A stretch of 64,000 nt of DNA from Chitinophaga sp. (GTDB taxonomy: Bacteria; Bacteroidota; Bacteroidia; Chitinophagales; Chitinophagaceae): positions 1,353,449-1,417,448 of the forward strand of contig NZ_JAGHZS010000001.1 of the NCBI RefSeq assembly GCF_017745275.1, read 5' to 3'. Shown one piece after another: positions 1-64,000 of the stretch. The position numbers were made by a program, and so were the translations under genes. Under the pieces are notes generated by a model. That model worked only from the letters and a program-made list of their open reading frames with translations, did not search any database and was not told the origin of the DNA. Within the stretch, counting starts at the first letter, position 1; each line of letters opens with the position of its first letter.

Positions 1-274
1 TATAATTCTCTACCAACAGGTAAATATTTTTATCATCGTAAGTCATCCGTACATCTGTACGCAGTCGCGCCAAACTGGTATCCATAGGCAACACCATGTG
101 AAATTGCGTCGTTACATCCGCCTGTTGCCAGGCAGCCTCATCGATCACACCATCTATCGTTACCGGCGAAATCGCTTTACGCATCTGCAATTGATAGGAT
201 TCGTTTTTCTTTTGTGCTACTACGGAAATGCCTAACAAGCTACAACAAAGTATCAGTGGAATTGTACGAAACAT
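1..274 (-). CDS. 5' fragment of a secreted protein gene (CBM9-like / DUF5916-type N-terminus), truncated by the window edge
   Basis: My own minus-strand translation from the ATG at 272-274 gives MFRTIPLILCCSLLGISVVAQKKNESYQLQMRKAISPVTIDGVIDEAAWQQADVTTQF... This is a signal peptide followed by an IDG-x-x-DE-x-x-W pattern typical of CBM9-like modules. The ORF runs off the window and is not in the ORF track. Confidence 0.45.
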   Translation of the reverse strand, partial: MFRTIPLILCCSLLGISVVAQKKNESYQLQMRKAISPVTIDGVIDEAAWQQADVTTQFHMVLPMDTSLARLRTDVRMTYDDKNIYLLVENY

Positions 275-367
275 CAGGTTGTTATGGGTTTAGCAAACAA
301 AATACAAAAATGAAAAAAGGGAGAAAGGAAAAAGGGATGAGTGGAGATAGCCGCTAGCCTTTAGCCA

Positions 368-428
368 TTAGCTTTTAGCAAAAATGCAGCGAAGAAGATA
401 TCTCCGCTGCATTTTTGCTAAAAGCTAA
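368..428. repeat. Long-hairpin element A (24-bp perfect stem, 13-nt loop) preceded by TAGC heptads; likely terminator
   Basis: Arm 368-391 is TTAGCTTTTAGCAAAAATGCAGCG and arm 405-428 is its exact reverse complement. TAGC recurs at 355, 362, 369 and 376 (period 7). The element lies between the stop of 434..3052 and the start of 1..274. Confidence 0.85.
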
Positions 429-433
429 CTGCT

Positions 434-3052
434 CTAAAGTTTATTATTCTTCATTTGTGTATCCGCTACCGGCACCTTCACGGTAGTGGTTCTGCTGCTG
501 CGTCCGCGGGGACTGAATACTTTCAGTTTCACCACTTTTCCACCAGCGGCTACCGGTGTAGTGTATAACGGGCTTTTCAGCGTAGGTTCTTCACCGTTAG
601 TAGTATAACGGATCTGTAAACCGGGCATCTGCACGTTGGCGTTAAACACACCATTTTCCACAGCTACTCCAGCAGTTGGAATACGCCAGTTAAAGCCACC
701 TCCGTAGTAATCCAGCCGGGGCATTTCACGTTTACCCATTACGTTGCTGAATACGCTCCAGGCCTGGGCATACAATGCTTCTGCTTTGGCCGGATCCTTC
801 TCGGTAGCCCACGCCGGATCCTGTGCCCACGCCCGTTCCGACAGGCCCAGTAATTTCGGTAACATCATATATTCCATGCGGTCAGAGCTGGTCACCGTTT
901 CGCTCCATAACAAGCCTTGTATACCAGGAATATTGGAAGCACCGAAACCAGTGAGCCGATCTTTTCCTACAAACATGTCTTGTGTTACCGGGTTACCTTT
1001 ACCATCCACTTTTTGATTTTTGTAGTAGTCGAAAGGAATGAAATAAAATGGCTTATCCACATCTACGAAACCGCCCCAGTAATAGCCTGGTTCATCAAAA
1101 GATTTCATGTAAGCCATATCGAAATAGAAGTTGCTCACACCAGACAACACTACTTTGTAACCAGCGTTGGCCAGGCGATAAGATAAGTCTTCCTGTCCGC
1201 CACCGATCACATTATTCCATACATTCAACTGGAAGTTATCGTTCACGAAATCAGGATTCGGGATGCTCTGTGCTTCTCCGGCCAGCGACGTTTTACGCAT
1301 ACCGGCTTCTTCCCAGCCTGCAACGGTGAGGCCGCGGGCTTTCAGCAAGTCATTCACTTTGCGGTAGTAATAGTACCACAGATCATTCACACCGGTAATG
1401 GATTTGTCTTGCTGCATCAGTGCAATGCAGGCAGGTGATTTTTCAAACACGCCACCAGGCACTTCATCGCCACCCATATGCACCTGCGTGAGTGGTGCGC
1501 CTGCTTCTTTATACATGGCCTGTAATTCTTCCAGTACTTTATCCAGGAAACGATAAGTAGAAGGTAAAGCAACATTCATCACGTTGTCGCTCCAGGCTTG
1601 CACGGATTGGTATTCAGATTTATCCTGCAAATCGGTCAGTAAATATTCGGTAGCTTCCTGTTCTTTACCGGCTGCTTTCAGCCGATAGTAGCGGGATTCC
1701 ATTGATTTAACGGCAGCGCGTGCGTGACCGGGACTTTCAATTTCAGGCAGTACGCGTATATGCCTTGCCGTTGCATAGCGTAATATTTCGATAAAGTCGT
1801 TGCGGGAGAAATGACCGGTACCAGCGGTGTTGGTGGTATCGGGACCGGAGCCATAAGAAGGTGGTAATATATCTCTCCAGGTGGTACTATGTCCGCGTTT
1901 GGCACCTACTTGTGTCAACTCAGGCAGAGAAGGTATTTCCACGCGCCAGCCTTCATCATCGCTGAAGTGGAAGTGTAATACATTCAGCTTATATAACGCC
2001 ATCAGATCAAGGATACGCAACATATCCCGCTTGTTGTGGAAGTTGCGTGCCACATCGATCATGAAGGCACGATACCCAAAACGCGGTTCATCGGTTACTT
2101 CCACACCAGGGATGGTAACCGATTTCTGTACGGCAGACCAGGCGGCAGGTGCAATCAGTGTTTTCAGTGATTGAATGGCATAGAAAGCGCCGGCTTCAGA
2201 TCCTGCTTTAATAACAATGCCCTGGGGGCTTACTTTCAAGCTATATCCTTCGTTGTGTTTACCTGCAACGGAAGCATCATAGGTCAATGTAGCGGAGAGC
2301 GTGCCGGGAGTAGCGCGTTTACCCAATAACGCCTGCAGTTCTTCTTTCAGCACATCTGCGCTGGCAGACAACTGCGGATCGGCAGTAATGATGGGCAATG
2401 CATTCAGTACCAGGTTATTGCCGGTAGCGTTATAAGTTACCGGTGTAGGAAATACCAGTGGCAATTGCGAAGCTGGTATATCTTTTACAGCAGCATTCTG
2501 TTTAAATATATCCGTTGGGGTTACTACGGCGGTTTTGTCGCCGGGATAACGCATCAGTTGTTTGGCAGTAGTAGAAGGTCGGATACTATAATCTTTAATC
2601 AGCAGTCCTTTCTCCGGTTGGTTTTCCCAAACGATATATAAACCGGTAGGTGCATCTGTAAAGTTTACGGCCCAGGCGTCACCGGCAATCGCCAGTTTCA
2701 GTGAGTCACCGGGAGCAATACCATTGAAGCCTTCAGCAGGTACAAAACGGTACAGGTCACCGTTGATGTGTTCTACTTTCACGTGGCCGGGTAATTCAGT
2801 GGCAGCCACTGTTCTGATAAAGTTGAAATATAGCTGCCACCCTTTGGCAGGGAATGGCTTGTTGGCAGTATTCACCAGTGTAAAGGCCGACAGGAAGTTG
2901 TCCTTTCCCTGGTAGTGGTTTTCTACCACTTCCCAACTGGTTTTCAAACGGGCAACGTCGTAGGGAGTTTGTTGGGCCTGCACACCTGCTACGGTATTGA
3001 ATAACAGCAAACCAGTTGCTACCAGCTTACCAAGATAGTTGTATCTTTTCAT
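434..3052 (-). CDS. Beta-N-acetylhexosaminidase, glycoside hydrolase family 20 (secreted)
   Basis: 872 aa with an N-terminal signal peptide. It carries GH20 catalytic-domain motifs HFHFSDDEGWRVEIPSLPELT and VHMGGDEVP, and the length fits a multi-domain chitobiase-type enzyme. Confidence 0.9.
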   Translation of the reverse strand: MKRYNYLGKLVATGLLLFNTVAGVQAQQTPYDVARLKTSWEVVENHYQGKDNFLSAFTLVNTANKPFPAKGWQLYFNFIRTVAATELPGHVKVEHINGDLYRFVPAEGFNGIAPGDSLKLAIAGDAWAVNFTDAPTGLYIVWENQPEKGLLIKDYSIRPSTTAKQLMRYPGDKTAVVTPTDIFKQNAAVKDIPASQLPLVFPTPVTYNATGNNLVLNALPIITADPQLSASADVLKEELQALLGKRATPGTLSATLTYDASVAGKHNEGYSLKVSPQGIVIKAGSEAGAFYAIQSLKTLIAPAAWSAVQKSVTIPGVEVTDEPRFGYRAFMIDVARNFHNKRDMLRILDLMALYKLNVLHFHFSDDEGWRVEIPSLPELTQVGAKRGHSTTWRDILPPSYGSGPDTTNTAGTGHFSRNDFIEILRYATARHIRVLPEIESPGHARAAVKSMESRYYRLKAAGKEQEATEYLLTDLQDKSEYQSVQAWSDNVMNVALPSTYRFLDKVLEELQAMYKEAGAPLTQVHMGGDEVPGGVFEKSPACIALMQQDKSITGVNDLWYYYYRKVNDLLKARGLTVAGWEEAGMRKTSLAGEAQSIPNPDFVNDNFQLNVWNNVIGGGQEDLSYRLANAGYKVVLSGVSNFYFDMAYMKSFDEPGYYWGGFVDVDKPFYFIPFDYYKNQKVDGKGNPVTQDMFVGKDRLTGFGASNIPGIQGLLWSETVTSSDRMEYMMLPKLLGLSERAWAQDPAWATEKDPAKAEALYAQAWSVFSNVMGKREMPRLDYYGGGFNWRIPTAGVAVENGVFNANVQMPGLQIRYTTNGEEPTLKSPLYTTPVAAGGKVVKLKVFSPRGRSSRTTTVKVPVADTQMKNNKL

Positions 3053-3303
3053 GTTGTGGATTAATTAAAGAATTGGCTTAGGTTGAAAGATAATAAATAA
3101 ATTTAAAAACTAGCAGTTGATTCATTTGATATGCTGAATTTTGGGATGAGCGGAGAGATAGAAAATGTTTTGACGCAGATATATTTAACAAATTTATCTG
3201 ACCTGCGTTAAGTAGATTTATGGGAATGAAGAAAAACAGGTAAGGAAGTATTCAACTATCTCCCCTAACAGGGAGCATCAAAAAATTACAAAAATCAAAG
3301 TCC

Positions 3304-4884
3304 ATGGTTAAAGCATTTATCGGATTTTCAGTAGTGAGCCTGGCAGCGATCATTGTGCTCGGCTTATTTTTCCCCTGGGTGTATTGGCTGCTGATCCTGG
3401 TAGTACCTATTGTTATTATGGGTATACTGGATATGTTACAAACGAAACACGCCATTATCCGCAACTACCCCATTGTAGGCCGTGCGCGTTACTGGATGGA
3501 AGCATTGCGCCCCAAAATTTACCAGTATTTTGTAGAAAGTGATATAGATGGCAGCCCGATTAACCGGGTAGACCGCTCCACCATTTACCAGCGGGCCAAG
3601 CGTGAGCTGGACTCCCAGCCGTTTGGTACCCAGTTTAACGTGTATGCAGAAGGTTATGAGTGGATGGCACATTCCATTCAACCGCAGAATTTTGATAACC
3701 TGGAGAAGGATCCCCGGGTAGTTTTTGGTGGGAAAGACTGTAAACAGCCTTATTCTGCCAGCATTCTCAATGTAAGCGCCATGAGTTACGGTTCGCTGAG
3801 TTCCAACGCTGTGCAGGCTTTAAATGGTGGTGCTAAAATCGGGAACTTCGCCCATAACACCGGTGAAGGCGGTATCAGTGATTTTCACCTGAAGCAGGGC
3901 GGTGATATTATCTGGCAAATAGGCACCGGCTATTTTGGTTGCCGCACAGAAGATGGCAATTTCTCGGATAGTCTTTTTGCAGAAAAAACGGCTCTTCCAC
4001 AGATTAAAATGATAGAGCTGAAAATTTCACAGGGTGCTAAACCTGGCCATGGGGGGATATTACCGGCGGCTAAAAACACACCGGAAATTGCAGCTATCCG
4101 TCATGTGAAACCACATACTACCGTGTTCTCTCCTCCTTATCATAAGGCGTTTGGTAGTCCGCGGGAAATGATGTTGTTTATTCAGCGTTTGCGTGATCTC
4201 AGCAATGGCAAACCCGTAGGCTTCAAACTATGTATAGGCCAGCCACGGGAATTTTACGCCATTTGTAAAGCGATGGTAGAAACGAACATCTTCCCTGATT
4301 TTATCACCGTAGATGGTGGAGAAGGCGGTACTGGTGCCGCACCACCGGAATTCTCCAATTCCGTGGGGATGCCACTGATGGATGGACTCTCCTTTGTGCA
4401 TGATACCCTCACTGGTTTCAATATCCGTCATCATATGAAGCTCATTGCTTCCGGCAAAATCCTCACCGGCTATCATATACTCCGGGCAATGGCGCTGGGC
4501 GCCGATACCTGCAATAGTGCACGCGCCATGATGATGGCACTGGGCTGTATACAGGCATTGGTATGTAACACCAACAAATGTCCTACCGGTGTTGCTACGC
4601 AAGACAAATGGCTGTCGGCAGGTCTGGTAGTAGATGATAAAAAACATCGTGTAGCCAATTATCACCGCGACACGATAGAAAGCGCCATAGAACTCGCTGG
4701 TGCCGCAGGCTTACAGAAACCACACGACATTACCCGCCGGCATATTTTCCGCCGTGTATTTATGAATACCGTAAAAACTTTTGAAGACATTTACCCCAGT
4801 ACCCTACCTGGCGCTTTGCTCAATGGTCAGATGCCGGAACAACTGAAAAAAGAAATGGATACAGTGGGGATAGATAACTGGTAA
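3304..4884 (+). CDS. FMN-binding glutamate synthase family protein (GltB domain-2-like), N-terminal membrane anchor
   Basis: 526 aa with two N-terminal hydrophobic helices. It has the ELKISQGAKPGHGGILP and VDGGEGGTGAAP motifs characteristic of the glutamate synthase FMN domain. Confidence 0.85.
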   Translation: MVKAFIGFSVVSLAAIIVLGLFFPWVYWLLILVVPIVIMGILDMLQTKHAIIRNYPIVGRARYWMEALRPKIYQYFVESDIDGSPINRVDRSTIYQRAKRELDSQPFGTQFNVYAEGYEWMAHSIQPQNFDNLEKDPRVVFGGKDCKQPYSASILNVSAMSYGSLSSNAVQALNGGAKIGNFAHNTGEGGISDFHLKQGGDIIWQIGTGYFGCRTEDGNFSDSLFAEKTALPQIKMIELKISQGAKPGHGGILPAAKNTPEIAAIRHVKPHTTVFSPPYHKAFGSPREMMLFIQRLRDLSNGKPVGFKLCIGQPREFYAICKAMVETNIFPDFITVDGGEGGTGAAPPEFSNSVGMPLMDGLSFVHDTLTGFNIRHHMKLIASGKILTGYHILRAMALGADTCNSARAMMMALGCIQALVCNTNKCPTGVATQDKWLSAGLVVDDKKHRVANYHRDTIESAIELAGAAGLQKPHDITRRHIFRRVFMNTVKTFEDIYPSTLPGALLNGQMPEQLKKEMDTVGIDNW

Positions 4885-4886
4885 AG

Positions 4887-5017
4887 AGCTGAAAGCATAA
4901 AGCTGAAAGCAAAAAGCCATTGAGGCGATTGATCGAAGCGGATTCATATTCGCGAAGATCAATCGCCTCAATGGCTTTTTGCTTTCAACTTGTTATTAGG
5001 CGCTTATGCTTTCGGCT
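4887..5017. repeat. Long-hairpin element B (core hairpin 4905-4986, 30-bp perfect arms) with AGCNNAA heptads
   Basis: Arm 4905-4934 is GAAAGCAAAAAGCCATTGAGGCGATTGATC and arm 4957-4986 is its exact reverse complement. AGC recurs at 4887, 4894, 4901, 4908 and 4915 (period 7), starting 3 nt after the TAA of 3304..4884. A partner word GCTTATGCTTTCGGCT at 5002-5017 lies inside the end of the convergent gene. Confidence 0.85.
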
Positions 5018-5762
5018 TATACAGCGCCAATGCATTTTCCCTGCATATCTTCGCTGCAATATCAGCAGGAAAACTATCCAGGATCAGTTGCAGGTCTGAA
5101 GCCGCAAATGGGCGTGGTGCACGGGTAGATGGCAAATCAGTACCAAACAATAATGCGCCGGCGTTAATAGCGCTGATCTGTCGCATGGCAGTGAGTACAT
5201 CAAAGTCGCAGCGACTGAAACCCGTTGCTTTTACCCTCGCGCCTTTTTCTACCAGCGGCAATAAATATTTGAATCCTGCTTTAGACAGTCCCAGGTGGTC
5301 GATGACTACAGCGGGGAGTTTATGCAAAGTGGTGGAGATTCCTGGCAGCTGCCGGGAATCCACATATAATTCCACATGCCATTTTACGAGGTCATATACA
5401 CGTAAGCCGAGCGTTTCCAGGTGCTTTACGCTTTCGGAGCCACCACGCTGTACATTAAAGCGCACGGCGCGTACGCCGGCATCGTGGAGGGCTATAATTT
5501 CTTCATCTGTTGTGCTGGCGGGGATCTGTGTAACGCCCACATAAGCGGGGCCTAATTGTTTCAGTGCTTCCAGCAAATACGATTGATCAAATCCCTGGAA
5601 AGAACCGGATACCACCGCTCCGCCTTGTACATTCAGTGTTTTCACCTGTTGCTGGTAATCTGCTACGGAAAAGTCGGCCGGTAAAAATCCCTCATTAGGT
5701 TGCAAGGGGAACCGGTGATCAATAATATGTAGGTGTGCATCAAATACGGGCTTATCAAACAT
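5004..5762 (-). CDS. Amidohydrolase family protein (amidohydrolase_2 / PDC-hydrolase-like)
   Basis: The N-terminus MFDKPVFDAHLHIIDHRFP carries the metal-binding HxH motif. The track ORF begins with GTG at 5789, and I prefer the ATG at 5760-5762. Confidence 0.7.
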   Translation of the reverse strand: MFDKPVFDAHLHIIDHRFPLQPNEGFLPADFSVADYQQQVKTLNVQGGAVVSGSFQGFDQSYLLEALKQLGPAYVGVTQIPASTTDEEIIALHDAGVRAVRFNVQRGGSESVKHLETLGLRVYDLVKWHVELYVDSRQLPGISTTLHKLPAVVIDHLGLSKAGFKYLLPLVEKGARVKATGFSRCDFDVLTAMRQISAINAGALLFGTDLPSTRAPRPFAASDLQLILDSFPADIAAKICRENALALYKPKA

Positions 5763-5816
5763 AATCTCATCGTTGTTGTTACAGTACACAAGCTACTGAA
5801 AATAGCTGAAAAAGGA

Positions 5817-5942
5817 GAGCAGAAAGCAGAAGGTATAAAGCAAAAAACCACCGAAGCGGAGACATAAGCGACAAAATTTAACTTTATTCGCTCGAATCTC
5901 CGCTTCGGTGTTTTTTTGCTTTATGCCTTCTGCTTTCTGCTC
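5817..5942. repeat. Long-hairpin element C (46-nt arms with 2 mismatches, 34-nt loop); likely terminator of the gnd-zwf-pgl operon
   Basis: Arm 5817-5862 is GAGCAGAAAGCAGAAGGTATAAAGCAAAAAACCACCGAAGCGGAGA, and arm 5897-5942 is its reverse complement apart from 2 positions. AGC recurs at 5818, 5825 and 5839 in phase 7. The element starts 5 nt below the pgl stop at 5947. Confidence 0.85.
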
Positions 5943-5946
5943 CTGG

Positions 5947-6672
5947 TTATATTTCCATCGCGCCGGCTGCTGCTTCATCCACAAACCAGTGTAATTCACC
6001 TTCTTCTGGTCTGATCAGTTGAGAAGGGAACTTTTCGGCATCAAAGGTACCTTCAATGACATTTTTCAGGGTGATCGCTTTGTTAGCGCCGGTGGTGAGA
6101 AATAATACGCAGGCAGCCCGGTTGACTACAGGAGCTGTTAAGGTAATGCGATACATATTCTGTGCTTCCAGGAAGAAAGCCTTTACCCAGGCCTTTTGCT
6201 CGTGTACTACGGCTGTACCGGGAAACAGGGACAGGGTATGTCCATCATCTCCCATACCTAATAATACCAGGTCAAAGGTGGTATCTTCTTTCCCAAAATA
6301 TGATTTCAGTATTTTTTCATATTCTTCAGCGGATGCTTCCGGTCCAATATCGGTACGCATTACGTGGATATTTTCCGGATTTACCCCTACTTTATCCAGC
6401 AGTTCGAGGTAAGCCATGCGGGCGTTGTTCCGTTCATCATCAAACGGTACATCTCTTTCATCTCCCCAGAAAAAATGGATTTTCTCCCATGGAATCACCA
6501 TGTTATAGGGCGCTTTTGCCAGCAGGCTATATAATTGCTTAGGCGTATTGCCTCCGGATAATACGAACGTAAAACGCTCCTGTGTTTGTAATACTTCGAG
6601 GATGTAGTTGCTGATCCATGCAGCTACGTTTTCACTCAGTTGCGCAGGATCTTTGGCGATATGTAGTTCCAT
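5947..6672 (-). CDS. pgl: 6-phosphogluconolactonase
   Basis: 241 aa with the SGGNTP and GMGDDGHTLSLFPG motifs of the Pgl/NagB superfamily. It lies directly downstream of zwf. Confidence 0.9.
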   Translation of the reverse strand: MELHIAKDPAQLSENVAAWISNYILEVLQTQERFTFVLSGGNTPKQLYSLLAKAPYNMVIPWEKIHFFWGDERDVPFDDERNNARMAYLELLDKVGVNPENIHVMRTDIGPEASAEEYEKILKSYFGKEDTTFDLVLLGMGDDGHTLSLFPGTAVVHEQKAWVKAFFLEAQNMYRITLTAPVVNRAACVLFLTTGANKAITLKNVIEGTFDAEKFPSQLIRPEEGELHWFVDEAAAGAMEI

Positions 6673-6682
6673 AAGAAGAATG

Positions 6683-6795
6683 GAATTACGAATTACGAAT
6701 TACGAATTACGGATTTGTGGGTAGATAGTAAACGCGAATATTCCTGCTACAATCTCCACACAAATCCGTAATTCGTAATTCGTAATTCGTAATTC
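6683..6795. repeat. Long-hairpin element D: arms of 4 x GAATTAC heptads plus GGATTTGTG, ~36-nt loop, between zwf and pgl
   Basis: The left arm 6683-6719 has GAATTAC at 6683, 6690, 6697 and 6704. The right arm 6756-6795 is its reverse complement. The right arm ends at 6795 and the zwf stop codon occupies 6796-6798. The left arm begins 11 nt past the pgl ATG at 6672. Confidence 0.9.
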
Positions 6796-8301
6796 TTATT
6801 TAGTCGGTAAATTAATCCAGGTATGACCATCACGGGCTACGAGTGCATCTGCATCATCGGGGCCCCATGAATCCGGTGCATAGTTCGGGAAGTCCTGCGG
6901 GGTGCGGTTTTCCCATGTTTCCAGGATAGGCATGATTACTTTCCAGGCTGCATCTACCTGGTCGCCACGCATGAACAGGGTAGCATCACCTTCCATTACA
7001 TCCAGCAGCAATGTTTCATATGCTTCCGGTGCATGTTCGCCATTGGCGGCGTCGTAGTTGAAGGTCATATCTACCGGGTCCAGTGTCATGGTCTGGCCGG
7101 GGCGTTTTGCCTGGAAGCGGATCCTGATATCCATTTCCGGTTGAATGCTGATGGTGAGCCTGTTAGGGCGCCATGTTTGTGCAGCTTCTATCGGGAAGGA
7201 ATAAGGAGGTGCCTCCTTGAAGGTGATAATGATATTGGTAGCTTTCTGGTGCAGGTATTTTCCGGTACGTACATAGATCGGAACACCCTGCCAGCGCCAG
7301 TTATCGATATAAAATTTCACCGCAGCATAGGTATCGATGTTGGATTTGGGATCTACCCCTTTCTCCTGGCGATAACCTACTACCTGGCTGCCTTTCATCC
7401 ATCCGGCAGAGTATTGACCACGTACCGCATGTTCATGCACCTTATCAGGTGTAATGCGACGGATAGCGTTCAATACATCCACTTTCTTGTTACGCACTTC
7501 GTTGGCATCGAAAGATACGGGAGCTTCCATGGCGAGGATGCACATGATCTGCAGGATATGGTTCTGTACCATATCACGCAGGGCGCCTGCTCTTTCGTAG
7601 TAACCGCCCCTACCTTCCAGGCCCACGCTTTCAGCAGCAGTAATCTGGATATTATCGATGTAATTGCGGTTCCATACCGGTTCAAATAATGCGTTGGCAA
7701 AACGGAAAGCCAGGATATTCTGGATGGTTTCTTTACCGAGGTAGTGATCGATACGATAAATCTGTTCTTCCGTAAATTTCTTTGCCAGCAGCTCATTCAG
7801 TTCATGTGCGCTTTGCAGGTCATGACCAAATGGCTTTTCCACCACAATACGGGTGCAATGTTTATCGGAGCAGAGGTTCAGCTCACCCAGGCGGGTAGCG
7901 ATATTGGGAACCAGCTGCGGCGCAACTGCCAGGTAAAAAATAACGGTAGGATGTACGCCCCACTCAGCTTCTTTCTGTGTAACAAAATCAGTGATTTTGC
8001 TATAGGCAGCCGGATCTTCGGCGTCCATCTGCAGGTAAGAAACGTGGTTGCTGAAATCTTTCCAGTGACCATTCTGCTCTCCCTTCCGACGGGAAAATTT
8101 ACTGATCCCTTCCAACAGGTGGTTGTTATAATCTTCGTTGGAGTAAGGGCTGCGGCCCAGGCCAGCAATAGCAAACTGCTCGGGCATCCAGTCATCTAAA
8201 AACAGGTTATATAACGCAGGCGTTAGTTTCCGGTAGTTTAAATCGCCACTGCCTCCGAAAATAAAGAGAATGGAAGCAGGTGGGCGTTTATGGATCTGCA
8301 T
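6796..8301 (-). CDS. zwf: Glucose-6-phosphate dehydrogenase
   Basis: It has the NADP-binding [12 protein letters not shown] motif and the active-site signature RIDHYLGKE. The start was moved to the ATG at 8299-8301 ([10 protein letters not shown]...) because the track ORF extension to 8403 overlaps the end of gnd. Confidence 0.95.
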
Positions 8302-8326
8302 AAATTTAATTGAAGATGAACATTTT

Positions 8327-9745
8327 TTAGTGTTGCTGCCACTCTGTGTGAAAAGTGCCAGGCATATCAATACGCTGATAAGTATGCGCACCAAAATAAT
8401 CACGTTGTGCCTGTATCAGGTTAGTAGGCATACGGCCGGTACGGAATGCATCGAAATAAGACAATGCAGACATAAAGCCAGCAACAGGTACACCGGCAGC
8501 AGCAGCTTGTGCTACGACAGCGCGGGTGTTACTTTCTACTGACTGCACCAGGTAGGCTACGCCTTCATCCAACAGGATATTGCCCAGGTCAGCGTTTTTC
8601 TGGTAAGCTTGTGTAAATACTTCCAGCAGGGTAGAACGGATAATACATCCGCCTCTCCATACTTTCACTACTTCCGGTAATGGAATTTCCATCTTAAGAT
8701 CGGCAGATGCTTCACGCAACATAGCCAATCCCTGCGCGTAGCTCAGGATGGTAGCGAAATACAAGGCGTCGTGCACCTGTTTGATCCACATGTCAGCAGG
8801 AACATGCAGGGTATTTTCCGGTGCTTTGTACAGTGCTTCCGCCTGCAAACGCTGCTCTTTATAAGCAGAGAGTGTGCGCATAGCTACCGCGGTATCAATT
8901 ACCGGTACTGCTACGGGTAATTCCATCGCATCCTGTGAAGTCCATTTGCCGGTACCTTTGGAACCTGCTTTATCGGAAATCACATCTACCAGGCGTTGAT
9001 CCGTTTTATCATCGTTCTGCAGGAAAATATCTGCGGTGATTTCTACGAGGAAAGATTGTAACGCGCCCTGGTTCCAGCTTTTGAACACTTCATGTAACTG
9101 ATCATTATTGAGTCCTGCGCCTTTTTGCAGTAACGCATAGCTTTCACTGATCAATTGCATGATGGCATATTCGATACCATTGTGTACCATTTTTACGTAG
9201 TGGCCGGCGCCTTCTTTACCGAGGTAAGCAACGCAAGGTACATCCTTTACTTTGGCAGCAATGGCTTCCAGCATAGGTTTTACCTTGGCATATGCATCGA
9301 GGTCGCCCCCAGGCATGATACTGGGGCCTGTACGGGCACCCTGTTCACCACCGGAAACGCCCATACCCATAAAATGGATGCCTTTCGGACGAAGTTCCTG
9401 CACGCGGCGTAAAGTGTCTGTATAGTGGGAGTTACCACCATCTATTACTACGTCGCCCTGCTCCAGCAGCGGCAACAGAGAAGCAATCACGTCATCTACC
9501 GGTTGACCCGCCGGTACCAGCATCATCAGTTTGCGCGGACGCTCCAGCAATTGTACCATCGTAGCCAGTTCTGCTACGCCTTTAACAGTAGTACCGGGAG
9601 TAGCGGCTGATTCCAGTGCGCTGTTCTTGGCAGCGTCTTTATCAAAGCCGATAACGGAAAAGCCATGATCCGCCATATTCAGCAACAGGTTTCTACCCAT
9701 TACGCCGAGGCCAATCATTCCAAAGTCATATAAGCTGTTTGCCAT
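8327..9745 (-). CDS. gnd: 6-phosphogluconate dehydrogenase, decarboxylating
   Basis: 472 aa with an N-terminal GLGVMGRNL Rossmann motif plus IDGGNS and GTGKWT motifs. It is the first gene of the gnd-zwf-pgl order. Confidence 0.95.
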
Positions 9746-9858
9746 ATATAGAGAAGTTACTTAAGGAGGTGTAAAAGTATGGAAGAATTACGAAATATTG
9801 CAGTCAGGGTATTTTTTGTGACGATTGTATCACAGAGGTCATGCCCATATAAAGCGCA

Positions 9859-9886
9859 TGAGCCTTTGGATATCTCCAAAGGCTCA
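9859..9886 (-). terminator. Hairpin downstream of ppc (12-bp stem, 4-nt loop)
   Basis: The hairpin is TGAGCCTTTGGA-TATC-TCCAAAGGCTCA, 38 nt past the ppc stop. The U-tract on the minus strand is weak. Confidence 0.55.
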
Positions 9887-9923
9887 CTGTTTATCATTAT
9901 CTCCATGATATCAAAATGATGGA

Positions 9924-12503
9924 TTATGCAGAGTTTCTACCTGCGTTGATAATACCGAATGAACAACGCATAATGAGTTTCTCGTACGTTTCCCTGCCAT
10001 GGCCATTGTCCGGGTGTGAATCCAGTTCCCGGATACGGGTCAGCGCATATTGCTGCGTAGTTAGCAACGGCAGCACCACTCTTTCACGCATTTGTATAGA
10101 CAATAAGTCAATCGGACTACCTCCCATCAATTCAGTTTCGTTTGTCAGCTGCAACAAATATTTGCGGGTCAATTCAAATTCAGCATAGATCATCTGCCAT
10201 ACTTCACCGTATTGCGGATGTTTGGCCAGGTAGGCTGTCAGCGGGAAATAGCTTTTCTTCATCGCCATTTCGCAGTTGTCCAGCAGTGTGCGGAAAAACA
10301 GTGAATGTTTATACAACGCCGTTACTTCTTCCCATTTACCTTGTTTATCCAGCTGTTCCAGCGCACTGCCCACACCATAATATCCGGGTACATTCTGTTT
10401 CAGCTGGCTCCAGGCGCCTACGTAAGGTACTGCTCTCAGGTCGTTGAGATTGAGTTTAGCAGAGGCATTACGTTTACTGGGACGGCTGCCGATATTGGCT
10501 TCTGCATAATAGCGCAGTGGGCTGGCATGATCCAGGTAGGCGAGGAAATGCGGGTGTGTTTTTAATTTATTGTAAGATTTATATCCTTCATCGGCCAGCA
10601 ACTGCAGCAAATCTTCTTCTGATTTGGTGAGTGTAACATCGCGGGAAGAAAACAATTCATTACTGATGCCTGCGTGAATCAGTTGTTCCATGTTGAATTG
10701 CGCAGCATCAACGGTACCAAAGTTAGAGCTGATAGTTTGCCCCTGTATGGTTTGTTGAATTTCCTGGTTGGCAATATTTCTACCCATGGAAGCGTAGAAC
10801 TGGTGCGTTTTTCCACCACCACGTGCCGGAGGACCTCCCCTGCCATCGAAAAACACCACGCTGATACCATATTCTTTAGAGATCTTGGTCAGCTCTTCTT
10901 TTGCCTTATAGATGCTCCAGTTGGCCATCAGGTAGCCGCCGTCTTTGGTGCCGTCGGAGAAGCCGAGCATAATGGTTTGCTTACACTGGCGGCGACGCAG
11001 GTGTTCGCGGTAGTCTTTATTTTCATACAGCAACTTCATCACCTGGCCTGCGTGACGCAGGTCATCGATGGTTTCGAAGAGCGGTACAATGTCTACGGTC
11101 ATGTCTTCTTTCTTCCATCCACTCAGCAGGAACAGGCCATATACTTCCATCACATTGAGCACGCTGGTGCTGTGACTGATAATATAGCGGTTACATCCTT
11201 CTTCTCCATTGGCGGCCTGTATTTGTTTGATGCCGGCAATAGTTTGCAGGGTATCCTGGTGCAGGGAGTTTTCCAGCGTCATCGGATCAATGGCACCGGA
11301 GACGTTGAGCAATGCTGCAATTTTTTCCTCGTCAGGCAGGGAAGTATAGTTATCCGGCAGCGCCTTGGCCTGCGCTGCCACGGCCTCCAGTACGGCTTCG
11401 TGTACGGAGCTGTCCTGGCGGATATCGAGGGAGGCAAAGAACAATCCAAATACTTCCACTTTGCTGATCAGGTTATCTACCAGGTGAACGAACAGGCCGT
11501 TGTGATCGGCGAGGATCGTGCTACGTATATCCGACAACGTGGCCAGGATTTCTTTGCGGCTGATATCTGCTTTATGACCGGGAACGAAGAGATTGCGGGA
11601 CAGCTTTTGTTCCAGGGCAGCCACCACATTTTCCACCCCTTTAAAGGTAAGGCGACGGCGCAGGTTACGTACTTCGCGGAAATAGCATTTCATCACGGAA
11701 GAACGCAGGGCTGCGGCCACTTCCAGGGTGGTTGGTGCATTTACGAAAGGATTGCCGTCGCGGTCGCCACCAGGCCAGAAGCCCATGCGGATAAGGGAAT
11801 TATCGCTGCTGATAGCGCCGGGGAATTGTGCCCGGATAGACGACAGGATGCGGCCGGCAGACTGATAGAATATATTTTCCAGGAACCACACCAGGCTGAT
11901 GGCTTCATCATACGGGGTAGGTTTCTCTTTTTTGAAAAAAGGTGTTTTACCCAGCTGTTGCAGGTACATATTTACCTGGCTGGTATTTTCATCGATCAGG
12001 GCTTTAGACAGGTCATTAATAATACCTAATACTTCGCCTGGATAAAACTGGGTAGGGTGTGCGGTGAGAACCAGCCGCACGGAAAAGTCTTTCAGCTTTT
12101 CCTTCAGTTGCTCCTGTGCCTGCTCCTGGATTACTTCCGATTGCAGGTGACGGAGGGTACCGGCCCCTTGCAGGTCGCGGATATTGCGGAATGCAGCATC
12201 TTCGAGTGCGTCAAATAATACGACTTGTCTTTCAGCGTATTGCACAAAGCGGAATAGCAGGTCTGTTCGCTGTTTCTCCTCTGTATAAGTGGTATACTGT
12301 TTAAAAAAGGAATCCATGATTTCCTGGGGGCTGTTGCCTTTGGCATAACCTTCCTCGCAATGCAGCAGGAAAAGCGACAGGAACACACCTGTCTTTTCCA
12401 CGCGGTGGAAAGGTAATGAGGTGAAAAGGCTATTATACAGCTGGAACTTGGTACCAACGAGGTTCTTAAACTGTTGCAGCGAGTTATTTACCGGCGCTTC
12501 CAT
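9924..12503 (-). CDS. ppc: Phosphoenolpyruvate carboxylase
   Basis: 859 aa carrying the PEPC signatures VLTAHPTQ and FDGRGGPPARGGG. Confidence 0.95.
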   Translation of the reverse strand: MEAPVNNSLQQFKNLVGTKFQLYNSLFTSLPFHRVEKTGVFLSLFLLHCEEGYAKGNSPQEIMDSFFKQYTTYTEEKQRTDLLFRFVQYAERQVVLFDALEDAAFRNIRDLQGAGTLRHLQSEVIQEQAQEQLKEKLKDFSVRLVLTAHPTQFYPGEVLGIINDLSKALIDENTSQVNMYLQQLGKTPFFKKEKPTPYDEAISLVWFLENIFYQSAGRILSSIRAQFPGAISSDNSLIRMGFWPGGDRDGNPFVNAPTTLEVAAALRSSVMKCYFREVRNLRRRLTFKGVENVVAALEQKLSRNLFVPGHKADISRKEILATLSDIRSTILADHNGLFVHLVDNLISKVEVFGLFFASLDIRQDSSVHEAVLEAVAAQAKALPDNYTSLPDEEKIAALLNVSGAIDPMTLENSLHQDTLQTIAGIKQIQAANGEEGCNRYIISHSTSVLNVMEVYGLFLLSGWKKEDMTVDIVPLFETIDDLRHAGQVMKLLYENKDYREHLRRRQCKQTIMLGFSDGTKDGGYLMANWSIYKAKEELTKISKEYGISVVFFDGRGGPPARGGGKTHQFYASMGRNIANQEIQQTIQGQTISSNFGTVDAAQFNMEQLIHAGISNELFSSRDVTLTKSEEDLLQLLADEGYKSYNKLKTHPHFLAYLDHASPLRYYAEANIGSRPSKRNASAKLNLNDLRAVPYVGAWSQLKQNVPGYYGVGSALEQLDKQGKWEEVTALYKHSLFFRTLLDNCEMAMKKSYFPLTAYLAKHPQYGEVWQMIYAEFELTRKYLLQLTNETELMGGSPIDLLSIQMRERVVLPLLTTQQYALTRIRELDSHPDNGHGRETYEKLIMRCSFGIINAGRNSA

Positions 12504-12640
12504 ACTAATTATCCGTTTATAGTGCTAAAGAAGAAGACTAAGCGGCCGTTAAATTAATAATTATTGCGGTAATTTTTAAATTTTTTGATTTTTGTTTGAC
12601 ATACATACAGAAAGTTTGAATATTATCAAATAAAACAACT

Positions 12641-12677
12641 TAAAAAAACAATCCCGGCCACTTCATGTGTGCCGGGA
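12641..12677 (-). terminator. Rho-independent terminator after the TonB-like gene
   Basis: On the minus strand the stem TCCCGGC...GCCGGGA (12652-12677) is followed by TTGTTTTTTTTA. Confidence 0.75.
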
Positions 12678-12789
12678 CTGGTATCAGGATTAGAATGCGC
12701 AGGTTAAATGGTAAGCCAAATGGATGCAGGCCGGATAAACAGGACAGACGAATTTGATGGGTGAAACAATTAATGATGGTTTGAGTTGA

Positions 12790-13626
12790 CTATTGGCCCA
12801 GTACGAACCGGATAGGCAGGTTAAAGAATACAGCTACATTTTGTCCGTTCTGACGACCGGGTTTCCACTTCGGCATGTTGCTTACCACACGTTTGGCTTC
12901 TTCTTCAAGACCACCACCTTTTGCAGCGCCTACGGTTTTTACATCTGTGATGCTGCCATCGCGGTTCACAACAAACTGGATGAAAACGGTACCTTGAATA
13001 TCATTTTCCTGTGCTACGTGGGGATATTTTATACTCTTATTGAGATATTTCCCCAATGCAACTTCTCCTCCGGGAAACTCCGGCATCATTTCTACAAAAG
13101 TAAGTGGGCCTGCATGATCGGCTGCTGGTGCGGCTTCCACTTGTATCACACCTGTACCGGGGCCTTTGGATAATTCTGCAGCAACGCCATCATCCGGGCC
13201 TTCTGCATTCTCTATACCAATGGCTTTGTTACCGATTTCATTCATCTTGGGAGGCAATGACTCTTCAGGCACTTCTCCTGCTACAATCTCTGGTTTCACA
13301 AAAGCAACAGTAGCTGCTACCGGTGGTGGCGCGCTCTGAACAGGCGGTGGTGGCGGAATTACCGGATCAGGATCTGGAATTTTAATGTCATCCAAGATGG
13401 CTACTGGTTTTACCAACACAGGCCGATGCACATTGTCCGCAGCCATTAATGTGTTGTTCAATACATAGCCGCCAATCATTACCAACACAATAGAAGCGGT
13501 ACCTACTATGGCGTTACGAACACGTTTGTCGTAGCGGCTGCGGAGCTCATAAGCTCCGTAATCTTTATTCCTTCCGTCGAAGAGAATGTCGAGGAATTCA
13601 TTCCCCGGGATCTTAGTTGAGTCCAT
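12790..13626 (-). CDS. Energy transducer TonB family protein
   Basis: It has an N-terminal anchor helix, a Pro-rich spacer PDPDPVIPPPPPVQSAPPP and a C-terminal TonB domain (YPHVAQENDIQGTVFIQFVVNRDGSITDVK). The start was moved to the ATG at 13624-13626 (MDSTKIPGNEF...). The ATG at 13671 is an alternative. Confidence 0.85.
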   Translation of the reverse strand: MDSTKIPGNEFLDILFDGRNKDYGAYELRSRYDKRVRNAIVGTASIVLVMIGGYVLNNTLMAADNVHRPVLVKPVAILDDIKIPDPDPVIPPPPPVQSAPPPVAATVAFVKPEIVAGEVPEESLPPKMNEIGNKAIGIENAEGPDDGVAAELSKGPGTGVIQVEAAPAADHAGPLTFVEMMPEFPGGEVALGKYLNKSIKYPHVAQENDIQGTVFIQFVVNRDGSITDVKTVGAAKGGGLEEEAKRVVSNMPKWKPGRQNGQNVAVFFNLPIRFVLGQ

Positions 13627-13778
13627 GGTAATTTGTTTTTTAATTAGATGTGCGGCAGAAATATTTTCCATACGGTTATTGAAAATATTTTTTCCCGGAG
13701 ATGGGGAGCGCTGTGAGGCTACAGGATAGCGCGATCGCGGATGCGGGTATATAATAATGATATAACCCTGGCGGTTAT

Positions 13779-13812
13779 ATAAAAATAGAAGTCCCGACGG
13801 TTGTCGGGACTT
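13779..13812 (-). terminator. Terminator-like hairpin in the ORF-poor region upstream of the TonB gene
   Basis: The hairpin AAGTCCCGAC-GGTT-GTCGGGACTT is followed on the minus strand by CTATTTTTAT. No confident gene lies upstream of it. Confidence 0.5.
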
Positions 13813-14681
13813 GCTGGCACTGGGGACCTTACCTGGAAACAAGTGGCTCCTTTTATTCAATCAGGCTTTCCGAAAAAGGTATAGTCGTACACGTTATATG
13901 TAGTCACCACTTCCGGATAATATCTTCATGTAATGGTTGGTAAGTGGCGATGAATGTGTTTACATGCTTCAGTTTTTCGGGGCAGTTACCAACAAATCCC
14001 ACCAGAATTGTTTGAGGCAACGCCCCTTTGAACTGAAGTCGATCGTTTAATTTCATTGGATAGTAACAAGTCTTGTTTGGCTGCGCACACAAAACGTGTA
14101 TGCGTCAACGTTATATTATATCTATTAATGGTTGGTAAAAATTAAATAGCATTGTTTTCATATTAAACTGAGTAAGGTAACAACGAAGGTGTTAGTTTTA
14201 AATGCCAGGAGGATGCGGGTAAGTATGTTGCGGATAATTTACCACCAATAAATTTTTGCAATATACTGTCCCCGCACGCCACACCAGGCATTCTATTTAC
14301 AGCTTACAGAACGCAAGATCTTTCATCAACAACTGCAACACGCAGCCGTTTGTATGTAACGGGAACAGGTGATATTCTCCACGAATTGATGCGTGTGGGA
14401 ACGCATTCCACTTGTCAGCGTGTGCCTTTTCATAGTGTATTTTTATTTACACGTTTTTTATAATGATGGCTGCAACACCTTGCTGGTGGATCAAAGGATG
14501 CCGGAAGCGTTTTGCCGATTGCTTCCCTTATCGTAGCAGACGATATTAGTCTACTGAATTGGTAGACAAATATAGGATGGGGTTTTATTAATTCCAAATT
14601 ATTGAAAGACTTTTTTGTTATTTTTCTTTCACCGCAGGGGTGGCTGTGATGGAGACTACAACAAAAGCGTATTTTTGCGCC

Positions 14682-15512
14682 ATGAAAGAGCATTTGAAAA
14701 ATATTTTACTCATTGTGGCCGGTGCCCTCATCTTCGCAGTAGGCATCAACTACCTGGCTATCCCTAACAAATTATCTGAAGGGGGCGTAATTGGTATTAC
14801 CATCGTGACTTATTACTACTGGGGGTGGTCACCCGGTATCACCAACCTGGTTATTAACGCCGTCCTTATTGTTACCGGCTATAAGCTGCTGGACAAACGA
14901 GGGATGCTGTATACCCTGCTGGGCATCTTCTTTTGCTCACTATTCCTCTACCTTACCGAAAAGCCCCTGATCCCGGTTACCAGTAACCCTTTGCTGGCAG
15001 CTATCTTCGCCGGATTACTGGTAGGTATCGGCATCGGGCTGGTATTCCTTTCCGGTGGTACTACCGGCGGTTCCGCCATTGTGGCCCGCCTGTTCAATAA
15101 ATACCTGGGATGGAGCCTGGGCAACGCCATGCTCATTTTTGATATTGTAGTAATACTGGCATCTTCCTTTATCATTGGTATAGAAAAAACCATGTACACC
15201 TTTATTGCGGTATACATCGGCGCCAGAACGGTAGACTATATCGTAGATGGTTTGAACACCAAGCGTGCCATCACCATCATCACCAATCACACTGACGCCA
15301 TCGCGAAGAAAATACTGGACGACATGAAACGCGGTGCTACCGTATTGCATGGACACGGTGCCTATACAAAATCTCCCAAAGAAGTGCTGTATGTGATCAT
15401 CGGTAAACAGGAGCTGATGCGCCTGAAAGCTTTGGTACAGGAAACAGATCCTGAAGCTTTTTTCGTGATACACGAAGTACATGAAGTATTTGGCAGGGGC
15501 TTCTCCAAATAA
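14682..15512 (+). CDS. YitT family membrane protein (DUF2179-type C-terminus)
   Basis: It has multiple TM helices, a GINYLAIPNKLSEGGVIG motif and a soluble C-terminal domain. The track ORF starts with GTG at 14640. In-frame ATGs lie at 14649 and 14682, so the start is uncertain. Confidence 0.75.
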   Translation: MKEHLKNILLIVAGALIFAVGINYLAIPNKLSEGGVIGITIVTYYYWGWSPGITNLVINAVLIVTGYKLLDKRGMLYTLLGIFFCSLFLYLTEKPLIPVTSNPLLAAIFAGLLVGIGIGLVFLSGGTTGGSAIVARLFNKYLGWSLGNAMLIFDIVVILASSFIIGIEKTMYTFIAVYIGARTVDYIVDGLNTKRAITIITNHTDAIAKKILDDMKRGATVLHGHGAYTKSPKEVLYVIIGKQELMRLKALVQETDPEAFFVIHEVHEVFGRGFSK

Positions 15513-15519
15513 AATTGCC

Positions 15520-15552
15520 GCTTTCGGACCGCGGCTATCGCGGTCCGAAAGC
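15520..15552. terminator. Bidirectional hairpin between convergent genes (14-bp stem)
   Basis: The hairpin is GCTTTCGGACCGCG-GCTAT-CGCGGTCCGAAAGC. The stop codon and last 5 codons of the minus-strand gene lie in the loop and right arm. Confidence 0.6.
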
Positions 15553-16608
15553 CTGCGTCCCTGTTAACGCCCGTATTAACTTTACCTCCGCTGCATTATA
15601 CGGCGTTCCATCTTTCCGGAAAATATCATGGTACCAAAGTGCAGGCTCACTTCCATCCGTCACCGGCATACCCTGCGCATACATCGTATTGGTTTTACCA
15701 GCCACCAATCCCCAGCTATAGGCGCCAATATTTTCCTGCTGCAACAACGGCATAATATTATCGAAACGGCTTCCCAGGGTGCGCGCCATATATTCTGTAC
15801 AAAGCAACGGACGATTAAATGGGCGCAACTGCTGAATATCCTGCCGGTGCATATCCGGCGGCAGATAGTTGTGATACGTAATGATGTCGGAATGTGCTAC
15901 CCCATACTCACTCAGCTCCTCTAAATCCGGGTTCCAGACACCTACGGTTAAAGGCTGTGAAGGCTTTGCTGCCCGGCTCCAGCGAAACACGTCCTCCAGC
16001 AGGGACATACTTCTGTTGCCAGCTCCAAAGCTGCCTGGCTCATTATAAAGGTCCCAAAACACGACACGTGGATCTTTACCAAAGGTTTGGAGTATATCTT
16101 TTACATATCTCTCCAAAGTATCCTTCAACGCAGGATGATCAAAGATGGCGCTTCCGGGATCCTGCACCCAGCGCGAATTGTGCACACCTGGGATGGGTGG
16201 TGGCTGCGGACCTGCCGTATATACATTGTTCCAGCAGTCGTCGAAGAATACGAATGCAGTAGAGAGATGGTGGTGTGCAGCAATCCCCAGGTAAGTATCG
16301 ATACGCCGTTTAAAGCCATGCGCATCTTCCACCCAGGGAACATGATGCAGGTATACCCGCATAGAATTGAGGCCAATCCCTTCGGCATATCCCAGTTCCC
16401 GATCGATAGTAGCAGAGTCGAAAGTAGCGGCCTGCCACATTTCCAGTTGGTTTACTGCGGTGCTGGGAATAAAATTACATCCGCGGAGCCAGCCTTTGCC
16501 GGCATACCATTGCTGTGCTTTTTCGATGGGCCAGGTATCAGCAGGAGCTTGTTTACAGGCAGTTACCAGGAGGGTTATCCCACATACTGCCATTAATTTG
16601 TTGAGCAT
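15535..16608 (-). CDS. Clan GH-A glycoside hydrolase (GH5-like cellulase/xylanase-family), lipoprotein
   Basis: FWDLYNEPG provides the acid/base NEP motif and LLCTEYM the nucleophile TE motif. The start was moved to the ATG at 16606-16608 (MLNKLMAVCGITLLVTAC, a lipobox). Confidence 0.7.
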   Translation of the reverse strand: MLNKLMAVCGITLLVTACKQAPADTWPIEKAQQWYAGKGWLRGCNFIPSTAVNQLEMWQAATFDSATIDRELGYAEGIGLNSMRVYLHHVPWVEDAHGFKRRIDTYLGIAAHHHLSTAFVFFDDCWNNVYTAGPQPPPIPGVHNSRWVQDPGSAIFDHPALKDTLERYVKDILQTFGKDPRVVFWDLYNEPGSFGAGNRSMSLLEDVFRWSRAAKPSQPLTVGVWNPDLEELSEYGVAHSDIITYHNYLPPDMHRQDIQQLRPFNRPLLCTEYMARTLGSRFDNIMPLLQQENIGAYSWGLVAGKTNTMYAQGMPVTDGSEPALWYHDIFRKDGTPYNAAEVKLIRALTGTQAFGPR

Positions 16609-16790
16609 AGGGGCAAGGATTAAGGGGTATCTAAAAATAATCAATTTTGAGATCTCCCGCAGGGATTTGTGATCCCCATATCTTTTTCTTCGACATTTCA
16701 TATTTGGTTTTTGAATTTTAGATGTATATATTGTAGTCGCTCAACGCTCTTTTCATTCCTTACCGTCTTATCAACCATAATTAAAGGGAA

Positions 16791-17912
16791 ATGACACAAA
16801 GCTCTCAACGCTTTTTACCGCTGGATGTATTCCGCGGCATGACCGTTTGTTTCATGATCATAGTGAACACAGGCGGTACAGGTGGAACATACTGGCCACT
16901 CGATCATGCCGCCTGGCATGGATGGACGCCCACCGACCTTGTATTTCCTTCGTTTCTTTTTGCTGTTGGCAATGCTATGAGCTTCAGCATGAGAAAATAT
17001 GAACAACTGGGAAATTCAGCGGTGCTCGGAAAGATTTTCAAGCGCACCCTGATTATTTTCCTCCTGGGCTACCTGATGTACTGGTTCCCGTTTTTTGAAC
17101 AAACCGATCATGGCATCGTGTTCAAACCATTTAGTGAAACCCGCGTACTGGGCGTATTACAACGTATCGCTCTTTGTTATGGTATAGCTTCGCTGTTAAT
17201 CCATTACTGCTCTAAAAAAGTGGTATGGGGTGTCAGTGCCCTGTTTCTGCTGGGCTACTGGGCTATCCTATGGTATTGCGGTACACCGGGTGATCAATAC
17301 AGCATGACCGGCAACGCCGGCATCTTCCTCGATAAAGCGATACTGGGCGAAGGCCATATGTACCACGGCGAAGGCATTGCGTTTGATCCGGAAGGTATAC
17401 TCAGTACCATTCCCGCAGTAGTAAACGTAGTAGCCGGTTACTATGCTGGTTTATTTATACAGCAACAAGGCAGAACCAAACAAGGCCTCATGCGCATGGT
17501 GATGGTAGGTATTGTGCTTTTTGCACTGGCTTATGCCTGGAATACCGTATTCCCTATCAACAAAAAACTGTGGACCAGCTCTTATGTGCTGCTGACCATT
17601 AGCATAGACCTGTTCCTCTTATCACTGCTCATCTTTATCATTGATATCGCCGGATTTACCAAAGGCACCGGATTTTTTACCGTATTCGGAAAAAACCCAC
17701 TATTCCTTTACCTGTTGTCGGAGATCCTGGCTATCATATTCTGGACCGCACATGTAGGAGGCGACTCTTTGTATAAGTGGATCAACGATACTATTTTTCA
17801 GCCGCTGTCGCCGGGCAAGTTCGGGTCACTGTTATTCTCGCTGGCATTCATGCTTACCTGCTGGCTGGTAGGATACATTTTGGATAAACGTAAAATTTAC
17901 GTGCGGGTATAG
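16791..17912 (+). CDS. Heparan-alpha-glucosaminide N-acetyltransferase-like membrane acyltransferase (DUF5009/DUF1624 type)
   Basis: 373 aa and polytopic. The N-terminus RFLPLDVFRGMTVCFMIIVN is typical of this family. Confidence 0.75.
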   Translation: MTQSSQRFLPLDVFRGMTVCFMIIVNTGGTGGTYWPLDHAAWHGWTPTDLVFPSFLFAVGNAMSFSMRKYEQLGNSAVLGKIFKRTLIIFLLGYLMYWFPFFEQTDHGIVFKPFSETRVLGVLQRIALCYGIASLLIHYCSKKVVWGVSALFLLGYWAILWYCGTPGDQYSMTGNAGIFLDKAILGEGHMYHGEGIAFDPEGILSTIPAVVNVVAGYYAGLFIQQQGRTKQGLMRMVMVGIVLFALAYAWNTVFPINKKLWTSSYVLLTISIDLFLLSLLIFIIDIAGFTKGTGFFTVFGKNPLFLYLLSEILAIIFWTAHVGGDSLYKWINDTIFQPLSPGKFGSLLFSLAFMLTCWLVGYILDKRKIYVRV

Positions 17913-18050
17913 GAAGAGCAGAAAGCGGAAAGCAGAAAGCAAAAAGCTATTAAAGCGAACCACCAAAGCGGATAAGTAATTTAAATACTCGCTTTGGTGG
18001 TTCGCTTTAATAGCTTTTTGCTTTCTGCTTTCCGCTTTCTGCTTTTTCCT
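17911..18050. repeat. Long-hairpin element E (~60-nt arms with one indel, 19-nt loop) with AGCNNAA heptads
   Basis: Arms are 17911-17970 and 17990-18050. AGC recurs at 17917, 17924, 17931, 17938 and 17945 (period 7). The element begins inside the TAG stop (17910-17912) of the upstream gene and ends 24 nt before the next ATG. Confidence 0.9.
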
Positions 18051-18073
18051 ATATTGTAACCAAAACAAATCCA

Positions 18074-18859
18074 ATGGACCTCTCACTGAATGGAAAAACA
18101 GCCCTGGTATGTGGCAGCTCACAGGGAATAGGATTAGCTACAGCAGAAGAACTGGCATTATTGGGCGCCACCTGCATTTTGTTGGCCAGGAATGAAGATC
18201 GTCTGAAAAGCGTGCTCCCTGGCCTGAGTACAAACCAGGGACAACAACACCGGTATGTAGTGGCTGATTTTTCGGAAGTGGCGCAGGTAACTGCGGTGGC
18301 GACGGGTATTGCAGCACAGGGTCCTGTGCATATCCTGGTCAACAATACCGGCGGACCCGCTGCCGGCCCTATTTTATCTGCCGATGCTACTGCATTCACT
18401 GACGCGTTTTCGCAGCACCTGCTCTGTAACCAGGCATTGGCACAAGCCCTGGTGCCAGGCATGATCGCCGCAGGTTTTGGTCGCATTATCAATATTATTT
18501 CTACTTCTGTAAAAACGCCGCTTAAAAACCTGGGGGTATCTAATACTACCCGCTGGGCAGTAGCTGCATGGTCTAAAACGCTGGCTACAGAGCTGGCCCC
18601 ACATGGTATTACGGTCAATAATGTATTGCCGGGATCAACCAGTACGGCGCGGTTGGAAGGCTTATTCCGCAGTAGTGCGGCTGCCAGGAATGTGTCGCCG
18701 GAAGTAGTGGCGGCCGAGTGGCTGAAAGAAATACCCATGCAGCGTTTCGGGGAAGCCCGGGAGATAGCTGCCCTGGCCGCTTTCCTCGCTTCGCCTGCCG
18801 CCGCTTATATTACCGGCACCAGCACTGCAGTAGATGGTGGGAAAACACCCGTGATGTAA
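18074..18859 (+). CDS. SDR family oxidoreductase (FabG-like, atypical catalytic residues)
   Basis: 261 aa with GSSQGIG and NNTG motifs. By eye, the canonical YxxxK position reads S-N-T-T-R. Confidence 0.85.
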   Translation: MDLSLNGKTALVCGSSQGIGLATAEELALLGATCILLARNEDRLKSVLPGLSTNQGQQHRYVVADFSEVAQVTAVATGIAAQGPVHILVNNTGGPAAGPILSADATAFTDAFSQHLLCNQALAQALVPGMIAAGFGRIINIISTSVKTPLKNLGVSNTTRWAVAAWSKTLATELAPHGITVNNVLPGSTSTARLEGLFRSSAAARNVSPEVVAAEWLKEIPMQRFGEAREIAALAAFLASPAAAYITGTSTAVDGGKTPVM

Positions 18860-18984
18860 TTTGTTGTAACTAAAAAGCCGGTAGCACCCAACGGTACTAC
18901 CGGCTAATTCAGATAGTTATCTCTCGTATAAATATTTCGTATACCCGTTACTGTTATCACAAACATGTATACCTGTTGTCATCC

Positions 18985-19611
18985 TCAGCAGGGATTAAAA
19001 TTCACTACACGTACCAGTTTCCCGTTTTCGAAATACAACTGTACACTACTGTCGCTTTCCATACTATAGGAATCGCGGAGCGTGATCATATCTGTTTTCC
19101 CTTCATTTTCTGCCTGCAATGCGGCATTAGGGAAAAGTTTGCTCACCTCTTCCCAGGTAGTGTTTCCGGTGAGCGTTATTTTGCCCAGTTTGAGTTCATT
19201 GTCCGGAGAGAATACAAATTCCTCGCAGGCAACAGAATCTTTACAAAGCTCGAAGGTGGAACCTTTAATATAAAAATAGCTAAAGTCGTCGTCAAACTGT
19301 GATCCGCAGATATCTTCATTAGCAGTAGAAATAATGCTGTCTGCCGCTGCGATGCTGCTTTCCAGGCGCTGCCGGTTGGTAAACAACGGTACTTTGCCAT
19401 TGATCAGTGCTTTCGAAAATTCAAACACTTCCACTTTATCCCAGGAAATGTTATGACGGCGGTGCGGCTCCTGCATAGAGTCATCTGCGGCAGTGAGGGG
19501 CTGAATGGTGGTAGCTGCGGCTGCTACTGCCAGCGTATCTGGTTCTTCCTGTTTTGGCTGATGGCAGGCAGCCAACGTAATTACTGTTAGCAATAAAACT
19601 ATTCTATTCAT
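18985..19611 (-). CDS. Hypothetical lipoprotein
   Basis: 208 aa with a signal peptide and lipobox (LLTVITLAAC). No recognisable domain. Confidence 0.55.
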   Translation of the reverse strand: MNRIVLLLTVITLAACHQPKQEEPDTLAVAAAATTIQPLTAADDSMQEPHRRHNISWDKVEVFEFSKALINGKVPLFTNRQRLESSIAAADSIISTANEDICGSQFDDDFSYFYIKGSTFELCKDSVACEEFVFSPDNELKLGKITLTGNTTWEEVSKLFPNAALQAENEGKTDMITLRDSYSMESDSSVQLYFENGKLVRVVNFNPC

Positions 19612-19725
19612 GATCGTTACTTCTTCTCAGGCCAATAACGTTGGTAATTCATAGGCCGGTAAACTAAAACTATCCTTCTTAAACACATAATTAAAATAAA
19701 TTATATTAATAGCCAAGTTATTTTT

Positions 19726-19741
19726 ATGCAATCGTTTGCAT
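19726..19741. promoter_or_regulatory. LacI-family-operator-like palindrome upstream of the GH88/105 gene
   Basis: ATGCAATCGTTTGCAT lies 50 nt upstream of the ATG at 19791. It matches the TGCAAnCGnTTGCA style of LacI/CcpA-type operators. Confidence 0.3.
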
Positions 19742-19790
19742 TAATCGGCAAAGCGCATTATATTGTTAGTATAAAACCCACGTATTATTT

Positions 19791-21023
19791 ATGAAAAAGC
19801 TACAATTCCTGTTATACCTGGGATTGGCCATCCCCCTCACCGGCCGTACCCAGGACAATTCCGCTGATCTGGCGGTAGTAAAAAAAGTAGCCGACTACGC
19901 CATTGCACATGCGGCCTTTCAATTCAAAGGAGACAACCAGCAAACCTGGAACACCAGTAAAGAAATTCCTGCCGGCACCAATGCGCTCATCTCCGACCAC
20001 CTGAGCGAATGGCATTATCCAAACGGCGTACTCAACATTGCCATGGTGGACCTGGGCAACTACCTCAAAGATGATAAATACAACGCCTTCGCGCAAAGGC
20101 ATGTAGCGTTTGCCTTCGACAACTACGCATACTTCGAAGCCCTCAGCAAAAAAGGTGTTAAGTATAAGAACTTCCCGTTTAATCAACTTATTAACACCCG
20201 GGTACTGGACGACTGCGGCGCCATGGGAGCCAGCCTGCTGGATGTATACAATACCGTAAAAAGAAACGATTACAGGGCTTATATCGACAAAGCGGCACAT
20301 CATATCAGTAAGGTGCAGGAACGACTGCCAGACGGGACCCTATGCCGCCCCAATCCCTATAAATGGACCCTATGGGGAGATGATCTTTACATGAGCGTTC
20401 CCTTTCTCGCCCGGATGGGAAAGCTGACCAACAACAATAACTATTTTGATGATGCCGTAGCACAGGTGCAACATTTCACATACTATCTCTGGGATCCCCG
20501 TACAGAACTATATGTTCACTATTATTACCAGGATCTGCAAAAACAGGGCGTAGCTCACTGGGGACGCGCCAACGGCTGGATCATGCTCGCCAAAGTACAA
20601 CTGCTGAACTTTCTGCCCGCCAACCATCCTGGCAGACAAAAAGTAATCGACGATCTCACACAACAAATTCTCGGCGTAGCAAAGTACCAGGGCGCTAATG
20701 GCCTGTTTCACCAGGTATTGGATCGCACCGACTCGTATACAGAAACATCCTGCACCGCCATGTTTGTTTACTCCATTGCCAGAGCCGTTAATGAAGGCTG
20801 GCTCGACAAACGTTATATCACCATTGCCGAACGCGGATGGGAAGGACTGGTAAAGGAAAAAATACAGGAAGATGGACAACTGAAAGATGTATGCATTGGC
20901 ACCAATACTTCTGCCGATCTTTCTTTCTATTACAATCGTCCCACGGAGTTAAACGACTTTCACGGCATAGGACCCGTTATAGAAGCAGGTCTGGAGATTA
21001 TACGGTATAGAGCAAAGAAGTAA
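19791..21023 (+). CDS. Glycosyl hydrolase family 88/105 (unsaturated rhamnogalacturonyl/glucuronyl hydrolase-like)
   Basis: 410 aa with a signal peptide. It has the WGDDLYMSVPFLARMG and WGRANGW motifs typical of YteR/UGL-like enzymes. Confidence 0.8.
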   Translation: MKKLQFLLYLGLAIPLTGRTQDNSADLAVVKKVADYAIAHAAFQFKGDNQQTWNTSKEIPAGTNALISDHLSEWHYPNGVLNIAMVDLGNYLKDDKYNAFAQRHVAFAFDNYAYFEALSKKGVKYKNFPFNQLINTRVLDDCGAMGASLLDVYNTVKRNDYRAYIDKAAHHISKVQERLPDGTLCRPNPYKWTLWGDDLYMSVPFLARMGKLTNNNNYFDDAVAQVQHFTYYLWDPRTELYVHYYYQDLQKQGVAHWGRANGWIMLAKVQLLNFLPANHPGRQKVIDDLTQQILGVAKYQGANGLFHQVLDRTDSYTETSCTAMFVYSIARAVNEGWLDKRYITIAERGWEGLVKEKIQEDGQLKDVCIGTNTSADLSFYYNRPTELNDFHGIGPVIEAGLEIIRYRAKK

Positions 21024-21030
21024 TCGGTAG

Positions 21031-21149
21031 AGCCGAAAGCATAAAGCATAAAGCTATTGAAGCGATTGATAAAAGCAAATGAGTAATTCAATACTCGCTT
21101 TTATCAATCGCTTCAATAGCTTTATGCTTTATGCTTTATGCTTTCTGCT
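21031..21149. repeat. Long-hairpin element F (arms 21031-21076 and 21097-21149, 20-nt loop) with AGCATAA heptads
   Basis: The left arm has 4 heptads (AGC at 21031, 21038, 21045, 21052) and the right arm has 5. Its last base overlaps the SusD-like stop codon (21149-21151). It lies between convergent genes. Confidence 0.9.
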
Positions 21150-22585
21150 TAATACACATCAAACCACACCTTAGTCGTAAGCAGATCCGCTCCCTGACGG
21201 GCTACAGCCGCTTTATAGTTTTTGCCGTTCAGTGCCTGCTCGCTCGAAGGATAGGTTAAACGCAGGGGCATTTTGCCTTGCAGTGCACCGGTATAAGCTG
21301 GCGTGAGCTGGGGATAATCCAGTCTTCTCCACTCTGCAAAAGCTTCCAGGCCTTCGCTGAACAATGCCAGCCACTTTTGATCTCCAATGGATTTTTTATA
21401 GTTATTGGGATCGTAAGTAACGGAGGGTTGTGCCAGGTAATCGTCTACCAGTTTACCTGTAATACCATACTGTTTGAAAGAAGCACGGATAGCCTGTTGA
21501 TAAAGACCTGCCGCATCACCGTTGATCAGGCCACGTTGCGCAGCTTCTGCCAGGATGAATAATTGCTCAGCATAGGTAAATATCCACGCAGGCGCCTGGG
21601 TGGCAGTAAATGCCGCGCCTACATCGGATGTTTTGCTGAAACCCAACCGGGCTGCGGAATCCGAGGGCAAACCATTAGTTACTCCTACGTAATCAGTGGA
21701 ACCCGGTTCTTTAGGCAATGCTGCGTATATGCTTAACCGTGGGTCCTTCAATGCTTTTAACCTGTCGATCACTGTTTTACTGATCCGGTAATCGTTCCTC
21801 GTTTCCCTGTTTCTGCCTACCGGGTTCTGGTTAGGCGAGGTGAGATAAATCAACCTTGCTTCCCGATCAGAAGGTCCCAGCAGGAAGTTGCCTTCTGCTG
21901 CCAGTTCGGCGAATACAGCTTTGGCTGCTTCAGGATCACGGTCGGCAATACGTAAAGCGATGCGGCTGCGTAATCCATTAGCAAATCGTTTCCAGCCATT
22001 CATATCGCCGGCAAATAAAGAGTCGCCCTGGATAGGATTAGTGCCGGGTGTAATAATTTGAGCGGCGCCTTTTAACTCCGCCAACAAGCCTCTGTATACG
22101 GTCTTCTGGCTATCGTATACCGGCGTGAGGTATTTCTCAATATTGGCCGACTGAGAATAAGGAATATCTCCGTACAGATCTGTTAGCAACTGAAAGATCC
22201 AGCTGCGCATAATAATGCCTGCTGCCTTATAGTTAGGGTTATGCAGGCTATCTCCAAGCTGTGACAGTGTGGTAAAATCCTGTATTCCCTGTGCATAGAA
22301 ATTACTCCAAACGGATTGAATATTGGTAGATGCCGGGATATAACGGTCCGGGTCAGGGTATTGAATTTTAGCCCAGTACTGAATATACAACAGGGAAGTT
22401 TCCATGGCGGCATCCGTTCCCCAGTAGGTATCTACGTTCGCCTTAATACCATTGCTCAACAGGTAGTCTGGCTCAACGGTAGTTGGCTCGTTTGGATTGA
22501 TATTGGTACGCTCCAGGTCTTTCTGGCAACTAGCCAGTAAGGTGGCAGCAAATATGATATAGAAAGGTATCAGCAACTTTTTCAT
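21149..22585 (-). CDS. SusD/RagB family nutrient-binding outer membrane lipoprotein
   Basis: 478 aa with a lipobox (LLASC). It lies immediately downstream of a SusC-like gene, with a 13-nt gap. Confidence 0.85.
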   Translation of the reverse strand: MKKLLIPFYIIFAATLLASCQKDLERTNINPNEPTTVEPDYLLSNGIKANVDTYWGTDAAMETSLLYIQYWAKIQYPDPDRYIPASTNIQSVWSNFYAQGIQDFTTLSQLGDSLHNPNYKAAGIIMRSWIFQLLTDLYGDIPYSQSANIEKYLTPVYDSQKTVYRGLLAELKGAAQIITPGTNPIQGDSLFAGDMNGWKRFANGLRSRIALRIADRDPEAAKAVFAELAAEGNFLLGPSDREARLIYLTSPNQNPVGRNRETRNDYRISKTVIDRLKALKDPRLSIYAALPKEPGSTDYVGVTNGLPSDSAARLGFSKTSDVGAAFTATQAPAWIFTYAEQLFILAEAAQRGLINGDAAGLYQQAIRASFKQYGITGKLVDDYLAQPSVTYDPNNYKKSIGDQKWLALFSEGLEAFAEWRRLDYPQLTPAYTGALQGKMPLRLTYPSSEQALNGKNYKAAVARQGADLLTTKVWFDVY

Positions 22586-22598
22586 GATCGGTCAATAG

Positions 22599-25500
22599 TT
22601 AAAATGAAACATTCAGGTTAATGCCAAAGCTGCGCGTAGTAGGTATCTGCAGTGTTTCCAATCCTTGTCCATTGCCGGTATTAAAGGCGGTTTCCGGATC
22701 AATATTGGGAGTATGCTTGTTCAGGTATCCAAGGTTTCTGGCTACCAGTGCAACTTTCACGGCCTGCAAGCCCCATCTTCCTACGATAGACGCCGGCAAA
22801 GTATAACCCAGTTTAATTTCACGCAGCTTCACAAAGGAGCCATCGTATACGGCGCTTTCATTGAGATTGCTGCTGTACACTGCTTTGTAATAAGTTTGTG
22901 CGCCCAGAATAGCAGTATTCTTTTTCCCATCGGCTGTGTAACCATCAAATATAATCCCGTCGTGCTTCACGGTAGCGCCGCCAGGTGCGGTGGCGTTATG
23001 ATCCGGCAACTGGATGTTTTGTCCGGTGGCATTTGTGTAATAAGGCAGGCCGCCGTGTTCCTGGTCGCGACCCGGCATAGTAGCTGCCAGCACACCTGTT
23101 CCCATACCGGTTGAGTTAGTACCCGACCAGATGGAGCCTCCTTGTTTGGTATCAATCAGCACACTCAGGTTAAAGCCTTTGAAGCTGAAATTATTATTCA
23201 CACTACCCGTCCATTTCGGGGTATAGTAGCCCAATATCTTTTTATTAGGATCTACGGATGGTGTACCATCTGCGTTCACCAGGATCCGGTTCTCGCTATC
23301 TCTTTTGTAAGCCGTGCCATAAAGTGCGCCATAACGCTGGCCGGTAGTGGCTAACACCTGGATATTACCGGAGCTGCCTAATACATAGTTCTGCAAAAAT
23401 CCGTCTGCATCAAGTGCTAGTACTTTACTCACGTTACGTGCATAATTCACGTTCACGTCCCAACGAAACCCGGAGCGGGTAGAGATGGGTGTCAGTCCCA
23501 ACATCACTTCCACGCCCTGGTTGCTGATTTCCCCGGTGTTCAGTAATTTTTTCAGGTAACCGGTAGTGGGACTTACATCCGCCAGCAGTATCTGGTTGCG
23601 GCTATGAGAATTGTAGTAAGTCAGATCCAGCCGGATGCGATTATCCACAAATCCTGCTTCCACGCCAAATTCTGTAGAGGTGGTGATTTCCGGTTTGAGG
23701 TTTTTATTCAAGAATTTATCGGACACTGTTTGCAGCGGGAAAGAGCCAAAGGGTTGGCTAAAGGGATAGGTATTGATCAATTGGTAAGGATCAGTATCCT
23801 TTCCTACCTGTGCCCAACCTCCGCGTACTTTCAACAACGACAGTGTGTTGCTTTGTATATGCAGAGCTTCTGATAACACCACGCTGGCATTGGCAGAAGG
23901 GTAGAAATAAGAGTTGCTTCCTGATGGCAACGTGGAAGACCAGTCGTTACGCGCTGTTAAGTTCAGGAATGCATAGTTGCGGAAACCTATTTGTGCAGAG
24001 GCAAAACCGCTGTATACTTTTTGGCGGTTGAGCAGGCTGTTGGATATAAACGGATCGCGTGAGTTGTTGAGTGTATACACACCTTTCACCGCCAGTTTAG
24101 GCGCCTGTTGGTAGTTTTGTTCCAACTGATTGGTGCGCAGGTTAGCGCCGGCCAATACATCGAAATCAAAGTCGCTGCCTACTTTCTTCTTTGCATTCAG
24201 GGTGAATTCACCATTGGTTTCACTCACCGTATAGGCGTCTTCGGTATAGGAACCAAATGGCGTACCGTTGGTATAGTAAGCTATTTTATACTTGCGCCTG
24301 TCTGTATAATAATCAGTACCCAGGCGGAAGTTGGCGGTGAGCCAGTCGAGCACCTGGTATGATAACCGGGCGTTTCCGAGGAAACGGTTACGCAGGAGTC
24401 CTACGGTATTTTCATTTTGAATCCAGTATGGGTTGCTGTAGTAGCTATGGTTCCAGTTGTAGTCGGTGCCATCCGGATTCTTATAATTTTTCAGCTTGCT
24501 TACATCTACCTGGCGGCCAAACCAGATGAACTGTAAGGTAACGCTGTTACCACGTCTGCCGTCTACACCGGGCAGGTTATCAGCTGCGCTGCGTATATAG
24601 TCAGCGTAAGTGCTGAGTGTGAGTTTGGGTGTAATACGGAAAGTATTGCTGGCGGTAAATGTATTCCGCGTGATACCGGTGTTCGGCAGAATGCCTTCCT
24701 GCTTGGTGTTATTATAAGAGAAGCGATAATCCAGTTTCTCGTTTGTACCACCTACCGATAAACCGTTATTCAGCGTATAGCCGGTAACGTAGAAATCTTT
24801 CACATTGTTTGGATGCGGTACAAAGGGCACAGCTTCCCCGTTGGAGAAAAACTGGGGAATCAGGCGGCCATCCATTTTAGGGCCCCAGCTTTCATCCACG
24901 CCATCGTTGATACCGCCGCCTTTACCGTCTTTATAAGAAAATTGTCCGCCGGTACCTTGACCGTAGCTATTCTGAAAGTCGGGCAGGATCAGCACTTTAT
25001 CCATGGTAACGCCGGAGTTCACGGTGATACCCAGGCCTCCTTTAGTATCTTTACCGGTTTTTGTTTTGATGACGATTACACCGCTGGAAGCGCGGGAGCC
25101 GTACAATGCTGCGGCGTTAGGGCCTTTCAATACGCTGATGGAAGCGATATCGTCCGGGTTTACATCAGAGATAGCGTTGGCAAAGTCGCGGCCGGTACCG
25201 ATTCCGAGCTGGCTGTTATCTACCGGCATCCCGTCCAGTACAAACAGGGGTTGGTTATTACCAGCGATAGAGGTTTCGCCGCGGATCACAATACGGGAAG
25301 AACCGAGGTTACCCTGGCTGTTCGTTACCTGTACCCCTGCTATCTTTCCGGACAATGCGTTGACCAGGTTCGTTTCTTTGGCTTCAGAAATATCTTTGGA
25401 TTTCAGTTCCTGCACGGCGTATCCGAGTGATTTCTTTTCGCGGGAAATACCAAGTGCAGTCACCACCACTTCATCCAGTTTCCGGTTATTATTTTCGAGG

Positions 25501-25784
25501 GAGATATTAATCACCTTGTTGCTGCCGACCACTGCAAGCGTAGTCTGGAAACCAATTGAAGAAATTTGTAGTGTGTCATTTACGTTTGCGCTGATGGTAT
25601 ATTTCCCATCCGGATCGGTTTGTGTACCATGACTTTTTCCTTTCAACTGTATAACAGCGCCGGGTATGCGTTGTGCATCGGAACGGGAGGTAACTACCCC
25701 ACTCACCCTGACTTCCTGGGCAATACTCTGCTGCAGCCACAGTAGCCCTGGCAGCAGGCATAATAGCCTTTTTACGTAGTTCAT
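22599..25784 (-). CDS. SusC/RagA family TonB-linked outer membrane protein
   Basis: 1061 aa. It has an N-terminal carboxypeptidase-regulatory-like domain (VSGVVTSRSDAQRIPGAVIQLKG), a plug (LDEVVVTALG, the TonB-box region) and a C-terminal barrel ending NLNVSF. Confidence 0.9.
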   Translation of the reverse strand: MNYVKRLLCLLPGLLWLQQSIAQEVRVSGVVTSRSDAQRIPGAVIQLKGKSHGTQTDPDGKYTISANVNDTLQISSIGFQTTLAVVGSNKVINISLENNNRKLDEVVVTALGISREKKSLGYAVQELKSKDISEAKETNLVNALSGKIAGVQVTNSQGNLGSSRIVIRGETSIAGNNQPLFVLDGMPVDNSQLGIGTGRDFANAISDVNPDDIASISVLKGPNAAALYGSRASSGVIVIKTKTGKDTKGGLGITVNSGVTMDKVLILPDFQNSYGQGTGGQFSYKDGKGGGINDGVDESWGPKMDGRLIPQFFSNGEAVPFVPHPNNVKDFYVTGYTLNNGLSVGGTNEKLDYRFSYNNTKQEGILPNTGITRNTFTASNTFRITPKLTLSTYADYIRSAADNLPGVDGRRGNSVTLQFIWFGRQVDVSKLKNYKNPDGTDYNWNHSYYSNPYWIQNENTVGLLRNRFLGNARLSYQVLDWLTANFRLGTDYYTDRRKYKIAYYTNGTPFGSYTEDAYTVSETNGEFTLNAKKKVGSDFDFDVLAGANLRTNQLEQNYQQAPKLAVKGVYTLNNSRDPFISNSLLNRQKVYSGFASAQIGFRNYAFLNLTARNDWSSTLPSGSNSYFYPSANASVVLSEALHIQSNTLSLLKVRGGWAQVGKDTDPYQLINTYPFSQPFGSFPLQTVSDKFLNKNLKPEITTSTEFGVEAGFVDNRIRLDLTYYNSHSRNQILLADVSPTTGYLKKLLNTGEISNQGVEVMLGLTPISTRSGFRWDVNVNYARNVSKVLALDADGFLQNYVLGSSGNIQVLATTGQRYGALYGTAYKRDSENRILVNADGTPSVDPNKKILGYYTPKWTGSVNNNFSFKGFNLSVLIDTKQGGSIWSGTNSTGMGTGVLAATMPGRDQEHGGLPYYTNATGQNIQLPDHNATAPGGATVKHDGIIFDGYTADGKKNTAILGAQTYYKAVYSSNLNESAVYDGSFVKLREIKLGYTLPASIVGRWGLQAVKVALVARNLGYLNKHTPNIDPETAFNTGNGQGLETLQIPTTRSFGINLNVSF

Positions 25785-25975
25785 GCTTAGTACTTAGTTT
25801 ATTAGTTGATTTAGATCTTTGCGGAGCATGGTTGTCCCGTTACACCGTTCCGATTTTGGCATTTATTTGTTGGCGTATGATGGTTTGGTATGATATCAGG
25901 GGCAAAATTAAGGCACAAATATTAATCTACAAAATTTATAGACTAAATAGATTTAATAAAGCGAATATTGTCTGT

Positions 25976-26104
25976 GGCAGGATGATACTGATTTTTATTT
26001 TTGATTTAGGGAGAGAAGAAAGATAGTAATGAATAATATCTGCTTATATCTCTGCTTTATTTATCTTACAAAATCAAAAAAATAAAAATCAGTATCATCC
26101 TGCC
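25976..26104. repeat. Long AT-rich hairpin element G (~32-nt arms with a 2-nt indel, ~63-nt loop)
   Basis: Arm 25976-26007 is GGCAGGATGATACTGATTTTTATTTTTGATTT and arm 26071-26104 is its reverse complement with two extra A residues. It lies between the stop of 26130..26516 and the SusC-like start. Confidence 0.8.
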
Positions 26105-26129
26105 AAAGACAAAAGATCGCGACCATACG

Positions 26130-26516
26130 CTATAGATTCAGCAATTTCTTCAGCTCTGCTTTACAGTCTTCGATGTTTTGCCAGATTTGTCTGTCCTGGC
26201 ATACCGTACCTTTATACTTAATAGACACTTTGGTTTTGCGCAAAATCACCTGGTAATATTCGGGTGCATCGGGAGAGTTTTCCCAGGTAATTTTTCCGCC
26301 TTCTTCAATGCCACCGGCGAGTTTGTCTTCTATAACAGCATTTACTTTTTTTCGCATGTTCTCTGCAAAATCGTAGCTGACCTCTGTTTTCACGAGGCAG
26401 GTAGAATCTTTCCTGGCTGGTGTCTGATGGGAGGCGCTCGCCTGTTGACGTGAGATACATAGCAAAACAGCACTGGCTGCGAGCAGCAGTAACGGGAATT
26501 TAATAATAGGTTTCAT
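26130..26516 (-). CDS. Hypothetical secreted protein
   Basis: 128 aa with a signal peptide (LLLLAASAVLLC). No recognisable domain. Confidence 0.5.
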   Translation of the reverse strand: MKPIIKFPLLLLAASAVLLCISRQQASASHQTPARKDSTCLVKTEVSYDFAENMRKKVNAVIEDKLAGGIEEGGKITWENSPDAPEYYQVILRKTKVSIKYKGTVCQDRQIWQNIEDCKAELKKLLNL

Positions 26517-26694
26517 AACAAGTATAGATTAAGGGAACGTTGGAGAATAGGTATATAACAAGTCCGTAAGATGCTTTCTTAGATTTTGGTTGCTGGTACT
26601 AACTCATTATTAAAATAACATATTTATCTCACTCCACAAAATAAATGCGGGGGATCGTAGGGGTAAAAGTAAGATGGGGTGTCTTCCTAACAGG

Positions 26695-27528
26695 TCATTG
26701 ATATTGCTGCTGCAGATTCAGGAGGATTTTTCTCCCTGCATCGCTCAGGCCCGTCAGGCTATCCGTTGGCATAAAATGGCGTTTAAAGGCCATGATGGCG
26801 GCGGACGAATCTTTTACATCGTAACCGATAATACGAAGGGCCAGTAATGGGTTAAAAGATTCAGGCACTACGGTGGCGCTGGTGTCTTTATACCAGAGGC
26901 CGAAACCTTTTTCAGACAATTGTTGCCAGGGAAAGAATGCGCTTGGATCTACTTTTCTACCGGGAGCAATATCACCATGGCCTACGAAGTTAGCAGCAGG
27001 AATATTATAGCGGTGCTGCAGGGTATCCAGTAATACAAGCAGGCTGCTGATTTGCGCAGAGTCAAAGGGTTCGTGTCCGTTATTGTCCAATTCTATACCA
27101 ATGGAAGAAGAGTTAATATCGGTCAGGTTGCCCCATTTGGCGATGCCTCCGTGCCAGGCCCGGAGATAGTCATTGAGCATATGGTGGATGGCACCATTGC
27201 GGCATATAACGTAGTGAGCGCTTACCTGGGTTTTCTCCATGGTAAACGTTTTCAGTGTTTGTTCACACGAATTCTGAGCTGTATGATGAATGATAACGAG
27301 ATTAGGTTTACGCATATTGAAATTAATGGTGCCTACCCAGGATGGGGCAGCTACGCCATTGGCGCCGGCCAGCTCTCCGGGTTGTTGCCGCAGCGTTTTC
27401 GCATAGGACTTCGCATGCTGCCGGTACACCTTATTGGTGCCGGCATACGGGTTACGCGCGCAATATGCAAAGCCACCAATTACGGCTATCAGGCAACTAT
27501 ATTTTATAAAAAGAGATATGGTCTTCAT
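26695..27528 (-). CDS. N-acetylmuramoyl-L-alanine amidase (Amidase_2 / AmpD-PGRP fold)
   Basis: It has a signal peptide and motifs VIIHHTAQ, AHYVICRNGAIHHML, RAWHGG and GHGDIAPGRKVDP. Confidence 0.85.
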   Translation of the reverse strand: MKTISLFIKYSCLIAVIGGFAYCARNPYAGTNKVYRQHAKSYAKTLRQQPGELAGANGVAAPSWVGTINFNMRKPNLVIIHHTAQNSCEQTLKTFTMEKTQVSAHYVICRNGAIHHMLNDYLRAWHGGIAKWGNLTDINSSSIGIELDNNGHEPFDSAQISSLLVLLDTLQHRYNIPAANFVGHGDIAPGRKVDPSAFFPWQQLSEKGFGLWYKDTSATVVPESFNPLLALRIIGYDVKDSSAAIMAFKRHFMPTDSLTGLSDAGRKILLNLQQQYQ

Positions 27529-27681
27529 CGGTATCTGTTAAAGTTTACACAAGACTACCAGATAAAGATACTAAATGAACCGATCCGTCGTTTTTTTCAC
27601 GGATACTATGAAAAGTGTTCTTTAAAATATATATTTACGTTTTCAATAATACTTTTCGGAGTATCAAAAACCTGTGCTACA

Positions 27682-28563
27682 TTGTCGTTTATTGCCTACA
27701 ACTTACTGTTACCGCTGATTTACGCGTTATCGCTATTGCCATTCCGTGTACTTTACCTGGTGTCTGACGCAGTATATGTGCTGTTGTTTTATGTGCTGGG
27801 CTACCGTAAAAAAGTAGTGCTCCAGAACTTGCGTAATTCCTTTCCGGAAAAGAGCGATGCGGAAATTAACCGCATCTGTAAAGATTTCTATCATTATCTG
27901 TGCGATCTTTTCCTGGAAACATTTAAAACACTCACCATCAGCAAATCCGCTATGGTAAAGCATTGCAGCTTCACACCGGCTACAGTGGAGTTGTTTAACC
28001 GCCTGGAAGCGGAGAAAAAAAGTGTTGTGCTCGTGATGGGGCATAAAGGGAACTGGGAATGGGCAGGCAATACCTTCAGCATCCTGTGCCGTCAGCAGTT
28101 GTATGTTATTTACCATCCGCTGGCCAACAAACATTTCAATGGTTTAATGTACCGCATGCGTACCCGCTTTGGCACTAAACTGATTGCCATGCAGGATACC
28201 TTCCGCGATATGGTGCAAAACCGTGGCGAAGTAAATGCTACGGCTTTCATCGCAGATCAGGCTCCACAGCCTAAAACAGCCCAATGGCTCAATTTCCTCC
28301 ACCAGGACACCCCTGTGTTCAAGGGTACGGAGAAAATAGCGCAGAAAATGAACTACCCGGTAGTATATGTTACCGTACAACGTTTAAAAAGAGGATATTA
28401 TACTGTTAGCGCAGAACTGCTCACCGCCACTCCCGCAGAAGAAAAAGACGGGGCTATCACGGCGGCGCATACACGTAAACTGGAAGAAGATATCGTTTCA
28501 CAGCCAGCTACCTGGCTGTGGTCACATAAACGGTGGAAACATAAACGTCCTGCCGTTATTTAA
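27682..28563 (+). CDS. Lipid A biosynthesis (LpxL/HtrB-type) lysophospholipid acyltransferase
   Basis: It has the N-terminal helix LLLPLIYALSLLPFRVLYLVSD and the H-x4-E motif GHKGNWEW. There is no in-frame ATG between the overlap with the amidase gene and the conserved N-terminus. TTG at 27682-27684 is my best guess for the start. Confidence 0.7.
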   Translation: MSFIAYNLLLPLIYALSLLPFRVLYLVSDAVYVLLFYVLGYRKKVVLQNLRNSFPEKSDAEINRICKDFYHYLCDLFLETFKTLTISKSAMVKHCSFTPATVELFNRLEAEKKSVVLVMGHKGNWEWAGNTFSILCRQQLYVIYHPLANKHFNGLMYRMRTRFGTKLIAMQDTFRDMVQNRGEVNATAFIADQAPQPKTAQWLNFLHQDTPVFKGTEKIAQKMNYPVVYVTVQRLKRGYYTVSAELLTATPAEEKDGAITAAHTRKLEEDIVSQPATWLWSHKRWKHKRPAVI

Positions 28564-28608
28564 TCGTACATCAAGAACAACTTTAGAAAAGCTTACCTAA
28601 CTAACTGT

Positions 28609-29640
28609 ATGCTGGAAGGAAAAGAACTGATCCTGGCTACCAAGCCATATGCGCGCGAAGACAGGGCCAAAAGCTGGCGCTGCACCTTGTCAACATTATC
28701 ACTGTTGGTTTTATCACTAACCGGTACCCTGCTATTACCACACCTGGCATTACAACTGCTGGCCAGCATCCTGTCAGGATTGCTGATCGTCAGGATGTTT
28801 GTAATTTATCATGATCACCAGCACCACGCCATCCTGCATAATTCCAGGATAGCAGAAGCCATTATGCTCACTTTTGGCATCTACGTATTGGCACCTTCCA
28901 GTATCTGGAAACGTTCGCACGACTATCATCATAAACATAATTCCAAACTTTTCAGCGCCAGTATCGGATCTTATCCCATCATCACCCGCAAAAAATTTGA
29001 ATCCATTACACCAGCCGAAAGACGCACTTATTTGTTCAGCCGTCACCCATTGACTATTGCAGGAGGATACCTCTCCATGTTTATGCTCGGGATGTGTGTA
29101 CAATCATTTTTGAGCAGTCCGCGTAAACACCTGGATTCCTTATTAGCGCTTATCATCCACATTGGAGGCAGCGCTGCAGTGATATATTTCCTGGGATGGC
29201 AAAGCTGGATGCTTTTTATCCTTATTCCGTTTACCATTGCCTGCGGAATAGGCGCGTACCTCTTTTATGCGCAGCATAATTTTCCGGGTGTAACTTTCAA
29301 CGTTAACCAGGAATGGTGCTATGATAAGGCCGCATTACTATCTTCCAGCCACATGCTCATGAACCCGGTAATGACATGGTTTACCGGTAACATCGGCTAT
29401 CATCATATTCATCACCTTAATGCTCGTATTCCTTTCTATCGTTTGCCGGAAGTAATGAAGGCGATACCCGCCTTACAAAATGCCAAAACCACTACGCTGA
29501 GCCTGCGCGATATACGCGCCTGCTTCCTGTTGAAGGTTTGGGATCCGGAACAGGACAGGATGATCAGCCTGGCGGAAGTTCGCGCTATCAGGTCAGCTCA
29601 ATTGATGACGAAGCCCGATCCTGTAATAGTTGCCGGATAA
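28609..29640 (+). CDS. Membrane fatty acid desaturase
   Basis: It has three histidine boxes, HDHQHH, HDYHHKHN and HHIHHL, plus TM helices. Confidence 0.85.
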   Translation: MLEGKELILATKPYAREDRAKSWRCTLSTLSLLVLSLTGTLLLPHLALQLLASILSGLLIVRMFVIYHDHQHHAILHNSRIAEAIMLTFGIYVLAPSSIWKRSHDYHHKHNSKLFSASIGSYPIITRKKFESITPAERRTYLFSRHPLTIAGGYLSMFMLGMCVQSFLSSPRKHLDSLLALIIHIGGSAAVIYFLGWQSWMLFILIPFTIACGIGAYLFYAQHNFPGVTFNVNQEWCYDKAALLSSSHMLMNPVMTWFTGNIGYHHIHHLNARIPFYRLPEVMKAIPALQNAKTTTLSLRDIRACFLLKVWDPEQDRMISLAEVRAIRSAQLMTKPDPVIVAG

Positions 29641-30292
29641 TTCGTTTTCTCGTTTCCAGTGTCAGCTGGGTAATTTCTTTTGCTTTTTGCAGTACGGGCA
29701 ATCCGGCTGTATTGGGAGAACCCGCTCTGAATGGAGGTTCGGGATTATATTCCAGTTGCAGTTGCACTACTTTTGCCAGCTCCTCACCTCCTATGATGGC
29801 GGTAAGCTGCAGCCCGAAATCAATACCGGCGGTTACCCCGCCGCCGGTGATGCGATTCCTGTCGCGCACCACCCGTTCTTCGATCGTTTCCACACCAAAC
29901 ATCCGCAGTAGCTCCAGCGAACGCCAGTGTGTGGTTGCCTTATAGCCATCCAGTAATCCGGCAGCCGCCAGCACCAGCGCACCGGTACATACGGAAGTGA
30001 TATACTTTGCCTTCACCGCCTGTTCACGCAGAAATTGCAGCACCGGCTGATCTGTCAGCAACGCATTAATTCCCCTCCCACCGGGTACAAAAATGATATC
30101 CAGCTGTGGACAATCCGCCATCGCAATATCCGGTTGCAGGGTTAACCCTCCTTCCGCACGAATGGGCGCCCTGGTAGCGCCGATAATCAATACTTCAAAA
30201 CAGGGCGCTTTGATAAATACATCATAGGGGCCTGTAAAATCGAGGATTGTTAACTCAGGGAATAGTAACATCCCTACTTTTAATTTTTGCAT
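29588..30292 (-). CDS. DJ-1/PfpI family protein (isocyanide-hydratase-like)
   Basis: 234 aa with the nucleophile-elbow motif ITSVCTGALVLAAAG and the GGGVTAGIDFGL motif. Confidence 0.85.
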   Translation of the reverse strand: MQKLKVGMLLFPELTILDFTGPYDVFIKAPCFEVLIIGATRAPIRAEGGLTLQPDIAMADCPQLDIIFVPGGRGINALLTDQPVLQFLREQAVKAKYITSVCTGALVLAAAGLLDGYKATTHWRSLELLRMFGVETIEERVVRDRNRITGGGVTAGIDFGLQLTAIIGGEELAKVVQLQLEYNPEPPFRAGSPNTAGLPVLQKAKEITQLTLETRKRIIRQLLQDRASSSIELT

Positions 30293-30447
30293 ACATGGAG
30301 CTTTAAATGCCCTACAATAATAATGCAGCGGGCTGTAAACAGAGAGCAGAACAATTATTATTCCTGCAAGCGATAATGTCCTGAAAGGTTTCTATAATGG
30401 CCGAAATACAACTGGTACGGCTGCGAAGTGTTGCCCGGGCAGCTACA

Positions 30448-31344
30448 CTAACGGTGCTGGTCATACGTATTCGCAGGTACGGCTTGCTGCAATGCCGCTA
30501 TTTCTTCCGGCAGCAGTGCAGGCGCCTGCACTGCACGCAGTGCATCTTCCAGTTGCGCTACGGTGCGTATCCCTACTACAGCGCTGCTGACAACTGGTTG
30601 CTGTAATACGAAGCGCAGGGCCGTTTGCGCCGTATCACGGGCGGTATTACTGTGTGCCCTGATGGCAGCAGCAGCGGCGGCTACGTCCTCCGTTGTATAG
30701 TTGAGATAAGGTGCTGCAGGTTTATTTACCAGCAACCCTTTGGCTACGCTTCCTCTTGCCAGTACGCCGATATGGTTGTCCTGCAGCAACGGGAAACAGG
30801 TTTCTTCCGGGCGGCGATCCAGCAAGCTGTATTGCATCATCACACTAACGATGTGTGAGCGTTTCACGTATTCCCGGATGACATTCGGCCGGATAGAAGA
30901 GATCCCATAATGCCTGATTTTGCCCTGTTGTTTTAACAGTTCAAAAGCTGCAATACTGTCGTCTATCGGATCTTCCAGGGTACCGCCATGCAACTGGTAC
31001 AAATCGATGTAATCAGTTTGCAGTCGCTTCAGGCTGCCTTCAACGGTGGCTAAAATATACTCTTTCCGTGGGTTCCAGCTCCAACTGCTTCCATCTTCAT
31101 TCCATTGATTTCCTACTTTGGAGGCAATGATCACGTCGGCTCTTTTCTGCCGTAATGCTTTGCCTACGGTAATTTCGTTTTGTCCGTGCTCGTACAGGTC
31201 GGCGGTATCAAAGAAGTTAATACCCTGATCCACAGCGTGATGGAGCAGGCGTGTGGTGTCTGCATCGTCTTTACCGAGCGACATACAGCCAAATCCAATT
31301 TCACTGATGGCCAGGTCTGATTTTCCGAGGAAACGATATTGCAT
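30448..31344 (-). CDS. Aldo/keto reductase
   Basis: 298 aa with the GFGCMSLG, FDTADLYEHGQNE and YGISS motifs. Confidence 0.9.
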   Translation of the reverse strand: MQYRFLGKSDLAISEIGFGCMSLGKDDADTTRLLHHAVDQGINFFDTADLYEHGQNEITVGKALRQKRADVIIASKVGNQWNEDGSSWSWNPRKEYILATVEGSLKRLQTDYIDLYQLHGGTLEDPIDDSIAAFELLKQQGKIRHYGISSIRPNVIREYVKRSHIVSVMMQYSLLDRRPEETCFPLLQDNHIGVLARGSVAKGLLVNKPAAPYLNYTTEDVAAAAAAIRAHSNTARDTAQTALRFVLQQPVVSSAVVGIRTVAQLEDALRAVQAPALLPEEIAALQQAVPANTYDQHR

Positions 31345-31452
31345 GATAACCGGGTTTTACAATGTTCATGATGAGCGCTTCCAGGGAAGGCCGTTTAAAC
31401 GAAGTTATAGCCAAATCTTCCATTTTTCATATAAATCCGGTATTAAAATAAA

Positions 31453-32177
31453 GGGGTTTGCTTTGATAAACAGCCCCTGTTGTAAATTTGCGTCCACCTC
31501 ATTGAGTCACGTTGTACTAACCGCTACTATTGGCAGCAATTACCATGTCTGTGAAATAATAGGGCCGCCTGGAAAAACAGCCCCTTTTTTTAGTATGTCC
31601 GATCCATTGTATATTCATCACTCCTGACCTGGTAAGGTGTATAAAGGAACCACCTGGAAAGATGGCCCCTTACCTTCCCAAATCTAAATACCCGTTGTAA
31701 AGAACACGTTATATATAGAAGACCGTTTTAGCGGCCTGTTTTTTAAATAAAGGGACCGCCTGGATAAACAGTCCCTGGATTCCGAATCAATCGCAGCATA
31801 AATGACCTTGCATTATTTACACTGTGAGGGTTTTAACATATGGCGTTTACTACATTTTTATAGGTACAATAAGCCGATAGGTATCCGCCTATTGATAAGT
31901 TTCATATGGGGACCGCTTAGACAAACGGTCCTGTGCTTAAAGCTTCCATCGTGTATGTTGCACTCCAATTCCCTTGTAAATCCCTTCATTTGTCGCTGTC
32001 ATCTGCGCTTTTCGCGCTTATCATCATTCGCTGTCATCATTCATTTCCGGCTTATGCTCACTACAAACAGGGGGGACTACCTGAATAAGTGGTCCCGTTG
32101 TACTTGTTGCAAAGACGATAACTATGATCATCCTTTTTATCAGGAAAAAACGGACTGTCTGGATAAACAGTCCCCCG
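31453..32177 (+). repeat. Cluster of 7 same-orientation copies of a ~25-nt hairpin motif (consensus GGGAC-CGCCTGGATAAACA-GTCCC) in ORF-free DNA
   Basis: Copies lie at 31453-31477, 31562-31584, 31646-31669, 31752-31775, 31908-31931, 32071-32096 and 32151-32177. A possible inverted copy is at 31721-31738. Stems differ between copies but stay complementary. Confidence 0.8.
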
Positions 32178-32951
32178 TTTAAACTATCACCCTTTGTGAT
32201 GAGCTGTTATGGTTAACTAAGCAGGTAACAAACAATGATAAAATTGCTGACTGAATAGATGATATATCACTCCCACCCCGGCAGATTGCCGAAAAATTCC
32301 GTTGATGCCGCACACGACTGCGTAGTTATTTTTTATGAGAGGTAATGATTTTTCTATTCCAGGCAAAGTACCGGTACCCCGGATGGTGTCCGGATTTTAA
32401 AGCAGATACAGAGCAGGCTTTTACCACTACATTCACTACCACCAGTACATTCAATACCTTGTTTAATTCAATACAAAAAGGAATAGATGATAATGATAAT
32501 TACCAAGAAAAGTACAGGTCTGATATTTCCTGTTGAACAAAAAAGATTGCATATGAGTTAGGTTTCAATTTTAGTTTTATCTACAATGAAGGGTTAAGCA
32601 TTTCATTGTATGATATGGTTAATCTTAGGTTTTTCCAGTTGGGTTAACTGTTACTTAAAGGTTTATCAATCTGGCGCAGACAAACTAAAAAAAAGCATTC
32701 AGGGTATAATCTCTCAACGATATCGATCGTTACAATGCAAAGGTATGGCACTACACCATACAAAAAACACCTTTTACCCCCATTTTCCGAATGAATGAGA
32801 ATGAACAGACTAGAAAATTATTGAATAAAAAGAAACGCCTGTAAGTCAAAAAATTAACGTATAAAAATTGGTGAATTGATCAGAATTGATAAATGAGGTG
32901 TATATTCAATTAGCATATTTCATACATACTTTAACGTTAGTACCGTCATCC

Positions 32952-33905
32952 ATGCAAGCACAAATAACAGGGGCCTTTTATGGTATAGCTATTGGCGATG
33001 CCCTGGGCGTACCAGTGGAATTCAAAACGCGTAGCTATCTCTCCCAAAATCCTATCCTCACTCTTACCGGCTATGGTTGCTGGAATCAGCCACCGGGCAC
33101 CTTTTCAGACGACTCTTCCTTGACGTTTTGCACAGCGGAAAGCCTGCTCACCGGATACGATATTTCCCATATGGCACAAACCTTTGTCCGCTGGGCGCAA
33201 CAGGGCTATTGGGGTGCACACAATGAAGTGTTCGACATCGGGCATACTACCCGCCGGGCATTGCAAAGAGTAGCCACCGGGACCTCTCCGCGGGTGAGCG
33301 GTGGGTTTGAAGAATTTGAAAACGGCAACGGCTCCCTGATGCGCATGATACCCATCGCTTTTTTCCTGCTGAAAGAAGCGGATATCCATTTGCGTTACCA
33401 GGTGATTAAAGAAGTATCTGGTATCACGCATCAACATTTCCGCTCCGTACTAGGTTGCTTTATTTATGTGGAATTTGTTCGTACACTGCTGCTGGGTGGA
33501 GATATGCAGGAAGCCTACCTGCAGATGCAACGATCCGTAAATGCCTATGTAGCCCAACAATCCTTTAGTACTGCTGAACTAAAACATTACGAGCGAATTT
33601 TACAACAGCAGATCGCCGGCTTTTCTGAACAACAGATAAATAGCTCCGGTTATGTAGTGCATACGCTGGAAAGCGCGCTCTGGTGCCTGCTGAACACCAG
33701 CGATTATACCTCCTGCGTATTGCGCGCAGTGAACCTGGGCGGCGATACGGATACTACCGCAGCCGTAGCTGGCGCTGTGGCCGGATTACATTACGGAATA
33801 AATAATATTTCCCCGGAATGGATTAACCAGGTGGCAAAAAGTGCAGAAATCGAACAATTAGCCAGCCGTTTCGCAGTCGTCATTAATACCACCAGTCCCC
33901 TGTAA
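32952..33905 (+). CDS. ADP-ribosylglycohydrolase family protein
   Basis: N-terminal GAFYGIAIGDALGVPVEF and C-terminal NLGGDTDTTAAVAGAVAGLHYG are the two metal-binding signature regions. The start was moved to the ATG at 32952, since the track ORF starts with TTG at 32886. Confidence 0.85.
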   Translation: MQAQITGAFYGIAIGDALGVPVEFKTRSYLSQNPILTLTGYGCWNQPPGTFSDDSSLTFCTAESLLTGYDISHMAQTFVRWAQQGYWGAHNEVFDIGHTTRRALQRVATGTSPRVSGGFEEFENGNGSLMRMIPIAFFLLKEADIHLRYQVIKEVSGITHQHFRSVLGCFIYVEFVRTLLLGGDMQEAYLQMQRSVNAYVAQQSFSTAELKHYERILQQQIAGFSEQQINSSGYVVHTLESALWCLLNTSDYTSCVLRAVNLGGDTDTTAAVAGAVAGLHYGINNISPEWINQVAKSAEIEQLASRFAVVINTTSPL

Positions 33906-34038
33906 ATACAGGGGTTTAAAACCGGCCGCATTTTTGCACATAATAGTTGTTCAGTTAAACTTTTCGTCCCTTTTACCGTCCAATAGATGACTGGAAATAG
34001 TGGATTTGTTAAGAGGATTACAACTTAATGTTAAGAAA

Positions 34039-34884
34039 ATGAAAAACAGATTTTATATACTGTTTGTGCTGATCGGCCTCCTGGGCACATTTACAGTAAG
34101 CAGCGCTGACGCACAACGGCATGGTGGCGGCGGTGGCCATTTCGGAGGTGGCGCCCACATAGGCGGCAGTCACTTCGGCGGAGGCGGTCATTTCAGCGGA
34201 AGAGTCTATTCTTCACAACGGATCTCATCCCCGAGAATGACGGCGCCCATCAACAGAGGCTATTACCACGGCTACCGCCCGGGTTACTACTATGGCCACG
34301 GTTTCTATGGAAGGCCTTACTACCGGTACTACAGACCGTATTATAATCCGTTCTTTCCCCGTTTAGGTATATATGTATCCACCTTGCCTTTTGGTTATTT
34401 CTCCCTGGGAGCAGCCTTTGGTCCGATGTACTATTACGGAGGTTCCTACTATCAATCTACCGGCGATAACAGAGGCTACAAAGTGGTAGAAGCGCCTATA
34501 GGTGCGGCTGTACCAGACTTACCGGATGGTGCACAGGAAATAACAGTAGATGGAAACACCTATTATGAATTGAACGGTACCTATTACCAGGAAACCATGA
34601 CAGATAACGGCAGACGTTATATTGTAGTAGGTAAAAATGGTAAGATCGGCGACAAAACAGTAACAGTTACTGATCAGGGTAACAATAACACCCCGGATAA
34701 TGAAGCCGGCAATAATACAGATAATGGCATGATTTCACAATTGCCGGATAATTGCCGCACCGTAAATATCAACGGTCAGCAATACTTTTTATCACCAGAC
34801 GGCATGTATTATCAGTCTGTTTTAAACAGCGATAATTCCATCGCAGGGTATAAAGTAGTGGGTAAAATGAATGCCGATAATTAA
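34039..34884 (+). CDS. Secreted Gly/His-rich and Tyr/Arg/Pro-rich low-complexity protein with two YY-motif modules
   Basis: The signal peptide MKNRFYILFVLIGLLGTFTVSSADA is followed by HGGGGGHFGGGAHIGGSHFGGGGHF and then YYHGYRPGYYYGHGFYGRPYYRYYRPYY. Two repeats are present, VDGNTYYELNGTYYQ and INGQQYFLSPDGMYYQ. Confidence 0.6.
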   Translation: MKNRFYILFVLIGLLGTFTVSSADAQRHGGGGGHFGGGAHIGGSHFGGGGHFSGRVYSSQRISSPRMTAPINRGYYHGYRPGYYYGHGFYGRPYYRYYRPYYNPFFPRLGIYVSTLPFGYFSLGAAFGPMYYYGGSYYQSTGDNRGYKVVEAPIGAAVPDLPDGAQEITVDGNTYYELNGTYYQETMTDNGRRYIVVGKNGKIGDKTVTVTDQGNNNTPDNEAGNNTDNGMISQLPDNCRTVNINGQQYFLSPDGMYYQSVLNSDNSIAGYKVVGKMNADN

Positions 34885-34909
34885 AACGATAGTTGTTATT
34901 CAGTTTAAC

Positions 34910-34939
34910 AAAAGAGCCGGTTTTTCAACCGGCTCTTTT
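34910..34939. terminator. Bidirectional rho-independent terminator between convergent genes
   Basis: The hairpin is AAAAGAGCCGGTT-TTTC-AACCGGCTCTTTT, with A/T tracts built into both arms. Confidence 0.8.
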
Positions 34940-34951
34940 CATTTATATCAG

Positions 34952-36655
34952 TTACCAGCTGCTGCTGGCTCCTCCACCGCCGGATGATCCACCTCCCCAA
35001 TCTGAAGACGAGGAAGAACTGGAAAAACTACTGGAGGAAGAAGATGAGGAGGAGGAGGAAGAAGATTCTACCAGTTTGGCAATTGTAAACCGGTAGTCAT
35101 GTTTAAACCCACAGGCCGCACAGGTATAAGGAATAATTCCCCAGCCTTCGGAAGTGTAGGTAGCGGACTTTTTCGTTAACACCGCCCCTTTCTGATAGCT
35201 TATATGCGCACAGGAAGGGCATTGCGCCACTTGTGAACGCATATTGGTATAATTCAATATTGTTTTATTACCACAGGTATCACAGCCCCATACATCGTAA
35301 TCTACCGAATGCAGTCCTTCTTCGATCACCTGCTTTTTATCCAGGAATTGATCGTCTGCCTCTTCATCCAGTTTATGCATAGGCTTCAGGCAGTGGTGGC
35401 AGTCGTACGGATCATTGCGTAAATGCGCCATGCGCCGCTGCAGCAAAGCCACGTATAACCAGAGGAAAGGCAGCGGGAAAGGATATTTGGCGCGACTGAA
35501 ATCCCGGTACAGTACGGCCAGCTGCAACCACTTTTCATGACGATCTTTCCCCCTCAGCATAATGGCTGCACGCATGGAAATAATCAATGCCGCTACGTGT
35601 ATAAACACTACCCAGGTAACGTAGTAAATTACAAGGGTTTTGATAAATCCTACGTCCGTATGCCGCTGATGCGCCACGTAATAGATAATACCAAAAGCTG
35701 TCAGATGCAGTAATACCTGCCCTATCCATCCCGGGCGGAGAAATTCGTTCTGGTATTCCGATACAAGGATAGGCTCCGCGTCAACTGCCCTATTTTTGCG
35801 CTTCTTACCAAAGAAAATGTACATCATTAACGCGGATACAATGATCCAGAAAACGATCCCAATAAAGGAAAAATCGCCGGTGTAGGAATAGGAATTACCG
35901 GAAGATGAAGAAGGATCACCGGAGGAGGTATAAGTACCTGCATAAGGTTGCGGCTCTGCATAGGTCACGTTATCACTGTCGCCAGCATCGGCGTTGGCAA
36001 CGGCACTATCGGCCGCAGCGTCATCAGTGGCCGGCATGTTAGGAGAAATATCCACTACCGGGCCAGTTACCGATGGCATTAACGAACCATCTGCCGCCGG
36101 CATGTCTGGTAACTGCGTGTAGGCGTAGTTTCCGTTGTTAAACAAAGATGCTACTGATTGAATACCATCTGTAAAAGCGGCATCATAGTTATGCTCCTTG
36201 ATACGTGGAATCATATATTCCTGCTGGATACGAAAACAAATAAGGTCGGGCATATCTGCTTCTATCCCTTTACCCGTCTCAAATTCCAGCTTACGGGCAT
36301 CTTCTACCATCAGGATCAGTAAGCCGTTATTCTTCTCTTTATCTCCTATTTTCCAATAGTTGAATAATTGATGAACGAAATCGCGGGTATCATTGTTGCC
36401 GATGCTACGCAATACTACCACGCCCACCTGCACTTTACCGGCATTATCCAGTAACGCGAGTTTCGCATTTAATTCGTTCACTGTTGCATCAGTAATCAAA
36501 TGGTCCGGATTACTGACATAGCCGCCGCCCGTTTTCTTGGGGTCCGGCACATCTGCTACGGTATACTTCTGTTGTTTGCTCTGGTCACATGAAACAAAAA
36601 ATATAAACAGCCATGCTAACAATACACTCTTCAAAAAATATGGTGGTTGCTTCAT
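34952..36655 (-). CDS. TPM-domain lipoprotein with TM segments, a four-CxxC zinc-ribbon region and a poly-Ser/Gly tail
   Basis: It has a lipobox (FFVSC) and TPM/YgcG-like motifs (VVVLRSIG, NNGLLILMVEDARKLEFETGKGIE). Three or four hydrophobic helices follow, then the cysteine pairs CHHC, CDTC, CPSC and CAAC. The tail reads SSSSSSSSSSSSSFSSSSSSSDWGGGSSGGGGASSSW. Confidence 0.75.
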   Translation of the reverse strand: MKQPPYFLKSVLLAWLFIFFVSCDQSKQQKYTVADVPDPKKTGGGYVSNPDHLITDATVNELNAKLALLDNAGKVQVGVVVLRSIGNNDTRDFVHQLFNYWKIGDKEKNNGLLILMVEDARKLEFETGKGIEADMPDLICFRIQQEYMIPRIKEHNYDAAFTDGIQSVASLFNNGNYAYTQLPDMPAADGSLMPSVTGPVVDISPNMPATDDAAADSAVANADAGDSDNVTYAEPQPYAGTYTSSGDPSSSSGNSYSYTGDFSFIGIVFWIIVSALMMYIFFGKKRKNRAVDAEPILVSEYQNEFLRPGWIGQVLLHLTAFGIIYYVAHQRHTDVGFIKTLVIYYVTWVVFIHVAALIISMRAAIMLRGKDRHEKWLQLAVLYRDFSRAKYPFPLPFLWLYVALLQRRMAHLRNDPYDCHHCLKPMHKLDEEADDQFLDKKQVIEEGLHSVDYDVWGCDTCGNKTILNYTNMRSQVAQCPSCAHISYQKGAVLTKKSATYTSEGWGIIPYTCAACGFKHDYRFTIAKLVESSSSSSSSSSSSSFSSSSSSSDWGGGSSGGGGASSSW

Positions 36656-36730
36656 TTGGGATACATTCTGCCCCTAAGATATGTTTATTTAACTTTTCAT
36701 TTAAACAGAAACGAGTATTTTAATTCCACG

Positions 36731-37255
36731 ATGAAGCCCGTTTTCGCCATCCTCACACTACTATTCTGCTTTGTGGTTACCCACTGCCTGGCGCAGGAGA
36801 AGCCCAAAGACACGGCCGTTAAACCGCCGGTACAGCTCAAAACAGTACATATCGTCCAGTATCATTTCTTTAAAGATTCGTTGGCATTCCGGAAAGAATA
36901 CGGGCGGGAGCTCACTTTCAGGCGTCCTAAGTGGTATGAAGTATATACCGGGATGGCGTTAAATATCAATAACCTGTACAAGGTGACACAGTTTAAGAAG
37001 AATAATAAGAAAATCGCGCTTAAACACTTCCTACTGAATAAAGAGCAGGAAATGTTCGTGAGCCGCACCTATACCCCCTCCCTGGTTAACAAAGTAACAA
37101 AGCTGGACAGCGACAGCCTCCAACTTTTCATGCAATACTATACTCCTGCCTATTCATTTATAAAGGACGCCTCTGATTATGACCTGTATGTAGAGATCAA
37201 AAAGCAATACGAGGCATTCCTGAAAACCCGCGACAGCCTGCCAACTCAACCATAA
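36731..37255 (+). CDS. Hypothetical secreted protein
   Basis: The start was set at the ATG at 36731 (MKPVFAILTLLFCFVVTHCLAQE, a signal peptide). No recognisable domain. Confidence 0.5.
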   Translation: MKPVFAILTLLFCFVVTHCLAQEKPKDTAVKPPVQLKTVHIVQYHFFKDSLAFRKEYGRELTFRRPKWYEVYTGMALNINNLYKVTQFKKNNKKIALKHFLLNKEQEMFVSRTYTPSLVNKVTKLDSDSLQLFMQYYTPAYSFIKDASDYDLYVEIKKQYEAFLKTRDSLPTQP

Positions 37256-37432
37256 ATTCATTTCTTTCATGCGGGCTGCGGCTAAAAAATACTATATTTC
37301 CATGTCCTTACGTTTTACTAATTACTGTCCTAACCGGGCAGTATAGTAAAGGTGTTGATAAGATTACATAAATTAGTGATCTCAAACCCTTTAACGTTGT
37401 TATTAGTTTTAAAGATGATCAATACAGCTCTC

Positions 37433-38545
37433 ATGAAAAGGTTTTCCATACTGGTTGCCCTCTTCGTTCCGGTATTGCTGAACGCGCAGGCGAAACTCAG
37501 CCAAACCGTGATAGACGACTTCTCCAACCGGGTAGCCGCCCACTACCAATTACCCCATGATTCCATTACCGGCTACATTGCAGAACAGCTCACCCGCAGC
37601 GGTAATGCCGGTCTGGATATAGATTCTACTGTTTTTGATCTGAAAAAAGATCCTACGGCTTTTGATGCAGCCCTGAAATACCTGTACCAGTACAGCGACT
37701 GTAACCGCCAGCGGTTTATTGCCAACCTGCGTAGTATGGAGCTGCAAACCAACAGCGTGTTTCCCATCGCCACCTATACTGCCAATAAATTTAAGGGAGA
37801 TGTAAAGGCCCTGATGGACGATAAAAAAGATTTTCTGACCACCTATACCGGCCCTGTTACCGGCAAAAAGCCACCTGCCACCATTGCAGAAGTAGCTGCT
37901 GCCAACCAGGCCGCAACCAGTGCACCGGCACATACCAGTGTGGATAACACCAGCGAATCCGCCGCCAGCAATAGTGTTGCCGAAGCAGGTAATACTACCG
38001 CCACTGCCGCAGCAGCACCGGCCGCAGATACCCGCAACTGGGAAGTACGTCCCCTGTTCCAGGTACGTAAACCAGAACAATTGCTGGAAATGTATGGCGC
38101 CAACAACGTTACCCAACACGACGCTATTAACCTGGCAGGCGACAAAGACGGAGAAGCTTACCTGATCTATCCTGATACAGACAATGAGCTGGAAGTACAG
38201 TTTGACGGCGATAATGGAAATATCCTGACCTTTTCCCATTATCCTTCCAAATGGAAATCACCATATGGCATCAAAGCCGGCGATCCCCTGGATAAACTCA
38301 TCAAAGTAAATGGCCGTCCTTTTAAAATAAATGCTTTTGAATGGACCAACGGCGGCATGGTTTCCAGTTGGAACGGTGGCGCGCTGGAAGGCAAAGGCGT
38401 TGTTATTGTGCTGAAAGCCAACAATACTGGCGATCCCAAACAATACGACCAGGTAACCGGCGATAAAACTATCCGCTCGGACATGCCTGCCTTAAAGAAA
38501 CTGGACGTAATTATTGAATCTGTAGCATTTAAAGCCGCTAACTAG
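37433..38545 (+). CDS. Hypothetical secreted protein with an Ala/Thr/Ser-rich linker
   Basis: It has the signal peptide MKRFSILVALFVPVLLNAQA. The ATG at 37415 is an alternative start, and the track ORF begins with GTG at 37352. Confidence 0.55.
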   Translation: MKRFSILVALFVPVLLNAQAKLSQTVIDDFSNRVAAHYQLPHDSITGYIAEQLTRSGNAGLDIDSTVFDLKKDPTAFDAALKYLYQYSDCNRQRFIANLRSMELQTNSVFPIATYTANKFKGDVKALMDDKKDFLTTYTGPVTGKKPPATIAEVAAANQAATSAPAHTSVDNTSESAASNSVAEAGNTTATAAAAPAADTRNWEVRPLFQVRKPEQLLEMYGANNVTQHDAINLAGDKDGEAYLIYPDTDNELEVQFDGDNGNILTFSHYPSKWKSPYGIKAGDPLDKLIKVNGRPFKINAFEWTNGGMVSSWNGGALEGKGVVIVLKANNTGDPKQYDQVTGDKTIRSDMPALKKLDVIIESVAFKAAN

Positions 38546-38580
38546 TTGCACTTGTCGATCCGGATAATTATCTTGTTGTA

Positions 38581-39045
38581 ATGAAACAATTTGTATTATC
38601 CGGATGTCTGCTTTTCCTCGCACTGGTTGGTATTTCTATTAACATGAACGGACAAACGAAGCGATATCCCTCGTTGAACCACATGGCGCTGTACGTGGTG
38701 AACCTGGAGCGCAGTACTATTTTCTACCGCGATATTATTGGGTTGGAATCTATGCCGGAACCATTCAAAGATGGCCGTCATAGCTGGTTTAAAGTGGGAG
38801 ACCATGCACAGGTACATATTATTTCCGGGGCCACACAAGCTACTACCCACGATAAAAATACGCACCTCTGCTTCAGCGTGCCTTCTATGGCTGACTTTAT
38901 AAAAGTATTACAAGCCAATAACGTTGCATTTGAAGACTGGCCAGGTAAAGTGGGCGCTATCAACAAAAGAGTAGACGGCGTACAACAGATCTACCTGCGT
39001 GATCCGGACGGCTACTGGCTGGAAATCAACGACGATAAATACTAG
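38581..39045 (+). CDS. VOC (glyoxalase/bleomycin-resistance/dioxygenase) family protein with a signal peptide
   Basis: 154 aa. It has the LNHMALYVVNLERSTIFYRDIIGLE beta-alpha-beta-beta-beta module and a C-terminal RDPDGYWLEI motif. Confidence 0.8.
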   Translation: MKQFVLSGCLLFLALVGISINMNGQTKRYPSLNHMALYVVNLERSTIFYRDIIGLESMPEPFKDGRHSWFKVGDHAQVHIISGATQATTHDKNTHLCFSVPSMADFIKVLQANNVAFEDWPGKVGAINKRVDGVQQIYLRDPDGYWLEINDDKY

Positions 39046-39047
39046 AT

Positions 39048-39782
39048 TTATTTCAAATCCTTTTCCAGGGCGGCGGCTTTGGCCGCTGCCGCTGCATCAG
39101 CCGGAATTAATTTCAGCCATACCCGCGCTTCCTTCCTGTTTTGCTGCTGTGCGTAGTATAACGCTATATAAAATGCGGCATCATATTTAAAAATCGATTC
39201 TCCTTCAAATACTTTCTTCAGATCTTCCAGGCCACTGGCAGTTTGACCGGTATGCGTGGCGGCTATCCCCCGGTAGTAAAGTGCCATCTGGCTGCTGCTG
39301 TCGGTTTTGAGATAAGTATCCAGCAACGGGATCACTTTCGTATAGTCCTTCTCGTTAAAATACAGGGCGGCAGACTGTAACAGGCTGTCTGCATTATTTC
39401 CCCGTTCTACGGCTACCTGCATTTCAATATTACCGTAGGTTTCCATGTAGTTGGTATCCCTGGTATAAAAGCGGAATAGCAATACACCCGCCAGTATGGC
39501 TGCAACTGCACCAACAGCCGTCAGGTATTTCTTTATCGACACCACTTTGCCGGTACGGCCAAAATGCCCGGGGCGTTGCTCCTGCAAGGTTTGCTTCAGT
39601 GCATCCAGCTGTGGGTCAGGCTGCAGCCGCGCAGACAAGGTAGTTTTTACCTCCCGGTACTGTGCCAATGCTGCTGCCAGCGTAGCATCCTGCTGTAATG
39701 CCAGCTCAAACTGCTGCCGTTCTTCCGGCAGCATGTCTCCGTCTTCATAACGGATAATATCTTCATGATTATAAGCAGCCAT
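39048..39782 (-). CDS. Putative anti-sigma factor: cytoplasmic N-domain, one TM helix, periplasmic TPR-like domain
   Basis: Its ATG lies 3 nt after the stop of the ECF sigma gene. It has the TM helix AVGAVAAILAGVLLF and C-terminal TPR-like repeats (ALYYRGIA..., AAFYIALYYAQQQ). Confidence 0.6.
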   Translation of the reverse strand: MAAYNHEDIIRYEDGDMLPEERQQFELALQQDATLAAALAQYREVKTTLSARLQPDPQLDALKQTLQEQRPGHFGRTGKVVSIKKYLTAVGAVAAILAGVLLFRFYTRDTNYMETYGNIEMQVAVERGNNADSLLQSAALYFNEKDYTKVIPLLDTYLKTDSSSQMALYYRGIAATHTGQTASGLEDLKKVFEGESIFKYDAAFYIALYYAQQQNRKEARVWLKLIPADAAAAAKAAALEKDLK

Positions 39783-39785
39783 ACC

Positions 39786-40376
39786 TTAAATTTTCTGAGC
39801 CTGAATATATGATAACAGCGTAGCCATGCACTCGGATTTTTTTTTCCGGAGATAGCCATAAGTAACTCCCATTGCTGCTGCAATTTTTTCCTGGGCCTCA
39901 CCTGTGAGCGACAAGCGGAGTATTTCCCGGCACTTCTCCCCCAGTCTTTCGAACTGGGTCAATATCATGCCTGCCTGCGCTTCATTCTTTAACACCTGCT
40001 CTGCCGCAGCAAATACATCTTCTCCTACTTCATATACATCATCCAGCCGTTTTGTTACCGGTTGCCGGCCTCTTTTTTTTATTTCGTTGAGCCATTTCCG
40101 TTTACAGATCAATAAAAAGAAAGGTTCAAACGGGCAAGTCAGTTGCAGTTGCTTATACTTCGCCTGGTTATATACATCTATAATAGCTTCCTGGAAAATA
40201 TCTGCCGCATCATCTTCCGTACCCTGGTGCTGCAGAATATGGTGTTTGATTTTTCCGGCAAAGCGCTGGTAGATCTCCTGTACTAATAAGGTATCATTTC
40301 TTAAGAGGCCGTCGAGATATCGCTGATCGGGGTGAATACTCATCTGCGCTTGATTTGCATTGGTTGATAGGAACAT
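39786..40376 (-). CDS. RNA polymerase sigma-70 factor, ECF subfamily
   Basis: Region 2 reads DIFQEAIIDVY and the region 4 HTH reads QEKIAAAMGVTYGYLRKKKSECMATL. The ATG at 40343 is an alternative start. Confidence 0.85.
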   Translation of the reverse strand: MFLSTNANQAQMSIHPDQRYLDGLLRNDTLLVQEIYQRFAGKIKHHILQHQGTEDDAADIFQEAIIDVYNQAKYKQLQLTCPFEPFFLLICKRKWLNEIKKRGRQPVTKRLDDVYEVGEDVFAAAEQVLKNEAQAGMILTQFERLGEKCREILRLSLTGEAQEKIAAAMGVTYGYLRKKKSECMATLLSYIQAQKI

Positions 40377-40494
40377 CCCATGTCTAAAAATACATCTTTC
40401 TAAAAAAAAATTATCAAAAGGGGGGTAACAAAATAAAAGGGTGGTTGATCTACTATCAAACAGGCAAAAAATTATTCAACAAAAAAATATTTTT

Positions 40495-41598
40495 ATGAAA
40501 CCTATCTCTTTAAAAACAATTACCTGTCTGGCTGCAGCCACTATGATGTTTTCTTCCTGTAGAAAAAATGACAGCCATGAAGTAGCGCCTGATAAAGGCC
40601 TCGACGGAAAAATGCTGGCCGAACTATTCAGCAAAAACGCGCCGAAATTTGAGCACTTCACCATAGATGGTGCCGCTGGTGGTACCATTACCACCAGCAA
40701 AGGCACCAAATATAATATTCCTGCCAACGCTTTTATGACGGCCAATGGCGGACTGGTATATGGTCCCGTAGATATCAGTATCAAGGAGATGACCAATGTG
40801 AGCGAAATGATCCTGGCGGACAAACCTACGATGACATCGAATGGACAGTTGCTGGTATCTTTTGGAGAGTTCTTTGTAAAAGCGGCACAGAACAACCAGG
40901 ATCTTTCCCTGCGACCGAAGAATGACACCGGCAAGGGAATCCGCGTACAGGTACCTGCCAAACCCCGCGACAATGTGGCCAACGGCGTGAAAGAAGTGCC
41001 TATGTGGAGCGGCGACACCACTGTTACCTTTACACAACATGGCTTCAATTATATTAATCAGCCGGTTACTATCACGTCTCAACAAAGAGTACAACAGGGA
41101 GTGCTATGGAACCAGGTACAAAGCAGCTACGCGATATTCAACAGTACAAACGGTACCATGAACTTCCGCCTGGATAGCCTGATCCGCTGGATTAACTGCG
41201 ATGGACTCGCCAACATGCCGAATCCGAAAACCACCGTGATGGCTTATTTCACTAACAATTTCAACCCCGTAACTTCCTCCAGTTATGGAGGTGAACAACC
41301 CAGCATGTTGTTTTTCAAACCTAAAAACTTTAATACAATTGTGAAATTCTACAACGTGATCCTCAACGCACCAGCTGGTAAAGAAGGTTTCCATAGCTAT
41401 CAGACTTCTATCCCGGTAGGACTGGAAGGTACCTTCCTCGCCATCAGCGCTGTAGGCGGACAATTATATGCAGAGCAAAAAACAACGACCATCGGCACTC
41501 CCGCCGCAGGAGACAACTATACAACCGTAAGCTTTAACCTACAACCAGTAAGTGCTACAGATTTGCTTACACTGATTACAAGTATGAACGCCAAATAA
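40495..41598 (+). CDS. Hypothetical lipoprotein
   Basis: The start is at the ATG at 40495 (MKPISLKTITCLAAATMMFSSC, a lipobox). No recognisable domain. Confidence 0.6.
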   Translation: MKPISLKTITCLAAATMMFSSCRKNDSHEVAPDKGLDGKMLAELFSKNAPKFEHFTIDGAAGGTITTSKGTKYNIPANAFMTANGGLVYGPVDISIKEMTNVSEMILADKPTMTSNGQLLVSFGEFFVKAAQNNQDLSLRPKNDTGKGIRVQVPAKPRDNVANGVKEVPMWSGDTTVTFTQHGFNYINQPVTITSQQRVQQGVLWNQVQSSYAIFNSTNGTMNFRLDSLIRWINCDGLANMPNPKTTVMAYFTNNFNPVTSSSYGGEQPSMLFFKPKNFNTIVKFYNVILNAPAGKEGFHSYQTSIPVGLEGTFLAISAVGGQLYAEQKTTTIGTPAAGDNYTTVSFNLQPVSATDLLTLITSMNAK

Positions 41599-41637
41599 CG
41601 GCCTGTTATCCGTTTACACTTACTCCCAAAAAAGAAA

Positions 41638-41672
41638 CGCAATAAGTCGATCAACACGGTTGACTTATTGCG
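41638..41672 (+). terminator. Hairpin after the lipoprotein gene (11-bp stem)
   Basis: The stem CGCAATAAGTC...GACTTATTGCG is followed by CATTTTGT. Confidence 0.55.
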
Positions 41673-41706
41673 CATTTTGTATAATCTTTATTTATATTTA
41701 TGACAT

Positions 41707-43692
41707 ATGCGATACGCCGTCCCTGTCCTGACACTATTACTGTTACTTAGCAGCATTTGCATGGCGCAAACGCCCGCTACCCCCACATTTCCACTGGATA
41801 CTGTTCCCGCCGGAATTATAATACAGGGTACAGATGATAGTCTGCAACTGGTAGCACAGCTACGCCCACTGCGGCAAATAGCCGGAGCTCCCACTTCTTT
41901 TTACACTTACTTCTGGGAACTGGGAGATGGCACTTTCAGCTTCAACAAAACACCGGAGCTGCATTACAAAGACACTGGCACCTACCAGGTACGGCTATAC
42001 GCTACTAACAACTATGATGACGGGAAAGCACCGCCTACCAAACCCCGGCCTATAAAAATCAGGAAGCCGGTAAAAAACAGCGCCTGGGCTTCTCATTTTT
42101 TTCATGGTGGCGGTAACATAGAAATGAAGATCAACCGCAATCCCAAGCCGGGAGAAGACTTTATGGCTTTAATCGGCTACCGCAATATTGGCGGTGATGT
42201 GGGCAGCGGTACCCTGCTTTTATTCTATAATGAAAAAGAGTTTGGACACGCGGCTTTCAACCTCGCTGAAAAAAGAAGCTATCACGGAGAAGACAGCAGC
42301 TCACTCAATGCCTTGCTGGCACAATTGGAAACACCCGCCCAACCGGACATCGCTTTTGCCAAAGGTCCCTATGCCGCCCCTCCGCTGGCTGGCAGCAACG
42401 CCGCCACCAAGGCTATGCTACAGGCGATGCAGGAAACGTATAGTCATCACACTGTATTGCATTACAGCAACATAGACAAAGCCGCAGAACAGTTTCTGTT
42501 CCTCAATATGCATACCCTGCCGGAAATGGTACAGGATACCAATGCCACCGTTACCATGACAGCCATGCTGGTGCCCGACAACCCATTGATGGCACCAGAA
42601 TCATATGCCCTGGAAATGGCCGTGGTAAACTCTCACGACCCTAACCGGCTGCAATTAAAAAAGCACCGTATCAACTATCGTTTTATGGGGAAGAAAAAAG
42701 AACTGACCTATAAAATACAATTTCAAAATACCGGGCCCGGACCCGCCAAAAGAGTGGCGATAGGTATTGCTATACCCAGGCAGTTGAACACCGAAACCAT
42801 ACAGCTAAAGGAAATCAGTCCCGCCTGCATTTCCTGCGACTCTGCCTATGCACAACAAAGCTGTATTGACACCGTGCGCACGAAAGACAGTGTATACTTT
42901 GTATTCCGGAATATTTATCTGCCGGGGTTACAGCAGGAAGGTGTTACAGATGAAGACTCTACCAAAGGCTTTGTACGCTACTCGATTTTATTTAAGAAGA
43001 AGCCTAAAAAGATTCCGTTCAGCAGCAGGGCTGCTATCATATTCGACAAAAACGAACCTATTTATACCAACCGCGCTACCGCCAGGTTTATCAAAGGTAT
43101 TTCACCAGGTATCGTTGCAGGTTATACGATTTTAACTAACAGCAAAGACTATACGCTAAAAGGCCCGCTGCAGCTGGGTGCTGTACTGGCTCCTTATGCG
43201 CCGGACCGCCCGTATTTCCAGGTAGAAGCCTATGCCGGTATTATGGAAAAAGAAACCACAGAAACACCCATTACACGTGAAAAACGCGATACGCTGGTTG
43301 GCGGGGAAACTTATTTAATCGGCGGCCGGAACAGCATTATCACTCATTCGCGTCAATCACTGCAACTGGTTCCACTTCATTTCCGGTACAATATCAACAA
43401 CTGGATTGGTATTGGGGTAGGCGCTATGGCACAAATCAATATTCACAACAGCACTTCTACTGAAGCGAAAGTATATCTGGCGCATATACAAACGCCGAAC
43501 GTACTTGCCAAAACAGTCAGTAGTACGCTAAAAGATAATCCCAAATGGTTCGCCGACTTAAACGCCGCTCCATTTGCCGATATACAGGTGGGAAAAATAA
43601 AAAGCGGTCCTGCTATTGGCTTCCGCTATCTCCACCAGGTAAGTGGCGACACCAAAGATCGATTCTTCCTGTATGCCATCTACAAATTATAA
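41707..43692 (+). CDS. PKD-domain protein with an HDPN/DUF11-like repeat domain and a beta-barrel-like C-terminal region
   Basis: It has a signal peptide and the PKD signature YFWELGDGTFSFNKTPELHYKDTGTYQVRLYATN. The SHDPNRL...YKIQFQNTGPGPA pattern is also present. The C-terminal ~200 aa show alternating hydrophobicity and end in YAIYKL. Confidence 0.7.
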   Translation: MRYAVPVLTLLLLLSSICMAQTPATPTFPLDTVPAGIIIQGTDDSLQLVAQLRPLRQIAGAPTSFYTYFWELGDGTFSFNKTPELHYKDTGTYQVRLYATNNYDDGKAPPTKPRPIKIRKPVKNSAWASHFFHGGGNIEMKINRNPKPGEDFMALIGYRNIGGDVGSGTLLLFYNEKEFGHAAFNLAEKRSYHGEDSSSLNALLAQLETPAQPDIAFAKGPYAAPPLAGSNAATKAMLQAMQETYSHHTVLHYSNIDKAAEQFLFLNMHTLPEMVQDTNATVTMTAMLVPDNPLMAPESYALEMAVVNSHDPNRLQLKKHRINYRFMGKKKELTYKIQFQNTGPGPAKRVAIGIAIPRQLNTETIQLKEISPACISCDSAYAQQSCIDTVRTKDSVYFVFRNIYLPGLQQEGVTDEDSTKGFVRYSILFKKKPKKIPFSSRAAIIFDKNEPIYTNRATARFIKGISPGIVAGYTILTNSKDYTLKGPLQLGAVLAPYAPDRPYFQVEAYAGIMEKETTETPITREKRDTLVGGETYLIGGRNSIITHSRQSLQLVPLHFRYNINNWIGIGVGAMAQINIHNSTSTEAKVYLAHIQTPNVLAKTVSSTLKDNPKWFADLNAAPFADIQVGKIKSGPAIGFRYLHQVSGDTKDRFFLYAIYKL

Positions 43693-43717
43693 TTAATACT
43701 ATCTTCAGCTATCATAA

Positions 43718-46366
43718 ATGGCTGAAGTAAAATCATACGCTCCCCTGACCAAACACCTGCTGCTATTATTGGCAGCAGCGGGCCTTTTCATCTGTTGGCA
43801 AACGCCTGATACCACCAAACGTCCGCTGGCCGCCTGGATTTATGCGCAAATTCAGCTCCCGGCAGCAACTCCCACCGCCAAAGCACAACAGCTCAAACAA
43901 GCCATTAACAACGCAGGCCGTACTCCCTCCAGCACCGAAGACATACAAGCCTGGCAGGATCTGCTCATTAACCTGGGATACGCCTTCCTCCAGAGCGGAG
44001 ATATCATTTCTTCCACAGATGCCTACCAGCAAGCCTTTGAATGGGCACGGCAACATAACGCAGTAACAGATCCCAGCCTCGTACTGGAATATATCCTTAA
44101 ACCACTGGGGAACAACTACACCCGGCTGGGCGACTACGAACAGGCCCTGTTTATTCACCGCATAGCACTGGAGTTTGCCCGCGAACTGGACGACCGGCAG
44201 GCCATGGCAGCTACTTACAGCAACCTGGCCAATACAGCCGCTAATATGGGCGATTTACCACAGTCGCTGGTATATTGCCGGAAAGGGCTGCAACTGGCCG
44301 ACAAACACAGCGCAACCTATGGGCTACTGCTGTCAGAACAGGCCGATGCCTGTCAGCAGTTACAACAATACAGCGCCGCCAAAAAAAGTATTCAGCAAAG
44401 CATCACCATACTACGGCAACAGCCTGCGGCCAACACGGAAGCTGCACACTGGCTGTTCATGGCCTATCAGCAAGCCGGCGATATCTATCTCTCTACACCT
44501 GCTATCGCAGCACAATATTACCGGCAGGCCGCCGCGATGCCGGAAAGCAAACGCACCTTACGCCAACGGGAACAGGCCCGCCTGTTTTTACGCATGGGCA
44601 AATTACAGTTGCTACTGCAGCAACCACGGCAAGCCCTCGCACTGTTAGATAGCTGCGCACACATACTACTACCGGGAAAGGATATACGCCGCCTGAGTAA
44701 CCGGGATATCTACGGAGAATATACATTGCTGGACCTTTTATTTACTACCGCCGGTGCTTATCAATCCCTGCAGGAACCTACTACCGCATTAACACTTTAC
44801 CGGCTATGCTTTGCTACTGAACGGGAGCTGCGGCATCAATACGTTTCTGCCGCGGCAAAAGAAACTGCTATTTCGGATAGCCGTTATCGTTATGAAACAG
44901 CGATCCACCTGGCATGGCGCTGCTGGCAAACTACGCACGACCCGCAATACCAGCAGGCCATGCTGCAGTTCATGGAAAACAGTAAGTCGCAATTACTCTG
45001 GGAGGAAATGCAGCAGCAAACACATTACGCCGGCAATGACACCTTGCATAAACGCATTCGTCTGCTGGAACAGGCACAGCTATACTATCGCAAAGAAGCC
45101 CTGCAAACGGGACACCCGGATAGCTTACTGCAACAGCGGGAACAGCGGATCTCCTGGGACCTCGCCACCCTGCGAAAAAAAATACACCCGGCTCCCGGTA
45201 CAGATACCGACGTATTCCCGTTAGATAGCATCCTTCGCATACTTGCCCCCCAGCAACTGATCCGCACATTTTTTACTGGCCAGCAGACGCTTTATACCGT
45301 GGAGCTAGACCAACACGGCATTCGGTATATCGATAGCAGCGCTATTGACGGCAACAACATCCTGCGTTTTTCGCAACAATACTTTGAAACCGGGCCACAG
45401 GCCATGCTGAATAATCCTAAGGCCTATTATAACGCCGCCTACCAGTTGTATACGCAACTGTTTGCACCGCATCCGCTGCAAGCAGGCTATACTTACCTGC
45501 TGATGCCCGATGGAGCGCTGAGCACATTGCCAATAGACGCACTGGTGAGCAATGCCCGCTATACACCCGCCATCGGGAAGTGGCCCTTCCTGGTAAAACA
45601 GGCCACTATTTCCTATGCGTATTCATTACGTACGTGGTGGCTACAAATGCAGGCAACAGCCCATCCGAAAGGATTCAGCGGCTTTTTCATTTCACAGCAA
45701 CAAGCCGGGCTGGCAAACCTGCAAGGCGTAAAAAAAGAACAGGAAAGCCTGCAACCTATCATTTCCAACGGTCGTTGGTATGTGAACGAACAAGCGCACA
45801 CCACTGCATTCCGGCAGGCATTGGGACAATCAGCTGTAGTGCATATCAGTACACATGCGTTCACTCAAAAAGACAGCTCCGCCGCGCCACATATTATGTT
45901 GTACGACGCCCCGTTTTACCTGTTTGAATTAAGTGGTCTATCACAACATCCTTCACTGGTGGTACTAAGTGCCTGCAAAACAGGCGACGGACGCCTCGTA
46001 ACCGGTGAGGGCATACAAAGTATGGCCCACGCCTTTATGGCTGGCGGTACACCTGCCGTAGTAGCTGCCGGCTGGAATGTAAACGATGCCACAGCCCCGT
46101 TGCTGATGCAGTCGTTTTATACCCAACTGTTGAAACAAAATAATGCGGCGGTAGCGTTACAGCAGGCTAAAATTAACTGGCTGAACGACCCGGCTGTCAG
46201 CGATCTGCATAAACTCCCCTATTATTGGGCAGCATTGAGCTTCCAGGGGAATACAAAGGCCGTAGTATTACAGGCTCCCAGGCATTATTGGTATTGGGCC
46301 CTGTTATTAATTCCTGCGACCATCGCCGGATGGTATTTTACACGAAAGAAATCTATCCGTAGCTGA
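43718..46366 (+). CDS. TPR-repeat CHAT-domain (caspase-like) protein with hydrophobic segments at both termini
   Basis: 882 aa. The candidate His/Cys dyad is VVHISTHAF and LVVLSACKTGDG. TPR-like repeats precede it, and the C-terminal TM helix WALLLIPATIAGWYF is followed by TRKKSIRS. Confidence 0.85.
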   Translation: MAEVKSYAPLTKHLLLLLAAAGLFICWQTPDTTKRPLAAWIYAQIQLPAATPTAKAQQLKQAINNAGRTPSSTEDIQAWQDLLINLGYAFLQSGDIISSTDAYQQAFEWARQHNAVTDPSLVLEYILKPLGNNYTRLGDYEQALFIHRIALEFARELDDRQAMAATYSNLANTAANMGDLPQSLVYCRKGLQLADKHSATYGLLLSEQADACQQLQQYSAAKKSIQQSITILRQQPAANTEAAHWLFMAYQQAGDIYLSTPAIAAQYYRQAAAMPESKRTLRQREQARLFLRMGKLQLLLQQPRQALALLDSCAHILLPGKDIRRLSNRDIYGEYTLLDLLFTTAGAYQSLQEPTTALTLYRLCFATERELRHQYVSAAAKETAISDSRYRYETAIHLAWRCWQTTHDPQYQQAMLQFMENSKSQLLWEEMQQQTHYAGNDTLHKRIRLLEQAQLYYRKEALQTGHPDSLLQQREQRISWDLATLRKKIHPAPGTDTDVFPLDSILRILAPQQLIRTFFTGQQTLYTVELDQHGIRYIDSSAIDGNNILRFSQQYFETGPQAMLNNPKAYYNAAYQLYTQLFAPHPLQAGYTYLLMPDGALSTLPIDALVSNARYTPAIGKWPFLVKQATISYAYSLRTWWLQMQATAHPKGFSGFFISQQQAGLANLQGVKKEQESLQPIISNGRWYVNEQAHTTAFRQALGQSAVVHISTHAFTQKDSSAAPHIMLYDAPFYLFELSGLSQHPSLVVLSACKTGDGRLVTGEGIQSMAHAFMAGGTPAVVAAGWNVNDATAPLLMQSFYTQLLKQNNAAVALQQAKINWLNDPAVSDLHKLPYYWAALSFQGNTKAVVLQAPRHYWYWALLLIPATIAGWYFTRKKSIRS

Positions 46367-46478
46367 TTCCTTCTTACACGCCTATATGATGAAATTATAA
46401 AGTCCGCTCCTGCATGCCCTAATCCGCTGATTTTTTCTTACATTCAGGGAAGAGAGTCTACCAGTCATACCCTGCTTT

Positions 46479-47114
46479 ATGTCATTACAACTGAATGTTC
46501 CCTTAGCGGAAAAAGAGCATGCTATAGCCAAAGGCGCCCAATGGGATCAGATCGCCCAAACCTGGTTTCTGCCGGAAGACCGATACGACCGGCTCATGGA
46601 AGTAGATCAGTGGATTCCTGAAAGGCAACCATCTATTATTCTACCTACCGAAATAACTATCGCACATGCACATACGTCTTGCTGGAATTGTCAGCACGAT
46701 AGCCAGGTGATTGCGATTGCGGGGAATTATTTTTTTGAGAAAGATATGAACGACCGGGATGAGCCGGTGTGGATGGAACAGGATTTCTTTACGTTATTTC
46801 AACAGATATCTGCCATTTCAGGCAATCTTCAAACTTTCCTGAGAGACTACTACCCTCACTATAAACCGGCGGCGGAAGGGCCTTATTGGTTAAATCACTG
46901 CCCTTCCTGCGGCCACACACAAACGGATGGCTCCCTCTTTGAAGATGCCGGCATTTTCCATCCAACCGGGAAAGAGGCCGCCAACCAATTGTTGCTTAAA
47001 AACTTTCAGCTTAAATATGCACCGCTGATCGATGCCGTTTATTCCCTGGGCGATCAGTTGCGACTGATCAATGAGTTTGCAGCACGGGGAGATACAGCAG
47101 AAGAGCAGGAATAG
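46479..47114 (+). CDS. DUF5710-like N-terminal domain protein with a CxxC...CxxC zinc-ribbon-like core
   Basis: The N-terminus LNVPLAEKEHAIAKGAQWDQIAQTWFLP resembles the short DUF5710 module seen on primase/topoisomerase-associated proteins. The cysteine pairs are CWNC and CPSC. Confidence 0.5.
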   Translation: MSLQLNVPLAEKEHAIAKGAQWDQIAQTWFLPEDRYDRLMEVDQWIPERQPSIILPTEITIAHAHTSCWNCQHDSQVIAIAGNYFFEKDMNDRDEPVWMEQDFFTLFQQISAISGNLQTFLRDYYPHYKPAAEGPYWLNHCPSCGHTQTDGSLFEDAGIFHPTGKEAANQLLLKNFQLKYAPLIDAVYSLGDQLRLINEFAARGDTAEEQE

Positions 47115-47123
47115 AAGAAATGC

Positions 47124-47978
47124 TTACAATTCTACCTTGGTCTTTAAAAAATCAAAATACCGGCTGTCTTCCTCTGCAAAAATCTCTACTCCTTCCAGCA
47201 TATATGCCCGCATTAAATGTTCAAGGGCCTTTGTTTCGTCTTTTAATTCATACAGGCATTCTCCCAAACGAAGCTGTACAAAGCCAATAGCATGGGCATC
47301 AGGGCCATTCAGCGCTTCATAAAAGGCGGGGGCTGCAGCCGCAAAATCACCCTTAAAGAACAGCATATCACCGATGCTGGCATTCAGCCAGGTACTGGCT
47401 TCCCATTCATGCCGGGGTGCCGGCAACAGCTCAAGCGCCGTCTTAAATTTTTCCAGCGCCGCATCATAATTTTCTTCGTCGGCCAGCGCATTGCCTGCTT
47501 CTGATAATATTTCTATTTGCTCGTATACATCATCCGGCAGTGCTTCTTCTACCATGGATGCCAGTCCCTGAAATACATGAAGGTATTTTTCATCAGCACC
47601 TTCAAACACACGACCACCGGACTTCTGCATAGCTACATGCAAGTATTTCGTAGCTTCTTCCATAGCCCCATTTTCAAACAACGCCTGGCCCAGCATAAAT
47701 TCCTTCTCGCCGTCGTCTTGTCGCTCAGGGTCACACTCCTGCAGAATTTTCGCCCATCTGAGCATGGCAGGAAAATCCTTTAGTTCAAGATAGGTAGCGG
47801 TGATAGCGCCCGCTAACGGGAAACTATCTTCATAACTTTGTTTGGGCTGGGGTAACAGCTCCCAGGCTTCTTCCAGCTTTTGGGCATACCTGGCCAGATC
47901 ACTTTTGTCAAATAATACTTCTGCTTCTTCCCAGATCCCTTCTATGGCTGCGATAATCTTTTGATCCTGTATTTGCAT
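47124..47978 (-). CDS. Hypothetical cytoplasmic TPR-like helical-repeat protein
   Basis: 284 aa with no signal peptide. It is acidic with a repeated helical-hairpin pattern (AAAPAFYEALN, ALEKFKTALELLP). Confidence 0.5.
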   Translation of the reverse strand: MQIQDQKIIAAIEGIWEEAEVLFDKSDLARYAQKLEEAWELLPQPKQSYEDSFPLAGAITATYLELKDFPAMLRWAKILQECDPERQDDGEKEFMLGQALFENGAMEEATKYLHVAMQKSGGRVFEGADEKYLHVFQGLASMVEEALPDDVYEQIEILSEAGNALADEENYDAALEKFKTALELLPAPRHEWEASTWLNASIGDMLFFKGDFAAAAPAFYEALNGPDAHAIGFVQLRLGECLYELKDETKALEHLMRAYMLEGVEIFAEEDSRYFDFLKTKVEL

Positions 47979-47997
47979 GTATCCGTATTAAAAAGTC

Positions 47998-48022
47998 AAA
48001 GTACAGCGGAGAGCTGTACTTT
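47998..48022 (-). terminator. Hairpin after the EEP-family gene
   Basis: The hairpin is AAAGTACAGC-GGAGA-GCTGTACTTT. On the minus strand it is followed by GACTTTTTAA. Confidence 0.5.
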
Positions 48023-48055
48023 AACAAAAATAGGATGGATTATTTTATTTCCCCA

Positions 48056-49090
48056 TTATATCTCCAGTTTAAATACACTGAGCAGTCCCTTATGGTCTGT
48101 GGGCCAGGTGCCGGCAGGCAGTAGGAACTGATCCTTCCCGGTCTCTTCTACCCGTTGATTTCTCACAATACTTCCTGATGGGCCCACTACCATACTTTTT
48201 TGCAGTTTTAATTTTTTATCGGGATAAAAATAGATGTAGTCTATCCGTTCCCGCTCGTCTGCATCCGGCGCCCAGGCCAGTTTTTTTACGTCTACTGCTT
48301 TATTATCTGCCGGAAAGGTGAACCCTGGATTTTTTTCGGGAGATGGGAAAAGTACGCGATAGCTGTCTTTATATCCTTTGCCCTGCAGCATTACGGAACA
48401 GGTCCAGGGTACAACCATGCCATGATGATCAAATAGATTTTTAGTGGCGGGCGTCCAGTCGAGATGACTGGCTTCGTTAAAGTCGCCGCCCAGGAATACC
48501 AGTCTTTTTGCCTTGATATCTTCTCCGGCTGCCCGTAAAAATGCCGCGATGCCTTCATCCCTTTTAGACGCCAGGTTAGATGCCATAATGGAATCCAGGT
48601 TAGTGCAAGGCGCTGCCATCTTCTTCCAGGTAACGCCATCATAGCCTCTTGGCAGGTATACTGCATAATTCAGGTAATCCAGATGAGCGGAATATACCGC
48701 TACTTCCCTGCCCTTTACGTTGGCTACCAGTTTATAAATAGCCCCACTTTCGCTGAATATAACGGCGCTGTCGGTAACCGGATAACGACTCAGCAGCCCT
48801 GATCCCTGGCTGAAAAAGGAATAATACTTTTTGCCTTTTGCTGCCAGAGAAGCCAGCAGCCGGTCACATAACCGGGTATTATTATAATTCCTGACTTCAC
48901 TTAAGGTCACAAAATCAGGATCAATACTGGTGATCTGGTCTACAATGCCATCATATCCTCCGGGCACCATAGTGCCTTCCTGCCAGATGTTGAGCTGTAG
49001 CACAGATAAACGTATGTCTTTTGCCATTCCTTTAGCTGCCAGCAGGATCAAACATCCGAAGAGGAGCAACGCCGTTTTTATTTGTCTCAT
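48056..49090 (-). CDS. Endonuclease/exonuclease/phosphatase (EEP) family protein, secreted
   Basis: It has a signal peptide and the motifs LQLNIWQEG, FVTLSEV, LGGDFN and PTDHKGL of the EEP fold. Confidence 0.8.
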   Translation of the reverse strand: MRQIKTALLLFGCLILLAAKGMAKDIRLSVLQLNIWQEGTMVPGGYDGIVDQITSIDPDFVTLSEVRNYNNTRLCDRLLASLAAKGKKYYSFFSQGSGLLSRYPVTDSAVIFSESGAIYKLVANVKGREVAVYSAHLDYLNYAVYLPRGYDGVTWKKMAAPCTNLDSIMASNLASKRDEGIAAFLRAAGEDIKAKRLVFLGGDFNEASHLDWTPATKNLFDHHGMVVPWTCSVMLQGKGYKDSYRVLFPSPEKNPGFTFPADNKAVDVKKLAWAPDADERERIDYIYFYPDKKLKLQKSMVVGPSGSIVRNQRVEETGKDQFLLPAGTWPTDHKGLLSVFKLEI

Positions 49091-49124
49091 AAAAATTATT
49101 ATTCAATAATGCCTTACTAATTTA

Positions 49125-49949
49125 TCACTTCTCATTTTCGAAAGAACGGGTAGCCCGCTTCAAGGGTTCTCCTTTATAATCCACAGCGAGGTTCAGCCTG
49201 CGTAATCCTATCTTGATATATTCTTCCTGTAACTCAATACCAACACAATTTCTGCCCAGGTTCTTCGCTACCTCACAGGTGGTAAAGGTCCCGGAAAACG
49301 GATCCAGTACCAGGTCGCCTTCATTGGAGCTGGCTTTGATAATGCGTTCCAACAGGGCTACCGGCTTTTGTGTAGGATGATTTTCATATTCATCCATACG
49401 GTATCTCACGCGGGCAAAGTTCCATACGTTACCTGGTACTTTCTCTGTATTATAAGCCGTGGGTATAGATTTGCGGTAGTCTATCAATTTTCTCCTGGCG
49501 CCGGTTTTAGCTTCTATGAGGATATCTCCTGCGTTGAAAGTGTAATTGCTTTTATCCTTTACAGCAAACAAGATAGGCTCATACATAGACCCAAAGTACT
49601 TCCTGGCCTGTACACCAGAGCTATCATAGCTCCATACAATCCGGGAGAGGATATTTATTTTCTGTCGCAGGTAAATATCCAAGTAGGGCATGAACTGTGT
49701 GGCTGTCATCACATATAAGCTGCCGGTAGGTTTGAGCTTTCGCAGACAAAGATCCAGCCATTGATAACACCAGTGAAGGTAGGCATCTTCTGAATCCCAT
49801 TTAAAAATACGTCCGTTAAAACGCTTACCAATATTATACGGCGGGTCAGCGAAAATGAGATCCACCGAATTATCGGGCACCACAGTTTGCAATGCCTCTA
49901 AGGCATCACCATGAATGATCATATGTTTGGATGTCCCGAATATTTCCAC
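49125..49949 (-). CDS. Beta-class site-specific DNA methyltransferase (N6-adenine type motif DPPY)
   Basis: Motif IV is VDLIFADPPYNIG near the N-terminus and motif I is VLDPFSGTFTT near the C-terminus, with HPTQKP between them. The N-terminus with a GTG start (MEIFGTSKHMIIHGD) parallels CcrM-like enzymes as I recall them. The ATG at 49922 is an alternative start. Confidence 0.85.
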   Translation of the reverse strand: MEIFGTSKHMIIHGDALEALQTVVPDNSVDLIFADPPYNIGKRFNGRIFKWDSEDAYLHWCYQWLDLCLRKLKPTGSLYVMTATQFMPYLDIYLRQKINILSRIVWSYDSSGVQARKYFGSMYEPILFAVKDKSNYTFNAGDILIEAKTGARRKLIDYRKSIPTAYNTEKVPGNVWNFARVRYRMDEYENHPTQKPVALLERIIKASSNEGDLVLDPFSGTFTTCEVAKNLGRNCVGIELQEEYIKIGLRRLNLAVDYKGEPLKRATRSFENEK

Positions 49950-49979
49950 GCCAACCGGATTCTGCAGGTGAATTTAGAC

Positions 49980-50013
49980 AAAAAAGCCAGGATAAAATAC
50001 CCTGGCTTTTTTT
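49980..50013. terminator. Strong bidirectional rho-independent terminator
   Basis: The hairpin is AAAAAAGCCAGG-ATAAAATAC-CCTGGCTTTTTTT, 13 nt past the stop of 50026..51648. Confidence 0.8.
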
Positions 50014-50025
50014 GGTGGGCCATAG

Positions 50026-51648
50026 TTAGAAAGTAATCCAAACTATATAGGCTTGTTTGGATTTTCCATGCCGTTCAATCATCATTGTGGCATAGGATTT
50101 ATTGTCATTACTATGCGCATTCATTTCCAGAAAGCTAAACCGGGAAACGTTTTTATTTTCCGGCTCTCCAAACAGGTATATTCTCTTCACCGCATTCCCA
50201 TCATGATAAGCTAATACAGTATTGGCATCGCTAACTCTTCGCATTCTTACCTTACCCCGGGAGTCCTCATTTTTGTCATCTATATTCTCCGGAAAATCAT
50301 TATAAATGACATAAGTTTTGTCATTCGCAAACATATAATCATAGGAGAAAACGGCATTATTAACCATATCCTTATCTCCCAAAAATCCACTAAAAAAACT
50401 CCAACGTCTTCTGTAACGCCGATCAATAAAATAGGGATCTATGTATCCTCTCATTATCTGTTCTTTGGCAATTGCATAACTTCCGGGCATTTCTTTACCT
50501 GATTCATCAATGCGGGCAATACCAATATCGCCCAATCTGACAGTGGTAGCCCTGGAAGTGATCTGCGCCAACTCTTCATACATCAGGGAAATAGAATTAT
50601 CGGCATTGATCTGGAAATCCTGGATGACTCCGTAGTAAGGCGTCTGATACTTTAAGTGTGTATGTGCATATTCAGACAGTAATGGATGATCAATAAAATA
50701 ATTATTTTTTACTATTAACGAATAAGGATCAATTATGCTCATCTGCAACACCAGGTTTCTCATCCAGTAATACATGGTATAAGGCTTATTAACACCTTTA
50801 GCACTTACCGCGGAGAGCAAATACAATGTTTTATTGGTACTATTATACCTGAGCGAAACAACAGGTTCCGGAAGATCTGCCATATAATCCAGAAATTTGT
50901 AATCAAACACTTTGGCCCCCTTACTTAAGCGGGCGACCATCATTTTAGAATCTTTTCCATCGGCCCAGGAAGTATCACAGGCATAAAAAGCAAGAAACAC
51001 AAAATCATCCCGGTGAACATAGATGTCTGCAAGAAAATGGGACCGATATGTTCCCTTTGGGGACTCATAAAAAGCTTCATTCAATTTGGTATGATCAGGA
51101 CTATAGTGAGTGATTTGAATACGCTCGCCTGGCCCGCCACGCGGCAACTTATTAGATGCCACCACCGCATAATATTCAGACTCCGGATCTTTCTGTACAT
51201 AGAATCCTGTATTCATATCAGGATGGTTACCCGTAAAATCTTCACTGACTGCGTCTTCCCTGAGAAGCTTACCTGTATTACCATCAAAAACAAGCCGGTA
51301 AAGACAGGGCTTCATCCCTTTATAATGTACCAGAAAGGCCACCGCCTGACCATTCATTTCATATAATCCCTTAAAGCTTATATCGTCCATGTTTTTAGGC
51401 TGCCAGGACTTTAGCTGACTATTCACGATTGGAGCCCCCTGGTGTTTATTATCATACACCACCACATCTATCCCATTTTTGCGGGTAAAATGAAAATACA
51501 AGGTATTCCCATTTTTCATTAGTAATAACCTGCTGGCACCGTCGGGCTTCCTGAAAGCCTGGCTACGTGCCACCTTCGGGGATTGAGCTAAGAGCATCAG
51601 GGGTAACAACATGCTATATACGCAAGCCAGCAAAATATTCTTTAACAT
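50026..51648 (-). CDS. Hypothetical secreted protein (beta-rich, no recognisable domain)
   Basis: The start was moved to the ATG at 51646-51648 (MLKNILLACVYSMLLPLMLLAQS, a signal peptide). It is visibly AT-richer than the flanking genes. Confidence 0.55.
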   Translation of the reverse strand: MLKNILLACVYSMLLPLMLLAQSPKVARSQAFRKPDGASRLLLMKNGNTLYFHFTRKNGIDVVVYDNKHQGAPIVNSQLKSWQPKNMDDISFKGLYEMNGQAVAFLVHYKGMKPCLYRLVFDGNTGKLLREDAVSEDFTGNHPDMNTGFYVQKDPESEYYAVVASNKLPRGGPGERIQITHYSPDHTKLNEAFYESPKGTYRSHFLADIYVHRDDFVFLAFYACDTSWADGKDSKMMVARLSKGAKVFDYKFLDYMADLPEPVVSLRYNSTNKTLYLLSAVSAKGVNKPYTMYYWMRNLVLQMSIIDPYSLIVKNNYFIDHPLLSEYAHTHLKYQTPYYGVIQDFQINADNSISLMYEELAQITSRATTVRLGDIGIARIDESGKEMPGSYAIAKEQIMRGYIDPYFIDRRYRRRWSFFSGFLGDKDMVNNAVFSYDYMFANDKTYVIYNDFPENIDDKNEDSRGKVRMRRVSDANTVLAYHDGNAVKRIYLFGEPENKNVSRFSFLEMNAHSNDNKSYATMMIERHGKSKQAYIVWITF

Positions 51649-51788
51649 AGGTTGAATAAATAAGTAAATACAAGTTACACATGTTAGGACTGACATCATA
51701 CTACCGCTAATAATATTTCCATGGAATCCCCTATCGGGACTATTAAAAATTCGCTTATATTTCACTTATAAATTCTGTATTGTTCCCT

Positions 51789-52847
51789 ATGAATATTGGT
51801 CAGCAAATATTATTTTTTGTCAGTTCCCTGGGGGCTTTCAATGGGTTGGTGATCAGCCTTTATCTTTTCTTTAGCAGAAGAAAAAAAACATTGCCTACCA
51901 TATTCCTTAGTATACTATTGCTGGCGCTGAGTCTTCGGGTTATAAAAGCGGTTTTTTATTATTTCGATCATTCGCTGCCTAAAATCTATGTACAGATAGG
52001 CTTGTCGGCCTGTTTCCTGATAGGCCCTGCGCTATATTACTTCTTCCGGTCAGCGCTGCAAAATATAAATGTGCTTCCCGCTTCCTGGAAATGGGTATGG
52101 GGAGGACTCCTTGGGAGTTTATTAATAACCGGCATACTTATCCCCTATCAAACTTATCCTGTCATCTGGAAAGGCCCCATTGTTACCGTGATATACTGCC
52201 AATGGATGATCTACGTGGTGGCAGCAGGATTTGTATTAAAAGATGTACTGAAAACGCTGTTTGTAAATCCGGGTGTACTAACGGAAACCGAGAAATTCTG
52301 GTTATTACTTTATGGCAGTAATTGCGCTATTTGCCTCCTTTTCCAGCTATCCTGGGCCAGGATTGCGACCTACCTGTACATCACCGGGCCGGTGTTGTTA
52401 TCGGTTTTACTCTACGTGATTATTTTTTTCTATATCCGCGGCAAAAAAAAGGATCCTATTCGCCTGGCCGTCAAAACTGAAAAAAAGAAGATAGCGGATA
52501 CAGATGCTAATACATGGATAGAAAAACTGGAAAAGGCAATACATGATAAGAAGTTGTACCAGGACCCCAATATTAAATTACATGATGTGGCAAAACAGAT
52601 CAATATAACACCACATCAACTCTCGCAATTACTGAATGATAACCTGGGCAAAAGTTTTTCTACCTACATCAATGAATACCGGATTCAGGAAGCCTGTAAA
52701 TTAATTACCACCAACACACATCTTACTTTTGAAGCCATCGGATACGAAGTAGGCTATAATTCCAAGTCAACATTCTACGCTGCTTTCAGGAAAGTAACGG
52801 ATACTACCCCTGCGCTTTACAAAGAGAAAGTGTTTGATAATCAATAG
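51789..52847 (+). CDS. AraC family transcriptional regulator with a polytopic membrane N-terminal domain
   Basis: About 6 TM helices are followed by a C-terminal dual HTH (LHDVAKQINITPHQLSQLLN and IGYEVGYNSKSTFYAAFRKVT). Confidence 0.8.
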   Translation: MNIGQQILFFVSSLGAFNGLVISLYLFFSRRKKTLPTIFLSILLLALSLRVIKAVFYYFDHSLPKIYVQIGLSACFLIGPALYYFFRSALQNINVLPASWKWVWGGLLGSLLITGILIPYQTYPVIWKGPIVTVIYCQWMIYVVAAGFVLKDVLKTLFVNPGVLTETEKFWLLLYGSNCAICLLFQLSWARIATYLYITGPVLLSVLLYVIIFFYIRGKKKDPIRLAVKTEKKKIADTDANTWIEKLEKAIHDKKLYQDPNIKLHDVAKQINITPHQLSQLLNDNLGKSFSTYINEYRIQEACKLITTNTHLTFEAIGYEVGYNSKSTFYAAFRKVTDTTPALYKEKVFDNQ

Positions 52848-52942
52848 TCCACGGTACGGTTTTATAAATCCGAACACCTGATTTACCCATATCAGACCGC
52901 GACAGTTTACCTTCTTTTTAGGTTTGCAGGAAACTGTTACTG

Positions 52943-55336
52943 ATGACAAAATTTAGCCTGGCGTTCTGTTTGCTGACATGCTTATCATTTTTTGCTGCTG
53001 CCCAAAAAACAATTAAAGGAAAGGTACTGGATCACCATACCAGTCAACCGCTGGGGTTTGTTTCGGTTAGTTTACTCTCTCCCTTAGACTCCTCTTTTAT
53101 CCGGGGGCGGCTAACGGATACCGCCGGCATTTTTCAGTTGCCCGATTTGCAGTCTGGCCGGTATATTTTATTATTTTCTTCTTTTGGACATGGTAAATTA
53201 TATAGAGATGTGATACTGGACAATGCCGGCGGAAGCCACCAGGACCTGGGAACAATAACACTGACAGCGGTATCCAGCCAATTAAACGAAGTAATTGTAA
53301 ATGGAGAGAAACCCGTTTTACAGCGACATGCAGATAAACTGGTACTAAACGTATCCGGCAATCCATTATTTGCAGCGGCGGCCAACACGTTCGATATCCT
53401 CCGGAAAGTACCAGGATTGCAAATCAATGCCGACGGTACAATGCAGATGACCGGCGGCAGCGCCCCCGGCATATTCATTGACGGGAAACAAGTGCCAATG
53501 AGTCCGGAAGAATTACAAAATTATCTTGCCAGCCTTTCGCCTGATATGATAGCATCTATCGAAATCATCAATAATCCTTCTTCCAAATATAATGGCGAAC
53601 ATAAAAGCATTATCGATATACGGTTGAAACGGGATCTTACCCTGGGGTGGAAAGGCAATATCAGTAGTAATATCCAGCAAAATGCCTATACACTGGCAGA
53701 TAATAATTTACTACTGACTTATAAAACCAAAAAACTTTCCTACACCGCCCGGCTGGGATATACAACAGGAACAAGCATTTACCGGTACTCGGCGTTACAA
53801 CATCTCGCCAATACAAATATTATGAGCACTAAAAACAGTGTTCCCACCAGCAATAATAACTTTAGTTATCAGCTTGGGGCAGACTATAACTTCTCAAAAA
53901 CACATCATATAGAAATTACAGGACGCGCTTATCAGTCGGACCGCCGCCTTAATTCCCTTAGCCTGCTTCACACTACAGACGCTACTGCGCAGCGGTTGAT
54001 ATCAGATATCTATACGTTTAATAACGCCACTCCCCGGCAACGCACTTATGCTGTTCATCTTAATTATAACGGGCAACTGGGCGGCAGCCAACTGGAAATA
54101 CTTTCCTCATTCCTAAAAATAAGCAACCGGCAAAAGGAGGACATACAAACGAAAAACGGGGATGAACATCAGCTCCTCGACTACTGGAAAACAGACCTGA
54201 AAAACGATATCCTGATACGCGCTGTACAAGCGGATCTTTCCGGTAACCTGGGGAAAGGGAAATGGAGTGCCGGCGCCAGGTTTGCCTTTACTACCACCAG
54301 GAATCAACTACGTTACGATACACTTAATACGTCGTTGGTTTTTGTACCGGATAGCGGCCGTTCCAACAATTTTCAATATGACGAATATATTACCGCAGCG
54401 TATGTTGCCTACGAAAGAAAAGTGAATAAATGGAGCTATAGCGCCAGCTTACGCGCAGAGCATACGCATAGTACCGGCCATGCCATTTCCCAGCAACTGC
54501 TCACCACCAGGAACTACCTGACCTGGCTGCCTGCCCTTGGTTTTACATTTCCGTTTGAACAGGGACAGCAACTGCATGTATCCTATAGCCGCCGGATTAC
54601 ACGACCCAACTTTGCCCAGCTAAATCCTTTCCGGTTCTATAATAGTCCGCTTAATTATTTCGTAGGCAACCCGTACCTGCAGCCTTCTAAAACGGATATG
54701 CTGAATATTGCCTATAGCCGCCGGTCGCTTAGTGTTACGTTATTTGTTGGCCGGGAAACCGATCCTATGGGTCGCTATCCCGAATACGACCCGGTGACCA
54801 ACGTACTGGAATACCTGGGCCGTAACCTGCCTTATAATGATTTTGGAGGTATTGAAGTGGGCTTTCCATTGACAATTAACCGCTGGTGGAAGATGAATAC
54901 CAACCTACGGGGAAACTATAAAAAAGAAGTAACGCCTTATCATGAGGTGACCTATGCTATCCCCATATTTGATTATACGTTGTCGGGCAGCCAGGTGTTC
55001 AGTTTACCGAAAGCAATCACGTTCGATATTTCTTATCTCTATCGTTCTGCTACCGGCAATGGTTTATATACTTTCAAACCGATGGGAAGCCTGGATTTAG
55101 GTATCCAGAAAAGTTGGGGAAAGGGAAAAGTCAATTCCAGGTTCAACTTTTATGATGTATTTGATACCTATCGTTACCAACTGACATTCCGGGAGAAAAC
55201 AATCATCAATAACCAGCTACAGCACTGGTATGGCAACCATAAGCTGGCATTAACACTAAGCTATAGTTTTGGAAAATCGACCCACACCAGTAAAGGGGAA
55301 AGCAAAAACGATGAAGAAAAAAGAGCGGGGATGTAA
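52943..55336 (+). CDS. TonB-dependent receptor / outer membrane beta-barrel family protein
   Basis: 797 aa with a signal peptide, a carboxypeptidase-regulatory-like domain (IKGKVLDHHTSQPLGFVSVSLL), a plug region (NEVIVNGEK, DILRKVPGLQI) and a long barrel. Confidence 0.8.
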   Translation: MTKFSLAFCLLTCLSFFAAAQKTIKGKVLDHHTSQPLGFVSVSLLSPLDSSFIRGRLTDTAGIFQLPDLQSGRYILLFSSFGHGKLYRDVILDNAGGSHQDLGTITLTAVSSQLNEVIVNGEKPVLQRHADKLVLNVSGNPLFAAAANTFDILRKVPGLQINADGTMQMTGGSAPGIFIDGKQVPMSPEELQNYLASLSPDMIASIEIINNPSSKYNGEHKSIIDIRLKRDLTLGWKGNISSNIQQNAYTLADNNLLLTYKTKKLSYTARLGYTTGTSIYRYSALQHLANTNIMSTKNSVPTSNNNFSYQLGADYNFSKTHHIEITGRAYQSDRRLNSLSLLHTTDATAQRLISDIYTFNNATPRQRTYAVHLNYNGQLGGSQLEILSSFLKISNRQKEDIQTKNGDEHQLLDYWKTDLKNDILIRAVQADLSGNLGKGKWSAGARFAFTTTRNQLRYDTLNTSLVFVPDSGRSNNFQYDEYITAAYVAYERKVNKWSYSASLRAEHTHSTGHAISQQLLTTRNYLTWLPALGFTFPFEQGQQLHVSYSRRITRPNFAQLNPFRFYNSPLNYFVGNPYLQPSKTDMLNIAYSRRSLSVTLFVGRETDPMGRYPEYDPVTNVLEYLGRNLPYNDFGGIEVGFPLTINRWWKMNTNLRGNYKKEVTPYHEVTYAIPIFDYTLSGSQVFSLPKAITFDISYLYRSATGNGLYTFKPMGSLDLGIQKSWGKGKVNSRFNFYDVFDTYRYQLTFREKTIINNQLQHWYGNHKLALTLSYSFGKSTHTSKGESKNDEEKRAGM

Positions 55337-55381
55337 TTATCCTATACCTGATAGGGAAGACAGTAGTGAGATATAAAATAG

Positions 55382-55418
55382 GAAAGGCGCCCACTACAAA
55401 AAGCAGTGGGCGCCTTTC
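55382..55418. terminator. Bidirectional terminator hairpin between convergent genes (14-bp GC-rich stem)
   Basis: The hairpin is GAAAGGCGCCCACT-ACAAAAAGC-AGTGGGCGCCTTTC. Confidence 0.8.
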
Positions 55419-55424
55419 TTATCA

Positions 55425-56189
55425 TCAGGCTTTTTTCTCTGCCACAATCATGAATGTCCCCGCGTCTTTATCCCGTGTAGATTGACTGGTTGTTTTATCC
55501 AGGAGATAAACCAGCGGCTGACAAATGAGCGCCAGCACAGCACGCAGAGCATTAGGCGCTTTAAATACAAAACCATCCTGCAGCAACTGCATGCCGATGG
55601 CCGACCGGCCTAACATACCACGGAAATATTTTATTTCAAATCCCCGTTCCGTAATGATTTTTTTCAATCCCAGGGAAGTCCACCGCCAGTAATCAGTAGG
55701 GTCTGGATGAAACATCCAGTAGCCATGTGTGGTGATGATCAATTTTCCACCCGGTTTCAGGATACGCATGGCTTCCTCCAGGTAGAATACAGGATTTTCC
55801 ACATGTTCCAGGACCTGGGTAGATAATACAAAATCTACTTCATTATCTTCCAGCGCAATTCTTCCTTCGCGGTCAATATGAATATCCGCCCTTGGGTTTT
55901 CCACCAGATCAATCCCTACGTATCGCTTTGTGTACGGCTCTACCAGTGGAGCATATGGCATATTGCCGCATCCGTAATCTGCAATCACCACCTGGTCTGT
56001 CATTGGCTTTACAAACTGTTCCAGTACCGTTTCCATCTGCTTTCTCAGTTGGATCAGTGCATATCTCCTCGTATTAAAGATACCTGGACGCAGCTTTACT
56101 ATACCGGCTTCCCTTGCTTCACTCATAGGACTATTTAAATGTTGATGAATGATCGATTCAGTCGCTTCTCCCAACTGAAATTCTGACAA
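55425..56189 (-). CDS. Class I SAM-dependent methyltransferase
   Basis: It has the SAM-binding motif VIADYGCGNMPY and the motif LKPGGKLII. The track ORF starts with TTG at 56189, and the ATG at 56126 is an alternative. Confidence 0.75.
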   Translation of the reverse strand: MSEFQLGEATESIIHQHLNSPMSEAREAGIVKLRPGIFNTRRYALIQLRKQMETVLEQFVKPMTDQVVIADYGCGNMPYAPLVEPYTKRYVGIDLVENPRADIHIDREGRIALEDNEVDFVLSTQVLEHVENPVFYLEEAMRILKPGGKLIITTHGYWMFHPDPTDYWRWTSLGLKKIITERGFEIKYFRGMLGRSAIGMQLLQDGFVFKAPNALRAVLALICQPLVYLLDKTTSQSTRDKDAGTFMIVAEKKA

Positions 56190-56358
56190 AATAACTAAAT
56201 AGTTTAGTATAAGTAGGCAGTTTTAATATGATTTCTGTAAAAAACTTCCCGGCAAAAGCTGGTAGTAGCACTACAAATGATCATCCGGGAATTGTAACGA
56301 GTACGATTCAAAAAAAGGACTGCCCCAATATGTCTCTTACATCCGGAGCAGCCTCAAG

Positions 56359-56781
56359 TTATAAACCGCCATTTATAGCCAGCACATATGCGCCTATAAA
56401 ACAGGCCCATGCTATTAGTAGTAATATCGTCACCACTTTAAACCAATACTTCCACGCTACCCAGGCATAAAACCCTACGGCCAGCAGGGTTAGCAGCAAC
56501 AGGAACTGGCTGGACTTCAAAAAAGCAAAATGATTCAGTGCCAGGTAAAAATTCGTGATCCCGATAAAAGCGGCGCCACTACCATGTGTAGCATTAAAGC
56601 CGATCCATGATTTCCACATCGTGAGCCTGGGAGTCATCTGCAATGAAGTGCTTTCCATGTCAGTGATCAGTTTTTCATTGCGGGGAAAGAGCTTATTAGT
56701 CCCCAGCGTAATGCGGAGATGCAGCAATCCCATTAATGCAATAATGCCGGAACCCGTTGTCCAGAGATATTGAGCCATCAT
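56359..56781 (-). CDS. Hypothetical 4-TM membrane protein
   Basis: 140 aa with four hydrophobic helices. Its ATG lies 3 nt after the stop of the upstream methyltransferase gene. Confidence 0.55.
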   Translation of the reverse strand: MMAQYLWTTGSGIIALMGLLHLRITLGTNKLFPRNEKLITDMESTSLQMTPRLTMWKSWIGFNATHGSGAAFIGITNFYLALNHFAFLKSSQFLLLLTLLAVGFYAWVAWKYWFKVVTILLLIAWACFIGAYVLAINGGL

Positions 56782-56784
56782 AGA

Positions 56785-57477
56785 TTATCCTATTTTTTGT
56801 CCGTAAATAAATAACACGCTTCCTACTCTATAGCTTTGTACTTCCAGGTGTGCACTATTAAACAAGGACAGATTTTGCTTTTCCGACCAAACCTCCCCGA
56901 ATTCATGGTTCATACGCAGCAACTTCATAAAAATCCTGCCGACGGTCAGCTCTCCCGTCATAGTATAAAAGTAAAAGCGGCCGCCTTTCTTTAATACGCG
57001 CAGCAGCTCATTGACAAAGTCCTGCTTGTTATCAAAAAGATGAATCGTACCAAAACTGCAGATGTTGTCGAAAGTATTGTCGGGGAAGGGGATGTCAAAA
57101 GCGTTCCCCTGCAATAAGTGGATATTAGAAGGCAGGGTACCCGTTTTTTCCAGTAGCCGGCCCTGGGCAATCTTCAGCATTTCAAGCGACCTGTCGAAAA
57201 GGGTGCAATCATTCGTGGTGGCCTGGTATAGATCACTTGTTTGCGCCAGTCCGCCGCAACCCACGTCCAGCAACGTGCCTGTAGAATGCAGGATGGCAGT
57301 AGCCGCGAACTTTTGCAGTTCTTTCCGGCTACAGGCCCAGAAGATACAGTTGAATGTTTCGGTGCCAACCAGGCGCTCATAGTACTTTGCCTTGCTATCA
57401 TATTTGGCACCGCCGATATTTTCCAGGGAAGAATAAATGCCCTGGGCGGCGACTTTAAATTTACCGGAATAGCTCAT
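56785..57477 (-). CDS. Class I SAM-dependent methyltransferase
   Basis: It has the motifs LLDVGCGGL and LKKGGRFYFY. I prefer the ATG at 57475-57477 over the TTG at 57498. Confidence 0.8.
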   Translation of the reverse strand: MSYSGKFKVAAQGIYSSLENIGGAKYDSKAKYYERLVGTETFNCIFWACSRKELQKFAATAILHSTGTLLDVGCGGLAQTSDLYQATTNDCTLFDRSLEMLKIAQGRLLEKTGTLPSNIHLLQGNAFDIPFPDNTFDNICSFGTIHLFDNKQDFVNELLRVLKKGGRFYFYTMTGELTVGRIFMKLLRMNHEFGEVWSEKQNLSLFNSAHLEVQSYRVGSVLFIYGQKIG

Positions 57478-57536
57478 GTTGTGGTTTGTTCCCTGCAAAA
57501 TTAGCGGACAAACCTTTCGGAGTAAATGAACCTGGG

Positions 57537-58106
57537 TTAAGAAATGCGTTTCCGAATCCGGCTGAGTGCCTGCGGCGTAACGCCGATATAGGAAGCCAGG
57601 TATTTCAGGGGTACCTGCTGCAATAGGTAAGGCGCTTTCTGGAAGAGGTCCAGGTAGCGTTCTTCCGCAGATTTCAGGAGAAAAGACAGTTCTCTTTCTG
57701 ACTTTAACAGCAATAGCTGTTCAGTAGCCAATCTTCCTATTCTCTCCACAATACTTAACCGGCGGTACATTTCCTGCAGGTCGTCGTAATGCATGCGCCA
57801 GGTATGGGTTTCTGTGAGCGTTTCTCCATAACACATGGAAGGTTTACGCGTATAAAAAGAGCTGAAAATACTCATAAACCAGCCTTCAAAAGAAAAGCCG
57901 ATGGTGGTTTCATTGCCTTCTTTATCTTCTACATAAAAGCGTAGCAACCCGCTATCAACAAAGGTGAGGTAGTTTTCCGTTTCTCCTGCTTTCAGGTAAA
58001 AAGTTTTAGGGGGATAAATTTTCTGTTCAAACCGTGAAGAAAAAAGCTGCCAGTCTTCGTCGGAGATATCTACCTGTTTTCGTAATAATTCATGCATTTG
58101 TTGCAT
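57537..58106 (-). CDS. Crp/Fnr family transcriptional regulator
   Basis: It has a cNMP-binding-like beta-roll (YLKAGETENYLTFVDSGLLRFY) and a C-terminal HTH (LASYIGVTPQALSRIRKR). I prefer the ATG at 58104-58106 over the TTG at 58127. Confidence 0.8.
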   Translation of the reverse strand: MQQMHELLRKQVDISDEDWQLFSSRFEQKIYPPKTFYLKAGETENYLTFVDSGLLRFYVEDKEGNETTIGFSFEGWFMSIFSSFYTRKPSMCYGETLTETHTWRMHYDDLQEMYRRLSIVERIGRLATEQLLLLKSERELSFLLKSAEERYLDLFQKAPYLLQQVPLKYLASYIGVTPQALSRIRKRIS

Positions 58107-58170
58107 AGCCCACGTATTATACCTCAAGATAGGCTAAAATCCGGACGAGCTAATTCAGGGCCTTCTATAA

Positions 58171-58208
58171 AAACCAATAAGGCCGCACGATGGCGGCCTT
58201 ATTGGTTT
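58171..58208 (-). terminator. Rho-independent terminator after the second SusC/SusD pair
   Basis: The hairpin is AAACCAATAAGGCCGC-ACGATG-GCGGCCTTATTGGTTT, with a U-tract on the minus strand. Confidence 0.75.
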
Positions 58209-58272
58209 CTTCACGTTGCTATTAAACCGTCTGGCGGTGTCTACTCCACCTGCCAGAAAAGGTATTTTATGT

Positions 58273-60258
58273 TTATTCCAACACGTTTTTCCATTTGGTG
58301 GTACGACCGGTAAACCATAATGGCAGGTCCGGATTGTTATTTGGGCTGATAATTGACCAGCTTTCCGGATCGGAAGCCTGAACACTACTTGGATAAGTCA
58401 TTCTTTCTTTCCATTTGTATCTGTCAAACATGGAAGCCGGGTTTGTACCCACATATTTAATCAATCTGCGGGCAGCGGTGTATGGCACTTCAAAGTTCAG
58501 CATATTGTAATGCAACTGCAGTTGATTAAATATTGCCTGTACTTGTTGCTGGCTTGACATTGCATCAAATTTCTGGGCGGCGTTCTCAGCAAAAGTGCTT
58601 GCATTATATTCCATGGCAGGTTTTGCATTGATCCTGGAATCATCCATGGTGGTTGGCATTGCCGGCATGGTTGTTTTGGAGTATTGATTTGAGTTATTCA
58701 GCTCATACCAATATTTGCAGGACAAGATAATCGCATTCTTATAGTGCTCACGCGCGCTACCATTCAGTGTACCAAAACCTCTTACTGCTGCTTCCGCCAA
58801 TGAAAGCTCTGTTTCAACCGCATGAATAGTTGGATATTTCAGTGCGAAGTTGAATTCCGGACGTACATTATATGCGGCAACCAGATTTTTTTCAGTACCC
58901 ACGTTTCCATCAGTATCCTCGGAATTAGCGAGTCTGCTGCGAAGTGCATTTAACAGGAATGATTCACGTTTGCTCAGATCTGCCTTTGATGCTGCGTCCA
59001 GTTCAATTGACAGGCTTTTGTTAGGACCATAATAAAAGGTGGTCTTTGTAATATCAGTCAAAATAGGATCGTTGATGTAGTAGCCACGCAGCACCTTATT
59101 TAAATAGCTATTTTCATCTTTATTGCCATCCCATTTTGTTTCTACACCCAGGTATCTGCCAATACAGTCTGGAGAGAAGATATAAGAAACACGCGGATCA
59201 ACAGTACCATTCAACAAACCGGTTGCAGAATTATCGCCGGTAAAATAGTATAATGTTTTTCCGTTTACCACTTTGCTACCTTCAACCGGTTGGCAATACA
59301 TCACGTCCTGCAGGAATTTTTTCCCTGCGGTGAAATCAGCACCTCTTTCCCTGAAAGAACGTGTAATACCTAATTCATTACAGATGCGATTCAGTGCAAT
59401 AACAGCGATGTCGGCTATACCAGCTACATCGTTATAGTCGGTCATTAAAGGCTTGCCCTGCAGCTCTGTCAGCACTTGCTTCGTCAACGCAGGGGTTACC
59501 TCGCTTACGTTCATCGCACAGCGTAATCTTAATGAATTAATGTACTTACGCCATTTCAAAATACTTCCGCCAAAAAGGATATCCTGTTGACTAAAAGATG
59601 CCTGCTGGGTAGAAGTGAGTGTCAGATTCGCCAATGCATCATCGGCCACCTTAAAATCATTGATGATTTTAGGATAGATCTCAGACTGGCCCAGGTATTT
59701 GGCCTTAAGGCCGTCAAGGCCACCTGCTGAACCTGTTTCTATGTATGGCACCTTATCATACATGTCAGTAGCTCTTTCATAGGCGTAACCTTTCAGTGCA
59801 TGCAATAAAGTGATATACAGGCTATCTAAATTGGTACGCTTCGCTTGTGGCGTGTTGTTGTATTCACGTTGCGCCCAAAGTACTGACGTCATCCACTGGG
59901 TATTCACAAAGTTGAAGATAGATTCGTTGAACCCACCAGTACCCCAGTCATGTTCAACATCAGCCAGTGTGTATCCGGTACCTTCTGCCATTACATTATA
60001 AATTTGAATGCCGCTGGCTGTAGTCCTTCCTCCACTTCTTACCTGGTGATAAACAGAACCGTAATCTCCACTTAAAAAGAAACCCTGGGTTAGCTGAGAT
60101 GTGAAGAAGCCGGCGATAACGCTTACTCCTGACTTATCCGCCATATCCTTCGAATATCCATCCGGGTTCTGATACAAATCTTCCAGTGTCTTCTTACACC
60201 CTACGGAGGATATTAACAACGTAAGTAAGAAAAGTGATTTTAAATGTATGTATTTCAT
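58273..60258 (-). CDS. SusD/RagB family nutrient-binding outer membrane lipoprotein (large, 661 aa)
   Basis: It has a lipobox (LLISSVGC) and lies 11 nt downstream of a SusC-like gene. Confidence 0.85.
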   Translation of the reverse strand: MKYIHLKSLFLLTLLISSVGCKKTLEDLYQNPDGYSKDMADKSGVSVIAGFFTSQLTQGFFLSGDYGSVYHQVRSGGRTTASGIQIYNVMAEGTGYTLADVEHDWGTGGFNESIFNFVNTQWMTSVLWAQREYNNTPQAKRTNLDSLYITLLHALKGYAYERATDMYDKVPYIETGSAGGLDGLKAKYLGQSEIYPKIINDFKVADDALANLTLTSTQQASFSQQDILFGGSILKWRKYINSLRLRCAMNVSEVTPALTKQVLTELQGKPLMTDYNDVAGIADIAVIALNRICNELGITRSFRERGADFTAGKKFLQDVMYCQPVEGSKVVNGKTLYYFTGDNSATGLLNGTVDPRVSYIFSPDCIGRYLGVETKWDGNKDENSYLNKVLRGYYINDPILTDITKTTFYYGPNKSLSIELDAASKADLSKRESFLLNALRSRLANSEDTDGNVGTEKNLVAAYNVRPEFNFALKYPTIHAVETELSLAEAAVRGFGTLNGSAREHYKNAIILSCKYWYELNNSNQYSKTTMPAMPTTMDDSRINAKPAMEYNASTFAENAAQKFDAMSSQQQVQAIFNQLQLHYNMLNFEVPYTAARRLIKYVGTNPASMFDRYKWKERMTYPSSVQASDPESWSIISPNNNPDLPLWFTGRTTKWKNVLE

Positions 60259-60269
60259 CTTAGTTGTTT

Positions 60270-63200
60270 TTAGAATTTAGTTTTGATAGAAATACCTATT
60301 GAACGTTGTGCAGGTAATGCAGTTGTTCCATAAGAGCCAACACCCCAGCCGGTTCCGTTAGTTGATTCTGGTATTGAATTCGGTGCAGCTTTATAAAGGT
60401 AAGCCACATTGTTTGCAAACACAGATAATACCAGGTTGCTCATACGAATCTTTTGAGCAATTCTCTTACTCAAAGTGTAATCGATGGCTACGTTACGCAG
60501 TGCGATGTAGTCGCTTTTGAAGATTCTGTCTTCAGGGAAGAAACCATTTGAGAAGTAAGAATCGTAATAGTAGTTATCTGCAGAAACCACTTTGGTATTT
60601 GGTTTACCATCCACGTCAACACCTGGCAATATCACACCGTCGTGGAAAGTAGGTCCGCCATTAGGGTTGTTACCTGCTACTTTTTTGGAATTTGCATCCA
60701 GATAATAAGCAACTCCACCGTGTGCAGCATCTCTATATTTCAAAGTTTCGTTCAATGCACCGGCAGCCATCATGTAAGTTTCTGTACCTGACAGGAAAGT
60801 AGCGCCAAACTGGTAGTCGATATTTGCAATAAGGCGGAAATTCTTGTAAGAAAAAGAGTTGAGGATACCACCTGAGATATCAGGGATTGTTTTACCAATC
60901 AATTTGGCAGTGCTCTTATAGTCGTAAGCAGAACCAGCGGCGTTCACCACTTTTTGTCCATTGTTTGGATCGCCTGGCTTATCATAAGTGTAAGTAGACT
61001 TAGTCAGGTAAAGCTGACCATATTCCTGGCCAACATTCGCTACGGAGTTTACGGCGCCGAATGCAGTCCATAAAGTGAGTGATTGTAATTTACCGTCCAG
61101 TTTCTCTACGATCGTTTTACCGTGTGCAAAGTTGAAGGTCAGATCCCACTGGAAGTCTTTCGTGAGAACTGGTTTGGTTTTAATAGCCAATTCCCATCCT
61201 GTGCTCATCACATCACCGGCGTTCATACGAACATTTTTAACACCCATTCCCGGAGGCGCTGCTACTGCCATGATCTGGTCGTAGATATGAGATCTGTAGA
61301 AAGAGAAGTCTACACCAATTCTTCTGTTTTCGAGCAAATAAGTTTCAGCTCCTAATTCAAATTCACGTTTACGCTCTGGCTTTAAGTTTGGATTTCCGTT
61401 GGCATCCATTGGAGGAAGATCAGCGGGAGGAGTCAACACATAACCACCACCGGTTTGAGAGGTAGCATAGTTAACGTTACTGAAATAGCGTGGACCCGGA
61501 CGACCTACGTTAGCCCATGATGCTCTTAATTTGGCATAGTTAAATACTGTCGGTAATTTGAAGCTTTCGCTTAAAATCCATGATGCACTCACACCTGGAT
61601 AGAAATAGCTGTTATTACCCGGAGGCAAAATAGAAGACCAGTCCTGTCTGCCCTGCGCTTCAATATACACCTGGTTTTTCCATGACAATTGTGCGGATCC
61701 GATTAAGCTGTACAATATATCCTCACCGTTTGTAAACTGGTACTGAGGCTGTACACCTAATGGCAAGTTGTTAAATGAGAAGTAGTTAGGAATAACGAGT
61801 TGTCCATAACCATTCACAGATGCTCCTTTTCCTTCTGCGCTGTTTTTCCTGATTACTCCACCTACAAAACCAGATAAATTAAAATCACTATTTATTTTAG
61901 TGTCGAAGTTCAACATTCCCTGGCCGTAGGTAGTTTTGTAGATATTTGTTACATCGCTATACATGAAACCACTATTAGGTCCCAGTAACTGCGGATCTAA
62001 TAATTTACCTTTATATTCGTTCCGCTCTGTGCTATAATCTATTCCTCCCATTAATGTGGCACTAAAGATATCAGTGAGCTTTACATCAGCAGATAAAGAC
62101 TGGATATTATGCAACCTGGTGAAATTGGATTTATTCTGGTACTGATCCCAAAGAAATCCTACCACTCCTTTTCTACCATTTGAGATCAGATTCCTATTGC
62201 TTGGGCTGGCAAAGAAATTATATCCATCAGGTGTCAGCAAATGTTCCTTTAACAAGCCCACATTGATATCCGCACTAAACGCGCCGATCTCAGCCTGCTG
62301 ACCTTCCCCGTTCATGGTGCTCAGGTTGGCAGCATTCACGTTCTTAGAGATGAAAAAGTTGCCGGTATATTTAAGGGTAATGTTATTGTTTATTTTGTAT
62401 GACGAGTTAAGGCTAAAAGTATTTTTGTTAAAATTTGAACCTGGTCTGATCGGCGTCATATTTAAATTAGTATAGGAGAAACGGTACTGTCCTTGCTCGT
62501 TTCCACCACTTACTGCCACATTGGAAGTATTTTGATGTCCGGTGTGGTAAAGATCATTGTAAATATTTTTGGTCTGTGCCTGCCATGGTCTTTCTACACC
62601 GTCCCACCACATTACTTTTACGCTTGGGTCAAATTTTGGACCGAATGCCTGGGCACCAGTACCATCTCCCAATGTAGTAGCCAATGTTCTTTTTCCATTC
62701 ACCAGGTAAAATCCATCCGCATCATTCTTTGGATTGCTGGGGCTGGAACCTGAACCATATTCATTTTGAAGTTTAGGCATGAATGCAGCACGATCCCATG
62801 AGGTGGTGAAAGAAGCTGCTACGCCGAGTCCTTGTCCTTTAGTACCGCTTTTGGTGGTAATCAACAACACGCCATTCGCACCTTCACTACCATATAGTAC
62901 AGATGCTTTCGCTCCTTTCAGTATTTCCATAGAAGCAATGTCGTCAGGGTTGATATCGTTAATTCCTGTTCCATTATCACGATCTGTGGCAGCAAAACCC
63001 ATCTGCGTATTCTGGTCGTGGATGGGTACCCCATCTATCACAATCAATGGACGCGTAGAAGAATTTTGGTCAAAAGATACTGCGTTACGAATGTTGATTT
63101 TCATACCAGCTGAAGGACCAGCTGCTGTTGCAGCCACCTGTACACCTGGTGCGGCGCCGTAGAGTGCCTGTAAAGGATTGGTAGGTGTACCGGCAATCAT

Positions 63201-63593
63201 AATCCTGTCAGCATCTATTTTGGATACCGCATAACCTAAAGCTTTCGCCTGCTTTTTGATACCCAACGCCGTCACTACTACTTCATCAGCAGTGCGTACA
63301 CTAGACACTAACGTTATGTTCATTGTAGCCGTAGCCGGCAGTTCCTGTGTTACAAATCCAATGTAAGAAATGATCAGCCTTGCATCTGGCTTTACATTAA
63401 TGGTAAATGTACCTTGTTTGCCGCTCAACACACCGTTGACGGTACCTTTTTCGCCCACAGTAGCTCCTTCAAGAACGGCACCTGTGGCGTCCTTGATGAC
63501 ACCTGTAACCGTCATTTTTCCCTGCCCATAGGCAAACATACTTCCTATGCAAAAGAGCATAAAGAGTAATAGACATCTTTTGGTTGACTGCAT
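60270..63593 (-). CDS. SusC/RagA family TonB-linked outer membrane protein
   Basis: 1107 aa. It has a carboxypeptidase-regulatory-like N-domain (VTGVIKDATGAVLEGATV), a plug (ADEVVVTALG) and a barrel ending SIKTKF. Confidence 0.9.
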   Translation of the reverse strand: MQSTKRCLLLFMLFCIGSMFAYGQGKMTVTGVIKDATGAVLEGATVGEKGTVNGVLSGKQGTFTINVKPDARLIISYIGFVTQELPATATMNITLVSSVRTADEVVVTALGIKKQAKALGYAVSKIDADRIMIAGTPTNPLQALYGAAPGVQVAATAAGPSAGMKINIRNAVSFDQNSSTRPLIVIDGVPIHDQNTQMGFAATDRDNGTGINDINPDDIASMEILKGAKASVLYGSEGANGVLLITTKSGTKGQGLGVAASFTTSWDRAAFMPKLQNEYGSGSSPSNPKNDADGFYLVNGKRTLATTLGDGTGAQAFGPKFDPSVKVMWWDGVERPWQAQTKNIYNDLYHTGHQNTSNVAVSGGNEQGQYRFSYTNLNMTPIRPGSNFNKNTFSLNSSYKINNNITLKYTGNFFISKNVNAANLSTMNGEGQQAEIGAFSADINVGLLKEHLLTPDGYNFFASPSNRNLISNGRKGVVGFLWDQYQNKSNFTRLHNIQSLSADVKLTDIFSATLMGGIDYSTERNEYKGKLLDPQLLGPNSGFMYSDVTNIYKTTYGQGMLNFDTKINSDFNLSGFVGGVIRKNSAEGKGASVNGYGQLVIPNYFSFNNLPLGVQPQYQFTNGEDILYSLIGSAQLSWKNQVYIEAQGRQDWSSILPPGNNSYFYPGVSASWILSESFKLPTVFNYAKLRASWANVGRPGPRYFSNVNYATSQTGGGYVLTPPADLPPMDANGNPNLKPERKREFELGAETYLLENRRIGVDFSFYRSHIYDQIMAVAAPPGMGVKNVRMNAGDVMSTGWELAIKTKPVLTKDFQWDLTFNFAHGKTIVEKLDGKLQSLTLWTAFGAVNSVANVGQEYGQLYLTKSTYTYDKPGDPNNGQKVVNAAGSAYDYKSTAKLIGKTIPDISGGILNSFSYKNFRLIANIDYQFGATFLSGTETYMMAAGALNETLKYRDAAHGGVAYYLDANSKKVAGNNPNGGPTFHDGVILPGVDVDGKPNTKVVSADNYYYDSYFSNGFFPEDRIFKSDYIALRNVAIDYTLSKRIAQKIRMSNLVLSVFANNVAYLYKAAPNSIPESTNGTGWGVGSYGTTALPAQRSIGISIKTKF

Positions 63594-64000
63594 CTTTTTG
63601 TTGTTTTTAAAATTGAATAGAACTGATTTTTGGTATAGTATTTTGATTGGAATTTTGTTGATGGAGATATTCTACTAATACATTCCAGTTAAACTATTTG
63701 TTGTCGGCCAGCGCATAAAAATTTGACACATACAATATGACGTGGATTGTATATGGTACTGTATGCAACATTCTCATCAAATGACAAAAGATACCTGGCT
63801 TTGTTCATGGTTTCTGTACTATAACCTGTAACATCATTAATCGTTCTTCCTCGCAGCTTCCATCCCATCAGTTGATAATGATTGAATTTATATGGGTACC
63901 ATTTTTTTTGTTCCCTACTCATTCTCCTGATTGATACGTTTTGGCAAGGCAGCAGCTACTACACTATCGCTTAGTGCCAATTAGCAATGTTTAGTAAGCT

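Follow-up and report, generated by a model that had tools for sequence, protein, structure and literature searches.

Long hairpins with mirrored 7-nt tandem-repeat arms after stop codons in Chitinophaga

The MITEs Correia/NEMIS, ERIC and RUP are intergenic foldback repeats of 100-200 nt that can be co-transcribed, and palindromes of the REP/BIME/REPIN type lie after genes and inside operons. The latter are thought to stabilise upstream mRNA or to terminate transcription (PMC3116915). Hairpins made of 7-bp tandem repeats, the STRR, are known from filamentous cyanobacteria, for example between hupS and hupL; they are often located close to where the gene before them ends, and the suggested, unproven roles include translational coupling, termination and the stability of transcripts (PMC2670836). 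PMC4692102 and PMC4679880 describe GGGAATC in Xanthomonas and TAACTGA in Beggiatoaceae as heptanucleotide repeats, with occasional inverted pairs and potential stem-loops among the Xanthomonas arrays. The same papers give heptanucleotides as the commonest long simple repeats in bacteria, with a polymerase-slippage rationale (Mrazek 2007). Here we describe hairpins with heptanucleotide arms in a soil Chitinophaga sp.

Six hairpins with heptad arms

The window, a stretch of 64,000 nt (GCF_017745275.1 NZ_JAGHZS010000001.1:1353449-1417448), contains six long hairpins with 7-nt periodic arms. Five of them (A, B, C, E and F) had been reported in an earlier note, and we found them again where it had placed them and in the same AGC phases; the sixth, D, had been missed. 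All six fall within 21 kb, and a related but distinct palindrome lies further along:

Element A, 349-433, minus strand: 3' of a GH20 gene (434-3052, minus)
Element B, 4887-5017, no strand assigned: convergent gap between a GltS-like gene (3304-4884, plus) and an amidohydrolase gene (5004-5789, minus)
Element C, 5817-5942, minus strand: AGC-type heptads, 3' of pgl (5947-6672, minus)
Element D, 6683-6795, minus strand: (GAATTAC)x4.7 ... (GTAATTC)x4.7, occupying the whole zwf-pgl gap
Element E, 17908-18053, plus strand: 3' of a DUF5009 acyltransferase gene (16791-17912, plus)
Element F, 21031-21149, no strand assigned: convergent gap between a GH88 gene (19791-21023, plus) and a SusD-like gene (21149-22585, minus)
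GATT-type palindrome, 25955-26125 (core 25968-26112), minus strand: 3' of a gene at 26130-26516 (minus)

Element A had been read as AGCNNAA, but its outer heptads are actually AGCNNTT, five in the left arm (AGC at 349, 356, 363, 370 and 377) and three in the right (GCT at 417, 424 and 431). Its inverted-repeat arms (363-395/401-433) are 91% complementary around a terminator-like inner core, AGCAAAAATGCAGCG...CGCTGCATTTTTGCT. The left arm of B holds five AGCNNAA heptads (AGC at 4887, 4894, 4901, 4908 and 4915) with AAAAAGCCATTGAGGCGATTGATC as the inner arm. In the right arm, 13 nt are inserted, and the outer heptads overlap the convergent amidohydrolase gene, whose last two codons they encode. 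Element C has 63-nt arms, 86% complementary, and the inner arm ACCACCGAAGCGGAGA, a module common to C and E, while D starts at the zwf stop codon. The stem base of E takes in the TAG stop codon of the acyltransferase gene; its 66-nt arms are 92% complementary, with five mirrored heptads each (AGC at 17917 to 17945) and the inner arm AAAGCTATTAAAGCGAACCACCAAAGCG, followed by TTTTTGC on the 3' side. In F (AGC at 21031 to 21052; inner arm AAAGCTATTGAAGCGATTGATAAAAGC), one arm has four heptads and the other five, and its loop resembles that of E, both as the earlier note had observed. The GATT-type palindrome has the termini TTGTCTGTGGCAGGATGATACTGAT and, on its flanks, a degenerate E-type inner arm (AAAGCGAATA ... 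AGATCGCG).

Overall, the phased pattern AGCNNAAAGCNNAAAGC occurred 14 times, compared with 0.01 expected. TRF recovered period-7 tandem arrays at 6/6 elements, and of the periods 4 to 12, period 7 alone passed the self-match threshold, in the window as well as in related loci taken without selection (103 kb). The inverted-repeat arms of the window elements span 33-66 nt and are 86-96% complementary. Their predicted RNA folds reach -52 to -112 kcal/mol, with z scores against shuffled controls of -10.9 (A), -16.5 (B), -15.5 (C), -14.5 (D), -21.2 (E) and -15.0 (F); for the DNA folds, z lies between -10.1 and -19.0. In the sense orientation, 36 mismatches were G.U and 21 were A.C (p = 0.06), so that selection on the RNA is not clearly indicated. 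The Rfam search that the note had proposed returned no match at the gathering threshold for the elements, and its sub-threshold matches were eukaryotic miRNA-precursor hairpins only.

A dispersed inner arm and changing orthologous gaps

The inner arms share the consensus AAAGCTATTGAAGCGAATGAT, conserved over 21 nt. A strict inner-arm pattern had 16 matching loci in a single related assembly (Ga0207426), and the arm also occurred in L116, L123, L131, L139, L174 and L190, which include other species and non-orthologous loci. The D-type inner arm, GGAnTTGTGGGTAGATA, lies in the zwf-pgl gap in the window and in the pgl-amidohydrolase gap in C. niastensis. By sequence, the elements are members of a single dispersed family, related to one another as copies, in agreement with the earlier proposal, and the heptad phase holds in further copies elsewhere. 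Unrelated heptads (GAATTAC, GATTTAC, GGTCNAT and AGCNNTT) build one shared architecture, the loops differ between copies, and in L151, L169, L184, L144, L163 and L123 the E-type arms enclose a GATT-type palindrome precisely at their apex. The annotated flanks contained no transposase and no RAYT gene, and the window contained no HUH motif.

We compared orthologous gaps in seven relatives (loci L123, L126, L128, L188, L190, L191, L192 and L193). A hairpin was nearly always present, and its type varied among an A-tract/stem/U-tract terminator, a heptad hairpin and a giant nested palindrome. Ordinary terminators occupied the E site in L191 (ACAAAAGCAAGGGAAGGC-TCAAT-GCCTTCCCTTTGCTTTT) and the B site in L126 (TATAAAAGCAAAATCCCC...GGGGATTTTGCTTTTATAA). 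The C. eiseniae orthologue of E has an identical loop with two heptads per arm, compared with five in the window, and D has one heptad in L126, three in L192 and four in the window, L123, L128 and L193. Variant D units are mirrored on both arms (e.g. GAATGGC/GCCATTC and GAATTAT/ATAATTC), and the NN of the heptads are the same on both arms in 24 of the 34 layers, as against 21% between different elements. Such whole-unit changes between arms and between orthologues are what slippage predicts, consistent with the slippage-type evolution proposed earlier. The stem base of D shares sequence with the orthologous short hairpin of L126 and with the stop-codon context.

Among close relatives, whole intergenic hairpins have been exchanged between strains that are 97% identical. 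In the close strain L192, the hairpin after pgl has been lost, leaving a solo arm remnant and no clean empty site, so that at least the pgl-adjacent copy is dispensable. In the filled/empty-site comparison, the other gaps held other hairpins rather than empty sites. No direct target-site duplication was seen at any junction compared (four orthologous gaps), so the MITE interpretation that the note had offered found support neither at these junctions nor, with no transposase there, in the annotated flanks.

Terminator positions and a proposed origin of the heptads

Every window copy starts 0-20 nt past a stop codon. The window and the Chitinophaga loci together contain 52 long intergenic palindromes; the flanking genes are co-directional or convergent for 44 of them and divergent for only 2, and wherever the upstream gene was visible the palindrome nearly always started within about 20 nt of its stop codon. 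This spacing, together with the ordinary terminators in the orthologous gaps of relatives, indicates that the elements hold terminator positions, contrary to the earlier statement that they are not independent terminators. A strong terminator would be out of place at D, which is internal to the zwf-pgl operon.

After the inner palindrome comes TTTTTGC or TTTTTTTGC in B, C and E, and TTTATGC in F; A and D do not cleanly fit a stem-loop plus U-tract pattern, and a consensus terminator scan flagged none of the hairpins. In the RNA of AGC-type elements the 5' arm is A-rich and the 3' arm U-rich, whichever strand is transcribed; the 3' arms read GCUUUCU GCUUUUU, and within the heptads AAAGC is conserved and the NN positions are free. 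Among 120 sampled loci from different phyla, 12 had the inverted partner downstream of the A-rich array and 1 had it upstream. By contrast, the 3' arm is not U-rich for the D-type heptads (GUAAUUC) and the A-type outer heptads, and the idea of a U-tract module therefore fails to span all types.

The reading we favour, with a probability of roughly 0.55, is that these are REP-like dispersed palindromes at terminator positions, whose bases have grown by slippage and been mirrored by template switching. It builds on the anatomy, family relationship, post-stop position, polarity and in-place mirrored copy-number change that the comparisons establish. Each copy comprises three layers, namely a hypervariable centre, the conserved inner arm and the outer 7-nt tandem-repeat arms. 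The inner arm may be shared among loci through copying, by recombination or mobilisation. AGC-type heptads (5' AAAGCNN, 3' NNGCTTT) resemble tandem duplicates of the A-tract/GC/U-tract base of an ordinary bidirectional intrinsic terminator, and the inner palindrome is followed directly by UUUUUGC or UUUAUGC in RNA. Replication slippage, favouring 7-nt units in bacteria, would gain or drop heptads, intra-hairpin template switching (quasipalindrome correction) would transfer the change onto the opposite arm, and the palindrome centre may be deleted or replaced time and again. Template switching is known to make and maintain hairpins (PMC8794818, PMC7202029). The hairpins most likely act as terminators, and termination and/or protection of mRNA 3' ends may be their function, while the heptad extension is probably for the most part a mutational by-product. 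We think it quite unlikely that the mirrored heptads are instead a selected tunable device, either a phased platform for a protein working in 7-nt steps (the reader could be a single-strand-binding protein of the cold-shock-domain type or another) or a multi-register terminator in which each GCUUUNN unit could be a new release site; with such a device, heptad number would set termination strength or make termination conditional. In another version of this unlikely reading, a dedicated hairpin-specific enzyme would build the palindromes one layer at a time.

The elements could also be mobile palindromes of a non-autonomous kind, like REPINs or MITEs, which a transposase that recognises hairpins (RAYT/IS200-like or other) would move in trans, with a preference for insertion into terminator hairpins; any termination would then be incidental, and the heptads would arise as a side effect of insertion or when the hairpin is replicated. 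The recurrence of the 21-nt inner arm, both within one genome and in several species, at many loci that are not orthologous, the D-type arm in different gaps in the window and C. niastensis, the swapping of entire hairpins between nearly identical strains and the clustering of the six window copies all fit such mobility, and the GATT-type palindromes at E-type apices show that something inserts into hairpin centres. Nevertheless, the compared junctions lack target-site duplications, the annotated flanks lack a transposase and the window a HUH motif, the copies' loops differ, unlike those of MITE bursts, and the loss in L192 left a solo arm. The sequence that the stem base of D shares with the short hairpin of L126 and with the stop-codon context favours growth in place, and we regard mobility as an unlikely explanation.

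Two further proposals concern what the arms might bind or form. Heptad arms serving as phased docking arrays for a protein that reads single strands in 7-nt steps, such as a cold-shock-domain protein, seem very unlikely to us; on binding to the U-rich 3' arm, or else to the A-rich one on the 5' side, such a protein would open the hairpin or block it, and termination or mRNA stability could in this way be adjusted to conditions. A precedent is B. subtilis CspB, which according to PMC4679880 binds heptamer repeats, one protein each, preferring T-rich ones such as TTCTTTT. The GCUUUCU GCUUUUU arms, the conserved AAAGC with free NN, as for a spaced recognition motif, and the A-first polarity across phyla are consistent with docking, but the unrelated heptads sharing one architecture make a single sequence-specific reader insufficient, the arms are predicted to be fully base-paired, and the window holds no CSD or RRM gene. 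A role at the DNA level only, as cruciform or hairpin sites for chromosome organisation or replication, like BIME with gyrase/IHF, and with no function in RNA, would agree with DNA folds as exceptional as the RNA folds, a G.U bias that is not significant, and assemblies broken by perfect palindromes. That the elements follow stop codons so closely, are almost missing from divergent gaps and have an A-rich 5'/U-rich 3' polarity suits a transcript-linked role better, and copies are gained and lost between close strains; such a role is highly improbable.

If the favoured reading of slippage-grown, template-switched terminator palindromes holds, Chitinophaga and scattered members of other phyla would provide, at the same gene junctions, terminators that form a natural series from 0 to 5 mirrored heptads. 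With it one could test why bacterial tandem repeats are dominated by 7-nt units, what creates long, perfect hairpins and keeps them symmetric (template switching or selection), and what STRR-type heptamer hairpins do. In practice, these palindromes break short-read assemblies at gene ends and can rewrite the last codons of adjoining genes.

Comparison with known systems

The elements resemble intrinsic (Rho-independent) bidirectional terminators in lying directly past stop codons or between convergent genes, and in having an inner palindrome preceded by GCAAAAA and followed by UUUUUGC, so that the A-tract pairs with the U-tract; plain terminators of this form occupy the orthologous sites of relatives. 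However, their stems are 28-72 bp, compared with about 5-15 bp in canonical terminators, and are AT-rich, periodic and of a sequence common to several loci, and termination is putative. With REP/BIME/REPIN of Proteobacteria they share a mosaic organisation and dispersal as extragenic palindromes with a conserved arm sequence, in many copies (the 16 loci of Ga0207426), but they differ in their heptanucleotide arrays, far longer hairpins and variable centre, and in the lack of RAYT in the annotated flanks. Like the MITEs Correia/NEMIS, ERIC and RUP, they are intergenic foldback repeats, yet they show no target-site duplication, fixed length or conserved loop, and their heptads change in place. 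The heptanucleotide repeats of Xanthomonas and Beggiatoaceae likewise have an intergenic 7-nt unit that differs in copy number among relatives, but these are mostly one-sided direct arrays, often before start codons, whereas ours are mirrored pairs after stop codons.

The cyanobacterial STRR units are CCCCAGT, TTGGTCA and CAACAGT, and the units found here (AAAGCNN, AGCNNTT and GAATTAC) have no homology to them. The phylum also differs, and the likeness is one of architecture: both are intergenic tandem 7-bp hairpins near gene 3' ends that vary highly among close relatives, and here, too, at least three phased 7-nt units form inverted folding arrays whose copy number changes between relatives. 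The earlier note knew of no named family of this design in Bacteroidota, and we found no description of 7-nt-repeat hairpins for Bacteroidota in the literature either. The design is nevertheless not without precedent, as in cyanobacteria 7-bp hairpins are already named as STRR (PMC2670836). The kind is thus known, from STRR and from the excess of heptamer repeats, and the Chitinophaga elements are a fresh variant of it, adding to STRR a dispersed, conserved, non-repetitive inner arm, a strict A-rich 5'/U-rich 3' polarity in the AGC type, and nesting with a second palindrome family.

Anatomy and gene context of the heptad hairpins

Read directly, the sequence of the five regions named in the earlier note matches their description nearly base for base. 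An inverted-repeat search added a sixth element, D, absent from that list, with the structure (GAATTAC)x4.7 ... (GTAATTC)x4.7. Gene context was taken from an ORF map and Pfam annotation of the window.

Long palindromes in the window (forward-strand coordinates)
A, 349-433: heptad hairpin, 3' of a GH20 gene
B, 4887-5017: heptad hairpin, between convergent GltS-like and amidohydrolase genes
C, 5817-5942: heptad hairpin, 3' of pgl
D, 6683-6795: heptad hairpin, fills the zwf-pgl gap
E, 17908-18053: heptad hairpin, 3' of a DUF5009 acyltransferase gene; TAG stop codon inside the stem
F, 21031-21149: heptad hairpin, between convergent GH88 and SusD genes
25968-26112 (flanks 25955-26125): GATT-type palindrome, 145 nt, termini TTGTCTGTGGCAGGATGATACTGAT, degenerate E-type arm flanking

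The phased pattern AGCNNAAAGCNNAAAGC matched the window 14 times, versus 0.01 expected from shuffles. Tandem Repeats Finder reported period-7 arrays in both arms of all elements, and when periods 4-12 were scanned across the window, strong self-matches appeared at period 7 only. The arms identified by the inverted-repeat search are 33-66 nt long and 86-96% complementary. The six elements fold at -52 to -112 kcal/mol as RNA (z -10.9 to -21.2) and with z -10.1 to -19.0 as DNA. The hairpins are real, and chance is ruled out. Rfam gave nothing relevant at gathering or E-value thresholds and only weak matches to eukaryotic miRNA-precursor hairpins; the sub-threshold matches at 17915-18045 and 360-438, on both strands (MIR8643, 57.7 bits versus a gathering score of 135; mir-3119, 34 versus 80), are generic long-hairpin matches and not homology. 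A generic promoter and terminator scan left the heptad hairpins uncalled because they lie outside its loop and stem limits.

All six elements start 0-20 nt past a stop codon. Across the window and related Chitinophaga loci, 44 of 52 intergenic long palindromes occupied co-directional or convergent gaps and 2 occupied divergent gaps, and where the upstream gene was in view, the palindrome nearly always started no more than about 20 nt from that gene's stop codon. Element B (4885-5017), compared with the related loci L123, L192 and L126, overlaps the ends of both convergent genes. The amidohydrolase ends in ...YKPKA* in the window versus ...YKP* in 97% strains, the extra codons falling in a heptad, and the GltS-like protein ends in ...DNW* versus ...DNWG*. 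Turnover of intergenic palindromes therefore rewrites C-terminal codons.

The six hairpins all lie within the first 21 kb (349-21149). The other 43 kb (21150-64000) had no heptad hairpin, although 14 gaps at 3' ends there measure 60 nt or more; this part carries only ordinary short terminator-like hairpins and the one different long palindrome. In C. niastensis, two GAATTAC elements flank one gene. This pair, together with the clustering in 21 kb, suggests that spread is local, whether through short-range copying or through gene conversion.

In the same strain, contigs assembled from short reads (Logan) end at, or within about 30 nt of, E and D (L001, end 7001; L002, end 2719; L194, start). 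This is expected where de Bruijn assembly meets perfect palindromes longer than k, and hairpins of this kind will systematically fragment assemblies at gene ends.

Turnover at orthologous gene ends

The window comes from a Chitinophaga; its 6PGL shares 92% identity with the C. polysaccharea protein and 91% with the C. niastensis one, and synteny around pgl and the DUF5009 gene is kept in eight relatives. A hairpin is retained in nearly every orthologous 3' gap, yet its type turns over.

State of orthologous gaps in related loci (L-numbers; L126, C. polysaccharea; L128, C. niastensis; L190, C. eiseniae; L191, C. ginsengisegetis; giants are very long nested palindromes)
B site: window, AGC-type; L126, plain terminator TATAAAAGCAAAATCCCC...GGGGATTTTGCTTTTATAA; L123, L128 and L192, giants
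C site: window, AGC-type; L123 and L193, AGC-type with E-type inner arm; L128, D-type, its inner arm matching the window's D; L126, nothing long; L192 (3817-3876), hairpin lost, solo 3'-arm remnant GCTTTCTGCTTTC directly past the pgl stop, 6PGL 97% identical
D site: window, four heptads per arm; L126, 14-bp hairpin with a single GTTACGG/CCGTAAT unit; L192, exactly three heptads per arm and a 5-nt loop; L123, L128 and L193, four heptads with differing centres of 16-45 nt
E site: window, five heptads per arm; L190, orthologous E-type with identical loop (AAGCGAATTTTAAATACTCGC) and two heptads per arm; L188 and L191, plain terminators, e.g. ACAAAAGCAAGGGAAGGC-TCAAT-GCCTTCCCTTTGCTTTT
F site: window, AGC-type; L188, giant; L190, 44-bp GC-rich hairpin; L191, plain terminator

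The loss after pgl in L192 means that the element is dispensable at that site; it was probably an internal deletion and not a clean excision. No target-site duplications were found at element junctions in the orthologous gaps compared. Variant units at the D site are mirrored between the arms (GAATGGC/GCCATTC; GAATTAT/ATAATTC).

A second palindrome family lies exactly inside E-type arms (...AAAGCTATTGAAGCGAAT / TTTGTCTTGCCCAGGATTAGACTGAT ... / ATTCGCTTCAATAGCTTT...) in six related loci (L151, L169, L184, L144, L163 and L123). Members of this GATT-type family have TTGTCTTnnCCAGGATTAGACTGAT as their termini and form 100-170-bp stems. Relatives of its window member at 25968-26112, whose stems reach that same range, occur in L123, L128, L163, L169, L184, L188 and L192, often nested right at the tip of E-type arms or GC-rich hairpins (GAGCGCCTTCGGCGCT/TGTCTTTGG...). 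The family looks like a MITE targeting hairpin centres; no transposase was identified for it. The nesting and the hypervariable centres indicate that insertion, deletion and replacement of sequence take place at the apex. The hairpin base is probably older than the apex and would grow by heptads.

Beside the YitT gene, C. polysaccharea (L126, 294-1344) and C. eiseniae (L190, 6644-7676) have a pair of RRM_1 genes and one gene with a cold-shock domain; at that place the window has a cellulase-like gene (15535-16701). These genes are only a pointer to candidate RNA-binding proteins.

Arm symmetry and dispersed copies

When the 5' arm was aligned to the reverse complement of the 3' arm, the variable NN positions were mirrored in order, as in the related locus L142 (AT, CG, AT, AA in both arms). 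In 24 of 34 heptad layers both arms carried the same NN pair, versus 21% between different elements. Heptad number was equal between arms in 5 of 16 elements and off by one in 7, and pairing was poorest in the outer heptads. If each arm slipped on its own, the variant units would not end up in matching order, so the symmetry requires that one arm be copied from the other or that pairing be strongly selected. As a test for RNA-level selection, mismatches of the heptad types in the sense orientation comprised 36 G.U versus 21 A.C (p = 0.06); the trend was reversed in the GATT-type giants.

A species-genome scan for four phased AGCNNAA units gave at least 120 loci, which are a sample and not a census of copies per genome; among those listed, phased arrays occur in many phyla. 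About a tenth of the listed matches are hairpin-type, from Chitinophaga, Ferruginibacter, Puia, other Bacteroidota, Gemmatimonadaceae, Desulfohalobiaceae, Chloroflexi and Omnitrophota, and those from other phyla mostly likewise lie just after gene ends. Among these listed hairpin-type loci the inverted partner is downstream of the A-rich array in 12 and upstream in 1. The arrangement is the same on both strands, so the 5' arm of any transcript is rich in A and its 3' arm is rich in U.

An E-like element stands at a non-orthologous site in Chitinophaga sp. RAB17 (L116). In a complete metagenome scan, AAAGCNNAAAGCTATTNNAGCG recurred in 59 stretches, about 25 of them true hairpins, 16 of which came from one assembly, Ga0207426 (contigs 16-534 kb). 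The arms follow the consensus (AAAGCNN)n AAAGCTATTGAAGCGAATGAT, and the centre that comes next varies. The recurrence of the inner arm in L116 and in the 16 Ga0207426 hairpins bears out the claim that the elements are related copies, and the heptad phase is kept in other copies.

Further heptad types build hairpin arms in Chitinophaga: AGCNNTT (A-like), GAATTAC (D-like), GATTTAC and GGTCNAT. In 103 kb of related loci not chosen for heptads, period 7 was the sole recurrent tandem period, in inverted pairs, beside one lone period-11 array.

Hairpins in distant phyla (coordinates within each related locus)
L104, 1716-1845: Gemmatimonadaceae
L115, 2668-2805: Chloroflexi
L048, 2187-2343: Desulfohalobiaceae
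L075, 3252-3352: Omnitrophota

These four have arms of AAAGCNN or GTAAAGC heptads with the polarity seen in the window, mostly beside gene 3' ends. It seems that this architecture has come about more than once and was not spread by one mobile lineage.

Origin of the hairpins and relation to known systems

The best-supported account, to which we assign a probability of roughly 0.55, is that the hairpins are REP-like dispersed palindromes at terminator positions. The AGC-type heptad would have come from tandem duplication of the stem base AAAAGC/GCTTTT found in ordinary bidirectional terminators, which would give the A-first polarity and the UUUUUGC past the inner palindrome. Heptads would be gained and lost in place by slippage, with the changes mirrored by template switching; palindrome centres would be unstable, and inner arms may be exchanged between loci by some copying process. 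The position and the plain terminators at orthologous sites point to a probable role in termination or 3'-end protection.

The main rival, a selfish mobile element targeting terminators, accounts for most of the same evidence. We nevertheless consider it unlikely: no target duplications were seen at the junctions compared and no transposase in the annotated flanks, and it gives no explanation of how a shared stem base grew in place. That the heptads might form a phased protein-docking array has a precedent in CspB, of which one protein binds per heptamer (as cited in PMC4679880); it is an improbable reading, fitting poorly with several unrelated heptads building one architecture. A regex search of the window in all six frames found no CSD, RRM or HUH motifs. 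CRISPR, retron, integron attC, riboswitch or attenuator, and phase variation were rejected because of the lack of spacers or associated genes, the 3'-end position and the syntenic flanking housekeeping genes.

According to Mrazek et al. (2007), as cited in PMC4679880 and PMC4692102, heptanucleotide units are the commonest long simple repeats in most bacterial genomes, and DNA polymerase was proposed to contact 7 nt, favouring slippage. Inverted GGGAATC arrays with stem-loop potential have been noted in Xanthomonas (PMC4692102, PMC4679880), template switching at quasipalindromes both makes hairpins perfect and preserves them (PMC7202029, PMC8794818), and REPINs serve as the model of a dispersed extragenic palindrome (PMC3116915). 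Our literature search found no heptad-hairpin family described for Chitinophaga or other Bacteroidota. The earlier interpretation is partly supported: relatedness and phase stand. The design has a precedent in the STRR of filamentous cyanobacteria, usually 7 bp repeats, which fold into hairpins in intergenic gaps such as that between hupS and hupL and for which roles in transcript stability, translational coupling and termination have only been suggested (PMC2670836). The system lends itself well to testing why heptamers are dominant among the tandem repeats of bacteria and in what way long hairpins keep their symmetry. The hairpins of the window are akin both to these cyanobacterial heptamer-repeat hairpins and to REP-like palindromes, now in Bacteroidota, to which they add an inner arm that is conserved and an in-place expansion that is mirrored.

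Follow-up and report, generated by a model that had tools for sequence, protein, structure and literature searches.

A conserved array of paralogous hairpin modules behind a small open reading frame in Chitinophaga: a candidate small-RNA precursor locus

Introduction

The tandem small RNAs (sRNAs) Listeria LhrC1-4 and Pseudomonas PrrF1-PrrF2/PrrH are near-identical and redundant, and each of them has its own promoter. The Pseudomonas PrrF locus has been described (PMC7948967). In Rhodobacter sphaeroides, the ccaF1-CcsR1-4 array is co-transcribed with a small open reading frame (ORF), and RNase E releases the individual sRNAs by cuts next to U residues (PMC8034643). Tandem guide RNAs are also found in the dCas12f-sigmaE systems of Bacteroidetes, where they follow dcas12f immediately and have the guide at their 3' end (PMC13472631).

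An earlier note, made from the sequence alone, had drawn attention to an array of repeated hairpins in an intergenic region of Chitinophaga. In the present study, this region was analysed together with its counterparts in related genomes. Its layout is like that of ccaF1-CcsR1-4 ('cuckoo' RNA, CIN1, Alphaproteobacteria; PMC8034643), since tandem paralogous hairpins come after a candidate small-protein gene and share its strand.

Materials and methods

All coordinates refer to the window, i.e. the whole 64-kb stretch of DNA that was analysed. The motif alignment A1 was composed of 106 distinct copies, out of 112 copies in all, from 17 arrays (the window and 16 Chitinophaga genomes). A covariance model of the hairpin (R1) was run on the 64-kb window and on about 100 kb of flanks in 13 relatives. 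Rfam 15 was searched with the whole window at the gathering threshold and with positions 31200-33000 at E<=10, and a strict-pattern scan was performed on 185,579 species genomes. As RNA evidence, assembled Logan contigs of related species were used, which are unstranded, have a depth of 2-10 and may include DNA carry-over.

Results

Repeat array and covariation

The hairpin motif of about 25 nt is present in seven copies of the same orientation between positions 31453 and 32177, and the 64-kb window holds no others. All copies reported in the earlier note were recovered on one strand at their positions. The degenerate pattern GGNNNNNYTKRAWAARYRGYCC with at most two mismatches gave eight matches in the window, none of which lies outside the seven copies; the plus strand accounts for seven, and the eighth is a minus-strand match of the near-palindromic copy 5. 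Shuffled sequence yielded 1.67 +/- 1.2 matches, and eight were reached in 0 of 100 shuffles. The spacing of the copies is irregular (78-164 nt), with seven hairpins within 730 nt.

Paired cells account for 93.6% of A1 (106 distinct copies). Double-sided changes were counted in 89 cells compared with 25 in shuffles, the observed value being reached in 0 of 500, and are carried by 5 of the 10 pairs. The stem covariation reported from the window is thus borne out by 17 arrays, and together with the conservation in Chitinophaga relatives it upholds the proposal of a selected RNA-level structure in tandem. U17, U19 and A22 of the hairpin are invariant, the loop UUCC is found in 64 of the 112 copies, and the consensus of the shared hairpin is GGGACUGUUUUUCCAGGCGGUCCC. 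A protein-coding reading of the hairpins (e.g. G-T-V-Y-P-G-G-P) was ruled out by indels in relatives that are not multiples of 3 and by conserved segments that are identical at all three codon positions.

The locus matches no described RNA family in Rfam. A match to such a family, for which the earlier note had pointed to this database, was not obtained at the gathering threshold with the whole window (0 matches), and between 31200 and 33000 only chance-level matches to eukaryotic snoRNAs and miRNAs were returned at E<=10 (E 1.4-8). Literature searches turned up no described Chitinophaga RNA motif of this kind.

Strand and structure of the hairpins

The pairing statistics assign the array hairpins to an RNA read from the minus strand of the window. 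At A1 pairs 15-24 and 16-23, all 106 distinct copies have UA, UG or CG with zero mismatches, and U-G is found in 42 and 66 of the 106 copies, respectively. Because these U-G pairs would become C-A mismatches on the plus strand, the plus-strand location favoured before had to be given up. Upon folding of the 112 copies, the minus strand gave the better structure in 86 cases and the plus strand in 26, with mean minimum free energies (MFE) of -14.0 and -11.3 kcal/mol, respectively. Minus-strand MFE values of the window copies lie between -10 and -20 kcal/mol (z between -1.1 and -3.4), and copy 6 (T6) is the sole window copy with a better fold on the plus strand.

The minus-strand structure consists of a 9-11-bp stem and a UUCC-type tetraloop (UUCC, AUCC or UUCU), followed by a moderately U-rich tail. 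What had been described as a conserved loop, CTGGAWAAACAG, corresponds on this strand to the upper stem plus the 4-nt loop. The exposed GGA loops of a CsrB/RsmZ-style design disappear likewise, as the minus-strand loop is UUCC and the complement of GGA in the hairpin is base-paired; GGA occurs on the minus-strand transcript only in some unpaired unit segments. The sequence AAATAAAGG does recur, not as a prefix of the hairpin, but as the reverse complement of the minus-strand U-rich tail behind it. The case shows that repeated hairpins should first be assigned to a strand by means of G-U statistics and only then be interpreted.

Modules of the array

Seven paralogous modules are present in the window (T7 to T1 in order of transcription, Table 1) and 6-11 in relatives. 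Each is composed of its own genus-conserved segment, in some cases with additional small helices, and, 3' of it, the shared G-U-rich hairpin. No difference in the T5 segment separates the window from its six closest relatives (L015, L043, L028, L037, L010, L048), and this segment is still recognisable in the L013 group, L008 and L033. The main group, the L013 group and L033 have nearly the same T2 segment. The T4 hairpin has an 11-bp stem that forms on the minus strand only, and the T4 segment partly pairs with the upstream sequence CAGUGUAAA. With its outer helix T3 folds at -19.8 kcal/mol, and its upper stem covaries (A-U, U-A, C-G vs G-C, U-G, U-G in other modules). The T6 unit is probably too short for a promoter of its own, since only about 55 nt lie between the hairpins. 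T1 is the final module before the reductase gene. Micro-ORFs in the unit segments (MDRTY*, MG*, MNI*) were judged coincidental and are not kept in T6 of the window. As a separate observation, the T2 segment is complementary to the U-run after the promoter box (inverted repeat I1), which is mostly A-run/U-run pairing.

Table 1. Coordinates of the features of the locus and its surroundings in the window, in order of minus-strand reading except for the last line.
Feature	Position	Strand	Sequence or composition	Evidence or remark
-7 promoter box (putative), Bacteroidota-type	32738..32745	-	TACCTTTG (TAnnTTTG)	
5' stem-loop	32716..32731	-	AACGAT-CGAT-ATCGTT	starts 7 nt after -7 box
Small ORF, 29 aa	32463..32552	-	MQSFLFNRKYQTCTFLGNYHYHLFLFVLN	unannotated; conserved
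Module T7	32140..32203	-	segment ATCACAAAGGGTGATAGTTT + hairpin GGGGGACUGUUUAUCCAGACAGUCC + U6 tail	R1 32140-32181 (-), 38.9 bits; fold -14.2 kcal/mol; terminator-like on minus; segment kept genus-wide
Module T6	32062..32124	-	segment TAGTTATCGTCTTTGCAAC + hairpin GGGACCACUUAUUCAGGUAGUCCC	R1 32.0 bits; orthologues in relatives
Module T5	31898..31969	-	segment ATTGGAGTGCAACATACACGATGGAAGCTTTA + hairpin GGACCGUUUGUCUAAGCGGUCC, without U-rich tail	R1 34.1 bits
Spacer hairpin T5/T4	31867..31894	-	CAAUAGGC...GCUUAUUG	
Module T4	31741..31805	-	segment TCATTTATGCTGCGATTGATTCGGAA + hairpin AGGGACUGUUUAUCCAGGCGGUCCCU + UUUAUUU tail	R1 49.0 bits
Spacer hairpin T4/T3	31720..31737	-	AGGCCG-CUAAAA-CGGUCU	
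Module T3	31635..31690	-	segment TATTTAGATTTGGGAAGGTAAG + hairpin GGGGCCAUCUUUCCAGGUGGUUCC, outer helix GGUAAGG/CCUUACC	R1 31.1 bits
Module T2	31550..31610	-	segment ACAATGGATCGGACATACTAAAAAAA + hairpin GGGGCUGUUUUUCCAGGCGGCCCU	R1 46.9 bits
Module T1	31443..31503	-	segment AATGAGGTGGACGCAAATTTACAAC + hairpin GGGGCUGUUUAUCAAAGCAAACCCC + UUUAUUUU tail	R1 34.5 bits
Aldo/keto reductase gene	30448..31344	-		directly downstream of array; Pfam PF00248, E 1.5e-58
DJ-1/PfpI gene	29588-30292	-		after reductase; PF01965
DUF6515 gene-end terminator	34906..34947	+	GAGCCGGUUUUUCAACCGGCUC + UUUUCAUUU	R1 26 bits, E 2.2e-6

Spacer helices and terminator likeness

Two of the spacers contain conserved helices. 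The T5/T4 hairpin retains 7 pairs in 12 species, with one G-U wobble at pair 19-46 and two at pair 21-44, double-sided changes at pair 23-42 (2 sequences) and a single A-A mismatch at pair 24-41. Among 8 species, compensatory changes in the T4/T3 hairpin give GGCCG/CGGUC, GACUG/CAGUC and GGCUG/CAGCC. It is this small hairpin (AGGCCG..CGGTCT, minus strand) that had been taken for a possible inverted copy of the motif at 31721-31738; it is a separate element and gives no R1 match.

The fraction of T after the stem is 0.55-0.62 at four positions starting two bases downstream and 0.44-0.51 at the next two (background 0.31), and the upstream flank of the hairpins is A-rich. Only 48 of 106 copies carry at least five T within the first 10 nt behind the stem; in the window, T7, T4 and T1 are good in this respect and T5 and T2 weak. 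Four window copies were flagged as terminator-like on the minus strand. Due to the fact that RNA contigs read through two to four of the hairpins, these do not appear to be efficient terminators. The only R1 match outside the array in the window is an ordinary terminator at the end of the DUF6515 gene that resembles the array hairpin, and the same site was matched in L015. No further array-type copies were detected by R1 in about 100 kb of flanks of the 13 relatives.

Upstream elements

Of the 13 intergenic regions extending as far as the putative -7 box, that of the window among them, 12 have it as TAYCTTTG in the corresponding place, L033 being the one exception. It is also present in 4/4 metagenome loci, and its distance to the first hairpin is 350-780 nt across the regions. 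The role of TAnnTTTG as a promoter element is presumed here from the published Bacteroidetes consensus. This minus-strand box is the only perfect one that is conserved in position, and because none is conserved in the internal units, a single upstream promoter is suggested. Promoters of individual units were considered and rejected, as a conserved TAnnTTTG was not found except near T3, the segment of which contains a near-consensus -7 box (perfect in the window, TAGATTTG, with near-matches in relatives) that may act as an internal promoter. A near-consensus -7 box, TAACTTCG, is also part of a conserved block between T1 and the reductase gene and is perfect (TACCTTTG) in L008. The arms of the 5' stem-loop are conserved between species, and its loop differs from one to the other in both length (4-6 nt) and sequence; the element would therefore fit an RNA hairpin better than a DNA operator of fixed spacing.

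The region had been regarded as ORF-free, but it contains a conserved 29-aa ORF on the minus strand (32552..32463), which was found in every clade whose locus extends to it. Among 14 orthologues, the variable sites are distributed over the codon positions as 11/6/23, and 35 alternative codons are synonymous and 21 non-synonymous. The ORF thus carries a coding signature and is a candidate protein gene. Its peptide is rich in F, Y, H and L and belongs to no family in Pfam and NCBIfam. A search in which the peptide was the sole query led to four metagenome loci, each with 7-11 hairpins 250-330 nt downstream; this gap between the ORF and the first hairpin corresponds to a variable stretch.

Distribution and synteny

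Among the 185,579 species genomes scanned, 17 Chitinophaga records match the strict pattern, with exactly one locus each, and all copies (112/112) are oriented in the sense of the reductase gene. The array unit is located between an ADP-ribosylglycohydrolase gene and the aldo/keto reductase gene. In a synteny comparison of the kind proposed earlier, the reductase gene adjoins the array in the same sense in 16/16 genome loci reaching that side (L036 ends short) and adjoins it in 4/4 metagenome loci, the reductases of relatives having 65-85% amino acid identity to that of the window. As 21/21 loci are orthologous, the linkage of ORF, array and reductase is inseparable from plain synteny. The nearest ECF sigma factor (39786-40376) is canonical, with 196 aa and an adjacent anti-sigma factor, and the unknown proteins neighbouring it have signal-peptide-like N-termini.

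Transcription

The array region is present in metatranscriptome assemblies. In the soil metatranscriptome X7, contigs cover the small ORF, and one contig of 419 nt extends over T4 to T1; in a related species from X7, a contig ends 14 nt after the T1 hairpin and the next one starts 25 nt on, in the reductase leader. Run X9 covers T4-T3 and has contig starts near the T4 segment, and the root RNA run X14 covers T7-T6, with an array depth equal to that of the flanking genes. In run X12 (library type unknown), one contig reaches from the ORF to just past T7. Across the RNA runs, further contigs read through T7, T6, T4, T3 and T2. A full-length contig of the array was not found in the RNA runs, in which coverage is patchy. 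The read-through contigs are equally compatible with a single long RNA and with a precursor that is processed. The window's own sequence was found only in DNA-type runs of one soil sample, the same and only sample that was returned by an exact look-up of the reductase protein, and no RNA run was matched with the L043 sequence as query.

Discussion

The model judged best, to which about an even chance of being correct is assigned, is a small-ORF and multi-module sRNA precursor locus within a non-coding unit of about 1.3 kb that is conserved across Chitinophaga. The unit would comprise, in this order, the promoter box (32745-32738), the 5' stem-loop, the 29-aa gene (32552-32463), the variable structured stretch and the modules. 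Transcription would start from the upstream promoter and include both the ORF and the modules, with the hairpins acting as leaky intrinsic terminators and/or as protective 3' ends. Partial read-through, combined with endonucleolytic cuts in the AU-rich stretches after the hairpins, would then give rise to a set of small RNAs that have the 3' hairpin in common but each a single-stranded 'business' segment of its own, and the shared hairpin sequence may be a handle for a common RNA-binding partner. That the locus is a dedicated ribonucleoprotein system, in which up to 11 sequence-specific, G-U-rich UUCC hairpins serve as the handle for an RNA-binding protein and the modules deliver different conserved guide/seed segments to their own targets, is considered unlikely; the binding protein would in that case possibly be the 29-aa peptide, by analogy with the DUF1127 protein CcaF1, which binds and matures the CcsR RNAs.

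The earlier note had considered both tandem sRNAs ending in the hairpin and one long multi-hairpin RNA, and both ideas survive, although moved to the minus strand. As an uncut structured non-coding RNA, the array would work as a whole, in the manner of a multivalent scaffold or sponge showing 6-11 hairpins to an RNA-binding protein, a possibility that we regard as unlikely. The conservation of the hairpin sequence itself, besides its pairing, between modules and genus-wide would be explained by it and is unneeded for a terminator; the one conserved promoter box, the structured spacers and the RNA contigs spanning several hairpins are equally compatible. However, a different and strongly conserved segment in each module would be superfluous for a pure decoy, most hairpins have U-rich tails, a candidate binding protein was not found, and the RNA runs offer patchy coverage and no full-length contig. 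The adjoining same-sense reductase gene in all 16 genome loci reaching that side and in all four metagenome loci, the conserved short ORF ahead of the array with its many F, Y, H and L residues and the terminator-like hairpins would also suit a long leader that regulates the aldo/keto reductase - DJ-1/PfpI operon. Its serial attenuators, controlled perhaps via translation of the 29-aa ORF or via an antitermination factor, would determine if the polymerase gets as far as the reductase gene. This arrangement is held to be improbable: antiterminator pairing for the 5' arms was not evident in the conserved segments inspected, the peptide is conserved residue by residue and not as codon runs and is encoded 250-330 nt from the first hairpin, the -7-like block (TAACTTCG) lies between T1 and the reductase gene, and the X7 contigs break there for 25 nt.

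Seven independent sRNA genes, each with its own promoter and terminator, are a still less probable arrangement. The module architecture of unique segment, hairpin and U-tail, the perfect TAGATTTG box in the T3 segment of the window with its near-matches in relatives, and the X9 contig starts near the T4 segment are in line with it, but 6/7 modules have no conserved TAnnTTTG box ahead, neither the T6 nor the T2 unit offers enough room for both a promoter and an RNA, and the spacers hold conserved RNA helices instead of promoter-like blocks. It is very unlikely that the array encodes guides for an RNA-guided protein, as in dCas12f-sigmaE, or is CRISPR-like, even though tandem units of 80-160 nt with a shared structured part and a unit-specific part of 20-30 nt are reminiscent of arrays recently described in the same phylum. 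A Cas12f, TnpB or IscB-like gene was not found near the array, the nearest ECF sigma factor is canonical with an anti-sigma factor and its unknown neighbours look secreted, the unique segment lies 5' of the shared hairpin and not at the 3' end as in dCas12f systems, and the 'spacers' are conserved between species and irregularly spaced, unlike a CRISPR period. Plus-strand hairpins with an exposed GGA loop, read as a CsrB/RsmZ-like decoy or as left-to-right sRNAs as in the earlier note, are almost certainly not the explanation. Stems of six bp do form on that strand, copy 6 folds better there and the putative loop contains GGA; nevertheless, C-A mismatches would arise in 42 and 66 of 106 copies at two positions that are never mismatched on the minus strand, 86/112 copies fold better on the latter, and the promoter box, the small ORF, the G-U pairs of the spacer and the U-tails are all found on it. 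To a similarly extreme degree we doubt a dispersed REP/BIME-like DNA repeat, which the earlier note had also put forward, or another DNA-level site (recombination, protein binding). The copies are clustered imperfect palindromes in an intergenic region, but each of the 17 Chitinophaga records has a single locus with syntenic copies in one orientation, extra copies are absent from the 64-kb window (bar one gene terminator) and from about 100 kb of relatives' flanks, and the strand-asymmetric G-U pattern would be meaningless for double-stranded DNA.

To our knowledge, RNA-based regulation has hardly been charted in Bacteroidota other than Bacteroides, and we know of no Hfq, ProQ and (usually) CsrA in this phylum. 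A genus-conserved structured locus with a candidate micro-protein is an entry point to this regulation, as it supplies defined probes for Northern and Term-seq analyses, a hairpin for pull-downs and, for tagging or deletion, an unannotated gene of 29 aa. Should the modules prove to be processed sRNAs, Bacteroidota would have in this locus a counterpart, as regards design, to the ccaF1-CcsR operon of Alphaproteobacteria. As a leader, the locus would be unusually elaborate for one ahead of carbonyl-detoxification-type genes (aldo/keto reductase, DJ-1/PfpI).

Among known elements, REP/BIME sequences share with the array the clustering of imperfect intergenic palindromes; the array differs from them in its single locus per genome, its one orientation, the positional orthology of each copy and the strand-specific G-U pairing. 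As in CsrB/RsmZ, many repeated stem-loops per transcript would form a multivalent-decoy design, but on the transcribed strand the loop contains no GGA and the repeats are spaced by 80-160 nt instead of 10-30. CsrA is, as far as we know, not generally expected in Bacteroidota. The G+C-rich stem, short loop and A-rich upstream flank are those of intrinsic terminators and of the terminator hairpins of trans-acting sRNAs, the tails are moderately U-rich, and a real gene-end terminator of the window scores with R1. Unlike intrinsic terminators, seven of the hairpins follow each other within 730 nt with no genes in between, upper stem and loop are conserved in sequence far past the needs of termination, several tails are weak and contigs read through.

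With LhrC and PrrF, the array has in common the head-to-tail arrangement of paralogous RNAs in one intergenic region, the terminator-like hairpins at their ends and possible read-through, whereas the variable parts of the array differ from each other, each being conserved on its own, and a good promoter box is present only once. The likeness to CcsR extends to a copy number that varies through local duplication; it is a likeness in design only, with no sequence or family relationship and in a different phylum, and for Chitinophaga co-transcription and processing are inferred. CcsR units have two hairpins with CCUCCUCCC anti-SD loops, whereas the Chitinophaga loops are UUCC-type tetraloops, and the Chitinophaga small protein, of 29 aa, is without the DUF1127 domain of CcaF1. 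While the CcsR RNAs share a seed, the Chitinophaga modules each differ in their single-stranded segment.

Structure and strand of the repeated hairpin

The seven hairpin copies described in the earlier note were found in the window sequence at the positions given there, all in a single orientation. A degenerate motif pattern derived from them (GGNNNNNYTKRAWAARYRGYCC, up to two mismatches allowed) matched eight times in the 64-kb window, always on the seven array copies, because the near-palindromic copy 5 is matched on the opposite strand as well. In shuffled sequence the count was 1.67 ± 1.2, and eight was not reached in any of 100 shuffles.

RNA folding favoured the minus strand for six of the seven copies; there, G-U pairs carry the stem through what had been taken for a loop, and the result is a 9-12-bp stem closed by a loop of four nucleotides (AUCC or UUCC). 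The same preference was seen when 17 arrays, namely those of the window and 16 Chitinophaga genome loci, were taken together: of their 112 copies, 106 of them distinct, 86 were more stable on the minus strand and 26 on the plus strand. Directly beneath the pair that closes the loop, the alignment of hairpin copies has two pairs (columns 15-24 and 16-23) that are UA, UG or CG everywhere without a mismatch; their 42 and 66 U-G pairs would be C-A mismatches on the plus strand. In total, 93.6% of the alignment cells are paired, double-sided changes occur in five of ten pairs, and 89 cells are compensatory as against 25 in shuffles (0/500 reaching 89). Sliding the partner columns by 1-3 positions lowers pairing to 29-56%. 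Fold preference, mismatch-free U-G pairs and covariation therefore establish the repeats as a real structure at the RNA level on the minus strand. The earlier note thus detected the locus and its stem covariation correctly, but read the wrong strand: the loop that it took to expose GGA belongs to the paired upper stem, and its prefix AAATAAAGG becomes a UUUAUUU tail in the minus-strand RNA. The hairpin is also conserved in sequence, with U17, U19 and A22 invariant and the loop UUCC in 64 of the 112 copies.

Features of the array and its surroundings in the window
Feature	Position	Strand	Remarks
Conserved TTCATTCnnGTTCATT repeats	~32790-32810		upstream of -7 box
-7 box TAYCTTTG (TACCTTTG)	32745-32738	minus	Bacteroidota-type; only perfect one conserved in position
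Stem-loop AACGAT-N4-6-ATCGTT	within 32716-32745	minus	directly after -7 box; loop length differs between species
Small ORF, MQSFLFNRKYQTCTFLGNYHYHLFLFVLN	32552-32463	minus	29 aa (29-30 aa overall); unannotated; conserved in all clades
18-nt tandem, ACCACTACATTCACTACC / ACCAGTACATTCAATACC	32418-32458		window-specific insertion
Hairpin array	31453-32177	minus	modules T7 to T1 in transcription order
T5 segment, AUUGGAGUGCAACAUACACGAUGGAAGCUUUA		minus	
T4 segment, AUUUAUGCUGCGAUUGAUUCGGAA		minus	
T2 segment, ACAAUGGAUCGGACAUACUAAAAAA		minus	
T1 segment, UUUUGAGGUGGACGUAAAUUGAUA		minus	
Spacer hairpin CAAUAUG...CAUAUUG		minus	T4 unit
Spacer helix CAGUGUAAA/UUUAUGCUG		minus	T4 unit
Spacer hairpin AGGCYG...CRGYCU		minus	after T4
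Outer helix		minus	around T3
Covarying hairpin inside GGUAA...UUACUG		minus	T1 unit
~80-nt insertion, direct repeat TCATTTGTCGCTGTCATC / TCATCATTCGCTGTCATC	31985-32060		T5 unit; window-specific
Inverted repeat	31585-31606, 32672-32693		22 nt, 82%
Aldo/keto reductase and DJ-1/PfpI protein	29588-31344	minus	downstream of array
DUF6515 gene terminator, GAGCCGGUUUUUCAACCGGCUC plus UUUUCAUUU	34906-34947	+	26 bits with hairpin model
ECF sigma (196 aa) and anti-sigma (244 aa)	39048-40376	minus	canonical
Two ~390-aa proteins	37352-38545, 40441-41598	+	flanking sigma pair; signal-peptide-like N-termini

Putative promoter region, small ORF and neighbouring genes

Between the -7 box and the first hairpin downstream of it there are 350-780 nt. 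Of the 13 intergenic regions long enough to include the position of the box, 12 have it there (all but L033), as do four of four loci from metagenome contigs. Among 14 orthologues of the small ORF, variable sites are distributed 11/6/23 over the codon positions and alternative codons are synonymous in 35 and non-synonymous in 21 cases; these substitution patterns therefore give it a clear coding signature. Its core TCTFLG.YH is invariant, and searches against Pfam and NCBIfam assigned it to no family. A stretch of ~250-330 nt that differs between species follows; the 18-nt tandem within it is absent from the window's closest relatives.

The best NCBIfam match of the reductase is a YdjG-type methylglyoxal reductase, well below the cut-off; its pairing with the DJ-1/PfpI protein would be in keeping with reactive-carbonyl detoxification. 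Between T1 and the start of the reductase, a conserved block contains a near-consensus -7 box (TAACTTCG), which is perfect in the relative L008. The two ~390-aa proteins had no match in Pfam or NCBIfam.

Modular organization of the array

In cross-species alignments, each hairpin is preceded on its 5′ side by a module-specific segment that is conserved in the main group and recognisable in deeper clades, and is followed by a short U-enriched tail. T frequency is 0.55-0.62 at four positions from two bases past the stem (background 0.31), with at least five T within 10 nt after the stem in only 48 of 106 copies. The spacers carry further hairpins on the same strand, their pairing kept through compensatory or G-U changes; the one after T4 accounts for the inverted copy of the earlier note.

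Regex searches gave six modules in two clades, seven in most genomes and eight in L034 and L009, while the covariance model of the shared hairpin added one copy in L008 and found 10-11 hairpins in the metagenome contig L047. Module number varies through local duplication: L034 and L009 have extra T2/T1-like units and L008 has two T7-like units. A T5-like segment stands before a T3-type hairpin in the fulva/eiseniae/varians clade (L023, L040, L044), which suggests module reshuffling. The short words ACAUAC/ACAUAG and AUGGA/GUGGA are common to different modules (T7 32181-32203, T5 31937-31969, T2 31585-31610, T1 31479-31520) in differing order, which suggests that the segments themselves are diverged paralogues. 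Six of the seven modules have GGA in their unpaired segment. The ~80-nt insertion in the T5 unit is absent from the closest relatives. In the 22-nt inverted repeat, the T2 segment GGAUCGGACAUACUAAAAAAA is complementary to a U-run region ~50 nt past the presumed transcription start, which could be long-range or intermolecular pairing or a coincidence of A-run and U-run; its UGUCYG/CGGACA part is complementary in the L013 group too.

Occurrence in the window and in other genomes

With the covariance model, the seven copies reached 31-49 bits (minus strand); the only further site in the 64 kb was an ordinary gene terminator, that of DUF6515. The DUF6515 terminator in L015 (4330-4371) was also positive (24-26 bits over both sites); the array hairpin may therefore stem from an ordinary local terminator type. 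About 100 kb of relatives' flanks gave the same picture. Nothing in the window passed the gathering scores of Rfam 15, and with E up to 10 the matches in 31200-33000 were only at chance level.

A strict motif form, scanned against one genome per species (185,579 species), yielded 42 loci. Seventeen were Chitinophaga records (C. niastensis, eiseniae, fulva, polysaccharea, hostae, terrae, ginsengisegetis, varians and unnamed strains or MAGs), each with one locus of 1-3 strict matches; the remaining 25 were isolated singles in unrelated phyla. With the degenerate motif, 4-8 copies in one orientation were found per Chitinophaga locus. Comparison of intergenic synteny confirmed conservation in relatives: the array lies directly upstream of the same-sense reductase in all 16 loci reaching that side (L036 ends short of it), and the reductase orthologues share 65-85% amino-acid identity with that of the window. 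On the other side there is usually an ADP-ribosylglycohydrolase or DUF6515 gene. Searching metagenome contigs with the small-ORF alignment alone yielded four loci, each of which has 7-11 model-positive hairpins on the strand of the ORF, the first of them 250-330 nt downstream; the conserved -7 box precedes the ORF, and the reductase follows the array. These loci are orthologous to the window and therefore document constancy of the arrangement, not an independent association.

Representation in RNA libraries

The window's own sequence was found in no RNA run, and three RNA runs contained matching contigs from related species. In the soil metatranscriptome X7, three contigs matched the C. ginsengisegetis locus L037: one from 15 nt before the small-ORF ATG to past a species-specific hairpin, one of 419 nt that begins in the T4 unit, crosses T3 and T2 and ends 14 nt beyond T1, and one that begins in the reductase leader after a gap of 25 nt. 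The soil run X9 gave a contig across T4-T3, and the root RNA run X14 a 331-nt contig across T7 and T6 of L034, with array depth equal to flanking-gene depth. The array region is thus present in RNA libraries, as assembled, unstranded contigs of depth 2-10 in which DNA carry-over is possible, and the contigs spanning several hairpins suggest that these are read through at least sometimes. Runs X12 and X13, of unspecified library type, contained contigs identical to C. ginsengisegetis (L037 5693-6092 and 5472-5650); one begins ~26 nt ahead of the small ORF and reaches 25 nt beyond T7, which would support co-transcription of ORF and first module if these runs are RNA.

Functional interpretation

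The repeats are very probably minus-strand RNA hairpins in a conserved, structured and probably transcribed locus. The function that we favour, and to which we give an even chance, is that of a precursor in which small ORF and module array give rise to a set of small RNAs. Transcription would proceed from the conserved promoter past the small ORF into the array, where the hairpins would serve both as leaky terminators and to cap 3′ ends. Incomplete termination, together with cleavage in the AU-rich stretches behind the hairpins, would release small RNAs with a common 3′ hairpin and differing conserved single-stranded segments. This model is favoured because of the single good promoter box, the short units and the sequence conservation of the shared hairpin, which exceeds terminator needs and suggests a common binding partner. 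Independent sRNA genes are improbable, since there is a single good promoter box and the shortest units (~55 nt between hairpins, T6) could hardly accommodate promoters of their own.

One long RNA serving as a multivalent scaffold or sponge seems rather unlikely, and a long attenuating leader of the reductase and DJ-1/PfpI genes, with the small ORF possibly as leader peptide, unlikely. Hardly any credence is left for the plus-strand GGA-loop version, given the strand evidence, or for a REP/BIME-type dispersed repeat, as proposed in the earlier note, because in the window and in about 100 kb of relatives' flanks the model detects only the DUF6515 terminator besides the array, and the strict motif gave one locus in each Chitinophaga record. 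Guide-RNA arrays of the dCas12f-sigmaE type were recently described in Bacteroidetes (PMC13472631), but around the present array there are only a canonical ECF sigma, its anti-sigma and secreted-looking proteins, and the unique segment and the shared hairpin stand in the wrong order, which makes this explanation equally remote. The precursor model concerns a sharply defined locus that is directly testable in cultured Chitinophaga strains.

Comparison with known systems

This structured-RNA locus is genuine, conserved and, apparently, undescribed. For REP/BIME, the CsrB/RsmZ type, cuckoo RNAs, CRISPR or dCas12f arrays and any Rfam family, at least one tested defining feature was absent. The array hairpins have the structure of intrinsic terminators, whereas the U-tract is only partly developed. 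The most fitting class for the locus is that of tandem hairpin-sRNA clusters with a linked small ORF. Closest in design is ccaF1-CcsR1-4 of Rhodobacter sphaeroides, in which a small-protein gene is followed by tandem paralogous hairpin sRNAs that are co-transcribed with it and matured by RNase E with the aid of the small protein (PMC8034643). The likeness is architectural only, as loop motif, DUF1127 domain, shared seed and phylum all differ, and co-transcription, established for ccaF1-CcsR1-4, is inferred for the Chitinophaga array.
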